From contig OZ237735.1 of the NCBI GenBank assembly GCA_965178125.1, positions 1,488,001-1,552,000 of the forward strand: a stretch of 64,000 bases of DNA, given 5' to 3'. The position numbers were made by a program, and so were the translations under genes. Below, piece after piece: positions 1 to 64,000 of the stretch. The stretch comes from Bilabrum cf. latius (lineage: Eukaryota). A model generated the notes under the pieces. It searched no databases and had not been told where the DNA came from. It saw only the letters and a program-made list of their open reading frames with translations. Within the stretch, counting starts at the first letter, position 1. Every line of letters begins with the position of its first letter.

Positions 1-374
1 CCTCGGGGTGTGCAAGTTCAACGTCATTTGGAACGTCGCCCTATTTCTCCAACTATGCGATGTATGCTTCCTATTCAGCCTTATTCTTGGGATCAGCTAG
101 CGACTAGACGTACTCCTCCATGTACTACCGGAATTCGGGGCTTGCCATGCTTTTTCTGAAGCCTTCCTCTTCCTGCACATAAACATAAACGGGAGTCATT
201 GGCGCAATCGATTTAAATGTTCCTGCTACAGTGGAATAATAGATGCCAGATGCAACTGACCTTTTTGCTTAGTTGCACTTTTCCTCGTTGCATGGCTGCA
301 TCCAACATTCGCACACCGTCTGCTTCTGTAAGAGATGGATTAAATGATTTCTTGGCATCGCCACTAGCTGCCAT
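1..374 (-). CDS. DNAAF2: Dynein axonemal assembly factor 2 / kintoun (PF13)-like, 5' part; exons 374-261 and 172-<1; 5 internal TAG; absent from ORF track
   Basis: Spliced translation MAASGDAKK...VQLSKK|EEEGFRKSMASPEFR*YMEEYV*SLADPKNKAE*EAYIA*LEK*GDVPNDVELAHPE resembles the kintoun N-terminus (EFR..F.EY..EI.DP.N....E..I.QLE...HP.PG). TAGs at 125, 104, 71, 53 and 41 are all in one frame. Confidence 0.8.
173..260 (-). other. Spliceosomal intron (88 nt, phase 0) in DNAAF2-like gene
   Basis: AAG|GTCAGT...TATGTGCAG|GAA; removal gives continuous LSKKEEEGFRKSM. Confidence 0.75.
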
Positions 375-455
375 GACGGTTAGACGCGCTGCAAATCTAG
401 TCCAAAGATTACCTACGAGACTGCTGCCGGTGCTCCGATCGGATGTATGAATGCC

Positions 456-2741
456 TCATGAGCCACCGGTTGACGCAACGGTAGACACCGCTTCCCGCAA
501 CGACGCTGCGGCAGCGAGGTTGTCTTGCGCTTCCTTTATCGTTATCCGTCTCCCTCGGGCCTCTGCTGCTGCGAGTAGGGTCGCTGTCGGCACGACAAGC
601 TGCTTCTTGGCCGCCGCTGAAACGTGCTCGGCCACCGGCAGAGCAAGTGCTGCCTAGAGAGCGAGCGAGCGCACGCCACTGCCGGCACTACTCGCGCTCC
701 CAGGCGCACTCTCAGCACCCGCCTAGGCATCCCCCGACCCCTCCTCTTCCTCCTCATCGATCCCGTGGATAGCCCTCACGAGGCACCTCGTGGCCTGCTC
801 GGGGGAGCAGCCCGCCAGCGAGGCAGCCAGATCAGCTGCCCTGCCAAAGAGCTTCATGTTGGTCACGCTCAGATTGATCATGCGGTTGCCGAACACGCAG
901 CCCTTGACAACGTGTGCGAGCGTGCTGACGCAGTTGAGCGCCAGCTTGGTCGCAAGGTCCTCCCCGCACGTGGGCAGCCGAGTAGGTGCTCCGGGTGAGC
1001 GAGCAGATGATGATCCATTGCTGACAGCATCCTCGGCAGCAGCACCCGCGCTAGATTTCTCTTTCTGCTTCGAGAATGAGTACAGCGCAATGTCTTGTTC
1101 GTCCGCATCGACCCTTAGCGTCACACGGGTTCGATCCGGGGAGGATCCGGTGCCAGCCGTACTGGCTCCACCAGCGGAAGCAGCCGTGCTGGCCCCACTG
1201 CTATCGCACACGACATCGATGGTGCATCGCTGGCACCCGCGAGCAACGGCTGCATCCACCACTGCTTGCGCAGCCCTGGGCAGCCTGATACCATCACTCG
1301 TCACACCTATCGCGTGTTCCCCGGCCACCAAATTCACATCGATCACCACGTCCTCCGGACCCATGGCAGGCAAATCCTCCCGAAGCACGGCCTCGGGCTC
1401 CACGATCGACCACCACCGCCTGGGCGCAGGTCCTGCCCCTGCCCCTGCCCCTACAGCTGTCTCCGCTCTTGTTGTTCTTGTGCCACTGTCGCCACCGGCT
1501 TGTTCTCCATCCTTGCCACCACTAATCAGCTCGCAGCTAGGGGCTAGCAGGCCCGGTGCCGCCATCCCGCCCGCACTCGTCACACCTGGATCCACCCAGC
1601 AGCACCACACGTCCCTGGCGGCTGCCCCGAAGGTCGGGGGGCACTCGCTGCTGTCCACGACACCCAGCAGCCCGGCTGTTCCCTGGGCCACGTAGAGCAC
1701 CCTAGCACCCGAGCGCAGAGCCCGGCCCGCCGCCCACGCCACCCTGGCTAGCCCCCCAACGTCGCTGTAGGCGGCATCCATCGCCATGCACTGCCGCTGG
1801 ACGAATCCGCGTAGCCAAGAGAGCGCCGCCCCTCCGGTTGCAACCTCGGCGGCGGGCCGGAGGGCGAGCATGGCCGCTGCTTCGAGGAGCATCTTGGTTG
1901 CGGTGCCGCCTTTCATCCTGGTGCTGCCGGTGACGGCCTCGGGCCCGACGACTGGGTTCAGGAGCACTTGCTCGGGGGCGGGCGTGCTCGCACTCGATCT
2001 GGCATCGGAGGGCGTTGCCGAGCCTGCGATGAGCTCGGCAGTGGCAGCATCCATCGCAGCTGCGATATCTTTCATGGTCGTGTCCCACCCTGCCACTGCA
2101 GTCTTCTTCAGAAGGGAGACTGGATTGAATCCGAACAGCGCAGAGGTGAACTAGCAACCGAGACCGGCCAGAGCACCTGCTTCAGCTGCAGAGACTTCAT
2201 CACCGTTAAGGCTCCTAATCGCCTAAAGCTGCGAACCGACATAGGTAGCGCTCAGCCCGCAGGTTATTCCCACAAGGAGAACTCGACTTGGTCTGTGCAG
2301 CTGCACCAATCGAACCAGATCTTCGATGCCGGCTTTGGCAGAATCTTCAACATTCTCGCGCGGCGAAATGATCGCGTCTGGCCCGCCCGCCATCAAGTAG
2401 CCAAACTTATTACCCTCGGAATGCCCTGCTGCGCGCGCGTACCGGTTGAGCTTGGTAGCCAAGGCATATCCGATTCGCCCTGAAGTGCCGCACCCGCTAA
2501 AGATGATCAATCCGGGGGCTGCAGGATCGCAGCAGCACGCTCTCATCTACTAGCTTAGCAAACTCAGTCTTTCCAACTGGTCATGATCAACGCAACCTGG
2601 GTAATGCATGTATCCGCCAAGTACCTGAGCATCGGCTGATCGCAGTGTGCGAAGTGCACCAGCGAGCTGATCCGCCGAAGGGCTATGGGCATCCAATGAA
2701 ACGGTCAAAGGATTTGTCGTCTCTGTTATTCTCAGGCTCAT
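456..2741 (-). CDS. GCKR: Glucokinase regulatory protein-like (tandem SIS domains, MurQ/GCKR family), ~761 aa, 6 internal TAG
   Basis: One frame from ATG 2741 to TGA 456 through TAGs at 2550, 2547, 2223, 2151, 723, 654. Motifs SGCGTSGRIG, VGITCGLSATYVGSQ, GFNPVSL, LNPVVGPEAVTGSTRMKGGTATKMLLE, KLALNCVSTLAHVVKGCVFGNRMINLSVTNMKLFGRA. The C-terminal lid segment (HVSAAAKKQLVVPTA...EAQDNLAAAASLREAV) appears only after reading through 723 and 654. Confidence 0.88.
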
Positions 2742-2913
2742 CTTCCTATCTCAGGTTTTCGCGATCTTGGCCATCGCTGGTTCGTACTGGTTCCGCAACT
2801 TGCGACCTAGACTGCGCGGCGCCACAACGGAGCGAGCACGTTTCACACATTCTCTGCTGGACGCACCGGCATATCGCCTGCTCGCTCAGAACGCAGGAAA
2901 GGCAATATTTTGT

Positions 2914-3972
2914 ATGTCATCTCATTCAGGAGCAGGGCGAGAAGAGCCTGTACCGCATCCTGATGCCATTAGCAAGAGAGAATTGTTCTGCTCGTCCTGC
3001 GGCACTGACCTCCTCGCCACAAGCAATCCACGACCGAAACTGTACAAGACGAAGTGCGGTCATGTTTTATGCAAGAGTTGCACCTTGTAGTGTCGAACGA
3101 AGGAGCATGGGACCCGTTGCAAAGCGTGCAAGCATCCGCTCGACCTGCGCAACTTCGACCTGTTCGAAGTCAAGCTCTACCGTGTACCTGATTTAGATCA
3201 GTCCCTACTCTCGTACGCAACGGGATTTCCCGAGCTCATCATTGGGAAGATCGTCCCCGAGGCGTTCCAGACGGTTGTGCAGCAGCAACGAGATGCGATC
3301 GCTCGCCACGATGACTTGCGACGCCATTTCGAGGCTGAGACTGGACGTCTGCGGGCCTAGCGGGACGAAATAAGGGCAGAAGCCCTAAAACTACACGATG
3401 AAGTTGTACACCTTCGGGAAAAATTGGCCAGCGCGGAGTCTAGACTCGAAAAGATGCATCATGAGGCCCGGTCGATGTCTGTCGGAGCTCGCCCGGCTTT
3501 CCGCGATGTGATCGGAGGCAAATTCCAGCGCGAAGGACACCACCAACCGAGCATGGTACCAGACGTATCGGATCCAACTGCCCTAGTCCTGGTTGACCGC
3601 GCTCCGCAGAGGAGTCCGTCGCACCGTGCCTCGAGCGCGCAGAAGAGGCGAAGCCAGTCCCGTGGCTTGCAGCGGTACGGTGTCCAAGCAGCTTTCGGGC
3701 ACGGGGAGGACCGCTCAAGGGGTCCAAGCGTGGCATCATCGGGTTCCAGGCGCAGACATCTGCGCGAACTGGCCCCTGGTCCGCACTCCGTCGCGATGCA
3801 GGACGCCGTCTCGTCAGTTCGCTCGGCCGCGTACGGGAGCGGTGCCGCGGAAGGCGGAGCAGATCGCCGGGACCACGTGGTGGGCTCCTCCGGGTACCCT
3901 GCCCGTCCATCGACAGCAATGGTTCGGGAGACCATCGGAGCGGATGTGCGGACTGGCACGCAGCTCCTGTGA
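2914..3972 (+). CDS. C3HC4 RING + coiled-coil + disordered tail protein (RNF212/Zip3/HEI10-like architecture), ~352 aa, 2 internal TAG
   Basis: CSSC..LYKTKCGHVLCKSCTL*CRTKEHGTRCKAC: the last zinc-ligand pair lies beyond TAG 3088. A coiled coil spans TAG 3358. Ends TGA 3970-3972. Confidence 0.75.
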
Positions 3973-4064
3973 TGCGAGGCTGCTTGATCTGCAGAGATCG
4001 CAACAATGCTTGTAGCTCAGGATCCAGAAGTAGATAGAAGAATGATACGATAAAAATATGAACA

Positions 4065-7000
4065 TCAAACTTGCAAGAATGTGACGCTCCCCCACTTTGC
4101 AGTGACGGAAGCATCAGCCACGCGCGGCGCACCTCGCCCCTGGGCTCGTCCGGCCGGCTTGCCTCCAGCCGCGGAGCTTGCGCCTGCAGGTGTACCTTGA
4201 GCAGACTTCGCCTCGAACAGTTTCTTTGCATCCGACATGCTGGTCTGCCCCTGCGTCCTGCTTCTCTTCCTCCTGTCCCCATCTCGATCCCCTTCAGCCA
4301 CTTCCTCCCACTTGTTCCCTTGGCACAGCACCGCCAGCACCCGTCGAGACTTGCCCTCCTTTGGCAGCTGCGCCAGCGCGGCGTCCAGCCGCAGAATGGC
4401 CTCCACCGACGTGCCAATCTTCACCTGTCCAATGCCCAGGGAGGGCGAGTCCGAGGGATGCCTCGGCGGGTCATGACCGACCATGCTGGAGCTGGCCCCA
4501 GCTGCTGAAGCCTCCGAGCCAGGGCTGCTAGAACTGGAGGCCCGCGTGCCCTGCGCGACACACTGGATCACACGCTCAACGTCCGACTGCACCATCACGC
4601 CGCCCGCACCCGCAGGCACCTGCAGTATATCGCACCCACCCGTCGCATGCTGCTGGCAGAAACCGATGCTGCCCGCCACCACGCATCGCGGCGGGCTCAT
4701 GGACTCGATCCCCACAGCGAGGGAAGCCTCGTTGGCGGCCACACACGTCCCGAGCAGCTCGTCCTCTGTGAGGTCTTGCGCCGCTCTTCTTCTCTTTGCG
4801 CCAGCTCCCCCGCCTCGCTGAGGGCCCCTTTGCGGCACGGGCTTCGCCACAGGCTTGTGACCCTCAGCGGCCAGCTTCCTTGCTCTGTTGGCGTTGTGCA
4901 GGTACGCCGGCACGTGTCCCCACGCCGTGTGGTACATGCCCCACGCGGGCCCGCCGGCACACCTACGTAGCAGGAGCTCGAGCGCGGCGGAGGCATCCTC
5001 TGCAGAGTCGTGCGGCACGACCGCTGGCTGTGAGCCGTCTGCCGGTGCAGGGGGTGCCACCCTGATGCGTCGACCCAGTTGTCGCTCGCACAGGTACTTG
5101 AGGCTGCTGCGGCTGGGGAGGCCTCGCCTGTGCTCGAACTGCAGGGCAGAATCGCAAATCCTGTCGTGGGTCAGCCGCAGCGAGATGAGATCGTTCTCGA
5201 GGCCGTGCCCCGCCAGCACCCCCGATGGCAGCAGCACCTCTTTGAGGCTGGGCGATCGATCGGCGGTCGGACTGCAGCCCACGTCAAGCGAGCGAGCGAG
5301 CGCCTGTCGCACCACTGCAAGGTCGGCAGTGGCAGCCTCCATATGCTCTGGGGTGATACCGCTAAACCTGAATTCGTAGTTGGTGATCCTTCCCGCCGGT
5401 CGCACGTGGTGGTCGGCTATCGTGCGGCCGTGCGCATCCACCACGGTGAACCGGGCCAGGTCCTTGCTCTTCTCTACCGTGTCCACCATCTCGCAATCCA
5501 GGCCGAAGGGCGTGACGGGCACGGACGCTGCCAGCATCCCAAGAGGCGGCACCGTCAGGCTGCTGCCATCCCCAGTGTCGAGCTGGAGCGAGTCCTCCGT
5601 GCTGCTGCTGGATCCCTAGTAACCCGCTGCTCTCCAGGGCACGATCGGTGCCTCTGGGAGCGCAGGGACAGAATATGCCATCGCAAGGCCAGCAGCAGCA
5701 CCATCGCTGGATGCATCAGCTTGCACAACTGCAGATGTCGTCACAGACGAGAACGCGATCGCAGCGCCGGCCTCCTCAGGCGACGGCAGCACGGGCTCCA
5801 CAAACACGGGGCGACTATCTTCGTGCTCGGCATCGTGCTTGTCCGGCATCGTGACTGTCACCCTAACTGAGTCCAGGTAGTCTGCAACTGGTATGCTCGA
5901 CCTGGCCTCGCTGGCACCTTTGCGCCCCGACAGACGGCAAGACATCACCGCGAGGCACAGCGAGATGGCAACTGCCATGGCGTCCTCCTCCACGTGCCCG
6001 CCCACTGGGTTCCTCGCTCGGAAGACGGCTTCCTCATGCGTGCTGGCGGGGGGCCTGGGCCTCTGCTCCACGGCTGCAGCGGCCGCCTCACGGGCTGCTC
6101 GGATGGACGTCAACAGAGCAGAGGCAGATTCTTTCGGCAGCAGGGGAATACCTCGGGACTGCAACTCCTTCAAAGTGTCTGACCTGCTTTTTGCCCCTTC
6201 TGCACCCCCTGCGCTTGGATCTTCAACTGTGCGCAGCTGGTGCATCTTGATGGCTTGCATTGCCACCTCTCTCAGCACGCATCGAGCGGCAAACGCCCTG
6301 GTGCAAGTTGGCGCGTGCTCCGGAAGCAGTACGCTCGCTGTGATGGTAGTGCCGTTGGTCGCGCCTGCAGGCTGCTTGACATTGCTAGCAGTAGCGGCGC
6401 TGGAGCTGCCGGTAGTTGCGGCTGCGCTGCTTGAGCCTGCAGCCGTGCTTGGCCCCGTCGCTAGATGCACGACCACGGGAAAATGAACGAAGCCCTGGGG
6501 CGCCTCGGGCTCGCCGCTGCCATCGCTGCCTGCCGGTGCATCTGACCCAGAGGCTGCAGGTCCTAGTGGTTCCACAGATGATGCTCCAACCGCTGAGCTC
6601 TGCCCCACTTGGATGGATCGCTCGGCCACCATCGCGAACGGGAAGGCAGCGCATCGCAGCACCGTGGGTGTGTCGCAGTAGGCGCGAAAGGGGAGGGGGC
6701 CATGGGAGGCCGCGGCTGCCACTGGAAACAGGGGTCCTCCTGTCGTTGCAGGCTGAGGATCCGGCGATAGCATTGCCCCAGATGCTTGCTCCGTCGTGGC
6801 GACACCAGACGGAAGGTCATGCGACTCCCCTGCTGCTGCGGCTGCTGCCGTCGACTACGAGGCGGCGGAGGATGAGGACGACGATGACGCAGACGATGAT
6901 GAAAATGCAGATGACTGTGAGCCTTTAAGCCCAGCGTCAGCATGCACGTCGCCAGCAGCTCGGCGCACCGCGTCATGCACCAAAAATTGCGAGCCCCTAG

Positions 7001-7812
7001 CAAGTGCTCCACGCCCCACCGAGCGAGGCAGCGGCACCCAACAGAGCCGCTGGGCGATGGTGTGCCTGTCGCCCCTGTTGTTGTAGCACTTGAGCAGGAG
7101 GGTATCGGTGGCGTAGCGGTGTCGATCAAATCGATCCGCTGCTTTGCTGAGTTGGTCTGCGATAGGACCGAGCAGGGGTCCGAGCTTGGCTCCGCTCGTC
7201 GTGGCAGCGAGTGCCGCGGCTGACAGATCCGCAAAGCCAGGGCCGTTCACAAACAAGAAGCCAATGCCGTCCATGATGGACCGATTTTGTGGAACAACCC
7301 GCGTAGGGGGCGGGTTGTCACCGGACAGGGCTGCTTGAACGGCGAGACTCCAGCACAGCCAGTGGTGCACGTCCTGCGCGGATGGACAGGTGTGCCAGCT
7401 GAAATATCCACATGCATACAGTGGTTGAAAAGGATGCACCTTCCCTGGTATGAATACTCACATCAATACCCAAGAACTCTTTCGTTTGTCCTTTTTCACC
7501 AGCAGACGAGTGGTCCACTTCGGTTTTGTTGGGATGCAGAGTTGGGCATACTCTCGCATTCTAGCCGTCCCCAAACAGGACCCTTTTCTCCATCTCGCTC
7601 AACATTCGGAAAGGAACACTTCCGATTTTCGCATCGCCCATGCCTACTCCGTGGGCACTCCCTGCTTGGCAGCGCTTGCGAAGCTTCTTCGTTTTACCCT
7701 TGTCGGCCACAGCAGATTGTGGTTGTGCGCTCGAGACACTCCCAGATCCGCCAGCGCTGCCCCGCGAGCTTGATCCATACCCTTGCGCTATTGCAAGAGA
7801 GCCTTTCTCCAT
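4065..7812 (-). CDS. DEDDh 3'-5' exoribonuclease (REXO1/REXO5/SDN-like); exons 7812-7462 and 7373-4065; 3 internal TAG
   Basis: Motifs FGLDCEMV, LARFTVVD, ITNYEFRFSGIT, LAGHGLENDL, DSALQF, PHDSAEDA. ORF pieces share a frame across TAGs 6855 and 5616; first exon crosses TAG 7561. Ends TGA 4065. Confidence 0.85.
7374..7461 (-). other. Spliceosomal intron (88 nt, phase 0) in exoribonuclease gene
   Basis: GAT|GTGAGT...CCGCGCAG|GAC joins EFLGID to DVHHWLCWSL. The alternative acceptor at 7399 leads to a premature TGA. Confidence 0.65.
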
Positions 7813-8139
7813 GTTTGGTCAAGTGCTCGTAGAGAATGGACTGTTCTTTTTGCTGCGGCAACACTCCGAATCCACCGCTACACACCACCGGCCTTTAATA
7901 AGCTTCGCGCGGCGCAATTTTTCCGTTTAATGCTCGAATGGAATAAATTCCTATTTGTTTGGGCAGACTGTGAGGCAGCGCCGCCTGCAGTTATGCGGTC
8001 TGGTTGGAGGAGACGGTAACGCAACTGGGATCACGTGCAAATCAATTATAAACGTGCAATCACAATTACAGCAGCCTTTCACGAAAGATCCCGAGATACG
8101 CCCCGCTGAACAGACAGCACCCATGCCCAACTCACCCGC

Positions 8140-11100
8140 TCAAGTGAAATGGGCGTACATGTGAGCGCTGTCGTCCAGCTGCACGCTCTTCATGCGGATA
8201 TTCTCGTGGATCTCGTTGACGAAGTACTTGGCCGCCTCGTCTGGAGACAGCTCCGGCTGCATGTGCTCCCTGAGCCACTCGATGTCGTCCTTGGTCTGCA
8301 GCTCGGGGATCCCGCAGCTGGTCATGAGCGAAAACAGGGTCACGAGCAGGTCGCGCGCCCCTTGCCGGCGAAGGGCGTTGTACGCCTGCACGCAGTACTT
8401 CTCGAAGCGACGGAACATCGGGCCGGCCTTCGTGCCCAGCACGTGCGCCATGGCCGGGGTGATCTTGAAGCTCGACTTCTCCCTCTTGTACCCCATCTTG
8501 ACCTTGAAGTTGCCCAGAAAGTGCCCAAAGTCGATGTGGAAGAAGGTCCCGTCCCTCTTCATCATGATGTTGTCCGTGTGCCGATCCCCGATCCCCATCG
8601 CGAACGTCGCCACGCAGTAGCCGGCCAGAGACCGAGCAAACCTGTCCTGCGCGGAGATGTACGCCTGCTGGATCATCTGCTGCTCCGTCGCGCTCCTCCC
8701 CCGAAGCGTAGACTCGAAGGCAGCTTCCTGGGCGGCCAGTGCCTGCTGCTCGCGCTGCAGGTCAGCGGGAGTCATCATCTCCGCCCGCGCGCCGCCGCCG
8801 GCGCCCCCTCGAGCAGCGCCCCCATCCCTCGGGCTGTGCACAGCCACACCGTCATCGTCCTCGAGCACGACTGCCGCCAAGCGCAGCGCCTGGCCCGACT
8901 CGCTCGCATCCGATGGCATGGCGTACCTCGAGTCCGTCCTCGAGAGCATCGACCGGCCGTCCTCCAGCACCCCCTGCTCGGCCGCCTTCATGTCCCTTAG
9001 CTTCTTCCTCGTGGTGGTGGCCACCTCGCGCTTGAGCCAACGGGAGAGCATGTGCGGGGCCCACACTGCGCGGAGGGCCTCCATGGTCCTGCCGAGCCCC
9101 TTGGGCATCTGCTTGACCTCCTCGCCGACGATGGAGGCTATCGTCTCGGAGTTGGTGACGATCTCAAGCATGCCAAGCATGTCTCCAGTGCTCACGCACT
9201 CGTACGCGCTCATGCAAAGGTCGAGCTTGGCTGCCTTCCAGATCGTGTCCATCACGCGGAACACCTGCAGGGTCAGCTGGTCCTGCCGCAGGTCGTCGCC
9301 GTTCTTGTACATGACGATGAACGGCTTGCGGTTGCGGGGCTCCATCACCTCGCCCGGCACCGGGTCGGCCGGCTCGAAGGTGAGCATGAGCGGCAGCTTC
9401 TTGCTGCTCATCACGCGGCACTTGTCCACGATCACGCCCTTGGCCACGAAGCTCGGCCGGATAGGCAGCCGGAACCGGTCGGGGAACACGATCTTGGACA
9501 GCTCCCTGCGAGCCACGACCACGCGGTCCGCCTTCTTCTTGCACTCCTTGACGGCCACCGACACGTCGAACAGCCTGCTCATCACGTACATCTGGTGGCC
9601 CAGAGCCACTCGGTGCTTGCGGCCGCAGTGCCGCAGGAATAGCTCGAGCAGCAGCATGTTCCTCTCCCGGATGTCCTTGTCGTGAATCTCCGCCGTCAGG
9701 TACCAGAAGAAGGCGTGCCCCACGATCCCTGGGTTCACGAGGGCACGGCGCAGCAGGAACCGAGCCAGGGCCGAGTCATGGAAGGCCTCGAATTTAAGCA
9801 CCTGCACCAGCTGCAGCATGTACATGACCAGGTCCTCGTCCGACAGTGGCTCCAGGCAGCTCACGGCGTAGGCTCTCACCTTGGGGTCCGGGAACTGGCT
9901 ATCCAGCAGCTGCAGGGCCTCCAGTGCGCCGGGCACAGCCCAGATGTGCAGCAGCCTGTAGACCTGCTGCACCTGGTCGCGCTGGGTCCAGTCGACCGAC
10001 TTGAGCACCTTTGCCAGGGCGGTCCGATGGTGCGAGAGCAGCATGCGGGCGTCCCACACCATGGCTCGCTCGGCGGGGCTCAGGTTATGGAGAGGATCTC
10101 TCCTCATGACCTTGAGCAGCTCTGGGCCCACTGGGTCGCTGGGGTCTGGCCGAGGGGGCAGCGTGGCGTCCTCCTGCCCGTGGTCCGTGAAGATGATCGG
10201 CTTGGAGGGCTGGGGCAGCCTCAGCTCCAGGATGGGCGCCTCCGGGTGGAGCTTCCTCTCGAAGGCTTCCCTGTCGATGTCCGAGCCAGTCTTCATCTTC
10301 TTCTGGATCTTGTGGCGAACCTTCTTGATGTCCGCGGCGAACCCGCTGTGGTTCCTGTTCTCCAAGGTGGTGGCCATCGATGTGGGGCAGGGCCCCGGCC
10401 ACAGCCGCAGGGACTGCTTGCCGGCCCTCATGAGCTTGTTGTACTGGAACAGGGTCATGCCGGCCCACGCCTTGGCCTCCCCGTTCACGAGCACCGTGAA
10501 GATGATGCGCACGCCCCTCGGCAGCCCCGACAGCGCCACCCCGGTGACCAGCTCCTGGTCCACCTTGGCCACGTGCCGGTCCGCAGCCTCCGGAAATTGT
10601 TCCCCAACGTTGTTGGCCTGAGACCCCTCTCCCACCGGCACGTGCAGGGTGTCATCGGTGCCTGAGATGAGAGCCTCCGCGTCGTCCTCGTCACCGAAGG
10701 AGCTAGAGCTGCGCTTGCCCTTGCCAGTGGCTGCTCCACCCCCAGCACCCGAGGCCGCGCCACCCGTGCCCGTGCCCTTGCCAGACCCCGCCATGGCCTG
10801 CGAGAACCCGTCACCGGGCCGCGTGCCTTGATTCCACTCCTTGTCCAGCAGCAGCGGCACGGGCTTCGTCTCTCGCTGCAGGTCGCCCCCCAGCTGATCC
10901 ACTCCGTGATAGAGCTGCACCCTCACGCTGAGCGACTGCTCGCCCGCAAGCAGCCCGTAGAGCGCGCTGCGAGACACCACCGGCAGCCCCTTGACGGACT
11001 CTACGCGCATGGTGAAGGGATGGCTGCCGGCGTGCCAGGTTGGCGTGAACCGGAGTGTGTCGTCTAGCGCAAGCTCCGTGGCCATCTCTGCCATGGTGGC

Positions 11101-13670
11101 CCCAAGCTGCTGCCCCATGGCCTGCAAGAGAGCCTCATCACGCTTGCTAAAGGCCACCACGTCCGCGCCCTGAGCCGCCACGCTGTCCGCCCTGTCCCGT
11201 GCATCGATGACAGACACCTTCCTGGACCGCGGGCCCTCCGACCCGGCCCTGCTGCGGGCCCTCATCCTCCCGCTGCTCACGGAGGCGCCACGCGCTCGAG
11301 GCGATCTCGGGAGCGGTGACCTAGCACCGGAACCGCGAGAGGGGGAACCCCCTCCGTTCTCGATCTCGTGCGCGCGGGCTACCACCTTGAAGTGAGGCAC
11401 GTCTTCCCCGAGCTCTGCCCGTGCCTTCGCCAGGGCCTGCGTCCCGATCCGCATGGACATGGTGCCGCGGGACCTGCTGTGCATCACCATGCGGGCCCTC
11501 TGCGCCCGCTCCCTCACCCTTGCGTCGATTTCGTCCTCCTTGTCCTGCTCCTGGGCCGACGTAGTCCGCGCCCGCGCGCCGCCTGCCGCATCCAGCTCGA
11601 TGTCATCCATGTCGATGTCATCGTCATCAAAGTCAGGGTCGCCCTCCCTGTACATCTTGTTCATGAGCTGCAGCACCGCCACCACCTTGTCCTGACCAGG
11701 GTACCGGATGGGCACCACCAGCGTGCTCTAGGACTTGAACTTGGACTGCTTGTCAAATGCGGGGTTAAAGCGAGGGTCGTTGTACACGTTGGCGATGTTC
11801 TCCATCACACCCCTTTGCGCCACGCTGCCAGCGATGCCAGATATGGGCATCTTCGCCTCGCGCAGGTCGGAGGACACCTTGAGGATCATCTGCTGCTTCT
11901 CGTGGTCGATGATGAAGAGGCCGACCCGGCGGCACTTGAACAGGTTGTACGCGGTGTAAACCATCCTCTCGATGACGTCGTCCACGCTCAGCTCGGGGGA
12001 GAAGCAGCTCACCACGGCTTGCATCTCGGACAGGCCACCGGCTCGCATGACCAGTCGCTGGAACTGCCTGACGTGCCTCGTCAGCGGCCTCGCGTCGGGC
12101 GACTCGGCGGACACCATCTTGTCCTGCTGCCGCACTGCGCTGATGAGCAGCCCTTTGACGCTGAATGCCACTGTGGTGAACAGGTTCTTGGTGACCTTGA
12201 TCAGCCGGGCCGGCGAGTCCGCCACGATGGTGGCGCCTCTGGGCTTGTCCAGCAGTAGTGACCTCTCACCGAAGAAATCGCCCGCCGTGTAGTGCCTGAC
12301 AAGCTTGCCGTGCCTCTTGCGCTTCCAGCCGTCGGCTCCCAGGCCCTTTTCCTCGCGACCCACGAAGGCGTCAGAGTCACCGTCGCCGGTGGACGACTCG
12401 GACTTGCCAGAGCCGCTGTGCCGCGTGTCGGCCGGTCCTCCTGCGCCCACGGCCGCAGGAGCCATCCCTAGTCGCCTGGATGAAGACGAGGACGAGGAAG
12501 AGGAAGGAGCCGGGGCCATCTTCGAGGAAGACCTCGGCTCCGGCAGGTACACGGAGAGGTCACCCTTCTCAACGATAAACATGCCGTCTGAGGGGTCCCC
12601 CGCCTTGGTGACGATCCCACCCGCCTCGAACTCGACCAGCGTGCACGCCGACACGAGAGCCTAAAAGTGGGGCTCCTTGAGGCGGTGAAACAGGGGCACG
12701 GCCCGGAGGAAATCGGCGAGCCGCTCGGATGCCATGGTGAGCGAGGCACGCCTCTCCCTGCGCCCCTTGGCCCTCAGCCTGCTCCTGCTGCGAGACTTCC
12801 TGGTCGGCTCGAGCCAGGACGCGCGCTTCCTGCGGTCCTTAAGGGCGTTCTGTATCTCAGCCTCAAGATCTTCGGGCGATGCAGACGTGTGTGCCTTGTC
12901 TCTGCGGCGAACGAGTCGGCTGCTGTTGCTCCGCTGCAGTGAGTGGCTCCCAGACCTAGGCCTGCCTTCCATTTCCCCGCTCACCACGCTCCCCGCAGGC
13001 GACCCGCGCGAGGTCGGAGTGCTCGCCCCCTCAGACGCCTGGGGCAGCAGCGGCCCGCTCCGTCCCGCCCTCGGCGAGCCCGGCGAGCCGCTGCGCCCGA
13101 GTCCGCCAAACGACCCCTGCCTGCGAATGCCCGACAGCTGCTTCCGGAGCTAGAGCGTGTCTGAAGGCCGCCGCATCTTGCTGACTGCCTTCATGAAGCT
13201 GTGGCCAGTGTCGTTGCGGCCGACCGCCGCGCTGCGCGACCGCGATAGCTGCTTTTTGGGCTCCCTCGCAGGTGACCGGCTCGCGGGCGCCGCCACTGGA
13301 GACTCGGCCGCCCGCTCCCGCTGCACCTTCCTTCGCTCCTCGTCGCCCCCGTCCGTCGATCGTCGGCGCGCAGCAGTGTCCATCGCGATTCTCCGCAGGT
13401 CGTGCTTGCCGGAGGAACCCCCTGAAGGCGGCCCGCTGCCATGCCCGAAGGAGGGGATCTGCCGGCCGGGCCCGAGCAGCGGACTACTCTCGCCCTGCGC
13501 AGAGCTGTACGGCGTGTGCGGCGCGATCCCGATCGCATCGGCGTGCAGAGGGCTCTCCTCGTCATCATCCCAGTCTGATTTGGCCCAGCGCCCGGGCCCG
13601 CTCCCCCTCGCACCGTCGCTGTCTACCTCGCTCTCGCCCAGCTTGGATTCCTCGCTGGGTCCCTCGGGTC

Positions 13671-13703
<33 letters not shown>

Positions 13704-15873
13704 GCTGCTGCTGCTGCGCCCTGAGAGGGCCCCCGCCATCTCTCTCGCCGCCTTCGTCCTCGTCGTCGTCATCCCGGAACACGCGGCCTTGCAGCGTGGG
13801 CGACACGAGCGCAGCGCTCGCCAGACTCGGCGACACGCTGCGAGACACGTCGACCCCGCGCCTGCCACCACCACCCTGACCCAGCCCGAGGTCTTCGTCC
13901 CTCGACACCTGTTTGACGGGACCGGCGGTGTACGCCGCCGAGTTCCCGTCTGAATCAAGCGGGGCCTTACTGCTCCCATTCGAAGAGGCTGCCTTGATGC
14001 TCGGGGGCCGCCTAGCGCGATACCCGCCCTCATCGGCAGCTGCACTCGCGGCAGGTACAGAGCCTTCATTCGCCCGTCTGTCGGCCGGGATGGTTTCAGC
14101 AGTGGGGGCTGCCTACATGGGCGGCGCTTCGCCCTTGCTGCCGCCCTTGTCGGCACCAGTCGGCTCGCCCCTACCCAGCTGGCGAGAGTCAACGATGCTC
14201 TGAAGCCTCCTAACCTCGGCGCGTGCGGCCTTGAGGGTCTGCTGCAGCTTCGAATTGATGTCCCTGAGCTTCTTGTTCTCCGCTCCCAGCGCTGCGTTCT
14301 CGCTCCGGAGATTCTCCTCCGCGTCCCCGTTGTCGCTGTCTCTTGCCGTTGGGGTGTGCAGCGCCTCCGAGCCGGGGGCTTGGCCAGGCGGACCACCCGG
14401 CCCAGAGGCAAGCTTCGCCTCTGCCGCGCGCCGCGCGCCCCTTTCCACGTCCAAGGCCTGCTCCAGCGCCGCCAGCTTGCGAAGGAGCTCCTGCTCCCTC
14501 TCCGTCTCACCTGCTCCAGCGCCTGACTGCTGCTGCTGCTGCTGCTCCCTTGTCTCCTCCCGCGAGGAGGAGCTAAAGGGCCCTACGTGGCCGGGTGCAC
14601 CCGAGGAGCGGAGCGAGAAGGACCTGTACGTGTTCCCCAGGAGGGTCTCGGGGGACTCGGAGCCGGAAACGCTCCCAACCAGAGCTGCCGGTGGTGGTGG
14701 TAGCGGCAGCTCTGCAGCGTAGGTAGGGCCGGGGCCCGCCCCCGTGGACGAAGAGCCGGCGTAGTCTGCAGCAAAGCTCGTGCCCGACATGGCCGTGTCG
14801 CCGGTGGCGACGGGGTGCGGGGCATGCGGAGGGTAGCCGATACCGTTGATGGTCGGTGATGACCCGCCCCTGGAGCGTCTCAGGAGCACCACCCCGTTGC
14901 CTGGGGCTGCTACCTCAGCGCTGCTCTGCCTGCTCGTGCGCAGGCTGTTACCGCCTTGGCTCTGGGCAGTGACCGAGGAAACGGACGGCGCAGCCCTCCT
15001 GGGCCTCCTGGGCCCTCCGATCCTCACCGAGGACTCGACCACCTGTCGGGAGTCGGTGGAGGAGTTGGAGCCGTGGCGGGAAAAATTCTCGCCTCCGCTG
15101 TCTTCGCGCGGGTCACCATCCGTGGTGGAGGACACCGTGATGACCATGGACGGCGTGCGGGGCAGGTGGTGCTACTGCTGCTGCTGCTGCTTCTGCTGGT
15201 GCACGGCTGCACTGCCTCGTCCAGCGCTTGGAGGGTGCACTCCATTGGTTCCGCTTGCAGCTGTCGGGCTCACTGATGCCGGGCCAGGGAGCCGCAAAGG
15301 GCTGGCTCTAGCCTCTCTGCTGGCGTCTTGCCCGCTGCTGTGGGTTGCTGCCGCGTGCCCGTTGGACACCCGCGTCAGGGGCGTGAACTGGCTAGAACCC
15401 GATGGAGAGACATGGCCAGCGACCACGTGCATCAATGATCCTCTATCTATACCATGCAAACCACGTGGTGCAACCTGGCTCTGGGGAGAGCCCTGCGGCC
15501 AGGCGGAAACAGGCGAGGCGGAGTGCACCGCTGGTACCGCTGGGATCGACACAGCCGCACTTTCTGACGCGAATCCGGCGCGCGGTCCCGGACCATGCAA
15601 TAAACCGGGGGAATACATGTGCGGCCTTTGGCCGGCGAACGGTAAACCTCCAGGCGTATAACCTCCAGGCAATGCTTCGCGGTGGCCTGCAGCCGTCGTC
15701 CCGCGTCTCAGACCACCGAACGGAAGGCCGTGCGCTGCGCCATTTGATGCAGCAGTGTGATTTAAAACGCCTCCGAGCTTTGCCTTTTCACTCGATGAAA
15801 GCTACAAGCCCTGCGCAAGCAGCTGCTCGAGATGAGGGTCAGCCGCTGTTCCGTTCGCTGTTGGGCCAGACAT
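8140..15873 (-). CDS. Phosphatidylinositol 3-kinase (class I/II-like C2-helical-catalytic core) with N-terminal cNMP-binding and GAF domains, ~2,577 aa, 6 internal TAG
   Basis: Catalytic motifs MSSKKLPL, KNGDDLRQDQL, GIGDRHTDNIM, FHIDFGHFLG; helical domain LLDSQFPDPKVRAYAV, LVQVLKFE; cNMP domain (VPLF...GDPSDGMFIVEKG...GDFFGERSLLLDKPRGATIVA); GAF (GIAGSVA..NIANVYNDPRFNPAFDKQSKFKS*STLVVPI). One frame from ATG 15873 through TAGs 15802, 15172, 14113, 13150, 12661, 11728 to TGA 8140. Confidence 0.9.
13672..13716 (-). repeat. (CAG)n microsatellite encoding poly-Gln in PI3K N-terminal region
   Basis: Plus-strand CTG run with one CCG interruption; translates QQQQRQQQQQQQQQQ. Confidence 0.9.
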
Positions 15874-16177
15874 TTCGCCCAATCAAACAGTAACTCTGAC
15901 AATAATTCGATTTCAGAATACCTTAAACAGGAAGTGAGTAGATGCAGGCTTGAAAGCACCTTCTGGCTGGCTTACAGCTGTGCCGCAAAGCGTGCATCTC
16001 GGCACAGGCCATAAATCTGTATTTTCGACGATTATCCAGTGTGGTTTCGAACCAAGCTGAACTGAACACTACGTTTGCATCCACCACAGTCAAACTCAGC
16101 TGAAGCAGCCTTCGTATTTGCTAGGTTCACTTTTTCCGCGTTGATTGTCGAGGATCGATTCGCTAGGAGCACGAGCA

Positions 16178-18316
16178 ATGCCAGGTGCAGCTCCATGGAA
16201 GACATTTCTGCAGTACTTTCTTGCGGTTCTCCCCGCGATTGGTTATTTTTGCACCGGCGTCACGACAACCTTGGTCTAGCAAGTCATTGTTATGAATGGT
16301 GGCTCTGGAGGCCTGCTTGTTCCATTCTTCAATTACACCGGGATGGCATTCTTAGTTCTTCTGCCAACGCGAGACTCTCGTGGTCCAGGAAATAGTGCTG
16401 GGCAGAAGGGACAGAAGGACGGCATCACCTCACTTAGGCAGGCTATGTAGTTAAACGTATCGGACACCGGCGGGACCGGTGGCAGTGATAGTTACATTGA
16501 GCGCTCGCCCGGAAGCCCCGGCGCGCAGCCAAGCAGATCTCTGGGCAGCACCTTCACTCACAGGAATTCTGCTGCCGCCTCAGGCAATAGTGAGGAGGCT
16601 CAAACACACACATAGTCTCCTGCTTCCACTAGGTCCGACCAGCTCGCTCTTCTCCCAGGGACAGCGAGCAAGACTGCGGCCGGAAAAGCAGCCTCTGCAG
16701 CGGATCCAGCTGGCGTGCTTGGTCATGTCGGTGGTGTGGAAGGGTAGGGCATTGTCGACCAGGAAAGCGACGGGTGCTGCTAGAGTTGCTTTGGGCGCTG
16801 TGGCCTCGCCTGGCTCGTGTGTCGAGCGCAGTCTGCCCTGGCAAGCGTCGGCCGGTCGATCCCCGGCGGCCCCTTTGGTAGGGTCGTGGCGACAGCAATC
16901 GTGTTCGACCTGTGCGGGTTCATCTTTGGGGTCTTTGGGCTGCAGTTGGCTGGCTCGGGCGTGTACCAGGTGGTGCACTCCTCCGTGGTTGTGTTCTCCG
17001 CTCTCTTCAACCTATGGTTCTGCGGGATCGGGATCAACCAAGGCCAGTGGGGCGGCATCTTTATCGTCGCGTTCGGGCTGGCCCTGTCTGCCTTGGGCTC
17101 GATCGGCCACGGGGGCAGAACCCACGCTGGCAGGGCAGAGCGTCACCGCAGTGCGCTGCATGCAGAAATCCGGTAGATGCAGATTTCTGCTGGTGTGGAT
17201 CCCGAGGACCTCGTGGAGGAGACTGTCAGCCACAATATCCCGCAGGCAGCAGGCGACAACCAGCAGCAGCAGCAGGGTGACGACTCCGGCACCCGAGTGA
17301 TTGAGGGTGTGCTGCTGACCTTGCTTGGGTCCGCTCTCATGGCGGCGAACTACGTGCTCATCGAGAGCCTTTCGAGGCACAAGGCGAAGAGCGAGGGTGC
17401 GAGGGGCGGGGGTTCAGGGAGCGGCAGCAGAGCATCGTTGGATCAGGGAGCGGCGGCGGGGTCCAGGGGGTCTGCGGTCCCTAGGCAGCTTAGACCTGCG
17501 GGGGCCAGCGCGCGCGCAGGCACGGATCAGTCTGAGGGAGGTGCCGGGGGTACTGCCGGCGGCGGCGGTGGTGGTGGTGGCACTCTTGCAGGTCCGATCG
17601 ATGGCTAGGACGTGTCCTCCTTCGTGGGCCTGGGATCCGCCTGCGTGCTGGGGCTGTACGTGCTGCTGTTCACGGTGACTCGCTGGGGCACGGTGCACGA
17701 CAAGGCCGTGCGGGAGGCGAGCGGCAACAGCAGGGTGCTGCTGGCGTGCTACATCGCCACAATTGTGCTTGCGCTGGCCCACAACATGATGTACCTGCGG
17801 GTGGTCCAGTCGCTTGGTGCGGTTGCTGTGGGGATCGTGCAATCGATGCGCGCTGTTGGCGTGTTCTTCCTCGCGAGCTACTTCTTCTGCTCGCAGCAGG
17901 AGTCCCAGTGCCTTAACCCAGCCAGGCTGGCAAGCTGCGCTGCGGTGGCTGTGGGCGTGACTCTTTTCGTGGTAGCCAAGGCGAGCGCTGCGCCCGGAGC
18001 AGTTGCTCCGACAGACGGTGCGGTTGGTCGCAAAAGCAGGGGACGGAGCCTTGACGGCGGCATCGCAGCCCTCGAGGCAGGTGCCGGTTCGGGGCTTGCG
18101 ACCAAGCACGTTGGCAGCGGGTCCACCGGTGGATCGCACCTGCGCGACGGCATCGCCTCAAAGGATGGAGCAGGGGAGGCGGTTCGGTTAGAGAGGTCTC
18201 GCTCGAGGGAGGGAAGCGCCACTGCCGCACAGGTGCAGGAGCAGCAGGCGCAGGTCGGCAGGAGGGGGCAGGGCGCAGGTTGGACCGGAGTGCGGATCGA
18301 GCGGCCCTTTGGGTGA
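16178..18316 (+). CDS. Drug/metabolite (DMT/EamA, SLC35-like) multi-pass transporter, ~712 aa, 7 internal TAG
   Basis: About 10 hydrophobic segments (AIGYFCTGVTTTLV*QVIV, PFFNYTGMAFL, GLQLAGSGVYQVVHSSVVVFSAL, QWGGIFIVAFGL, GAVAVGIVQSMRAVGVFFLASYFFC). TAGs at 16277, 16448, 16613, 16745, 16781, 17174, 17606. Ends TGA. Confidence 0.8.
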
Positions 18317-18492
18317 CCTCTCTTGGGTCGTACTATACTTGTTGTTGCACGAACGGAATCTTGCGATTACTCTTGCTTGATTTGTCCTGTCACAAGGTCA
18401 AGGGAGCTTGCTGTTCTGTTTGGTTGTGTGGTCTTCGGCAAGTGCAGTGCACGCCTGCGACAACGGACAAGCGACAAGTTGGAGCCATTACG

Positions 18493-20586
18493 ATGGCAGG
18501 AGACGCTATTCGAGGACCTAGACGATACGACTAGATATTTTATGCATCTGGCAATGCTTGCATGGATCGCTTTGCGGATAAAAGCATACTGTATTTTGAT
18601 CGTAATGCTTGCATGGAACCAGCAGGAATATTTAGCTCCGCCGATGGTACAGGCTACATTAACTTTGAGAAACCAAGCGGCCACCCTAAACTCATTGTAA
18701 CTGTTAACGAGATCCGATAGTACTCGGCTGATGGTGCCTTGACATCAGCTCAACCATTCGAGAAGCACGGGAAGCCGGCTCGGATTCGGCCTATTCATAT
18801 CGATGGACCAGCAGGCTTAAAACTGCACATACGTGGCCGCCGCAACATAGAAGTAACGATACCTGGCATCAAGGTTCCAATCAAGATCGCCGTTCCTCAT
18901 CGGACGAGCTCCAGGTCGAAACAGCGACTCAAAGAGCGAGCAAGGCTCGCAAAGGCAATGGAGCGAGCAGCCGCTGGAGACGATGCCACCCCTGGATCTC
19001 TCGCTCCGTACGTAGTGGTGGACCGCGCAGCGGATGATCCTGGGTTTCACCCCACGTTTGCGGTGCCGCTGCCGAAGTTCTCAGCAGAGGAGCGTCGCCA
19101 GGCAGCTGCTCTGAAACGAGAGCGACGGGAAGCCCTCACATCCCACGGCGCACTCGACACGACTGCCAAACGACTCAAGCACGCGCATGCCCATGGACTA
19201 CAGCTGGATCGCCCGTCTGGCTCTGGAAGAGAGCTGCGAGACGTCGCAGAGGGGCTGCTGCCACTCGCCCGAGAGCGGCGCCATCACGCTGGCACTGGCA
19301 CGTCTGCCACTGCCGGCACCGCCGTGCACGACCCCGAAGATCTTCTGAAGGAAGCTTCGGCCCACATCGGAGCCACGCTACATCCACGAGGCGGCCGCGG
19401 CCGAAGCATGGGCGCCGGCGGGGCCTCATCACGGACCCGCCGGGCGCGGGCACGACGACACGGCCAGGGCAGGGAGCCGGAGATTGCCGGCGTCATCGCG
19501 GCAATGAGTGACGTCACCACCAGGCTCCGGTCCGACGCGCTGGTGTCCGGTGTGACGAGTGCGAAACGGGCCGTTGAGTCCTCCGCCGGAACGGCTGCAT
19601 CCCTGGCAGACGGAAAGACTAGGCGGGCGCGCGCCCTGGAGACCTCTAAGCGGAGGCTGACGGCCGGCCATCGCCTGGAATGCGGAGCCAAAGTGCCGGC
19701 ACGGAGGCCTCCCCGAGAGCTCCCGTCTATCAAAGCATCGGATCTCATGGCCTTTTCCGAGGGCCTCAAGCCGGGCACGCTGCTTGTGGCTGTGCTCGTC
19801 TCGGTGGCACCAGGAGTACCACAGGCGAAGAAAGCCACGGCGCTGGTAGCAGAGTCCATGCAAATCGCGATTCGATGGCAATCCAGAGGCACGACGACCA
19901 AGCTTGGCACTCAAAGATTGTCTCAACCAACGCTTTACGGAAGCACCGCCGTAGGATTGCGAGTTCCGAGCGGTGCAGCCAAATACCCCGATGCTGGCAC
20001 CTCACGGTCCTCGGGCACGTTGCAGTCCGTCGGTCGGGCGAGCATGGGATCGAACGGTGGATTTATGAGCAAGACTTCCGAGGGCAACGGGCCGATGCAG
20101 CGATCGCTGATTCGCGGCGTGCGAACGGCGCTGCACCCGCGCGCGGAGTGCAAAGACGAGCATGAAAGTGCATCTTGGAGCAGGACGTGGGGGAGCGCCG
20201 CGGGAGCTGCATCGCGAGACCGCCTGCGGCAAGGGGGCGGCCGAGTTATTTCCTCGCTAGAGCCGATGCAAGGCGGGACTCGCGCGTCAGTGTCGAGTGA
20301 GCTGCAGGCGTGCTTGGACGGGTTTCGGCAGCAGGCGAAGGCGCGCAAGCATGGGAAGGGTGGTGGCGGGCCGCGCGACAAGTCTCCGTTCGAGTTCGTG
20401 CAATGTCCCGTGGGTGGGGCATCCGGAAGGGCCTTGCTGCAGCAGCTAGGCTTCCGTGCGGCGCCGGTCTTGGTCATCATTCGGCAGGGCAAGGTCCTCT
20501 TCGCGGGCCGTACCTCGTTTGAAGGCAGGGACCTGTGGAGAGCCGAGGCGCTGGCGAGGCAGTGTTTCCATTCCCTGGGTCAATGA
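18493..20586 (+). CDS. FAM194/C3orf20-like protein (N-terminal FAM194-like beta region, C-terminal thioredoxin-like segment), ~697 aa, 2 internal TAG
   Basis: IFYASGNACM..ILYFD..AGIFSSADGTGYINF..YSADG..PIHI resembles the FAM194 pattern; C-terminal LLQQLGFRAAPVLVIIRQGKVLFAG. TAGs at 18532 and 18718. Ends TGA. Family assignment tentative. Confidence 0.55.
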
Positions 20587-20664
20587 CAGCGCTATATGAT
20601 GGTCGTACGATGCATTGGGTTTTGGCATGTGCCGTCAAACAGGCTAGCAAATGTACCGAAGCAA

Positions 20665-23004
20665 TCACTCGTCGTCTTCCTCACCCTCAGCCGCAGCCGC
20701 CTCCGCCGCGAGACGCTCCTCTTCCTCCCTTTGCTTGCGCTCCTCCTCACGCTGCCTGCGCTCGTCCTCCTTTTCCTGTCTCCAGTCTTGCCTCTGCTGC
20801 AGGCGCTCTTTCCTCGCTTCCGCGGCCTCATCCAGCGCAGCGCGGGTCACGAACTCGCCGTTCACGCGCTTGATGTGAGTCCCCACGCGCAGCAGCACCT
20901 CTGTCATGATGCCACTGCCCTCGTCTGCCAGCGGGCACCCCGTGAAATCGACGCTCTCAAGAGCCGGCAGGGCCCGAAGGTAGTACAAGTCCTGTAGCGA
21001 CGCGAGACCTTCATTGCCGGACACATCCAGCGCGGTCAAGTTGCGAAGGCCGGGCACGCTCTCTCCGGTGAAGGCCGGCGTTCGGGCAGCCACGGAGCCC
21101 AGTGGTGCCGCCTCAACCGCTTCTCTTGCTTGCTGTGCTGCTTCGGTGGGTCCTGCCCCCTGCCTCACCAGCGTCGCTGCGCGGCCGAGCAGCCTGGCGG
21201 AGCGGTCGGTCGGCAGCCCGAAGTCCTCCCCGGCCACCTCGTCTTCGGGCGCCTCTTCCTCTTCCGGCTCCTCCCCAGCGCCTTCGTCTCCGTCCTACCC
21301 GTCCTCATCACCATCACCCCCGCCTTGTTCCTCCTTGGCTGCCGCCTCCTCCTTGGCCTTCCGCTGCGCCTCAATCTCCTCGTCGATCCCGGTCACCAAC
21401 GCACGGAGGGATGACAGGCGATTGCTCTGCGCCACCAGCAGCCGCAGTTGGGGGCACTCCCGACTGATGCCTGCCAGCGACGTGATAGCGTTCCTGCCCA
21501 CTAGCAGCTCTCGCAAGGAGGGCAGCCCACCAGGACCTAGCTCCCGCAGCTTCTCTGCCAACCGCTCGTCCTCGCTGGGCGCGGGCAGAGCGCCCCAGAC
21601 GTCCTTCTCCTCGGCCTGAAAGGGCGACCCATCCTCCCCCGGAGAAGGCACCGCATCGCCATCCGCCCCGGCGCCGCCACCCGCAGCGAGTGGATCCAGA
21701 GGGCCCTCCTGCGGCTCCCCGTCGCTGATCCTCGCGATCATCGTATTGGCCTTGCCCATGCGGGTGCCCTCATCGAGCTGGTCGATGGTCACCAGGGAAC
21801 CTTCGTCGGGTCCCTCCACGAGTTCCTCGTCGATCACATCCAGGGCAGCCCGCCGCAGGGCCGACGCCGCCTCCTCATCCTCGGGCTCCTCGTCCTCGCC
21901 AGCGGCGGCGGGAGGCAGCGCCGGCGCCTTGGAGGCACTGAGTGGCGTCGCCAGGTCACGGAGAGTCGTGAGCTTGCATGCAGTCGCTTCCAGCCTCAGC
22001 AGCCTGGGGCAGCACGGCGATGCCAACCCGTGCAGCGACTCGAGGGGGTTGCCGTTCAGGATGAGCTGGCGCAGGGACCAGCTGACGAAAGGGACCGCAG
22101 CTTGTTCCCTGGGATCCACCGGGGGCTCCTCTTCGCCCTCCTTGGCCTCCTCCTCCCCGTCTGCACCGCCTGCGGCGGCGCCATCTTCCTCTCCCTCTCC
22201 CTCGCCGCCGTCGTCGTCCTCCTTGCCCTCGCCCTCTCCCTCGTCGTCTTCCTTGGGAGGTGTGGGCGGCGGCGGGCGCACGGTGGCGCGTCCGTCTAGT
22301 CGCTTCAGGCGGTTGATCGCAACGTTGATTACCTGCAGGAAACGGGCGTGGCTCAGGTCTGGGAGCCCGGCCAGCCGGTTGCCGCTCGCGTCCACTGCCA
22401 GCAGCGACGGCAGCGCGGCCAGCTGCTCAACGCTTGAGAGCCGGTTGTACGCCACGTCTACGTACCGCAGGTGGCGAAATCCCCCCAAAGACCCCCATAC
22501 GCCCCTATCTCTCTTAACTAGGGCGGCCTCTCGCGCCTCGTCTTCCTCGGCGAAGGAGGGCACGGTGGAATCCAGCACCTTCGGCCCGCGCGGATCCGGG
22601 TCGTCAGGTCTCGGCGCGCTCAGAATTGACTCAACCGTGACCGGTTTCTTGCTTGAACCATCATCGTCGTCCTCACCCTCTTGCTCAGTGCCGTCAGCTC
22701 CGCCAGACTTCGGAGGTAACGGGTCCAGCTTGTCGCGAAGCTCCACCAGCTTGCAGCCGGGAAGTCTCAAGGCGGTGAACGCTACGCCATTCCCATCAAG
22801 TGTAGAATCACTGCGAATACGCCCGACTATGAAAATTACTATCGTAGGTTATGCCGTTCTGGAAATTTGCTGGAGCTATACACCGGTGGATGCAAAGAGG
22901 TTGCAAAATGTCAATCGGTGCAAGTGCTCGGCTCACATGTCACCCAATCCTCTTCGAAGGATGTCTGAAGACAAGTAGTTACCAGCAGACTTACTGGCTG
23001 CCAT
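20665..23004 (-). CDS. LRRC23: LRRC23-like axonemal leucine-rich-repeat protein; exons 23004-22937 and 22810-20665; 1 internal TAG
   Basis: N-terminus LRRGLGDIDSTLDGNGVAFTALRL; SDS22-type LRRs (LRYVDVAYNRL, LAVDASGNRL, LRQLILNGNPL, LRELLVGRNAI); LRR cap LRALPALESVDFTGCPL..EVLL..IKRVNGE; acidic coiled tail. TAG 21295. Ends TGA 20665. Confidence 0.7.
22811..22936 (-). other. Spliceosomal intron (126 nt, phase 2) in LRRC23-like gene
   Basis: GAC AT|GTGAGC...TTCGCAG|T GAT restores the frame. Confidence 0.75.
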
Positions 23005-23151
23005 GAGGATACTGCAGTTGGACTGCAATCTCTCCTGAATATCCGCGCTGAGCCGTTGGGGTCCATCTAGCGGTAAGGTGCCATTTCGGGAGGAATACAT
23101 TTTCCGGTACTGTCGTTCTCGTTTTCAAACCACGCCCGCACAACAGGTGCA
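23005..23151. promoter_or_regulatory. Short divergent intergenic region (probable bidirectional promoter) between LRRC23-like and XPB
   Basis: Only 147 bp between two head-to-head ATGs. No specific motif identified. Confidence 0.45.
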
Positions 23152-26100
23152 ATGAGCAAGAGCTTGTCCAGGGTTATGAAATCCATAGCTGTACCCGCAG
23201 CTCGAGGCGGGCGCAGTCGGAAACGAAGCCGAGCATCCATGCACCACCTCGCACAAGACGAGCAGAAGGAGGACGATGGTTTGGGGCTCGATTTCACCAA
23301 TTTACGATTGAAACGGGATCACGAATCGAGGCCATTTTGGGTGTGTCCGAACGGTGTCATAGTTTTGGAGGCTTTCTCGCCCCTGTACGAACAGGCTCGA
23401 GATTTCCTCATCGCGATTTGCGAGCCGAAATCACGCCCGGAGCACCTGCATGAATACGCACTGGACGAGAATGCACTATTTGCCGCTGCATCGATGGGGC
23501 TTACATCGGATATCATATTGTCGGCTCTCAATCGGCTCTCCAAGGTGAGCTAGTAGCGCATCAGAGGACGCTAGCTTGAGCATTCCTTTGCACTGGCCCT
23601 GCTTTCTTATTTGCCACTCGCACATTGCAGGTTCCAGTCCCGCGTGCTGTAAAACGATTTGTTCGACAAGCTACCGCCGGATACGGCAAGGTGAAGCTGG
23701 TCCTGCACCGCTCCCGATACTTTGTCGAATCGGCGTACCCGGCAGTCCTGAGGTACCTGCTCGCTTTTCCCGACATCGCTGCGGCGCGCGTCAAGCTGCC
23801 TGCATCTCGGGGCGGCGCCGGTGGCGCGACGGGATCAGGGGGTGGAGGCGACGGCGGAGCTTTCGGAGACTTCATCGTCGGCTCGGTCACAGGGGAGACT
23901 GGGGAGTCACTGGGGCTGGAGGGCATCGTCGGGAGCAAGAAGAAGAAGCAACAGCAGCAGCAGCAGGGAAACTAGGCAGGTTAGGAGGGATACAGAGACG
24001 CTGCTTCTGGCGGGGACCAGGCAGCGGGTGACGGCATCGTTGCAGACATGGTCCGGGGCGAGGTGGACACTGACGAGGAGGGCGAGCTGGAGGCAGACAT
24101 GCTGGCGGCGCTGGCGGAGCAGGCCGAGGCGGAGGCTGCTGGCATCCAGGGGCCTTCGGCCGCGGATCGTGCACAAGCTGTAAGCAGGCTCATGCAGAGC
24201 GCGAAGCGAAGGGGCATCATGGACGACTCGGATTCCGACGAGGACGAGGACGAGGAGCTAGAGCTGGAGTTCGGCACGGGGGCCAGTTACGGCCACGTGC
24301 GCACCAAGCCCAGACATGCAGCCATGAGCTCCGCGGGAGAAGATTCATCTACAGTAGTGAGCTCTTTAGCAGCCGGGTCCGTGGCCGGGCACGGCGGTGA
24401 CAGTCACACTGTGCGCAGCAGCGCGTTATCGACGGCAGGCAACTCAGACTCTGCTGGTGGATCGGCTACATCTGCGCCCACGATTCGACTGACGATTGGG
24501 CCCAAGGGAAGCGGTGCAAGCAGTGGCCATGGATCCGTATCGAATTCAAGTTCGAGTGCAGCGGGAGCCGCCGGCTAGGGCCAGCCCAAGATAAAGCTTG
24601 TTCTGAAGCCCGGACAGACGGGTGCCACAAAGGGCCCTGTGCAAGGCAATAGAAGGCCAAGCGCGAGCATGCGCGACGACGAAGACGAAGAAGAGGAGGA
24701 TGAAGAAGAAGATCTCCCCGAAAACGTTGCGCATCTTATTGGTAGCAGTAGCAGCGAAGACGAGGCAGCCCAAGAAAGCTCGGATGACGAGTTCGATGCG
24801 AAGCAGGCGGCAATGGACGATGGGGGCGATGATGACGACGAGGAAGCGATAGAGAAGAACCTGAGAGGTTCACGATCTAAGGCAGCCATGGTTGACTCGG
24901 ACGACGACTATGATGGCGATGGACAGGATGAAGACTCCGATATCTTGGAGATAGACGACGATGCCGTCGATGAGGAAGAGGAAGCGGAGATCCAGGAGGC
25001 GCTAGAAGATCTCCGCCGCGGGAGGGAAAAGGCAGCTAAGAAGAAGGCACAACGTGCCAAGAAAACGAAAAAGGCCGGTGCAGCTGCCGGCAAGCGGGCC
25101 ACCGCGAAGAGCAAGGCAGCCGCAGCCAAGGCCGGCTACATCGGCGGCGCCAAGACGGAGGAGGACCTCGCTCGCATCGAGGAGGCGAGACAGGCGGCTC
25201 TGCGGGCCATCCAGGCGTCCGAAGACGATCGAAGAGCGGGCGGGTCCGGCCCAAGGCAGGTGGTGAGTTTCGAGCTGCACAGCGCAAGGGTCGATCAGGT
25301 CAGAGAGATCTGCCTCAAGACCAGACCTCCATTTCCCCTCATGCTGGAGTACGATTTCAAGGAGGAGTCTTCAGCGGGGAAGGGGCAGGGGCGTGCAGGA
25401 GCTATCTCAGCCGGCGTACCACACCTCGCGATCGACTTGCTTCGGCCGGAGCTGCTGCGGCCGTACCAGTCGAGGTCGCTCGCGAAAATGTTCGGCAATG
25501 GCCGGGCTCGCTCAGGCATGATTGTGCTTCCGTGCGGCGCCGGCAAAACCTTCGTTGGTATCGCTGCAGCCGCCACGATCAAGCGGTCGTGCATCGTGCT
25601 GTGCCCCAATGCCACGTCGGTGTACCAGTGGGAGGCACAGTTCCTCAAGTTCAGCAAGATCGCCAGGAGCAGCATCATGAAGCTCACAGCCAAGGACAAG
25701 CAGCCGCTGCCCCCTCCGGACAGGGGCGTCCTTGTCATCACGACCTACTCCATGATCGGCATGTCCGGCAGGAGATCAGAGGCCACGGATGCCATCATGA
25801 GGCAGATAGCCGGCCGAGAGTGGGGCCTCATGCTGCTGGACGAGACGCACCAGGTGGTCGCAAAGACCTTCAAGCGGGTGCTGCTCCTGAAAGCCCACTG
25901 CAAGCTGGGCCTGACCGCCACCCTTGTTCGCGAGGACGGCAAGGACAAGGAACTCGGCCACATGATCGGCCCCAAGCTGTACGAGGCCAACTGGATGGAC
26001 CTCACCAGGGCTGGCTACCTTGCGAACGTGCAGGTGGTGGAGGTGTGGTGCCCCATGGACCCGGCTTTCTACCGAGAGTACCTGAGGTCCAGCTCCTCCC

Positions 26101-27014
26101 ACAAAAAGCACGCCCTCGCCGTCATGAACCCGAACAAGTGCCTCGCACTCGACGCTCTCCTCAAGGTGCATACGTCCCGGCCAGGCGACAAGGTGATCGT
26201 GTTCAGCGAGAGCGTGTTCGCCTTGTACGAGTACGCAGTCAAGTTTCAGGCTCCCATCATCTCCGGTGACACGCCCATCAAGGACAGGGAGGAGTACCTC
26301 CACGCGTTTCGCTCATCGGACGTGGTGAACGTGCTGTTCCTCTCGCGCGTGGGCGACGTGGCCCTGGACGTGCCCGACGCCAACGTGATCATACAGATAT
26401 CCTCGCACTACGGCTCCAGGCTGCAGGAGGCACAGCGCATGGGCAGGATCCTCAGAAAGGGCTCGAGACAGTCACAGTCCGATGCCGGGATCTCTGTGGG
26501 CGGGCGGGAGCTCTTTTAGAGCTATTTTTACACGCTCATCTCCACGGACACGCACGAGGTGTACTTCAGCAACAAGAGGCGGAGGTACTTGGTAGACCAG
26601 GGCTACGCCTACAAGGTGCTCAAGCTGTTCCCTGGGCTTGGCAGCGAGCCTGAGCTGAGGCGGTAGGCTCGCTTCATGGGCAACGATGATGAGAGGCTGC
26701 AGGTTCTGGAGGATGTGCTGTCCAAAGACGTGGACGCGCAGGAGGCCAAGGAGGCAAAGGCGTTCGACTCGGTGACGGATGGCCTGCAGCAGCAGACGGG
26801 AGATGCTGCCATTCAATCGGCGCTGAGGGGAGGCCTGGGTGCAGGATCGCTGGCCAAGTCTGCCGCTGGCGGGTCTGCCTCTGGTGCGGTGCGCTCAGCC
26901 GGAAGTATGGCAACCCTGTCTGGCGCGGATGGCATTCGGTACATCGAGTATACCGCGGAAGACAGGGCCCAACACGCGCGTGATGCGGCTGCCACGAGCG
27001 GAAGTGGCACTTAA
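23152..27014 (+). CDS. XPB: TFIIH helicase XPB (ERCC3/SSL2); exons 23152-23544 and 23631-27014; ~1,258 aa; 5 internal TAG
   Basis: SRPFWVCPNG..LEAFSP..DFLIAICEPKSRPEHLHEY; YGKVKLVL; LRPYQ..KMFGNGRARSGMIVLPCGAGKT; DETH; LGLTATLVRED; QISSHYGSRLQEAQRMGRILR; then ELF*SYFYTLISTDTHEVYFSNKRRRYLVDQGYAYKV after TAG 26517. Other TAGs at 23973, 23982, 24576, 26664. Ends TAA 27012-27014. Confidence 0.95.
23545..23630 (+). other. Spliceosomal intron (86 nt, phase 0) in XPB
   Basis: AAG|GTGAGC...CATTGCAG|GTT gives LNRLSK-VPVPRAV, collinear with XPB. Confidence 0.9.
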
Positions 27015-27176
27015 TGTTGACCTTTAATATTGACCGCATTGTTTCAGCTATCTCTGCGACCTCCTCCTTTGCATACAAGACTGCGTGCCCGCGGAGCTTG
27101 CGACCGGTGCGACCAACGGTCATCAGGTCACAGCTCATTCAGGCACAAACGCTACCTTAATGCGACATCTTGAGTA

Positions 27177-30100
27177 ATGTACCTTGAAGCAGCTGCATCA
27201 ATAGTTGTGGCATTGCTGCTGCTAGTATCGGGAGCATGTTTGCCTTTCGGGGGCGGGCTGCAGGTAGTATCCTCGCTGGCGCAGCAAGGTCGGCCCCACA
27301 ACAGCTCCGCTGGATCGATCTACGGCCTGCTTGCTTGGCGGCATATTCTAATGATGGCTTGTATTTTGTCTGGACTCACTGTGTCAGTCCATTGGCACGC
27401 CGTTGTGCTGTCAATAGTGTCAACGATCGCGGCCTCTCTTTGCGCGAATTTCGGTCTCGGCTCTCAGCTTTCTTGCCACGCTGCCGGGTTTGGCCTCTTG
27501 GCATCCCTAGTGGTACTAGTATTTATATCTGCGGTGATGTTTCTTGGGTACTGGTGCAGGTACGTCGCGACTTGTGCTCCAGCTCAGAGTATCGGGGAAA
27601 TGCGTGTTGGAACGTCGCGAACTTAGAAACAGCAGACCGGGCCCTGTTGCAGTGGGTGCACTAGCATGATATTGTCCGTATAGATTCCTTCGTGGCTGCA
27701 GTATGCTCGTGGGTTTTCAAGAGCTTTGCCAAGCAGCCGAGATGGAAGGCGTTTTCGGCCGCCAGACCTACGGCCGAGATGCGACAGGCGTGGGATGATG
27801 CCCTGTTGCAGAGCAGTGTGCCGCTTCGCATCTTGGAGCGTGCTTTGGTCCCGTTGGTTGCGATTCGTGTCCTCTGGGACACTCTGCTCCCTTGCAGCTC
27901 TAGTCGTTGCGACGCTGCTCCCTGCTGTTGCGATGCCGGCAGTGGCGGCCGCGGGGTGCCTTTGGGACGAGGCAGCACGTGGCCTTGCGATCGAGCTGTC
28001 TTTCACGTCTGGCCCTGGTAAATTTGCTGTAGGTACCTTGGGCACGGGTGGAGGGGACTCGATACCGGCAGGCTAGGTCCTGGCGAGTGACGGGGCGCAC
28101 GGTCCATTCACTGTGGACGGGGCTGTGTGGGTGTTGGTACCGCCAGGGGCAGATCTCGGGGCCCATGGAAGCAGCCTGGACCTGCTACCTGCCAATGCAT
28201 CGAGCTTTGATCCTACTACTCCCGCTGATTCTGCACCATCCGTTTGGTTTCCGTCGGCCCGAGACTGCGAGGTGCTGCTGCGAGGGGGCAGCGAGGAGGG
28301 AGACAGGTCCGCTGCTCTGGAGAGAGCCTATCTGTCTCTTGCTGCGATCGTGTCGATAGCATCCATAGTGCTTGCGCCTTGCTTTATGTCTATGTCTCAT
28401 CACGCGAGGTGGTTTCCATCCAACGTATCGAACGATTTGTCCCGGTGGATTCTGGTGGTAGTGCTCCTCACAAGCGCGAGCAAGTGGCTTCGGCACCTGC
28501 CGCTGATGCAAGTTGCAGCTTTGCTGTGTATTCTTGCTTCAGATCTAGCTGCTCCTGTATCGCCTCCACCTACGAGCGCATTGATTCGCCGGCGATTGGC
28601 AATCAAGAACGACAAGCAAGGCCTGAGGCAGGGCCGGGGCCCGGGGGACGACTTCAGCCGATCCGGGTTAGACAGCACTACCCACAGCAAGCGCAGGAGT
28701 GCGACAGTTACGCATCGATCTAGCCGCATGGTCACTGAAAGCTCAAGTAGAAGAATCCATGGTTTCGATTCGCGGAAGTAGCGTGGAGCACAGCCAACCT
28801 CCGTGTCGGCCACCCGACGGCACATCAAGAGCTCGAGAGACGACAGCAACTTAGGTTCCGTGTTCTTGCGCAGCTAGCAACGAAAAGAATCTGAAAGCAA
28901 GCGAAGAGCATCTATTCACGGTGGCATGCTGCTAGGAGCTGCCATGACAAATGCTCACGCTGTGGCAACGAGAGATAGAACGGTGCAAAACCAAAGGAAA
29001 GGCTCGTCATTCGCCGGACACGGGACGCGGAAAGAGGAAAGGCGGGTGTCATTCGGCAGGTCAACAGTCGCTCAAGCATCTCGCCAATCCAGCGATAGTA
29101 TGCGCCACACTATGCCTGCCGCGGCGTAGCAGCCACTAGCCAAACCCGGAGACGCGACGGGCCAGCAATTCAATCTCCCCACGGCCATCAGCATCAATGC
29201 TGCCGCTGCACGTGCGGCCGAGTTGGTCGACCAAGCACAGTCAATCGACAGGAACGGACCTTGCTGCGGAGCCCCAAATGCTTGCTTGCATTGGTTTGAT
29301 TGCTTGACGGTCCCAAACAGGCGCGGCAGGTCGCAACGATGCGCGAGCCGTGCAGTCCGGTGCGAAGATGCTGGGCCGCACAAGTGCCTCTCGTACTCCG
29401 CGCTGCTTTTGTTGCTTCTACCGAGCGCCATGATGCACCAATTCAGCTTTGGATTCCTGCAGTTCAAGTCAACGAGTTCAAGGGCCACATCGGGTGCATA
29501 CACAGTTGGCACTGTCTTGGCACAGCTTGGTCCGGACTGGAGGGCAGAGTTGCCGGAAGCACCGAACGATGTGCTGGCTGCACTCGAGTGGGTGCAATTC
29601 TTTGGCATCTGCATGAATATTGGCGTGGTTTTGCTCTACTTCTCTCTTGCAATGGTCTCAGTCGGTGTTCGTGCGAGCGGTGCTAGCCTTGGCCACGCGG
29701 CAGGTGGTTTTGTGATATAGATCCTGCCTTGCGTAGAAAAGCACTGGCCGCTGTGGTACTGCAAGGGGTACGCGGAAGCCAAGTAGCCCCAGCACGTCCT
29801 TTTCTAGCAAGCGGCGCTTATCAAGTCCATCAGAGCCCCACCAGTTGGGGACGGCCAGCAGTTTGTGCTACTCTCAAGCTTCTTCTGTTGTGCACATCTG
29901 GCTGTGCGATGGCTACCTGGCCACCAGCAATAGAGGACGCAATCTCGTACGCAGCAGAGATTAGAACCGTGCCAAGACGTTGAATTGGCTGCCAGGCAAG
30001 GTCGCACATCGGGTCCCCTAGCCTACAAACAATCAGACCGGCGAAGGTCCACAGCACAGAGATCCGGTGGCCCTGCCAGCACCACAGTGATGCCCAATCC

Positions 30101-31400
30101 GCTTGCGAGAGCGCCGAGCACTCAAAACGGTTCTGCTGATGCAGTGCAGGAAAGCAGCGAGGAGAACCGCCGATTGCAGACCTTGGCATTCGCGTCTGCA
30201 CGCATGGTAGCTTTGCGCACGGTGCATCGCGGCCTGCCAGTAATCGGTGAGAACGGCGACGAGGAGGAAGGGATTGGCACTGGAGCTGGTGGAAGCACCT
30301 TCTCGGTGAGCAATCCGCTAGCGAGACGAAACCCCCAGCTGAGTGTCGTTGAGGACTCGGAGGATGAGGTATCTGAAGGAGATGACGATGCATGGTCTGA
30401 GTCTGAATCGGGGAACGAATCTGAGGAGGCCGGCAGTAGTGTCCACCGACATGAAGCTTCAAGCGAGCATAGTGATAGTGAGGCTGGCGACGGTGACGGC
30501 AGTGGCTCCCCAGATCAGCAGTTGGACGACGTGCATCAGCCTACTCATGACAAGCCCAACGTGCGTCACCAAGTCGAGGTTGGCGGCATCTCATCTCCCT
30601 ACAATTCTACCTTGGACATCCTTAGCACCCCTGACCGCTCCCATGACCCGGCCGTTCTAGCAGCAGCGTTCGATTCTGTGCTCGCCAGAAGGTCAGAGCT
30701 GGAGATGGCGAGGGGGCCACGCAGATCAAGAGAACCAATCAGGTCAGGCAGCCACCGGGACCTGCCTCTTCGCGAGTCGACGACCGGAATGGACCAATAC
30801 AGCGCATTTGCTTTGAGTGCTGCCGATGGGCACGGCTCTGTCGGTGCGAGCGCCAGCGGTGATAGTGGTCACTGGCTCGGGGAGCCACGAGCAGTCGAGC
30901 AAGAGGTTGCTCAGGCGGATCACGGGGTTGTCGAAGACAAGGTCGAGGACGAGGACGAGCAGGAGTGCGTGGTAGGCCAGTCAGATGCTGCAGCTGATCG
31001 ATAGCCTGACGACGGTAAAGCAAGCGACAGTTTTCATGAGGCGAGAGAAGACGAGGAGATGGAATAGCAACAAGATAGAGATGGTGGTAGCTCAAAAGCC
31101 AGTTAGTCTTCACATGGGTCGTCAAGTGCGAGCCCGTTCCACGAAGAAGACAGGTCTTCAAATGCATCCTTCAGGTCAGCATAGCAAGCACCTGCTGGGC
31201 TTCCTCCATACAGCGAGCATGATGTGGCCAGGGTCGATGAGCCTGTGCGTGCGTCATTGGACGGTGAGGAATCTGTGGACGACGAGCTGGCCTAGATTGA
31301 AAGGGAAGCAGGCTCATTGCCTAGCGAATAGGAGATGGAGGACCATGACGAGGCCTCGAACGAGTCATCCGAGGAATTCGGGGGGTCCAACGACAGCTAA
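27177..31400 (+). CDS. Uncharacterised multi-pass membrane protein with long acidic disordered C-terminus, ~1,407 aa, 16 internal TAG
   Basis: 4.2-kb single frame with no TAA/TGA until TAA 31398-31400. TAGs at 27624, 27681, 28074, 28779, 28875, 29127, 29718, 29784, 29805, 29931, 31002, 31065, 31104, 31182, 31293, 31329. Several hydrophobic helices. No recognised domain. Confidence 0.7.
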
Positions 31401-31535
31401 ACTGGTTGTTGGCCGAACTCAACGCTACACATCACATGTAAAACGGTGACTGGAATTACAACGCGAAATATATCTGTCAACCATCATCAGTTTGGGCTGC
31501 AGCAACATCACATGCCTCTCCTCCGTCCGTGGGCA

Positions 31536-34285
31536 TCACTGCTTTCCGTTGTCCCAGTACGTGACGACAGGTACCGCAAGAGCATTCCATTTGCCCACTT
31601 CATTTTGCGAGAAAGCCTGGTACACGAGCGTGGTTTGTCCAGTGACAGTTATTCCACTGTCAGGTTCGTACGGGCTGGTGCCTTGCTGGCCCGGCACTGG
31701 GTCCTACCCGGTAGAGGTATAGAAGATGGAGGCGCCCGGACGCGCAACGAACAGCTTCACAGTGGTGCTGTCCGCTTTGTATACCCCACCAGTCCACGTG
31801 GTCTTGCACGACCCGTCCTCCAGCGAGTCTGCGACGTCCTCAAATGAGACAGCCATTGCCTCGGCTTGCTCTTGGCCCAGGCTGCCGGCTGTCTTGCCCA
31901 GCAGACCAGTCTCGCCAGGCCCCGGCGGAGCATCATCTGAGCAAAACGCCCGCACGACTGCATCCCAGGCCACGCTGGAGTTGTAGTGGTGGAAGGGGAA
32001 CGCGCTGCACCCATACGGTGAGTTGTGGGAACACTCGTACCCGTAGATGTTCACATCAGCGTTCCCAATCTTGTTTTTGGCGGGCTCGTCTGCGTGAGTC
32101 CCATCCATGTGCATGATGCCGTGGTAGATTGCCTGCCTCCACGACGAAACAAACGTGAATTGGTCGTACTGATAGTACCCACGCAGCGGGCCTGACCTGC
32201 CTCCTGCATCGCGCATCGAGGACAGCAGGTCGTCAAGATTTTCCAGGCCCTCGTACATCATTGACTAAACCAATGCACGGTTCCCAGTCTAGTTTGCAAT
32301 TATCGAGGCATTCGCGACGATGGCTGCCGTGCTGGCCAAGCCGTACTGCACCGCAGGCTGCAGGCTCGTGTGCCGCTTCCACACGTTCCACGCCCTTGTA
32401 TCAGGCTCCTCCCCGGCGAGGTTTTCGAATGTGTAGGAGAACAAGCGCTTCTCGATGCTGGGCACCATCTGCTGCTGCAGGTGTTCCAGGAGCGGCATGC
32501 TCGGTAGGTAATGCTGCAGCGGAGACCTGCCGCTGGACGGGTCTACCTTGGCCTTCGGATCGTCAAACCAGGCCGAATAAGCTCCCAGGCACGAGCCGAT
32601 GGATCGAGTGATTCCATCGTCGCCAGTGTGGGCGTCATCTGGATTCTCGCTGGCCATCCAGGAGATGTTGTAGTACAGCCCATACAGCTGCGCGACGTCT
32701 TGCGCAATGGACTGATCCGCGGGGTAGTACCTGTTGACCCACTCGCTGATGTACTCGTCCTGCATGCTCTGCCAGGAACTAGAACCGGAGGCCTCGTTCT
32801 CATTGGCGCTTGCACCAGTCTTTGTTGATACTCCCGCGTCCCACAGGTACCGCATGTACGCCTCTATGCTGAGCATGGCTGGACTGTTGTCGCTGGTGTT
32901 AATGATGGCATAGCTTGTGGCATTTCGGCTCTGCATCTGCGACAGCTGCTGAAAGGCCCTTCGGGGTGGAACCATTTCGGAGATTTGATTTGCGTTTCCA
33001 TTGAGCATCATCGCATCTGCGGGTAACGCGAGAGAAACCAATCGTAGCCAATGCCTCGCGTGATCTAGCGGGCGACAGTGCAACTCAACAAAGGCGAACT
33101 ACTAGCAGCAGCATAATACTTACGCGTGTAGAGCCCATCGCCGGACGAGGCATTCTGCCAACCCCGGATAAAGCCGTACCCCGTGTCGGCCCAGATGGCA
33201 GCGACGCCCTCTGGCAGCCTTAGGTAGCCCTCTTGCTTTAGGCGCAGCAGCTCCATCCAGGTGTAGCTGACGATCTTGGGGTCAGATCTGTTGGCGGCCT
33301 GGGAGGCTTCGTGCAGGAAATTGGTCTGGTTGCCTGCGGCCCACGTGATGAGGGCACCCTTCTGCTGATCGGTCTTTACGTACGGGTCATAGCCCCAAAA
33401 GGGGCTGTCCCACAGGCCCCTGAGACCAACCGAGAACGCCACCTCGCGATTCGGACGAAGAATGACCTGGTACTCTGCGAGTGCTTTCCATGCGAAGTGA
33501 TACAGCCTGTGGTTTAGCCTGTAGCAGTATGGCACTCCAAGGGGCCAGGCGTATACGTTGAGTCCCATCGGGGTGACGTGGTGCTGTGCTAGGGTGACAC
33601 CGCGGTTCTCGACAGTCAGGAAGGAGCTCTCGTCCACGAGCCCGAAGGATTCTACGATGATCTGATTTCCACCGAGCCGCAGCAGTGTCTCACAGACTCG
33701 ATCCACATAGTTTGGGTCGAACACTGAGTCGCCGCTCCCGTCCGATCTCGCTTGCGCTGACATTTCTTCGTCGTTCAAGAAAAACCCGGCACGCTAGAAC
33801 TTGCGCTCAGCTTTAACGTATCGAAAATCATCTGGGACATTGATTGAGGGGACTCTCTTGGACGGCGCGTCGATGAACCACCACCACGGGTCAACCCCAA
33901 ACCACTACTCTGACAAATAGTATATCCCATAGGCAAGACCAAGAGGATCAGCTCCAGTTATGGTTATCGTTGTGTAGTTGCCTGCTGACATGCTAGCATT
34001 GGCAGCCACAGTAAAAGTTTCTTTGGGCAGTGCGCCGGAAAGATCCACATCAAAGACGAGCACAGACTGCCCATTCCAGATCTCTGGCATTGCCCCGTCG
34101 AGCACATTTGGTGGTGAATCCATGGCCATGTACCAGTCTCTCTTTAGGTCCTTGATCGAAGACTTGATGGCAGGGCTAGACGGATCGGCTAGAACTGCCC
34201 ACACTGTCGTACGATTTACCGTCAAGGCACCGCTCAAACGAGCGGTAGTTGCAGCCGCGATCAGCATTGCTACTGCATTCACCAT
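31536..34285 (-). CDS. Secreted GH115-like glycoside hydrolase with C-terminal Fn3-associated/chitobiase-like domain; exons 34285-33124 and 33016-31536; 5 internal TAG
   Basis: Signal peptide MVNAVAMLIAAA; ITGADPLGLAYGIYYLSE*WFGVDPWWWF; RKF*RAGFFLNDEE; ETLLRLGGN; VGLRGLWDSPF; IWADTGYG; GLYT|HAMM..ANQISEMVPP; C-terminal ASIFYTSTG*DP. TAGs at 33905, 33794, 32289, 32265, 31704. Ends TGA 31536. Confidence 0.78.
33017..33123 (-). other. Spliceosomal intron (107 nt, phase 1) in GH115-like gene
   Basis: ACG C|GTAAGT...CCCGCAG|AT recreates the His of GLYTH. Confidence 0.85.
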
Positions 34286-34534
34286 GCCAGTGTTGTTTAG
34301 TAACTGGTAAGGCTGCTTTTGTAAAAATGAAAGCCTATTTTTCCGTGTCTGATTTTGGTTTTCTAAGCACACGCTATCTGCGGCGGGGCCTGCTAGACGG
34401 ACATGGACAAGCCTGCAGATGACTGGATGAGCGAGCAAAGGTGTTACACTCAAGCAAAGCAAATTGTGGGGGTATGCAAACCCCCGGGGAAGAGTGAAAC
34501 CTGCAAGTAGGATTCATCGCCCCTCGACCCGCAT

Positions 34535-37500
34535 TCACCGCGAGTCTTCCGTCCCACCGACGGTGTTGCACATGCCGTGTACTGTAGCGGCACCACCAGC
34601 CTGTGCGTCTGTGGGCTGCACACACGCTGTAGCCGGGGATGTAGCATCCTCATGGCAGTCTCCATCTCCCGTGGTGACCCGCGCGCGCCACACCACCACC
34701 GCAGCAACTCCGAGTGAGGCCACTGCCACGAGAACAGACCCAACGGTGATTGCCAGGAGCGCAGGCGATGCACTCATCGCATCCATAGGGCCATCTGCAG
34801 ACCGCCCGCGCCCACTGGAGGAGTCCTCAGGTACACCATCTCCATTGGACTCCATATCCACAGGGCTTCTCTTGAGCTAAGACTCTGACACGAAGCGCAG
34901 GTCTGCCGGCGCGCCTGTAGGTCCGAAGCCAAGGTCGGCAGCCAGCCCCTTCGGAGAAGACACGTAGTCAGACAAGGCCGCAACAACGCGAGTTTCCAGC
35001 GCACCAGGAATCACAGAGATCCCCAGTTGCCCCTCTTCTGCATCTAGATTCACGAACAGCGACACGGCTTCATGCAGGGCCTGGTCAGAGTCAGCCAGTA
35101 CTGACCGAAGCAGCGACTGCGCCGCCACTCGCACGGCCTCGAGCTGGGGCGTGTCTCCGCCAGTGGCGTTCGTGACGCTGCTGGCAGCTGCTGCAGCCTC
35201 AACACCGAGCACGAGCGGGTCAATCTCGGCAGTAATCGTTGCTGCAGGAGGCAGCAGCAATCGCGTCGATGCGCCGACGCCTCCACCACGACCATGTAGC
35301 AGCCCCGCATCCATGTCAGTCACCCCATTGCGCAGGGCCCTCCGCCCTCCCTCCCCGCTGTCGGTCGGTAGGTCCAGCTGGGCAGGGCACACGCCAGTTT
35401 CCACCCCAGTGCGAACATCCACGCGCGCTCCGAACGAGTTCCAGCCGCCCTCTCCGTCCGAGTCAAACAGCTGGAAGCGGACGTCCTGGCTGCTGGGCAG
35501 CTCGGTGGCTGGTATGACAACCACCGTCTCGTTGCAGTTAGAAATCTCGATCGACGCCGCATAGTTCACGTTCGACCGTCGGACTTCCTAGAGAACAAAC
35601 GTGCGCGAGATAGGTGCTCGTGCCTCGTCCTCGCAGTACACCACCCGGAGACCCACGCTCCCGTCGCACAGCCGGTTCTGTCCCGTGATGGTCTCCAGGC
35701 GTGCTCTGTAGCCTGTGTAGCGATAGTTCTCGATGGGGTACCCGCCTGCCACCTGGGCGGCCTCAAAGTCCTCCACGGAGCTCCTGCCGATGTTGATCTC
35801 ATTGCCACGGACCCAGCCGCGCACACGGTCCCAGTAGAAGAGCCCGAATCGCACATCCTGGTCCGGAAACTGGCCCAGGTTTAGCCACTTCTCCTCGCCG
35901 TCTTGCAAGGTCACGCCCTTACTGAAGCGAATGTCACTGCGCCGCGTTTCTTGGATTAAGAACCGCCTGGGCTCCCCTCCTACCCAGTGCTGGAATGCCA
36001 CGCGCACAATTACGTCGCCATCAGCCACAGGAAGCTGAGTTCCAGTAGTAGGGTCCGTGCTAGTAAGTCCAGAGTTCAATCCCGCGCGACGTGTGTTCCA
36101 CACGGCCATGATACGGCCCTGGAGTCCAGTAGAAGCGTCGTAGTGCCCCCCGCGCCCGATGACCACCGAGGCGTCATCGCTTCCGTCCGAATCGTCAAAA
36201 AGGTCCATGCAGGTCCTCCGGATGTTAATGTCGTTCGACTTCCGCCAGTCCCCTTTTCCTTCCTCGTGGTACAGAGTGAAGCGAATGTCCTGATCCGGGA
36301 AGGTGCCAAAATCGAGATCAACGCTCTAGCCGTTCCGTAGAGATACTGTGCGGGCGAAACCAATGCTGCTGCGTCGGGTCTCTCGGATCAGGAACGTGCT
36401 TGATTGACCCTCTCCGCAGCGATGCTCGTCCCAAAACCTCACAGTCACGTGCACCCTGCAGCCCGAGGCTCGTTTGTCTCCAAACATGCCTTCGATCCGG
36501 CCTTTAGGGCCCGTGGACATCGTTGTGTTGCGTGGCATGCCAATCGGAACAGCCGATTCGAATTTCTCCAGCTACTGTGTACCAATGTCTACGGTTGGGC
36601 CCTGCTTCCAGTCGCCTCGGCCCTCGAATCGCTCGTGGAACAGTCCAAATCGCAGGTCTTGGCTGGGGAACTGGCCCAAGTTTACCACGGCTCGCTGGCC
36701 GTTTTCAATGGTGATCTCCATGGCAAATGGGATGTTGCTCCTGCGGATTTCCCTGATGACGAAGCGGTCAGTTGCGGGGCCACCAGGAACATAATAGTCT
36801 ACCTGGAGAAGAACATCGCCGTTCGAGTCCCGCAGTCGGCCAAGCACTGACGCCATGCTTCCTCCCCGCGGGGTTACCTTGTCGGTGCTCGCAGTCGACA
36901 CAACGTTTAGCGGCTCGAACGTAGGCGCGCATTGCCTGCTTACATCTACCTGGTCCGACCGCAGCCATCCGCCGCTGCCATCCGGACAGTACAGGGTGAA
37001 ACGGACGTCCTGATCCGGAAACAGGCCGAGGTTAAGGCGCGACACGCTTCCGTGGGGCACCACCACTGAGCGGGCAAAATCGATGTTGCTCCTGCGGGTC
37101 TCTCGGACCAGGAACGTCTGCTGGGCTGGGCACTCAACTTGATCAACCGCACCCTGGCACACGTATCGAACATCCATGACGACGCCACAGCTTTCGTTCC
37201 TCTGGCGGAGGTCGAACGCGTTCTTCATGTCGCCGCGCAGGCCTGTGACCTGCACCGATCTCTTGGGATACCCGGGCATGACTTCAGCCTGGATGAACGA
37301 CTCAACGCAGCGAGTCCGCAGTTCAACGGTGTTAGACGACCGCCAACGCGCATCGCTTGCGGCTGGCCTGTCCGCAGGCAAAGCATCACCCTGGGACAGT
37401 TGTAGGTAGGACAATCTGAACCTCAGGTCGATGCTTGGGAACTCACCAAACAGGAAGCGATACTCAAAGTGGTTGCGAGCCTTGAACACGTACGAGAACT

Positions 37501-40500
37501 GCACGCTACTCCTCCGAACCTCCTCGATCTTGAACCACGCTTCTTCGCCTTCTTCGCGCGAGTTATCGCTGTACCGCACCTCTAGCTCTGCTTCGCACTG
37601 CCCGTTGCGGCGCTGATCAGTGAAGCCGTCCTGCAGCCGACCCTGACGGCCAGTCGCACCGTCCACTCTCCGACGCGGGTAACCGTCCATAACGTAGGTC
37701 GCGCACACGCGATCAGACCTGGGGCCAAGTTCCCTGCACCCGAAGACCTCATACTCGTCGTATCCGCACTGGGTGCAGTCCTGGCACTGTCTGTCCATGA
37801 AGTGCGCAGCCGGGGTGCCGTAGCCAGCATCGCTCGGGTTCTCGGCCCTGCAGGCGCGTGACTCATACTGCTCTGAATCGCACGCACTGCACTGCATGCA
37901 CCACTCAGAAGCCTGCAGAACGAACGCGTCATAGGAATCTTGCTCGCACGTGGGGTTCTTGAAGCTGTCAGCCGCGGCACATGGTGCGCAGAAGCACCGC
38001 GTGGACACCTCGATCGGTAGAATCTCAAACGACTCCCCTTCTGACGGCTAGACAGAGCCAAAGCACGACTCGTGCAATGAAAGAAGGTTGTCCGGGTCAA
38101 CGATGGCGCCACCAAGGCAACCGGGTCCTTCGAGCACCTGATTGACGGTGATGGTGCCTGCCTCTCCCAGGGCAAGGTGGGGTGAGTTCAAAGTGACAGT
38201 CTAGCCACCATTGCTTCCATCGATTCCCAGCACCGCTACAGCAGGAGAATCCGTAGAGAAGGACGAACTGCTTCCAACGACGCGGAAAAAACGCACAGCG
38301 TCGGGGTGGCTAGGCTCGGTAGTCTCGCGTGCACCGCTTCCCTCGGCTGCCCAGGTGATCTCTACAACTGTACCACATCCGGCATCGCGATGTAGCTCCG
38401 AAGTCTCCGAGCCGGAGAACTTTGAATGCGTAACTAGCACTGCTGATGCTGCGGGCGCGGCGCTTGAAGCAGCCGTCCTTTCGCTCACCAAAAAGTTGTT
38501 CTCCCCCTCAGGCGGTGCGGAAGTTTCCGTCTGGTCTAGCTTGTAGCACGATTGAGGCATCGACGGCCCGCAAGACCCGTACGCAACGTAACCGGCTGGG
38601 CAGCTGACTTCGGGGCAGCGAATGGTCACCCTTACCTGGCCCTCGTTCGACACGAGGCCCTCGCCACGATCAGCGCGGTCTCTGGCACTCACCGTAATAG
38701 TCACCTGATACTCACCCAGGGTATTGTCAAGCAGATCCGGGCGGAGAATACGGACGGTTGGATCGGTCTCCGGGGCAAATCCGAATGCTTCGCAGTCATC
38801 ATCCTCCGGTTCGCACAGAACCTCGTACCAGAAGGTCGAATCAGGCACGTCTGGATCAGCAACTACAAGTGCTGGACCGCTGATCGCAGTTCCCAGCTCG
38901 GCATTCTTGGCAATCACTCGCGCTGCATCGCTGGTAGACGGGGGACCAACCAGTGTAGGCGGCTCGTTCAGGTCCTGTACGTAGATGCGGACTTCCACTG
39001 TGGTGAACTCCCCAGTCGAGTCCACGACGCTGACGTACCACTGCTCGTAGCTCATAGAAGAGGCTTCCTTGTCGATGCTGGGGCCAGAGTACAGCACCCT
39101 TCCGTCGGCAGATACGTCAAACTCACCAAAGATCCTCTCTGAAGATTGGAGCGTTGACGGGTAGTTCAAGGTCAGAAGGCCCTAGTCTGCTGCATCAGGG
39201 TCCGAAAAGGTAATGGTGTCGCCTTCTAAAGCTAGATCTGTCACATCTCCGAGGTTCTCATTGATGAAAACGTTGAACGCAGGACGGTCAAAAGTGGGCG
39301 GCTCGTTCACATCAACAGCCAGGATCGGGCCCACAGTCTGGGAATCGAGGTTGCCGGCCGTATCCACTGCTTGGACAGTGCATGAACCTGGCGTGTAAGA
39401 CTCGAAGTCCAGAGGTTGCAAGCTAGCAAGGTTGATCTATTCAGAAGTGCTTCCTGCTTGGATCTCCACAGTAAGCCCACCAGAGCATTGCACAGACACA
39501 CCGTCGATCCCAAGGGCAGCGTCTGCAGCATCGGGGTCCACAAGTGAAAAGGATGAGAACACGAATGCGCCCTCAGCATTCTCTGGGATGGCAGCCCGGG
39601 ATATCCCGGTTAGGACAGGGGACTCTTGAATGTCTTGCAGCGCGATCGTGACGTCGCGCTCGTCGAACAGTTGAGAACCATCGGTAGCCCTCAGTCGCAG
39701 CGTCATCACTCGCAAGGCATCTGGCGCCTCAAAGTCAAGGCCTCCAAGGGGACCGACCGAGACTTGCCCTGTGGTTTCATCGATCGTGAAGAACGGGGCA
39801 CCAGATCCTCCGCTGATGCTCCAAGCCAAGACATCTCCGGCATCAGGATCTATGGCAGCCTGCAGGTCTCCTGCCAGCGGCGTGCCAGGGGTGGCATGCT
39901 CCAGCACAGTATAGCTGCTCGACACTTCATCCAAAATGGTTGGAGGTTCTGGCACGTCAATCACGTTCACAGTGATGGTCGTTGAGGCAGAAAGAAGGCG
40001 GCGGCGACCAGAGTCTACGAGCCCTCCATCAGTTCCGTCATCAACGACTACATCAAATGAATAGGAATTCTTGGCCTCGAAGTCGATTGAAACTCCCTAC
40101 GCAAGATAAATGGAGGCCTGCTGGTTCTCAACTGGGGATGCTATCGGCGAAATCTCGAAGAAAGCAGCGTCAAGACCACTCAATGAGAACGTCAGATCCC
40201 CTGCCGCCCCTTGGTCTGGATCATACGCAACCACCACACCGACGAGAGAGCCACTCGGCGTGTTCTCAGCAACAGTTGTGATGGTACCACCGCTCTGCAA
40301 TGCGACGTTCTGCGGAGCCTCGTTCTCGTCCAGCACGCGAACATTGCGAACAGCTGCTGTCACTGCCAGCCCCGTGTTGTCCTCACAGCGAACGGACACG
40401 GACACGACTCCCTGGCCGTTCAATCCCATAGACGCATCCTCCCTGTCCAAAACAACAGCGGTGCGCAGCTCCCAGCTCCCAATTCCACCCACGGAAAGCC

Positions 40501-43500
40501 CTGCAATGCTCGAGTCAGACGCAGGGGTGAGCGATACGAAACCGTTCGAATCTACTGTGCTACCGGCGACCGGGACAATCGAAAAGTATGACGATTGGGC
40601 ACCCTCGACTGCACACTTGATGCTTGCCCCTGCATCCTGGTCGTATATTGACAAGGTGCCACCGAATACCAGCGTTCCTGCAGCACGATTCTCAGCGATG
40701 CTCATGTCCTGCGTGGTGACATCTACCTCCACCGGAGCTTCAGGGGAGTCCAAGATCTCGACCTCGACCGGGACGAATGCGGTGTACGGCTGCCCACCTA
40801 CGAAGTGTTTCACGTTGAATGTGGTCTAGTAGATCTTGCTGCCAGTAGTTTGGCTCGAAAGATCCGTGCCGGGGCGAACAGCCTCGAAGTCGTCCGACAG
40901 GAGACTCAAAGCAAGATTGGAGGCCTGAGACTGCAGCTCGTCAGTCCAACCCTATACCTTGACGAAGATGGGCCCAGAAATATCCTTGTCTTGCACTGCT
41001 GCCTGCCACAGATTCCCGTTGACAGGGTCAGCAGCTGCGTTGTCTCGCGGCGGTGCAGGCGAGTAGGTCGCAAGTCCCGACACGGTAGGCGGCGCGCCCG
41101 AATTTTCAGTAAACGTGAAGCGAGCGCCGGGCAGTTTGAAGTGCGCGGATTCTACGGTGTCCTCCATCCACACAGTGACGTCGAGGCTCGCGGGGCTTGC
41201 CTCGCAGGTGGCCGACAGCTCCGCCCCGGCTGCACACGGTGTACCTGGCAGCCCATCGTCAACTACAACCCGAACGCGCATGGCTGCCCTAGCACGACCT
41301 CCCGTCACATCAGGCTCAAAGCTGGGATCAATACGTTCTGCTGCCGAGCACATGGGCTCAAAGTCCCAATACTGCAGCTCAGGGCTGCCGGGCTCGTACA
41401 CGTCCACAAGCCCAACTTGCTCTGCTCCCGAAACCTCCGAGACGCCGGGGTGACCAATCTGTGCCGCGAGGCCCAAGCCCTGCGCAATAGCGGCCGTAGA
41501 AAGCGGGGACAAGCGATACTTGACCTCGGTAGATGATCCGTCGCGAGTGGAACTAAACTCGGTGCCTAGCCAGCTGCTGGATTGACCTGCCTGTGGTAGG
41601 ACGGACCCTTCCGCCAACACTCTGGTAGAGGAGGGACTGACAGAGAGCTCAGGTTCAGTGTAGCAGACCAACTCTTCAGGTCTAATGGGCTACTCGGGGC
41701 TGGCCTGGTACGTGCCCGGCCTGCACTTGCACTGTTCGTGCCCCGGCCTCATCTGGCTACCCTGCACTGACATGGCGAAGATGGCGCCGACGGATCCTCC
41801 TCGAAACCTTGCGCCTACAAACAGAGTGCGCGCCCCGCTCGCGTGCGATGATGGGGCAAGAACACTCGCAACAGCGCTTCCGAACACATCTGAATCTCCG
41901 TATGTGGACGGAGGCAAGCCGTTGACACCGTTCGCCACTTGGGTGAACGAGGACACCTGGCGCGAGTCGCGGTCCAGCACGCACAGGAACAGCATCTCGG
42001 CTCCGGTCGTGAAGTCCGCCACAGAAATGACCAGATCCATAGGAGCCTGGCCGTCCAAATCGATGGCTGCCACTGCGGCTCCAAAGCCCTGGGAAGGCAG
42101 CGACTGGGCGGGAATACCTCCCTGGCCAATGCCAATCGTCTGCGACCACAGCACGGTACCATCAGCAAGGAGGCCAAGAATGAGCACGACGTCAGCACCG
42201 GCATGGGCTCCGCCGCCAATTGCAAGGGCGTTGGTTCCGTCACCCCAGGGACCCAGCCAGGTGATGGTGTATCCGATCTGGTTCCTTGCAGGCAGTGTGC
42301 CTGCCGGCAATCCACCGGCTGGACTCGTGATAGTAACGGCATGCGTAAACGTGAATTCATCGTTCGGATCGGCAAAGACAACTGCTACTCCACCCATGAG
42401 GTCATCTTCCGAATCAGCGCCAAGGATTGCGTCTGGAGCACCATCGCCGTTGACGTCTGCACTGGCCACAGAAATGCCGATTCGGCCACCAACTGTAAGA
42501 TCATTTCCGGCTAAAGCCTGTAGATCTGTTCCAGAGTGCTTTACCGATCTTGCAAACGAACCATCAGGTGCCAAGAGCAGGTCAAAGAGGTGGCTGCCAG
42601 TCAGCTGAGTCACGAGAAGACGGACTCCCAACACGTCGGGCTGCCCAGGCAACGACTCAAACCCAACCACAGCAATGCCGTGGCCCCACCACATTCCAGG
42701 AGTCGGGAGTGGGTGGCCGTAACCCGCGGACGTGGGGCTGAACGTTATAGTCCGCTTGACAGAGTGGTCTGCGTTCATCAACATGATGTACACAAGGTTC
42801 TGGCGCGGTGCGGATGCTGCAAGGTCGGCGACACCGTTACCGTCCCAATCCCCGATGCTAATCATGGAAACACCGAGCTATCCGTTTGGAGGGACGAGGT
42901 TTGCAGGTACCCCGTTCAAGCCATTCGCGAGCTCCTTGACGGAGAGTACTGTCCCCGTGCTCGGCGGCGGCGAGTTTTGCGGTTCGTCCGGCAAAATCTG
43001 AGCTTTGGTTGTGCATGTCTTGCAGAGAGTCGTCGCACCGGGCAATGCGTGTCGCAGCCACATGTCTCCAGGTAGCTCAGCGGCGCAGGACTTGCACGTC
43101 GTTTGCCCAGGCTGATCCTGGTAGCTGTCTGTGGGGCAGGGCAGACAGTGCAGCCCATCCGTTGCAGCAAACGTGCCAGCAGGACACGTTCTGCACACGC
43201 CCTGCTGGAAAGCATCTCCAGAACCGCACGTGATTTCGAACGAAATTCTGGCGTTGTACGACTGCCTCGCCCCAGAGACAGAGTCACCGTTTCCGTCCAA
43301 GCCTAGGACGACCACAGTCACGCTGTATCTACCAGGCTGAAGAGGTGTCTGTCCGACCTGCAGCACGATGCCATGCTACTGATCGTACGACGCTGATACG
43401 AGGCTGGTGTCTAGCGCTGTCTGAGTCTAGGACGATGTCGCGATCGCAGCCGGTCCTATCGCCGAGACAGAAACCTCGTCCTCCTGCATCGTGACCCCCG

Positions 43501-45950
43501 TCTGAATCGAGTAGCCTGCTTGCCCGTCAGTCAGAATTTGCGACTACCAAGTGCCTGGCACATCGAAGTCGAAAGTCCTTGTTTCATCAGCAAGAGCCTA
43601 CACAACTTCCATGGGCGGGTTGGTGTAGAACGGCGGCTCCACCACGTTGGTCACCTGCACGCTGAACTTCTCCACATCAACACCAATGTTGTCTCGTGCC
43701 ACCACACCGATGGTAAACGTCGCATCGGGTCGGTCTTGCACTACTTCGTCGTAGTCGAACGGCAGGTTTGCTGACAGTGCCCCGGTAATCGGGTCCATCG
43801 AGAAGAGCTCGGAGTCTGGGTAATCATCGAGGATGAACACCATGGTGTTACTGGCTGGATCCTTGCTGGCTAGCTTCACAATGGATAGAAGATCTACCTC
43901 GCCTTCGCGCAGGGTAAGCACAGTTCCAGCTCTGGGGTAGGAGATGACCGGCGGCTATCCGCTGAATTCGCACAGGTCACCCCCCCGGAACGACATGGGG
44001 GAGAGAGACAGCGCAGTGGGCACGCGGTCCTCTCCATTGTCCAAGGTACCTCCCACTACCTCAGTGCTTATGCCCCGGCCAAGTTGGCCCAGCATTGGGA
44101 TGCTCCCGAATTGATACCTCCTGCCATCGCATCCGAAGCACATGACGTCTCCACCAAGTGGGGACAGCCCGTCGATGATCGCGCAAACTGAACACCCGGC
44201 ACCGTGAATTGAAGTAATTTTCTGGCTGGTTTGCATGATGTCGGTGACCTGCACAGAGGTGTGTGCATATCCATCCATTGAAGTCCACCCGCGAACGTTA
44301 GTACCGCGTGGCAAGACTCGGAACGCGGATTGGTACCCGCCGTTGTTGTCATACTCCTGGCCACCCCTGGAGCAGTACATCCGGTTTAGCCCGTCCGCAT
44401 CTCCAGTATCAGTAGCCACGCAGAATCCACCCGCCATCACGGCGATGCCAACTGGTGCCCCGCTGATGGTTGATTGGTATCTGTTTGCGCTGTTGCGCGG
44501 GTCAAACCACACAGGATAGAATGGGTTCCGAGATCTGTCAAGAAATAGCTCGTACTACGGATACAGGAAAACTCCCCAGCATACCACTGTAGTCGTTGCT
44601 GTGCCAGAGGGAACGTCAGTGTCCGAGAGGGCCATGCAATACCGGGTCCGGTCAGCGCCGATGGCTCGCTTCACACCGAGAGTATAGTAGTTTGCAGCCG
44701 ACCAGTACCCGGCCGCCCATGCTGCTGGATTGTTCTCGCGAGCACCGAAACAGAGTATGGCGTTATTAGTGTGGATGGCGCATGCTCCGTTCGTTCCAAT
44801 GGCAAGCTATTGAGGACCCTGCCCGACTAGCACGCCGTACCTCAGATTCGCAATCTCGCCTCCCAACGAGTGCGTGGGATTCCCCCAGCCCTGGATCAGG
44901 CCAGAGTGACCGAACATTGCGATTCCTCCCCAGCACTCTACGTTGGAGCCAGAGTTAACGAATGCGTCCAGCTGTACTCGGTCCTCTAGCACTACGCAAA
45001 ACTGGTTCACACCTGCGTACAGCTGGACCGCCTTGACGCTGTGGTGGGGTGCCCCGCCCGCCATATTCTAGGCTCGGCTGGTTGAAGGGCCATAGCCAAA
45101 AGCCCTCGGGGCGTCATTAGGCGACAAGATGTCGCTGCCGTTTGCGTACGGGAGGTAAGCGCCGGCACCCCAGCACCGGACGGAGCCGGTGCTCGTGAGC
45201 AGGCACTGCGCTGCATTTGCCTCGATCTCAGAGGTCAATCCGACTACCTGAATGACGTGTCCTTCGTCGGCGTCCGGGGTGAACTGCATTGGTGGTACCG
45301 CAGACGCATCGGGGAGGCGGTTCCCTTGGCGGAGGGTCTCCACTTCCTCGTCGCCGTACCCGCAGAGACCGTCCAGACACTGCCCCCAGCACCAGAACTA
45401 TCCTTCTGTCGAGGTAGTGCATGATGCACCGCTCACACCCACATGCACAGATGCAATGGGGCATTGTGAACCAGTGAACTACACGTTGACCGTCGTTGTT
45501 ACCGCAATTGCAGCCCCTTGTTCATCTAGAGAGGTTGCTTGGACCGTCAGCTGAGCGGCTGCTTGGCGATGGCTGCTACCCTTGCGATGGATCCGACCGG
45601 TCGATTCGTCGATCTCGAACCCTTGTGAGTCCGGCCTGCACTACATAGCAGCTCTTAAAATGCACTGTTTTATATCTATCAAACAGGAACAATCACGAAT
45701 GGATGCCAGAGAGACAAATACAGTGCGCCACTACGGCGAGCTGAGTTCCTCACCCCCATGCTGCGCCCTCAGTTATGCTGTACACAACGGTTCCAGAGCC
45801 ACCCTCTGCATGAACCTGACCAATATAGGTCCTGTCATCGTAAATTTTTGCTTCAAAGCTGTAAGGATCTCTACGAAAGACCAGTTCGCCGACAGCGAGA
45901 CTTCCCGTAATCAAGAACAGAGTCATTAATCCTTGAGAACAGAATCGCAT
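34535..45950 (-). CDS. Giant type-I membrane surface protein: signal peptide, cadherin-like repeats, RCC1/BLIP-II-like repeats, Cys-rich ephrin-receptor-like unit, FG-GAP repeats, TNFR-like Cys-rich region, 6x unrecognised repeat, TM helix; exons 45950-45754 and 45635-34535; ~3,765 aa; ~23 internal TAG
   Basis: All ORF-track fragments from 34535 to 45343 share one frame, separated only by TAG. Cadherin motifs FEIDESTGRI, PFDYDE, LDFE, DVNEPP, DPDAG; RCC1-like GSVRCWG, VECWG, GQLGRG; FG-GAP GDWDGNGVADLAASAP, ADVNGDGAPDAILGA; TM ALLAITVGSVLVAVASLGVAAVVVW. Ends TGA 34535. Confidence 0.85.
35390..37690 (-). repeat. Six tandem ~120-140 aa protein repeats, consensus F(L/V)(I/V)xE(T/V/I)RRSx(I/V)xF...LxLGxFPxQD(V/L/I)RFxL(Y/F)...W
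   Basis: RRS cores near 37510, 37090, 36740, 36370, 35940 and 35577, spaced ~350-430 nt apart. Confidence 0.85.
45636..45753 (-). other. Spliceosomal intron (118 nt, phase 2) in giant cadherin gene
   Basis: TGG GG|GTGAGG...GTAGTGCAG|G CCG joins the two halves of the first cadherin-like domain. Confidence 0.8.
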
Positions 45951-46856
45951 ACCGAACTTCTGCGAAGATTAGAGACTTACAGAACAAACCTGGATGTCAA
46001 GAGGTGCAATACGGACCACAGATTGAGAAAACGGGGGTTCAGGTGATGATTGCCAGTTGACAGGGCTCCAAGAGGGATCGATCCACAGCACACAGCGAAA
46101 GAAGGGATTCGTAGAGGATACAGTCGATCATGCAGCATAAATCGATTGTAGTGCATAATAATCCATCGGCCCAGATGGATCCAGGTAGTAGTCTTGGGGT
46201 GGAACTAGGCATGGGCGGAAGATGGGTCAAGCAATGAACGCTAGAACCAGGCAACAGCTCGCAGTCAATGTGATTTGACCCTTCGCAAACTGCATTAAGG
46301 CTCACAAAACGACTTGCTCCCTCAATAATCGCAAACAGAAGTCTGCAATTCGAAGATATGAGCCGTTCTTGTGTGGGCGCCGTTCCAATCTAGGTAATTC
46401 AGAATATGCTGTCTTGAAACGGCACCCTACAGTCATTGTGCGGAATTTGCGCCGGGCGATCCGAGAGGACTTTGCCAGCCTGGCTGTAGGGGCAGCCGAA
46501 AACAACAACCTCGCCGTGGCGATCGCCAACGTCAAGGCAGGGTTGGCTCAGAACGGGCAGCAGGACGGGGTGCCGGCAGCGGGCGCCGGAGGGAACGTGA
46601 ATGCTGACGCTCCCCATGGGGAAATGGGTCCCCAGGGTGGAGCTTAGGTGGTTTAGGCCATTGCAGCTGAAGCGTGAAGTCTGGTAGGTCCCGGGCCCTC
46701 GTTCCAGATGTTTCTTCGTGATAGCGTGCGCTTTTGAGTTGAGTCCACAAAATATCAGATCCCCCCGGAATTTGCGCCTCGCAACAGATCCCACCATACG
46801 AGACGGCGTATCCAACAATATACCCAGGCACGCATCGATACATCCAAGCCCTTCTC

Positions 46857-49800
46857 TCAGTCTCGCTGCTCTTCGCTCACACTGCCATCACAGTCGCTGC
46901 TGCCAGACTTCGCGAATGCGTCACCTGTCTCTTCGCTGCTATTCGACCCACCGAGCAGGTGTGATGCAACAGCAGCAGCAGCGTCCTTCCTGGCACTTTC
47001 CTTTTCCGCCGCGAGTCGCACGGCCGGAGGCACCTCCACGTACCACTCGTGCAGGCGGCGGCAGAGGAGGAGGTACCTGTCCGGCATGTGGTCTGGAATG
47101 GACCTAGACGTGGGAATGACGTCACGTAGGCACTCGGCACTAGCCGTGTCAGTTACCTGCGCTCCAACACACGGAGCAAACTGGGGCCAGGGGCCGCCTC
47201 CTCGCGGCCGCTGCTTGCGCTACTGCACACCGCCGTCTTCTTCTCGATCACTGCCACGGGCATGGCGCTCATCACCACTCTCAGCGGCACTGCATTCACC
47301 ATTGCTAGCATTGCCCGAGTTTTTCATAGCACCGGAGTAGTCCAGCCTAACCGCGATACCACTGCCTGCTAAGCTCCGAACTGGACCCGATGCAGCGGCT
47401 GCACCTGAGCCGCCAGCTGCTGACGGAGACGCCAAAGGAGAATCGCGCCTGCTTCTGCAAAACCACGCACTTGCGCCTGGCGAATTTGCTAATGGGCTAG
47501 GCACTTCTCCTGCCTTCCGAATGGCACTCCCAGGCACCAGCAAGTCGTCTGCATGGCTCGGGATGGAGCCGGTCTCGGAGACTCGCGCAGAGCCTATCTA
47601 CCTTCGAGAAGGAGTGACCTGAGCGGCTGCCGTTGCACCACCAGACGGGCCACTGGAGGGGGTCAGCTCGTCGGATGACCGATACCTCGGAATGAGTCTT
47701 GCTTTACGGATAGGAGCAGGCCTCCCGTCAGAGCCCTTGGGCTCCACGGTGTCGCTGTGTGCCGCGCTGCTTCGGCCGCTCGGCTTCCCGCCCTCAAGCG
47801 GCTCCGCGCCTGCTGCCGACCGGTCTGCAGCATCCCACCGGCTGGAATGGAATACACCAGGTGTATCGATTGGACTTTCTGCTGCCAGAGAATCCTCCCT
47901 GCCTAGTGCGCTGCTCAGTCGCCCGTTCCTCTCGTTCCTCTCTCCTGCGTGCCTTGCTGTCCCATCTGCATGGTCTGACCCGAAGGACGACACTGACTTG
48001 TACGATGCGAGAAGTTCTGCCGCCTTCCGGTGGTGCCGTTCAGTTGCGGCGCCTGGGTTAGGCGTGGTCCGGTCGAGGGTGCCCTCGTCTGCCGTCGTGA
48101 CGCTGCCCTCGTACCGCGGTACCAGCACACCGGTTTGCTGCACGCCGCCTTCCATGGCACCTTCAAGCATAGGTTCTGCAGCTGGTGCGTGAGACTCGGC
48201 GCCGATTCTCAGCTCGTGGGTGATGCTATCCGCTCTTTGCTCGGAGCTCTCACTGGCAGGAATCATGTTACCGTGCTAATCCGATGAGTTGTTTTGAGCT
48301 TGTGGGCGCGATCCTCGGCCGAATCCCCAGATCATGTCAAACATAGAAGACGTAGCGCCTCGTGTACCATTCGCAGCATCCTCTGGTGCAGTGCCGCGTT
48401 CGGTCACGGCAGGGACTGAGCTGCCATGCGTCACCACGACCGGGGCCGTTATGGCCGTCGTTCTGGTATGCCCTGCAGCTCCCGCCGTCCCGTCGGACTC
48501 CATGGTTGTCGAGGACCGGGAAGATAGAGCGGAAGACTGGTCATCTCTGTTCATGGAGATTCCGAGCGATGGGAACCCCCACTGCCAGGACGATTGGCCG
48601 ACTCTCACAGCCGAAGCATCCCCGTGCCCTGCCACGGTGTTGCTGGAGCGGTTTCTGCGAAGGCCATCCAAAGATGCCCCCGGCAGAGGAGCAGCAGCAG
48701 TCCCTGCTTGCGCCCGAGTGTCTGCGGCAGATGAGAAGCTGACCATGGCAAGCAGCCTAGATCCCAAGGATGGCTGCGTGTCTGACCTGCCCCTCGCCGC
48801 GCTCCCGATGCCCCCAACGCCCTAGTCATCCAGCTCAAGGTAGGCCTCGCGCTCCTCCAGCGGCATGCCCAGGTTGCTGCCGACAGACTCTGAGGCTACT
48901 GGTGCTGCTTCGCCTGCGGTAGCAAGGTGCAGCTGCACTGTCCCATTCGGGGTAGTGCTGGGCAATGCAGGCTATTTACCGAGCGCACCCAGCGACGATG
49001 TTGAATGAGCACTGATGGGGCCATGCCGGGCTGTACGCTGCAAAGATAGCTCTTCCTGGTCGTCAGCTATTGGAGCGGTAGAAGCAGGGCAACTGTTGGG
49101 TTGGACCACCACGTCATTGCCACGAGCTGGACGCTAGCTCTCCTTGCCATTGGATGCCGCTCCATCAACCGCCGACCCAACATGTGCTACCGGTGAGACC
49201 CAAGCGATTCGGCGCCTGGCAGGTGAACGAGTCACGTGGGTCCTGCCTCGGATAGATGCCCTTCTCCTTCCGGTAGCGATTCCTTTTGGAGACGCCCTCT
49301 CCAAGCTCTGCACCGAGTCCATGGATTGGGTCCTTCGCAGCTTGCCCACCCTTCTGTTGATGGGCTCCTGTTTGTGCTGCCGCCGCGACGTCACGAGCTG
49401 GGGCGAGGGGCGAGGCAGCCCTGATGCCTCACGCGATTGAGCGGACTGGTCAATGGATGCAAGGGATGGAACTTGCGGAGGGCTAGGTCGGTCTTGATCA
49501 GCAGCCGCCGTTGCCTCGCTTGCGCTCGATTGGCTGCCATCCATGGAAGCTGCTGGGCGACCAACTCTTCCCGCGTCCTTCGAAATGGCAGCGGCTGGAG
49601 CAGGCTAGCTGCAGACAGAGGAGCCATCAGATTTAACCTGATCCTCGTGACTGCAATCATCGTCAAACTCCATGCCTGCGCCGCCTTCCGAATCTCCTCG
49701 GCTTTCGACGTCCACGCCTCGTTCAATCGCTCCCAGCTCGTCCACAAGGCGAGCCATTCGCAGGCTGGAGTTCCTGACATCGAAGCCGCGGTCAGAGCTG

Positions 49801-52800
49801 CTGTCGCTCTGGCTTGCCGTCTTCCTACTGCTGCTGTCGCCGCTGCTAGTTGCACTGCCGGGCAGTCTCGTACGTCTCCGCCTGGGCTAGCCTTGGCTAC
49901 CTGCTTGGCTACGGCCTCTCAGCGAGCCTCGATCCCCGCGAGTCCCCGGGTCAGACTGCGTCCGCTCAGTGCTTGCATCACCCCCGTTCATATCTAGCAG
50001 GGATTGCTCGTCTTCCGACGTGTGCTCGGCATGTTTGACAGGAGCCCCAACCGGAATGACCTGCCTCCTACCACCAATCCATGTGAGGGGGGCAGAGACC
50101 GTAGACGCCACATTGGTTGCCAGCCCGCCGACTACCCTTGCAGTTCCTGCCACCGCCCTGGTAATGAGCCATGGCCTAGTTCCCTCCGCTGAAGCAGTCA
50201 AAGCGTCCTTCCGTGGCGGTTCTGACTCGCCCTTGTCGTCGTACCTCCCACTTAGAGCTGGTACCGCGGCTGGCACTGGCAGGGGTCCCGAGCCGGCCGC
50301 AGCACCGGCTTCCGAATTGGTCCCCGAAGATGGATCTACTCTACGTGAAGCACGCACGCGTGCGGGCTGATCTGCATCTGCACCAGGCCATTCGGACCCG
50401 AATGCTCGCTTGGCAGAGGCCGAGGTGCATGGCGGCGGCGTCCTCAACAGATAAATCTGCCCAGGCTAGAACATCCTGTCGTGTTCCCCCTGCACCTCAC
50501 TAAGCACCGCGCGAAGCGCTGCTTCTACCTGCGGGGAGGTTTCGCCGGGCTCCAATTGATCCGATTGCTCCGCTGCGCCAGCCCCAGAGGCTGGACCGGA
50601 CTACACTGGCCCTACCGAAGATGCAGTCGCTTCTGTTGCGGCGTCTTCTTGGGCGTCCTCCGACGAAGGGACAGCGATGGAAGTATCGCCAAGCCCGACT
50701 GCCCCACGGCTCTCCCCTTCCGCCACGGAGTTTGCTGCGCTCGTCAGCCGCAGCTCAATCGGGGCCTCCTGCTGGTCCGATGACAGGGGCACATGGCCTG
50801 GAGTGGGGCCGAGCAGGTCGCTTCCCGGCCGAGCAGAGTGGCTAGCAACGGAAAGACTCGGACTGTCGGGCGCTTGCTACCCTATGGACTTGGTCCGCTC
50901 CCGCAGTCGGCTGACTGTGCGGTGCATCGACCTCGCGGTGACGATCCCCGAGTCGTGCTTCTTGTACGCGTTGGGTGGAGGAGACTGCACCGAACCGAAC
51001 GCCCCGGATGTAGCGGCACTAGCCCTATCCGGGTCTTCTTCCACATCAGCAGAGCCGATGGCAGCTCCTGGCTTGCCGCCCTCCTAGAGTTTGCCAGCGG
51101 CTCGTGACCCTGCACCGCGCTGCTCCCCTCCCATAAGCTCGGCATCGGCCTGTCCAGCAGCCCCAGCAGCACTGTACTTGGTCTTCTTATCATCATCGCT
51201 CTCTTTCCCACCCTCTTCTTTCAAGAGCTCTTCGATGAAGCCAGGTTCCGCATCGCACACCTTGCCCAGCAGCTGCAGCAGCTCGCGCACTGTGAGCAGG
51301 CTCAGCCTGGGCACGGCGTCGTCCTCGTGCACCACGCAATGGATGCACTCGTTTGCCTCTTTGCTCACGGCGGAGAGGGGTGCAAACACTGGCGGCGGGC
51401 CAAAGGCGAAGCAGCTCACATCAACGCCCGCAAACGGCACCAAGTCTCGGTTGATGTTTGCATCGGCCAGCATGCTGGCTCGATGATCGAGGAGAAGCAT
51501 CGTGAACAGAACAGCCACGCCCCCACCAAGGCTGTGCCCTGTTACTGCAAGCCCATAGCCTGGGTACACATCTCGCAGCCAGAAATCGAGTGCCAGAGAC
51601 CCCTGTTCCTGGAGCACCTCCATGGTCTTGCGAATCAAGTCGTCATCCAGCGGGGACGGCCCTGTCTCGTCGTCCTGTGCACCGCTCGAAGCGCCCTCTG
51701 CCGATCCTCCTTTGTCCTAACCGCTGGATCCCTTGCTGGAATCGCTACTCTATGGTGGAGGCGTACTTGACTTGACGTGTTCTCCCGCACCACCGCCGCC
51801 CGCAGCCGACGGGACTGGTCCCCTGAGCGCACTCTGGTACAAGGCGTGCGCAGACGTGGCCATGCCCTCGTGCGCCTCACCTTTGAGGAACGGAAGATGT
51901 GCTGCCGTGAGATCCGTAACCAAGTCAGTCATTGACATGGTGCCTCGCACCGCGAGCACGAGCCTCTTCCTCGCGTGGTCGGCTAGCAGCATGTGCTTGG
52001 GCAGGGTGTAGGGGTTGAGGGCCCCGCCCCCTTCCGCGATGCGCGATGATTCGCGGGCGTGCCAGTCCACGACGTGCTGGTAGGCCTCTGTGCTGGAAGA
52101 TTTGTCGGCGCCATCCCCGCCTGTTTTGCCCCCGTGGCCAAGACCGCCTATCGTAGAGACCGCAGAGGACACTGCCGACCCGAATCCTGCCACCGCAGTA
52201 GCCAGGCCCCGGATCGTGCGGCCCACCGTGCTCTTCCACTCCCCGTGCAAGTAGAGAACGTCGGAAGAGCTGGGAAGACCCAGCTGCGAGGAGACCGTGT
52301 GCCTGTCTCCCATGGCAGCGTGCGCCATCGTGTGCAAGAAGTGCCCGGCCCTGGTGGCCATCGAGAACAGGCTGCTGTGGTCTCCCCGCAGGGATGGCAG
52401 AGAACCCGAGGCGGACTTGGCCGGCAGCGTCTCGGCGCCTTCCTGGGCTGATGTATCCGGCGGTGATCCCGACGGAGTCGATTGGGTTGTGGCGATGCGT
52501 TCGTCCTCGCCGGCAGCGGCTATACTATGGTCCGAGCTCGGGCCTGCCTGAGAGGTCTCGCTGAGACCCCGGGCTAGCTGAGACGGAACGTCCATTTCTG
52601 TTGCTGCAGCTTCCATATTAAAAGAATGAAAGAATATGGCACCCTACCATCCATATGTTGCCATGCAGCATCTCATCAGTGGCAGCGCATCTCGAGCAAA
52701 ATCTCGCATCTCGGCGCCTCGCATGCGACGCATCCCGGCCCCGTCAAACCAATCGTGGCTCGAAAGAACATCAAATGTGAGATCAATATCGTCGTGTTCA

Positions 52801-53054
52801 GACTGTGACAATATCAATTCATGCTCTCTGGCCGCACCAACAATCCTCACTGATGCCTTTTCGATGTCCTTCAGTTCAGCTACACGAACAGCATCATTGT
52901 GCCGCACAAGTCGCAGTAAAGCCGCAAGCAGCGACGAGAGAGAATGCCCACCGGCATCCCGTCCCGCAATTGGCAGGAGTCGCTATTCGACAGTGTCGAG
53001 CGCACTCTAATGGGATTCAGGTAGCAACCTGCGAAGAACAGCCTGCAGCGCCAT
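46857..53054 (-). CDS. Class 3 lipase (DAG-lipase-like) with very long low-complexity insertions, ~2,065 aa, 17 internal TAG
   Basis: CMATYGW*G; DHARKRLVLAVRGTMSMTDLVTDL; AHEGM; VTGHSLGGG; FAFGPPP; HEDDAVPRLS; RMF*PGQIY; C-terminal IPDHMPDRY. One frame from ATG 53054 to TGA 46857. Confidence 0.82.
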
Positions 53055-53335
53055 GCCTTGTCAGGCAATGAATGGGACTTAAACAGTGCAGCCAATCAGA
53101 CAGCAACCATCACTTGCAAGATTTGATTACGATGCTTGCAGTTATGGCCTGCCGAAGTTGCCCAGTTGCACTTGTTGGTTCCGCTGCGTGCTTAGCCGTG
53201 ATGCGCGGCGCCCAACGCTTCCAGGTCGAGGCCAGGCAAAAACAGGATCTAATGCAGCACTCGGCTTGCGTTTGAGTCTTGCAGTTGATTTTGCGCAATA
53301 ACTGCTGTGATACCGTTGGCCTTCGGGCAGGAAAG

Positions 53336-56300
53336 ATGTCAAGTGCGATCGGTGTGGCCGTTGTGGTTGCCGTGGTGTTGCTGCCTTCAGAGGCGCGAGA
53401 ACCGCTCAATGTTGCTTCGAGGTGCTTCAGTGGTACTTTTCGAAACCTGAATAGCAGAGTACTTCCGTTCGTGGAAGGTTGTCCTGGCTATAGCGTTGTT
53501 CCGGCAGGATTCGTTGGTACGGCTACCGGTCCGAAACCGTGTCCAGCTGGGCTATTTCAAGATCAACCAGGTCAGAGCGAGTGCCAAGTTTGCCCAGCAG
53601 GTTCATACTGCCCACTCCGAGTACCAGCTGACGGGACACCCATGGACCTACACCGGCACTTGACCGAGCGCCAGGTCCAGCAAGTGTCAGGCACCAAGCC
53701 CGCATCCTTAGGGGGGTTCGCTCGGCAAGGCGCCATTGAGCCAACAAGGTGCTCTGGGCGACAGGTCTATTGCCCAGAGGGCTCTGCAGCTCCTGTTAAG
53801 GTCTGCTCGGGCTTCTACGCGGTGGGCGGCGATCCGAGCGGGGGCGCAACCTCGGAGCAGCCATGCCCGCTGGGCACGTACTGCGATGGCTCAGCCAGTG
53901 CCAGTGGGGGCGGCAAGCCGGAGCTGTGCCCGGCAGGCAGAGCGGGTACTCGCACGGGTCTATCATCGGCGATGGAATGCGAGCTGTGCGAGGCAGGGCA
54001 CTACTGCCCCGCAGGCAGCAGCTCAACCACCCAGCGAACCTGCCAGCCTGCACTGCACGGTGGTGAGGCAGCGCAGCTCGCAGCGGGTGGGCAGCAAACC
54101 GTAGGGTCCACTGCAGGTGCCACCGGCAGGGCCCTACTGTTCCCTGAGAGCAGGGAACAATCCATGGAGGCAGCAACGGCGGGACTCGCTCCAACCGACC
54201 GTACCGCGGCGGCCCTTCAAGCAGCCAGGACTGGCTCTGCGGCGCCCTCCGCCGCGCTGTACTGCCCGCCGGGATCGGCAAAACCACGCCTAGCATCTCA
54301 GCTTGCGGGTCCTTCGGGCGGCGCGCAGTACACGGCGACCGATTCGACCAAGATGGGAAACGCGGTCGATCTTGCTTACCTGGCTGCGCAGGTTCATGCG
54401 GCTCCCGCGGTTGGCAACGAAGCCTAGCAGAAAGCAACACAGGACGAGTCTTTGAACTCCCTTGACGTCCGCTCGGTTGCCTCGATTTGCCCACCAGGAC
54501 ACTACTGCGCGGCCGGCATGCGCCTGCCGTGCCCGCCAGGCCGCTACGGCAGCAAAGGGGGCCAGACGGACCCGCTGTGCGAGGGCCTGTGCCAGCCAGG
54601 GTACTTTTGTCCCGCTGGATCTTCGTCTCCCAGGGAACAACGATGTGGTGACCGCACGGTGTACTGCCCTGCCGGCAGCGCTGAGCCTCTGCGGGTGCCC
54701 GCTGGCCATTTCGGCGTCAGCAGCGTGGGGGCTGACAGGCAGCACGGCACTGTGCCCTGTCCCGCTGGCCACTACTGCGAAACCGGGACGCCCGCGCCGG
54801 TTGCGTGCTCTCCTGGCACGTACAGTGCAGTTGTTGGCGCCGTGTCGCCGACTGTGTGCCTTCCTTGTGCCCTGGGATTCTACTGCCCAGACCCAGCCAC
54901 CACGGTCCCAGACGCCGTGCCCTGTGGAGGCCCGGGCATGTACTGCCCGCCTGGATCCACCGCGCCAAAGCAGGTGGAGCCCGGCTGGTTCACGGCTCGG
55001 GTTGTCCCCCGAGGAGACGCACCCTCCCTCACTAGCAGCAGGATCGGGCTCGTCGAATCAGACGGCACTGGTACACCTAGCCACGGCGGCTCGATCGAAG
55101 TGGACCTCGGTGTCGTGTCGAGGGCGGCGATCCAGTTTGCGGTGGATACCAGGCTGCGGCAGAGACCGGTGTCTCCGGCGGGGGCCCCCGAGCGCGCAAG
55201 CGTAGTACGCTTGGCATCTGCGTCGGAGCTCCTGTTCCCCGTCTCCGACGAGGCGGCCAGAATCGCGCTGCAGAGGGCCTTGCGTGCCGTGCCCGCTGGA
55301 CCAAGCTACCATGCCTCTGGAAGCTCTGCGGCCGCCCGAGCTAGACTGCTGGCTGCTGTCGCTGCCTCCTCCGGCGCACCGGTGTACTTGCCTGGCGCTC
55401 CGATCTACGAGGACCCGTCGGGAGGCTACATCGCGGGGAGCCCGCAGCGAGATCTGCAGGACGTGTCGCTGAGTGCCGCCTGGGTGCGCGAGCTGCCGGG
55501 CGATGCGAGAGACACTGCTTCCCCGGCGCTGTTTGCGAGCCCCTCCGGATTGGGGCCAGTGGACGTCAATGGGGATGGCACGGTGGCTGGGACAGTGGGC
55601 CTTGAAGAGGACGGTTGGACGGCGGTGATGCTCTCCGTGGCGAGCACGCTGGAGGGCACAGCCGTTCTTTCGGATTCCCCCGCCGGTGTCACGCATGGGA
55701 ATCGCGTCGAAGACGACAGGTCGCAGCTCCTGAGCTCAGGGCAGGGCACCCCGACTCGTCTCCTCGCCCTTGTTGGTGGCCCCGTGGTCTCGGAAGGTCC
55801 AGGGAGATCCGTGCGTGTTCTTGCCGCATCGGCGCTGAACGACACGTCCAGCATCCGCACGGATGCCCTGAGGTGCCCCCCCGGGTACTACTGCCCCGGT
55901 GATGGGGGGCTCTAGCCGTGTCCAGCCGGCACTTGGTCGAGTGAGTTCGGTGCCACCAGCGCGTCGACTTGTGCTCCATGCGACGCCGGCTATATCTGCC
56001 CGCACGAGGCTACGGTAACCCCTCGATTTCAGCAGTGTGGTGCTAATGATCTCTTCTCTGCTGCCGGCTCTACTTCCTGCACCCAGGTGCAGCCGGGCTA
56101 TGTGACCACTGGACCCAGCCCCGTGGCACGAACTGGCTTCGCGCCTTGTACGGCCGGCAGTTACTGCGTCCTGGGCGTGTCTCACCTATGCCCTGCTGGA
56201 AGATACGGCTTATTGTAGAACGAGAGCAGACTAGAGTGCGAGGGCGACTGCGAGGAGGGCTACTTCTGCCCCGAGGGCTCTACCAGCCCGAGGCAGCAGC

Positions 56301-58084
56301 CCTGCGGAGACGTGTCGCTGTACTGCCCGCCGGCCAGCAAGGCGCCCGCCAATGTATCTGATGGTTACTACACGATCGGGGGGCGGACACTGGAGAACGG
56401 AGGCCGCAGTGAGGCGGACCGCTCAATGCAGTGCAGCAGGCTATTCAAGGACCCGGAGGACAGCACCCTGCCGGAGCCTCAGCTCGAGTTCCTGCTGCGC
56501 GGTGGGAACCTTACTCTCGATGCGCTCCGTCTGTACGGCATGGATGCGCCCAGGAGGGATCGAGCGTGCTGGTCAAGCGCGATGGGCGACTCAGAGTCGA
56601 GGTCAGGCCAGGCACAGTGCGAGCCTGGCTCGTACTGCTTCCAGGGCAGGAGGTACGAGCTGCCGCCAGGGCGGTTTGGGGCAGCCGCGGGCGAGACGAA
56701 CCCGCTAGGTCAGGGTATTTGCAGTCCGGGCTACACTTGCGGATTTGCTAGCACCACGCCCACCGAGAGAGAGTGCGGCGACCTGACACTACTATGCCCT
56801 GCAGGTGCGGCAGTTGCCACACCCGTGTCGCCAGGGTACTACTCAGACCCCCATCAGCCACCATCTCGACGCACCCGGCAGATCATAGCAGAGGCAGGGT
56901 ACTATGCCGTTGACGCGCAGCTGTATGCGTGCCCCAAGGGGCGGTTTGGATCCGGCCGGGGCCGCACCTCGGAGTCAGCTGCCTGTCGGAACTGCGACGC
57001 AGGCTGGTACTGCCCGGACGAAGCCGGGACAGACCCGAGGGCGTTCCAGTGCGGAGGGTCTAACGTGTACTGCATCGAAGGCAGCTCGTCTCCTCTAGCG
57101 GTACCAACCGGCCACTACTCTACCGGTGGGTTCGAGGGCGAGCCGGGCTGGCCGGACAACACCACTCGGACGTGGTACGAACCGGCCATGGAGGGGCACT
57201 TTGCAAGCCAAGGTAGGCTCTTTCAGTGCCCGGCGGGCCGGTTCGGGAACAGGTCGCTTGAAACGAACCCCCTGTGCGAAGGACCTTGCGTCGCAGGGCA
57301 TTTCTGCCCTCCTGGCAGCGTGAACGCAACTGCCTTCAGGTGCGGCGAGGCCTATCTGCCTGCAGGGTACGAGCAAACCGAGGCTGACGTCCTGGGAGGC
57401 TTGGGCTCTGGACCTGCCAGCGCGGACGCTCGCAGGCTCTTCGACGCCGGTGTAGCTGGCATCCGTGCCCCCGGCAGCTCTGCCACAGGCTCAGTGTCGA
57501 GCACGCTGCTCGGACCCATCGGGGAAGCGCTAGCCGCGAGGGGCCTGGGCCAGCGTGGCGTCCCGCAAGAAGCCTCCGATGCGGTGATCCAGTGGGAGAG
57601 CACCGTGCGGGGCAAGCTGCCAAGGACCGAGTTTGAGATTCCCAGCGACGCCAGCGTTGCAGAGAGGGTCATAGTCGGCGGGCCCTCGTCCATATACTGC
57701 ACCAACGGATCCAGCCTGCCGAGGGCTGTGCCATCTGGCTACGTGTCGGTTACCAAGGGCAAGGCTGATGGGAACAACGACACTCGAGATGGGATTTCGA
57801 GGTGCCCGCCGGGCTTCTACTGCCATGGAGGTATCGTGGAGCCGTGCCCGCCTGGTACGCACGGTGGTGGGAAGGCAGGCACGGTCAAGAGGCAGTGCGC
57901 CGGGCTGTGTCCGGCGGGTTCGTACTGCCCGCTCGCATCTGCGGAGCCGATCCCATGTCCGCCAGGGCGGTACAGCAGCGGTGGCAACACGGAGTGCGCG
58001 CAATGCCCCGGAGACTCGCTGGCAGTCTCGTGCTAGACGGGCCGACATTGCTGCATGAGACCGGCACGGGGGAACACAGGTTGA
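53336..58084 (+). CDS. Secreted cysteine-rich repeat protein (CPAGxYCP / ephrin-receptor-like GCC2-GCC3 repeats), ~1,582 aa, 4 internal TAG
   Basis: Signal peptide MSSAIGVAVVVAVVLLPSEA; many CP(A/P)G(Y/H)YCP, CPAGRYG and C.G.C..GYFCP.GS....Q..CG units continue in frame across TAGs 54425, 55913, 56216, 58034. Ends SC*TGRHCC...TGA 58082-58084. Confidence 0.85.
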
Positions 58085-58182
58085 GCTGACTTGAGAGAGA
58101 GAACCATTTTTGCTGAGTGATCATATTTTACAGTTGCGAATGCAGACTTTCTGCTTGTGGGCTGCAATTAACCCCGGGATGC

Positions 58183-61100
58183 TCAACCCTCCATGCTGGC
58201 TTGCCCCGACGCCTCACTAGCACCGCCACTATCCGCCTTTGGACTTCCAGACTCCTGCTGCTCACCACTCGCCTCCCCTTCAGCTTCATTATCGCCGCTG
58301 CCCTCGGCGCTCTACTCGGCCACTTCCGCTTCGGGACCACCGTTACCTGCTTGCGAAGACGCGGCGTGCTTGTACGCCGACGCCAGTGCCGCCTCCTGCT
58401 TGCGCAAGTTCATTGCATGCACAAGAAGTCCCATTTCAGTCGCGTTGTGAGCCACTGCAAAGGAAGGCACGACGCTAGTTGATTCAGCAGAGCCAGCGGC
58501 AGCTCCTGCGGCGTCGGTCAGCCCAGTGTCCTTTTCAGACCGAGTCGTTGGCCAGGGCTCGCTTGGCAATAGCTGCAGCTCGTGCGGCTTCTGCAGCAAC
58601 ACATTTAAAGCCGGCCCGATCTCCACACAGCTCTCGAACACGTCTTTTCGCCCGAACACATAGAGCCCGAGCCGAGCACGCGACAGCGCCACAACGAGAC
58701 GACGCACATCGCGCACGTGGCCCACCGCACGGGTTCGCACGAGACTCAGCAGCACGATGTCGTTCTGCTGTCCCTGGTATTTGTCCACGGTCTCGATCTT
58801 CCGAGGCAAGCCAAACTGCGGGAATGGCGCGCATCGCTTGGCAACGACGTCCCGCAGCAGCGCCACCTGGCCGTTGTAGGTCGACAGCATGGTTATCTTG
58901 TCGGCGGGGTACCCCAGCAGGCGCATGTACTGGAAGGTCGCCACAACGAACTCTGCTTCGCCCAGGTTCTGGTAAAAGTATGGCGTAGGCGTGTGCTCGC
59001 CCTAACCCATGAAGTCGGGAACGTCAACGAATTGCGCAGTGTGACAGAAGCCAGTGTTTGCATGCAGGTAGGCACCGCTGAGTACGCGAGGCAGCGGCAC
59101 AAGGCCGCCGTACCTCCACGAATACGCCTGTGCAATGCTTGGCCTTGCGCGGCCCTGGGACTCGAGCATGACGTAAGGGAAGCCCAGCCGGACCATGCGA
59201 GCGAAGAGCGACTGGTCCAACTTCGAGTACCTCTGCAGAGGGCGGCACTTGATCACGGGCGGCAGCTGGTGATGGTCTCCGATCAGAACCACGCGCTTGA
59301 GCCGAGAGATCCGGCTCGCCTCTCCTGCCGCTGCCGCAAACCCGCTCGACCCGTGCCTCTATGATGCCTGCATGAACATGGGAAGAAGCGTCTCTGCCTC
59401 GAGCACCTGGGCAGCTTCTTCCATGACGATCGTGTCATACTCGAAGCCGAGCTTCATGAGGTGCCGCCGAGTGAGCGCCGCGTGGGTGCAGGTCATCGCC
59501 ACTACCCTGGCTTCCTTGACTAGCATGTAGTCCGTTCGCTGACGCTGCGAGCGCAGCAGCTCGAACGCCCTGTAGGACTCGAGCTCCTCGAATACCTTGG
59601 CCAGGTGCCTCTCGCACGATCTGGCAGCATCCAGGTCCTCTTCGAAGCTCCTGCCCTTGAACAGCGCGTTGGCGCCGCCGCTAGCTGCGGCGGCGCTGGA
59701 GCTGCTGCTGGGCGAGGCGCCGCCAGCCAATTGGGTTAGCTCCGGGGCGCAGAGACCTGCAGGAACGTCGGCAAAGTATCCTTTGAACGGAAACGACTCA
59801 AAGATTCTCCCAGCCAGTTCGGATTCGCTGGGACCAGCCCCACTTGCACCCGCACGGCGTTGCGCTCGCAGCTCGTCAATATCGGCCCAGAAACGTTCCA
59901 GCCGGGCTTGCACGTGCTGCAGCCGGAAATACGACGCCGTCTCGCACGTATACTCTGGCAGGGAGACCTGCCCCCCGGGTCCGCGAACACCCAGGCCGAG
60001 CGTAACCGCGAGCCGACCGACCTGCCGCAAGAGCATCTGGCGCCTCTGCAGCGCCTCATTGACTCTGCCCCACTTGCTGAAGTCTTCATCGGAATCCAGG
60101 TCTCGCTCGCCTCGCCCAAGACGCAGCAGATGCCTCCCGTCTACGTCCCTGCCTGCGATCTTCTGAAACAGGTCGTTCAGGGCCTGGTTGCTGTGGGTCA
60201 CGAGCAGAATGCGCTCTTTCGGCCGGGTGCGATATAAGGTCGATACGATCTGCACCGCCACATCAGACTTGCCCGTCCCTGGCGGTCCGACTACCAGGGT
60301 AACTCCAGGGCACAGCCCCGACCGGATTGCCTTGGCCTGAGTGGGGGTGAACGGCACTGGATTGCGGGGGGCTTCGTCGGTGGGGTAGGGGCCAGGAGCA
60401 GGCTTGAGCTGCTGCCGGATAGTGATTGCACCCTCCTCCTCACGCACACGAAAGGGGGGCTGTAGCGCGACCTCCTGAGCAGAGCCTGCAGGAACTTCCT
60501 TCCCGAGCGCATCGAGCAGGCGCACCGCCTTCGGACCCCCAGAGAAGCACTGCCTGGCGTGGGCCGCGTTGACGAACGTATCACCCATGTCAACTACGGC
60601 AGGATAGCCCGGCAGGCGCTCAGGTGACGCCGAGGCGGGGTCGCCGTAGCCGAGCAGAAGCCTCTGCAGCCACGTCGGGATGCCCTGGCCGAGGGCATGG
60701 GCGTTCATCACGTCACGCAGGCTCTCCAGCACCGCCCTGAAGTTGTTCTCCTTCGCGTCTCTTCGCACCACGAGATTAAATTCGGAATAGGCTTCTGCGC
60801 CGGTGCCGGTGCCCCTCGCCTCATCATCACCGCCCTCCACTTCGCGAAGATCCAGGTGGTACTGGGCGGCATCAAGCCTCAGCCTGAGAACGCGCCCGGT
60901 ACCCTTCGGTTCCGGTAGGCTGCCGCCGGGAGGCACGGCAGAAAGGTCGTTGAAGTTCTTGCCTTCCTCGTCCAGGTGCGCGGTGACTTCCGCGCCGCGC
61001 ACAGATCGGATGCCCCACCGCATTGGAAACTCGGGATCTTCCGTGTCGTCGCCCAGCGACCGGGGCCTGAAGCTCTCTGCATCGGCGCTGGAAGCAGGCC

Positions 61101-63844
61101 CGTCGACCTTCTTCTTGGGCTAAGGCCTGACAGTCAGGAGAAATACGACATCGTGTTCCCTGAGGCCAGACCACTCCCTCCTGATGTGGTGCGCGTACCG
61201 CGCCAGGTCGTAGCGGAGCTCGGCAAGCACGTGCGAAGGGTGCTCCTCGCCCACCTTGGGCCTCCCGACCTGTGTCACCTTGAAAGACTGCAACGGCACG
61301 GCACGCCGTGACCAGCCATCAAACCTTACCTCCGACCTCAGCTCGCCAGAGGCCCCCTTAGAGACCACAGTACGAGGCGCGCACCGGCGCACCGCATCTA
61401 CGAGGTCCTGCCTGATCTCATACGCTGCTTCGAGGCGGTACAAGTGGAAGGACCGCAGCATCATGTCGAAGAATGTGAGGTACTGCAGGTTGAGCTTTGG
61501 GAGGGCCAGGGCGGATGCAGCCGAGACGGGCTTCCCACCGCTGGCAGCCCCTGCGCCCGACGCAGCCGAAGATCGCCTGGGAGCAAAGGGAACACGGTTA
61601 GGATCCCAGATCAGGTCCTCGGTCGGGTACAGTGGGAGGGCATTTACGGCCTACAGCTGCGACTTGCGCGCCCTGTGCCAATCTAGCAGCACCTCCGTTG
61701 CTACGTCCCGCGATGGCTCGGGTGACAGCGTTACGGCGGACACTGGAGCCGAGGGGGCAACGGTTGCGACGGCACTGGCTCCGTTGCTTGCACCAGCAGC
61801 CTCCTGATCCGCGCCATTTTCCTCTTCTCCGATGAATCGCACCAGGGGCGGCAGCCGCGCCAGGATTGGGGCGGGCAGTAGCTGCAGCCGCCTCGCAACC
61901 TCAACCACGGCGTCGTCCTCCATTGCCTCCAGGTGTCTCTTTAACACAGAGCGCCGGCTGAGGGGTCCCACGGCAGCCAGTGCCAGGTCTGCTCCCTGTT
62001 CCTTCAGGTGATCGTGGCTGTGAATCAGCCGCTGGAGAAGCACGATCCTCTCGTAGTGGGCCTCGGCGGCCTCGTCAGGGTCCACGGGCTTGGAGGTCTG
62101 GTCGTCGATGGGGAATCCCAGGTAGTAGTCAAGCAGGGCAGCCAGCTGCGCGGTCAAGCGACCGCGATCCGAACGCACGAACTGGCTGCCGCGGACTGCT
62201 AGCAACAGCCTCGAGTCGTCGAGCAACAGCCTCGAGAAGCGACGGGTGGGGTACTGCGACAGGAGGTCCACAAACAGCTCCATCAGGCGCTCCAATAGCC
62301 TGCAAAGGCCTACGTGCGGGGCAACTGCCGCGTCCTACGGGCGCTTTTCCTCATCTTCCACCGGTCCACTCGAGCTGCTGCTTTGCATGGGAATCGCCTG
62401 GCGCGCTCTATCGATCTGAGTGTCGCACTCGCGAACCGCGAGCACCGCCAGCCGAACTAGCGCAGCAAGCAGCCTCTCGGCATACCAAGGCTTTGCTGCC
62501 GCCAGCAAAGCAGCAGTGTCCCCTGCCCCCTCCTTTAAAGACGCGGAAGACCCTTTCGTGTTGCCAGGAGCGCCGGCATCCGGCTCGGTCCTGGACCGCT
62601 TCGCAGCTGGCCCCGTCCCATCACTTGCACCTGCAGCAGCATCACTGCTTGCAGCTGGGCGGTACAGGGCCGGGGGCGCGCTCGATAGCGACCTGGTCGC
62701 CCTTCTGGCCACGATTTTCTGCCAGAATCCTTTGAGGCCTGGGTGCCTCCTGAGTTCCCTGCTGACCGCGCCTGGGGTAACGCAGCCCCACGTCGGCAGA
62801 GACACGAGCTGCATCACGTTCTTTCGCACTGTCGGGTGCTCGAGGCTCTGAAAGCACCGGATAATCGTGCTGATGAGAAGCTGGGACTCAGGATAGGTGA
62901 GGGCTTCACCGGGACGCCGTGACGGCACCAGGTCATCGGGTGGGCTGTACCCTGCATCGGCCGAGCCTCCTGCACTCCCGTTGCTGCTGCTACTCTTCCC
63001 TCGCTTCGTCCTCGATTCGGCGGCCTGGGCTCCGTCAGAACCCACGCCAACGATAGAGGCTCCCGCAGGACCACTTCCTGTCCCGCTGGAGGCAGTACCG
63101 GCGCCTGCCGCAGCCGCAGCTGCAGCGACGTCCGTCGACTGAGTCTGCTCGTGCATGAATGCGTCTCCCATTGCAGCCTCCCCGTCGTCGTCATCCGGAA
63201 CGTCCTCGACACCTTCATCACTACTAGCCATATTTGCACTTGATGGTACCCCTCCGATGCGCGAAGTCTGCTCGCCGGTCCAAGGAAGCGCGAATTCGAG
63301 TAGCGACGACTGCAACCTGGCGATGAAACCAGCAATGCGCTTCTCGGCTGACGCACCTGACCCGAATCCCTGCCACATATCGGCATTTTCGCGGCCTTTT
63401 TCGTTTATAATAGCACACATGAGTAGAACATGCTCCAAACTGGACGCTTGGACATCAAAATGCGGTGCTAGCAGCTGCTCTAAGGCCCCACTCAGCTCCA
63501 GCAACTTTATGCCCCTTGAGTTCAGGGGTCGAGAGGCACCACCACCAACATAGTTGTAATACAAGTCAAGTATCAATCGGCTTATGACAGAAGTACCTAG
63601 GTTCGATGTACCGTTTGCCTGCGCAGTGGTGCCAAGCGATATGAGTACGAAAACACGAATAGGCTGGTGTACAGGGAGGCAATTCGGTGAGTGAACCAGT
63701 GAAAACTCTTACAGATGCCCAAGTTGCGCTAGCAACCCCCGTAATTGGATCTGACAGCACTGTTTCTGCTGTAAGTGGAGCATAGTGTGGCCTTGTTGAT
63801 CGATCCGTGCGCGGTCTGGAGCGCTTGCTTCCAGCCCTTGACAT
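58183..63844 (-). CDS. AQR: Aquarius / intron-binding protein 160 spliceosomal SF1 helicase; exons 63844-63713 and 63618-58183; ~1,855 aa; 6 internal TAG
   Basis: [161 protein letters not shown]. TAGs at 62335, 61651, 61120, 59359, 59002, 58312. Ends TGA 58183. Confidence 0.95.
63619..63712 (-). other. Spliceosomal intron (94 nt, phase 0) in AQR
   Basis: TCT|GTAAGA...TGCGCAG|GCA. Confidence 0.8.
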
Positions 63845-64000
63845 TTTACTCGCAATGACGAGGAGCAAAGTATATTAAGTAAGAATTGCGACCTGTGAAA
63901 TGACTACAGTCTGCTTCTCGGTGGTTTTGGGAGGTAATTATCAGCAACTCAATTTTGAGGCATATTATCGTCACGATCGGAGCATTAGGGAATCCAGGAG

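Follow-up and report, generated by a model that had tools for sequence, protein, structure and literature searches.

Evidence for a nuclear code in which UAG is a sense codon, most likely for glutamine, and UGA and probably UAA remain stops

The window examined here is a 64,000-nucleotide stretch of DNA from Bilabrum cf. latius (assembly GCA_965178125.1, contig OZ237735.1, positions 1,488,001 to 1,552,000). When TAG is read as a sense codon, the window carries 16 long ORFs, which yield 14 genes after correction. The ORFs at 31536-33016 and 33124-34285 were merged into a single gene across an RNA-supported intron, and another model was lengthened to position 23152 by means of a second such intron. 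An ORF at 21758-23038 was dropped as a gene: it is rich in Ser, lacks a family match and overlaps an open frame on the opposite strand. The 14 models comprise 19,172 sense codons, and all codon counts below refer to this reading.

Unless stated otherwise, each gene ends in TGA. The first gene (456-2741, minus strand) codes for a glucokinase-regulatory-protein/SIS-like protein of 761 codons with 6 TAG (Pfam GKRP_SIS_N, 3.5e-28). It is followed by a RING-finger-like gene (2914-3972, plus strand; 352 codons, 2 TAG), whose zf-RING_5 match falls under the Pfam cut-off, and by a gene lacking a family match (4065-7274, minus strand; 1069 codons, 2 TAG). A PI3-kinase gene with cNMP-binding and GAF domains identified by Pfam occupies 8140-15873 on the minus strand (2577 codons, 6 TAG). 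Next are an EamA-like membrane protein gene (16178-18316, plus strand; 712 codons, 7 TAG), another gene without a family match (18493-20586, plus strand; 697 codons, 2 TAG) and an LRR protein gene (20665-21759, minus strand; 364 codons, 1 TAG). The XPB/ERCC3 helicase gene (23152-27014, plus strand; 1258 codons, 5 TAG) is supported by Pfam and a PDB alignment and ends in TAA, as does the orphan membrane protein gene located downstream of it (27177-31400, plus strand; 1407 codons, 16 TAG).

The merged gene codes for a GH115-like glycoside hydrolase recognized by Pfam (31536-34285, minus strand; 880 codons, 5 TAG). The largest gene (34535-45646, minus strand; 3703 codons, 24 TAG) codes for a Cadherin/FG-GAP surface protein with internal repeats. 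The remaining genes encode a class-3 lipase domain protein (46857-53054, minus strand; 2065 codons, 17 TAG), a Cys-rich repeat protein (53336-58084, plus strand; 1582 codons, 4 TAG) and the intron-binding helicase Aquarius (58183-63420, minus strand; at least 1745 codons, 6 TAG; Pfam and PDB). The Aquarius model lacks a 5' exon, because homology to P0139 continues upstream of its first ATG. ARAGORN reported no tRNA genes in the window, Rfam gave no match, and none of the window's ORFs matched the eRF1 family.

Three adjacent genes are covered by RNA. The XPB gene consists of exon 1 (23152-23544), a GT..AG intron (23545-23630) and exon 2 (23631-27014), and spliced RNA contigs from runs X5 and X6 skip the 86 bases of the intron. 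The X5 contig covers 23147-27048 and, apart from the intron, shows no differing letters. On the minus strand, GH115 exon 1 (34285-33124) and exon 2 (33016-31536) flank an intron (33123-33017, GTAAGT..CCGCAG), and RNA from runs X5 and X8 carries the joint with 107 bases skipped. The spliced frames of both genes were checked. The contig over the orphan gene (27177-31400) likewise has no differing letters. Together, two long X5 contigs cover XPB, the orphan gene and GH115 and keep their 26 TAG codons unaltered, which excludes both editing and pseudogenes.

Across the 14 models, TAG occurs in frame 103 times and in every gene, whereas TAA and TGA never occur in frame. The earlier note was right that many TAGs lie inside the frames, but its tally of about 108 falls to 103 on recounting. 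Under the standard code, translation of the PI3-kinase would halt at codon 24, and that of the cadherin-like protein already at codon 2. Homology spans both flanks of TAG codons in XPB, Aquarius, GKRP and GH115. Because each of the 14 genes uses TAG as a sense codon and none uses TAA in this way, the two codons differ in meaning.

The standing alternative for codes that read UAG as sense is NCBI table 6, in which UAA and UAG both specify Gln and which is used by ciliates, hexamitids, some ulvophytes, oxymonads and Amoeboaphelidium. It shares with our reading a UAG that probably means Gln, and it could apply here if TAA were simply too scarce to appear in 64 kb of GC-rich DNA. The G+C content is indeed 57 to 66% (about 60% overall), and A-ending codons are in the minority. 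However, such codons are present in number (CAA 176 versus CAG 569, GAA 302, AAA 101, TTA 27), in keeping with the earlier remark that CAA is common, and the two other frames of the same ORFs contain 57 and 54 TAA. The ratios of A-ending to G-ending codons in these genes range from 0.148 to 0.391, so that 15.3 to 40.2 TAA would be expected beside 103 TAG if the two were synonymous. The binomial probability of finding none is 6.5e-7 to 1.8e-15, where the larger value belongs to the lowest ratio, which still predicts 15 TAA. Reading the window with table 6 extends only two gene frames at the 3' end (27014 to 27020 and 31400 to 31847), and the frames neither merge nor gain homologous sequence. 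A table 6-like code is therefore close to refuted. UAA is absent as a sense codon in these genes far beyond chance, and the earlier claim that UAA and UAG are decoupled, with no internal TAA, is borne out.

The gene ends are also as the earlier note described, with 12 TGA and two TAA (27012-27014 and 31398-31400). In these genes UGA is a terminator and is never sense. The GH115 C-terminus at its TGA agrees with the ends of the relatives P0308 and P0309. As for UAA, the TAA of XPB has TGT and TGA (27018-27020) directly after it, and since this TGA lies just one codon beyond, the XPB end is uninformative, a caution that the earlier note had voiced. UAA termination thus appears to hinge on one discriminating gene, the orphan ending at 31398. 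Its next in-frame TGA (31845-31847) is 149 codons further on. Across the TAA a codon-usage score drops from +0.395 to -0.181, with G+C declining to 49%; after the stops of the other 13 genes, the same score is -0.005 to -0.374. The drop is modest, because 6 of 91 windows inside the orphan gene reach values just as low as that of the sequence beyond the TAA.

These data leave a little room for a code in which UGA is the sole true terminator, UAA is unassigned, very rare or dual in function, and both TAA ends are incidental. The XPB end has a nearby TGA, a single gene depends on TAA, and in-frame TAA at under about 1.6e-4 per codon would be compatible with finding none in 19,172 codons. Nevertheless, both TAA are placed exactly at the end of the coding signal, and an unassigned codon ending an expressed gene of 1407 codons would stall ribosomes. 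Readthrough at 31398 would add its 149 codons antisense to the neighbor's coding end, as previously proposed, because the frame stays open from 31400 to 31847 and GH115 ends at 31536. Moreover, UAA stays a stop in all UAG-only nuclear codes described in PMC5304391 and PMC11687900. Considering these points, we regard UGA as sole terminator as very improbable.

A code of the Condylostoma or Blastocrithidia type, with UAG read as sense within genes and as a terminator near mRNA 3' ends, is scarcely more probable. TAG terminators are invisible by construction once TAG is read through, and three genes carry a TAG 15 to 42 codons before the assigned stop, within non-conserved tails. The XPB RNA contig also stops 34 bases past the TAA, suggesting that 3' UTRs may be short. 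Against this, TAG is evenly distributed along the genes and is not depleted just ahead of the stops, as it would be in such a code: 6 are seen versus 4.3 expected when the final 50 codons of all 16 ORFs are counted, although 14 genes give this comparison little power. In addition, the 55 codons past the last TAG of GH115 are kept in relatives that are 94% and 64% identical, through a shared C-terminus. Finally, the coding signal of every gene closes at TGA or TAA, neither of which is ever found in frame.

If UAG is sense throughout, Gln is most likely the amino acid that it encodes, judging from the sequence comparisons. TAG sits at polar, variable columns in which N, G, E, S/P, Q, R/K and D/E prevail. 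One site that points to Gln is in helicase motif VI of XPB (QEAQRxGR), where the window has the Gln codon CAG (26433-26435, plus strand) in a column occupied by Q in all 119 homologues. The ORF of P0001, a relative with 99% identity, ends with RLQEA directly before this codon, which is one transition from TAG. In the PI3-kinase gene, codon 234 is a TAG that prolongs a CAG run (CAG CAG TAG). The most enriched neighbor of TAG is Q (1.65 times), and HMMER sets the Q of LSEQ against the TAG of LSEXW for three of the four displayed GH115 structures.

Other scores are less clear, and the possibility that UAG is decoupled from UAA and specifies a different polar residue (Lys, Asn, Glu or Ser) is the strongest of the competing readings, if still an unlikely one. 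Pfam score sums over five fragments are nearly level for Lys (758.5 bits), Gln (757.4), Asn (757.3) and Glu (756.2), followed by Ser (753.7) and Leu (747.1). Two homologue column scores place Ser on top; Gln trails by 1.3 log units in one and by 3.1 score units in the other. A neighbor-context score ranks Arg and Lys slightly over Gln. There is also a precedent for UAG as Ser in the green alga Scotinosphaera, which keeps UAA as a stop (PMC11687900, citing Li et al. 2021). The Ser call is nonetheless weak evidence, because in calibration true Gln sites were called Ser in 98 and Glu in 156 of 500 draws. The Pfam sums also put Ser 3.7 bits under Gln, the context score puts it 4.5 log units lower, and both the XPB site and the CAG run in the PI3-kinase gene speak for Gln. 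We consider Ser to be weakly disfavored on these alignments.

Leu was rejected as the meaning of UAG: it scores -15.4 log units in one column measure and -24.7 BLOSUM units in the other, and it falls 10.3 bits short of Gln in the Pfam sums. TAG does not occupy the conserved Leu or hydrophobic columns that such a code would need. Not every relative speaks for Gln, however: the 94% relative P0308 has Leu at a single TAG site, and P0311 has Ala and Leu.

We therefore favor, with a probability of roughly 0.8, a nuclear code in which UAG is sense and most likely Gln while UAA and UGA are stops, the pattern of NCBI table 15. UGA would be the main stop (12 of the 14 genes) and UAA a minor one (2 of the 14). 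UAG would be decoded by a tRNA with the anticodon CUA, which could not pair with UAA and probably arose from a copy of tRNA-Gln(CUG) with one base altered. The tRNA side of a UAG-only change is simple, because a CUA anticodon decodes UAG but not UAA (PMC5304391). The release factor eRF1, in turn, is predicted to have become inefficient at recognizing UAG but to have retained both UAA and UGA.

The earlier note had called a UAG-only change unusual because eukaryotes mostly change UAA and UAG together. Joint change is the usual case, with at least 13 coordinated reassignments (PMC5304391), but the UAG-only type is less of an oddity than the note held, given Iotanema (Gln), the rhizarian exLh (Leu), Scotinosphaera (Ser) and Protocruzia plus phyllopharyngean ciliates (Gln, Leu) (PMC11687900). 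The code type thus has known examples in Iotanema and several ciliates, and what we describe looks like a new lineage that carries it.

The fornicate Iotanema spirale reads UAG as Gln, stops at UAA and UGA, and has the eRF1 change T32G (PMC5304391). Like our organism, it has reassigned UAG alone, probably to Gln here, and it has kept UAA as a terminator, as our organism probably has. The predicted mechanism is the same, namely a tRNA-Gln(CUA) together with an eRF1 that recognizes UAG less well. However, its primary stop is UAA whereas ours is TGA, and it is a metamonad, whereas the present DNA, at 60% G+C, falls with stramenopile sequences in two single-gene trees. The ciliates Hartmannula sinica, Trochilia petrani and Protocruzia tuzeti use table 15, with UAG as Gln and UAA and UGA as stops, and UAA ends 93.5 to 100% of their aligned C-termini (PMC11687900). 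They share with the window the probable meaning of UAG and the spread of TAG across the gene body like a Gln codon, but they end mostly in UAA rather than TGA, and the window is not placed with ciliates. The rhizarian exLh (UAG as Leu, UAA still a stop; PMC5304391) is likewise a UAG-only case in a protist first spotted within another organism's sequence data, and the DNA studied here is present in runs filed under several organism labels; its amino acid is the one rejected here. Scotinosphaera resembles the present case as a UAG-only change outside ciliates and differs in its use of Ser, which is weakly disfavored here, and in its affiliation, since the window lies outside Viridiplantae in both trees.

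The crAss-like phages, in which TAG is recoded to Gln under 'genetic code 15' (PMC9523058), have the codon table that is proposed here. Theirs is a viral recoding that makes use of prokaryotic release factors, with RF1 and RF2 separating UAG from UGA, whereas the window belongs to a eukaryotic nuclear genome with spliced genes and one eRF1.

The trees that group the window with stramenopile sequences do not place it with metamonads. No nuclear code change or stop-codon reassignment in stramenopiles was found in the literature searched. The code seems to be common to at least one sister taxon whose proteins are 87 to 99% identical. For example, P0256, a relative's fragment with 87% identity to the GKRP gene product, ends at the window's TAG at codon 673. 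The database gene calls P0001, P0256 and P0308 are all fragments; the end of the P0001 ORF may be a contig edge instead of a TAG.

Taken together, these features tentatively suggest, at somewhat below even odds, an independent UAG-only (table 15-like) nuclear code in a stramenopile-allied lineage with 60% G+C and UGA as the main stop, occurring in at least two sister taxa with public gene calls cut at every UAG. On this tentative reading, AT pressure that empties UAG before its capture could not explain the origin of the code, because the genome is 60% G+C and UGA is its main stop. High G+C and UGA-dominated stops contrast with the AT-rich ciliates and bear on codon-capture versus ambiguous-intermediate models. 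Few nuclear codes split UAG from UAA, and each new independent case therefore tests the open routes of eukaryotic code change. Because both assembled DNA and spliced RNA are public, the predicted tRNA(CUA) and eRF1 change should be directly readable from the whole assembly, which was impossible for Iotanema and exLh when they were described (PMC5304391). Automatic gene calling breaks at every UAG in this organism and its relatives, and the database proteome will be wrong until the code is set.

The UAG codon is a true sense codon in the genes of the window. TAG lies in frame in all 14 genes, and both strands are densely filled with long ORFs once it is read as sense. Under the standard code, the PI3-kinase gene (8140-15873, minus strand) would stop at codon 24 and the gene for the spliceosomal helicase Aquarius (58183-63420, minus strand) at codon 362, in both cases before the catalytic domains. 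Homology to solved structures of XPB, Aquarius and a GH115-like hydrolase, and to database homologues, spans the TAG positions. The codons are spread evenly along the genes with no 3' depletion (the final 50 codons hold 6, where 4.3 are expected), and in the GH115 gene (31536-34285, minus strand) the 55 codons 3' of the last TAG are kept in relatives that are 94% and 64% identical, to a common C-terminus. Two long RNA contigs from the public sequencing run X5 match XPB (23152-27014, plus strand), an orphan gene (27177-31400, plus strand) and GH115 with no other letter, and thus 26 TAG codons remain UAG in spliced RNA. The same agreement leads us to reject RNA editing of UAG. Pseudogenes are likewise rejected, given that TAG-bearing frames make up the entire gene set and are transcribed and spliced.

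The 64 kb window has a G+C content of 57 to 66%, and its products are eukaryotic by family matches, including XPB/ERCC3, Aquarius, a PI3-kinase and a glucokinase-regulator/SIS protein. The remaining products are the GH115-like hydrolase, a cadherin/FG-GAP protein of 3703 residues, a protein with a lipase domain, one with Cys-rich repeats and several orphans. ARAGORN predicted no tRNA genes in the window, Rfam gave no match within it, and none of the small ORFs in the five larger intergenic gaps is gene-like.

Gene models were corrected with four runs (X1, X5, X6 and X8) aligned over 23000-35000, where X1 is one unspliced contig. The X5 and X6 contigs lack the 86 bases of a GT..AG intron at 23545-23630, and those of X5 and X8 lack 107 bases at 33017-33123, which are bounded by GT..AG on the minus strand. 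Because their contigs omit these introns, X5, X6 and X8 are RNA. Splicing of the first intron brings a further 5' exon into the XPB frame and with it the N-terminal domain of the protein, and the second turns two ORFs into a single GH115 gene. Aquarius homology extends 5' of the first ATG with no start codon, and thus a third intron is likely 5' of this ORF, at about 63420-63700. Introns of the window are thus few, and the two seen in RNA are short.

An ORF at 21758-23038 (plus strand) is doubtful and was left out of the gene set and all counts. It is Ser-rich and has 426 codons, and the strand opposite it carries an open stretch of 363 codons that lacks an ATG, 5' of the LRR gene; for the pair of 21758-23038 (plus) versus 20665-22848 (minus) the coding strand is ambiguous. 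The corrected models give 14 genes, the number claimed in the earlier note.

Acidic, GA-rich coding repeats occur in XPB and the orphan gene (24236-24257, 24674-24706 and 30933-30959), and at these repeats the run alignments yield numerous incomplete contig matches and spurious joints. Apparent contig joints at 24256/24674-25111 and at 30936 fall in this low-complexity sequence and were rejected as repeat artefacts. The interval 27049-27149 is a gap between two X5 contigs, and in X6 one contig stops at 31395 and 31421-34228 has no cover; such gaps were not counted as evidence.

Within the 14 genes, 19,172 sense codons include 103 TAG, no TAA and no TGA, and the terminators are TGA in 12 genes and TAA in two. 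The 16 uncorrected ORFs (19,364 codons) give the same in-frame counts of 103, 0 and 0. The earlier note had reported that frames lack internal TAA and end only in TGA or TAA, and these counts bear it out; its reading that UAA and UAG have been decoupled is supported as well, with TAG found in every gene and TAA inside none.

Since the ORFs are bounded by TAA and TGA, we checked for circularity by reading the window again under table 6. This reading fuses no gene frames and extends only two of them at the 3' end, adding 2 codons to XPB and 149 to the orphan gene. It also gives four 5' extensions, all upstream of starts or within an intron. The ratios of A-ending to G-ending codons in the 14 genes (TTA/TTG 0.148, AAA/AAG 0.248, CAA/CAG 0.309 and GAA/GAG 0.391) predict 15 to 40 TAA beside 103 TAG, and the probability of finding none is at most 6.5e-7. 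TAA is nevertheless common in the DNA of the window, because it occurs 57 and 54 times off frame in the same ORFs and 98 times in the 5.9 kb between ORFs, counted on both strands.

The two TAA ends differ in what they say about termination. The XPB TAA (27012-27014) is followed by TGT TGA and is uninformative. In the orphan gene, an acidic tail ends at the TAA (31398-31400), where a codon-usage score, with the remaining 13 genes as its training set, drops from +0.395 over the last 45 codons to -0.181 over the next 45 and G+C falls to 49%. Stretches past the stops of the other 13 genes score -0.005 to -0.374, and 6 of 91 windows within the orphan gene score as low as the stretch after its TAA. 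Beyond the TAA, the frame meets its next TGA in sequence antisense to the coding end of the neighbouring gene. No RNA contig joint was seen near 31398, and thus the TAA is not removed by a terminal intron. From this one gene and the total lack of internal TAA, we infer that TAA serves as a terminator.

A metagenome scan with the XPB alignment returned 80 loci of 42 to 51% identity, none of them from the window's own clade, and thus synteny is no help for the C-terminus of the orphan gene. Neither a protein scan nor an exact 40-base pattern matched genome contigs. Only 135 bases (31401-31535) separate the orphan gene from the convergent GH115 gene. Because one X5 RNA contig spans both, the 3' ends of the two transcripts probably overlap. 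A TGTAA motif is present in this spacer at 31437-31441.

The amino acid encoded by UAG is, with odds of about three in four, glutamine. TAG columns are variable and polar, with majority residues of N, G, E, S/P, Q, R/K, E/D/Q and D/E, and no one residue prevails among the nearest homologues. Two scores over these columns speak clearly against a hydrophobic residue, which they reject (Leu at -15.4 log units and -24.7 BLOSUM units), and neither separates Ser, Lys, Ala, Gln and Glu. When calibrated with 500 draws of true Gln sites, the method called Gln 207 times, Glu 156 times and Ser 98 times. A neighbour-context score, whose calibration is in-sample, ranks Arg, Lys and Gln highest, with Ser 7 log units lower.

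Ten of the twenty amino acids were also tried as TAG meanings in a Pfam test on 5 fragments with 12 TAG codons, about 8 of which lie in or at the edge of a matched stretch. The summed bit scores are 758.5 for Lys, 757.4 for Gln, 757.3 for Asn, 756.2 for Glu, 755.8 for Arg, 754.5 for Asp, 753.7 for Ser, 753.1 for Thr, 752.5 for Ala and 747.1 for Leu.

The strongest hint at Gln, an indirect one, comes from P0001, a database fragment of 588 residues that shares 99% identity with XPB of the window. This fragment begins at the first Met after the window TAG at codon 177 and ends in RLQEA, after which the window carries CAG in a column where all 119 of 119 homologues have Gln (helicase motif VI, QEAQRxGR). 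The end of this code-11 ORF is best explained by a putative change of CAG to TAG in a near-identical strain, although a contig edge in place of a TAG could also account for it. In support of Gln, a poly-Gln run contains CAG CAG TAG, Gln is the most enriched neighbour of TAG (1.65 times), and LSEX, where X is TAG, stands opposite LSEQ in three of the four GH115 structures shown. Against Gln, relatives carry Leu, Ala, Leu and Ser at three TAG sites of GH115. In a hand-anchored alignment of six repeats of the cadherin gene, the residues opposite the first TAG are C, C, C and S, those opposite the second are F, S, Q, E and N, and those opposite the third are E, R, R, R and Q; all are polar except the one F, and they are not decisive. 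A self-BLAST for paralogous repeats gave nothing usable.

A sister taxon probably uses the same code, because fragments from close relatives break at window TAG codons, with the end of P0256 at codon 673 and the start of P0308 directly past codon 250. The database proteins P0001, P0256 and P0308-P0311 are all fragments that start and stop at in-frame TAG positions, and gene calls from this lineage in public databases are thus systematically truncated. The proteins P0003-P0011 of more distant relatives, which are 53 to 58% identical over the C-terminal part of XPB, were called full-length under code 11, as were P0136 and P0137, and their genes therefore have no in-frame TAG. The relatives behind P0003-P0011 and P0136-P0140 seem to have kept the standard code.

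An Aquarius tree made from 44 of 120 hits, with mostly land plants left out, places the window in a 7-row clade (SH-aLRT 99). This clade is nested in a larger one of 12 rows (99), which includes the stramenopile Chrysoparadoxa and is separate from Viridiplantae. In an XPB tree (40 of 119 hits), for which the program gave a long-branch warning, the window belongs to a clade of 12 rows (100), and this clade groups with Phytophthora (96). These trees point tentatively to an organism allied to stramenopiles, tentatively because they sample top hits only.

A UAG-only code is already published as a type, and the window organism adds to this class a member that is probably independent. One report describes UAG as Gln in Iotanema and as Leu in a rhizarian, and predicts a tRNA(CUA) together with altered eRF1 (T32G; Ala at position 69) (PMC5304391). 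Another lists Scotinosphaera (Ser), Protocruzia and phyllopharyngean ciliates (PMC11687900). A literature search found no nuclear stop-codon reassignment in stramenopiles, but only mitochondrial reassignments in Labyrinthulea (cited in PMC12152300 and PMC12574857). Within the UAG-only class, the window organism stands out for a genome rich in G+C and for termination mostly at UGA. The genes behind the proposed mechanism, for the tRNA and eRF1, lie outside the window.

DNA of the window recurs in the runs X1-X8 (0.40 to 1.00 of sampled words), which carry four coded organism labels and come from four studies. Thus, the organism may live with, or contaminate, other cultured organisms.

Two of the window's proteins have composite architectures. 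The PI3-kinase (2577 residues) carries cyclic-nucleotide-binding and GAF domains upstream of its C2, PIK and catalytic domains, an unusual fusion that suggests phosphoinositide signalling under cyclic-nucleotide control. The surface protein encoded at 34535-45646 (minus strand, 3703 residues) has cadherin, FG-GAP and ephrin-receptor-like modules. Its C-terminal part contains six repeats of about 120 residues each, with E[VTI]RRS as their anchor, and the protein also has a membrane span at the C-terminus.
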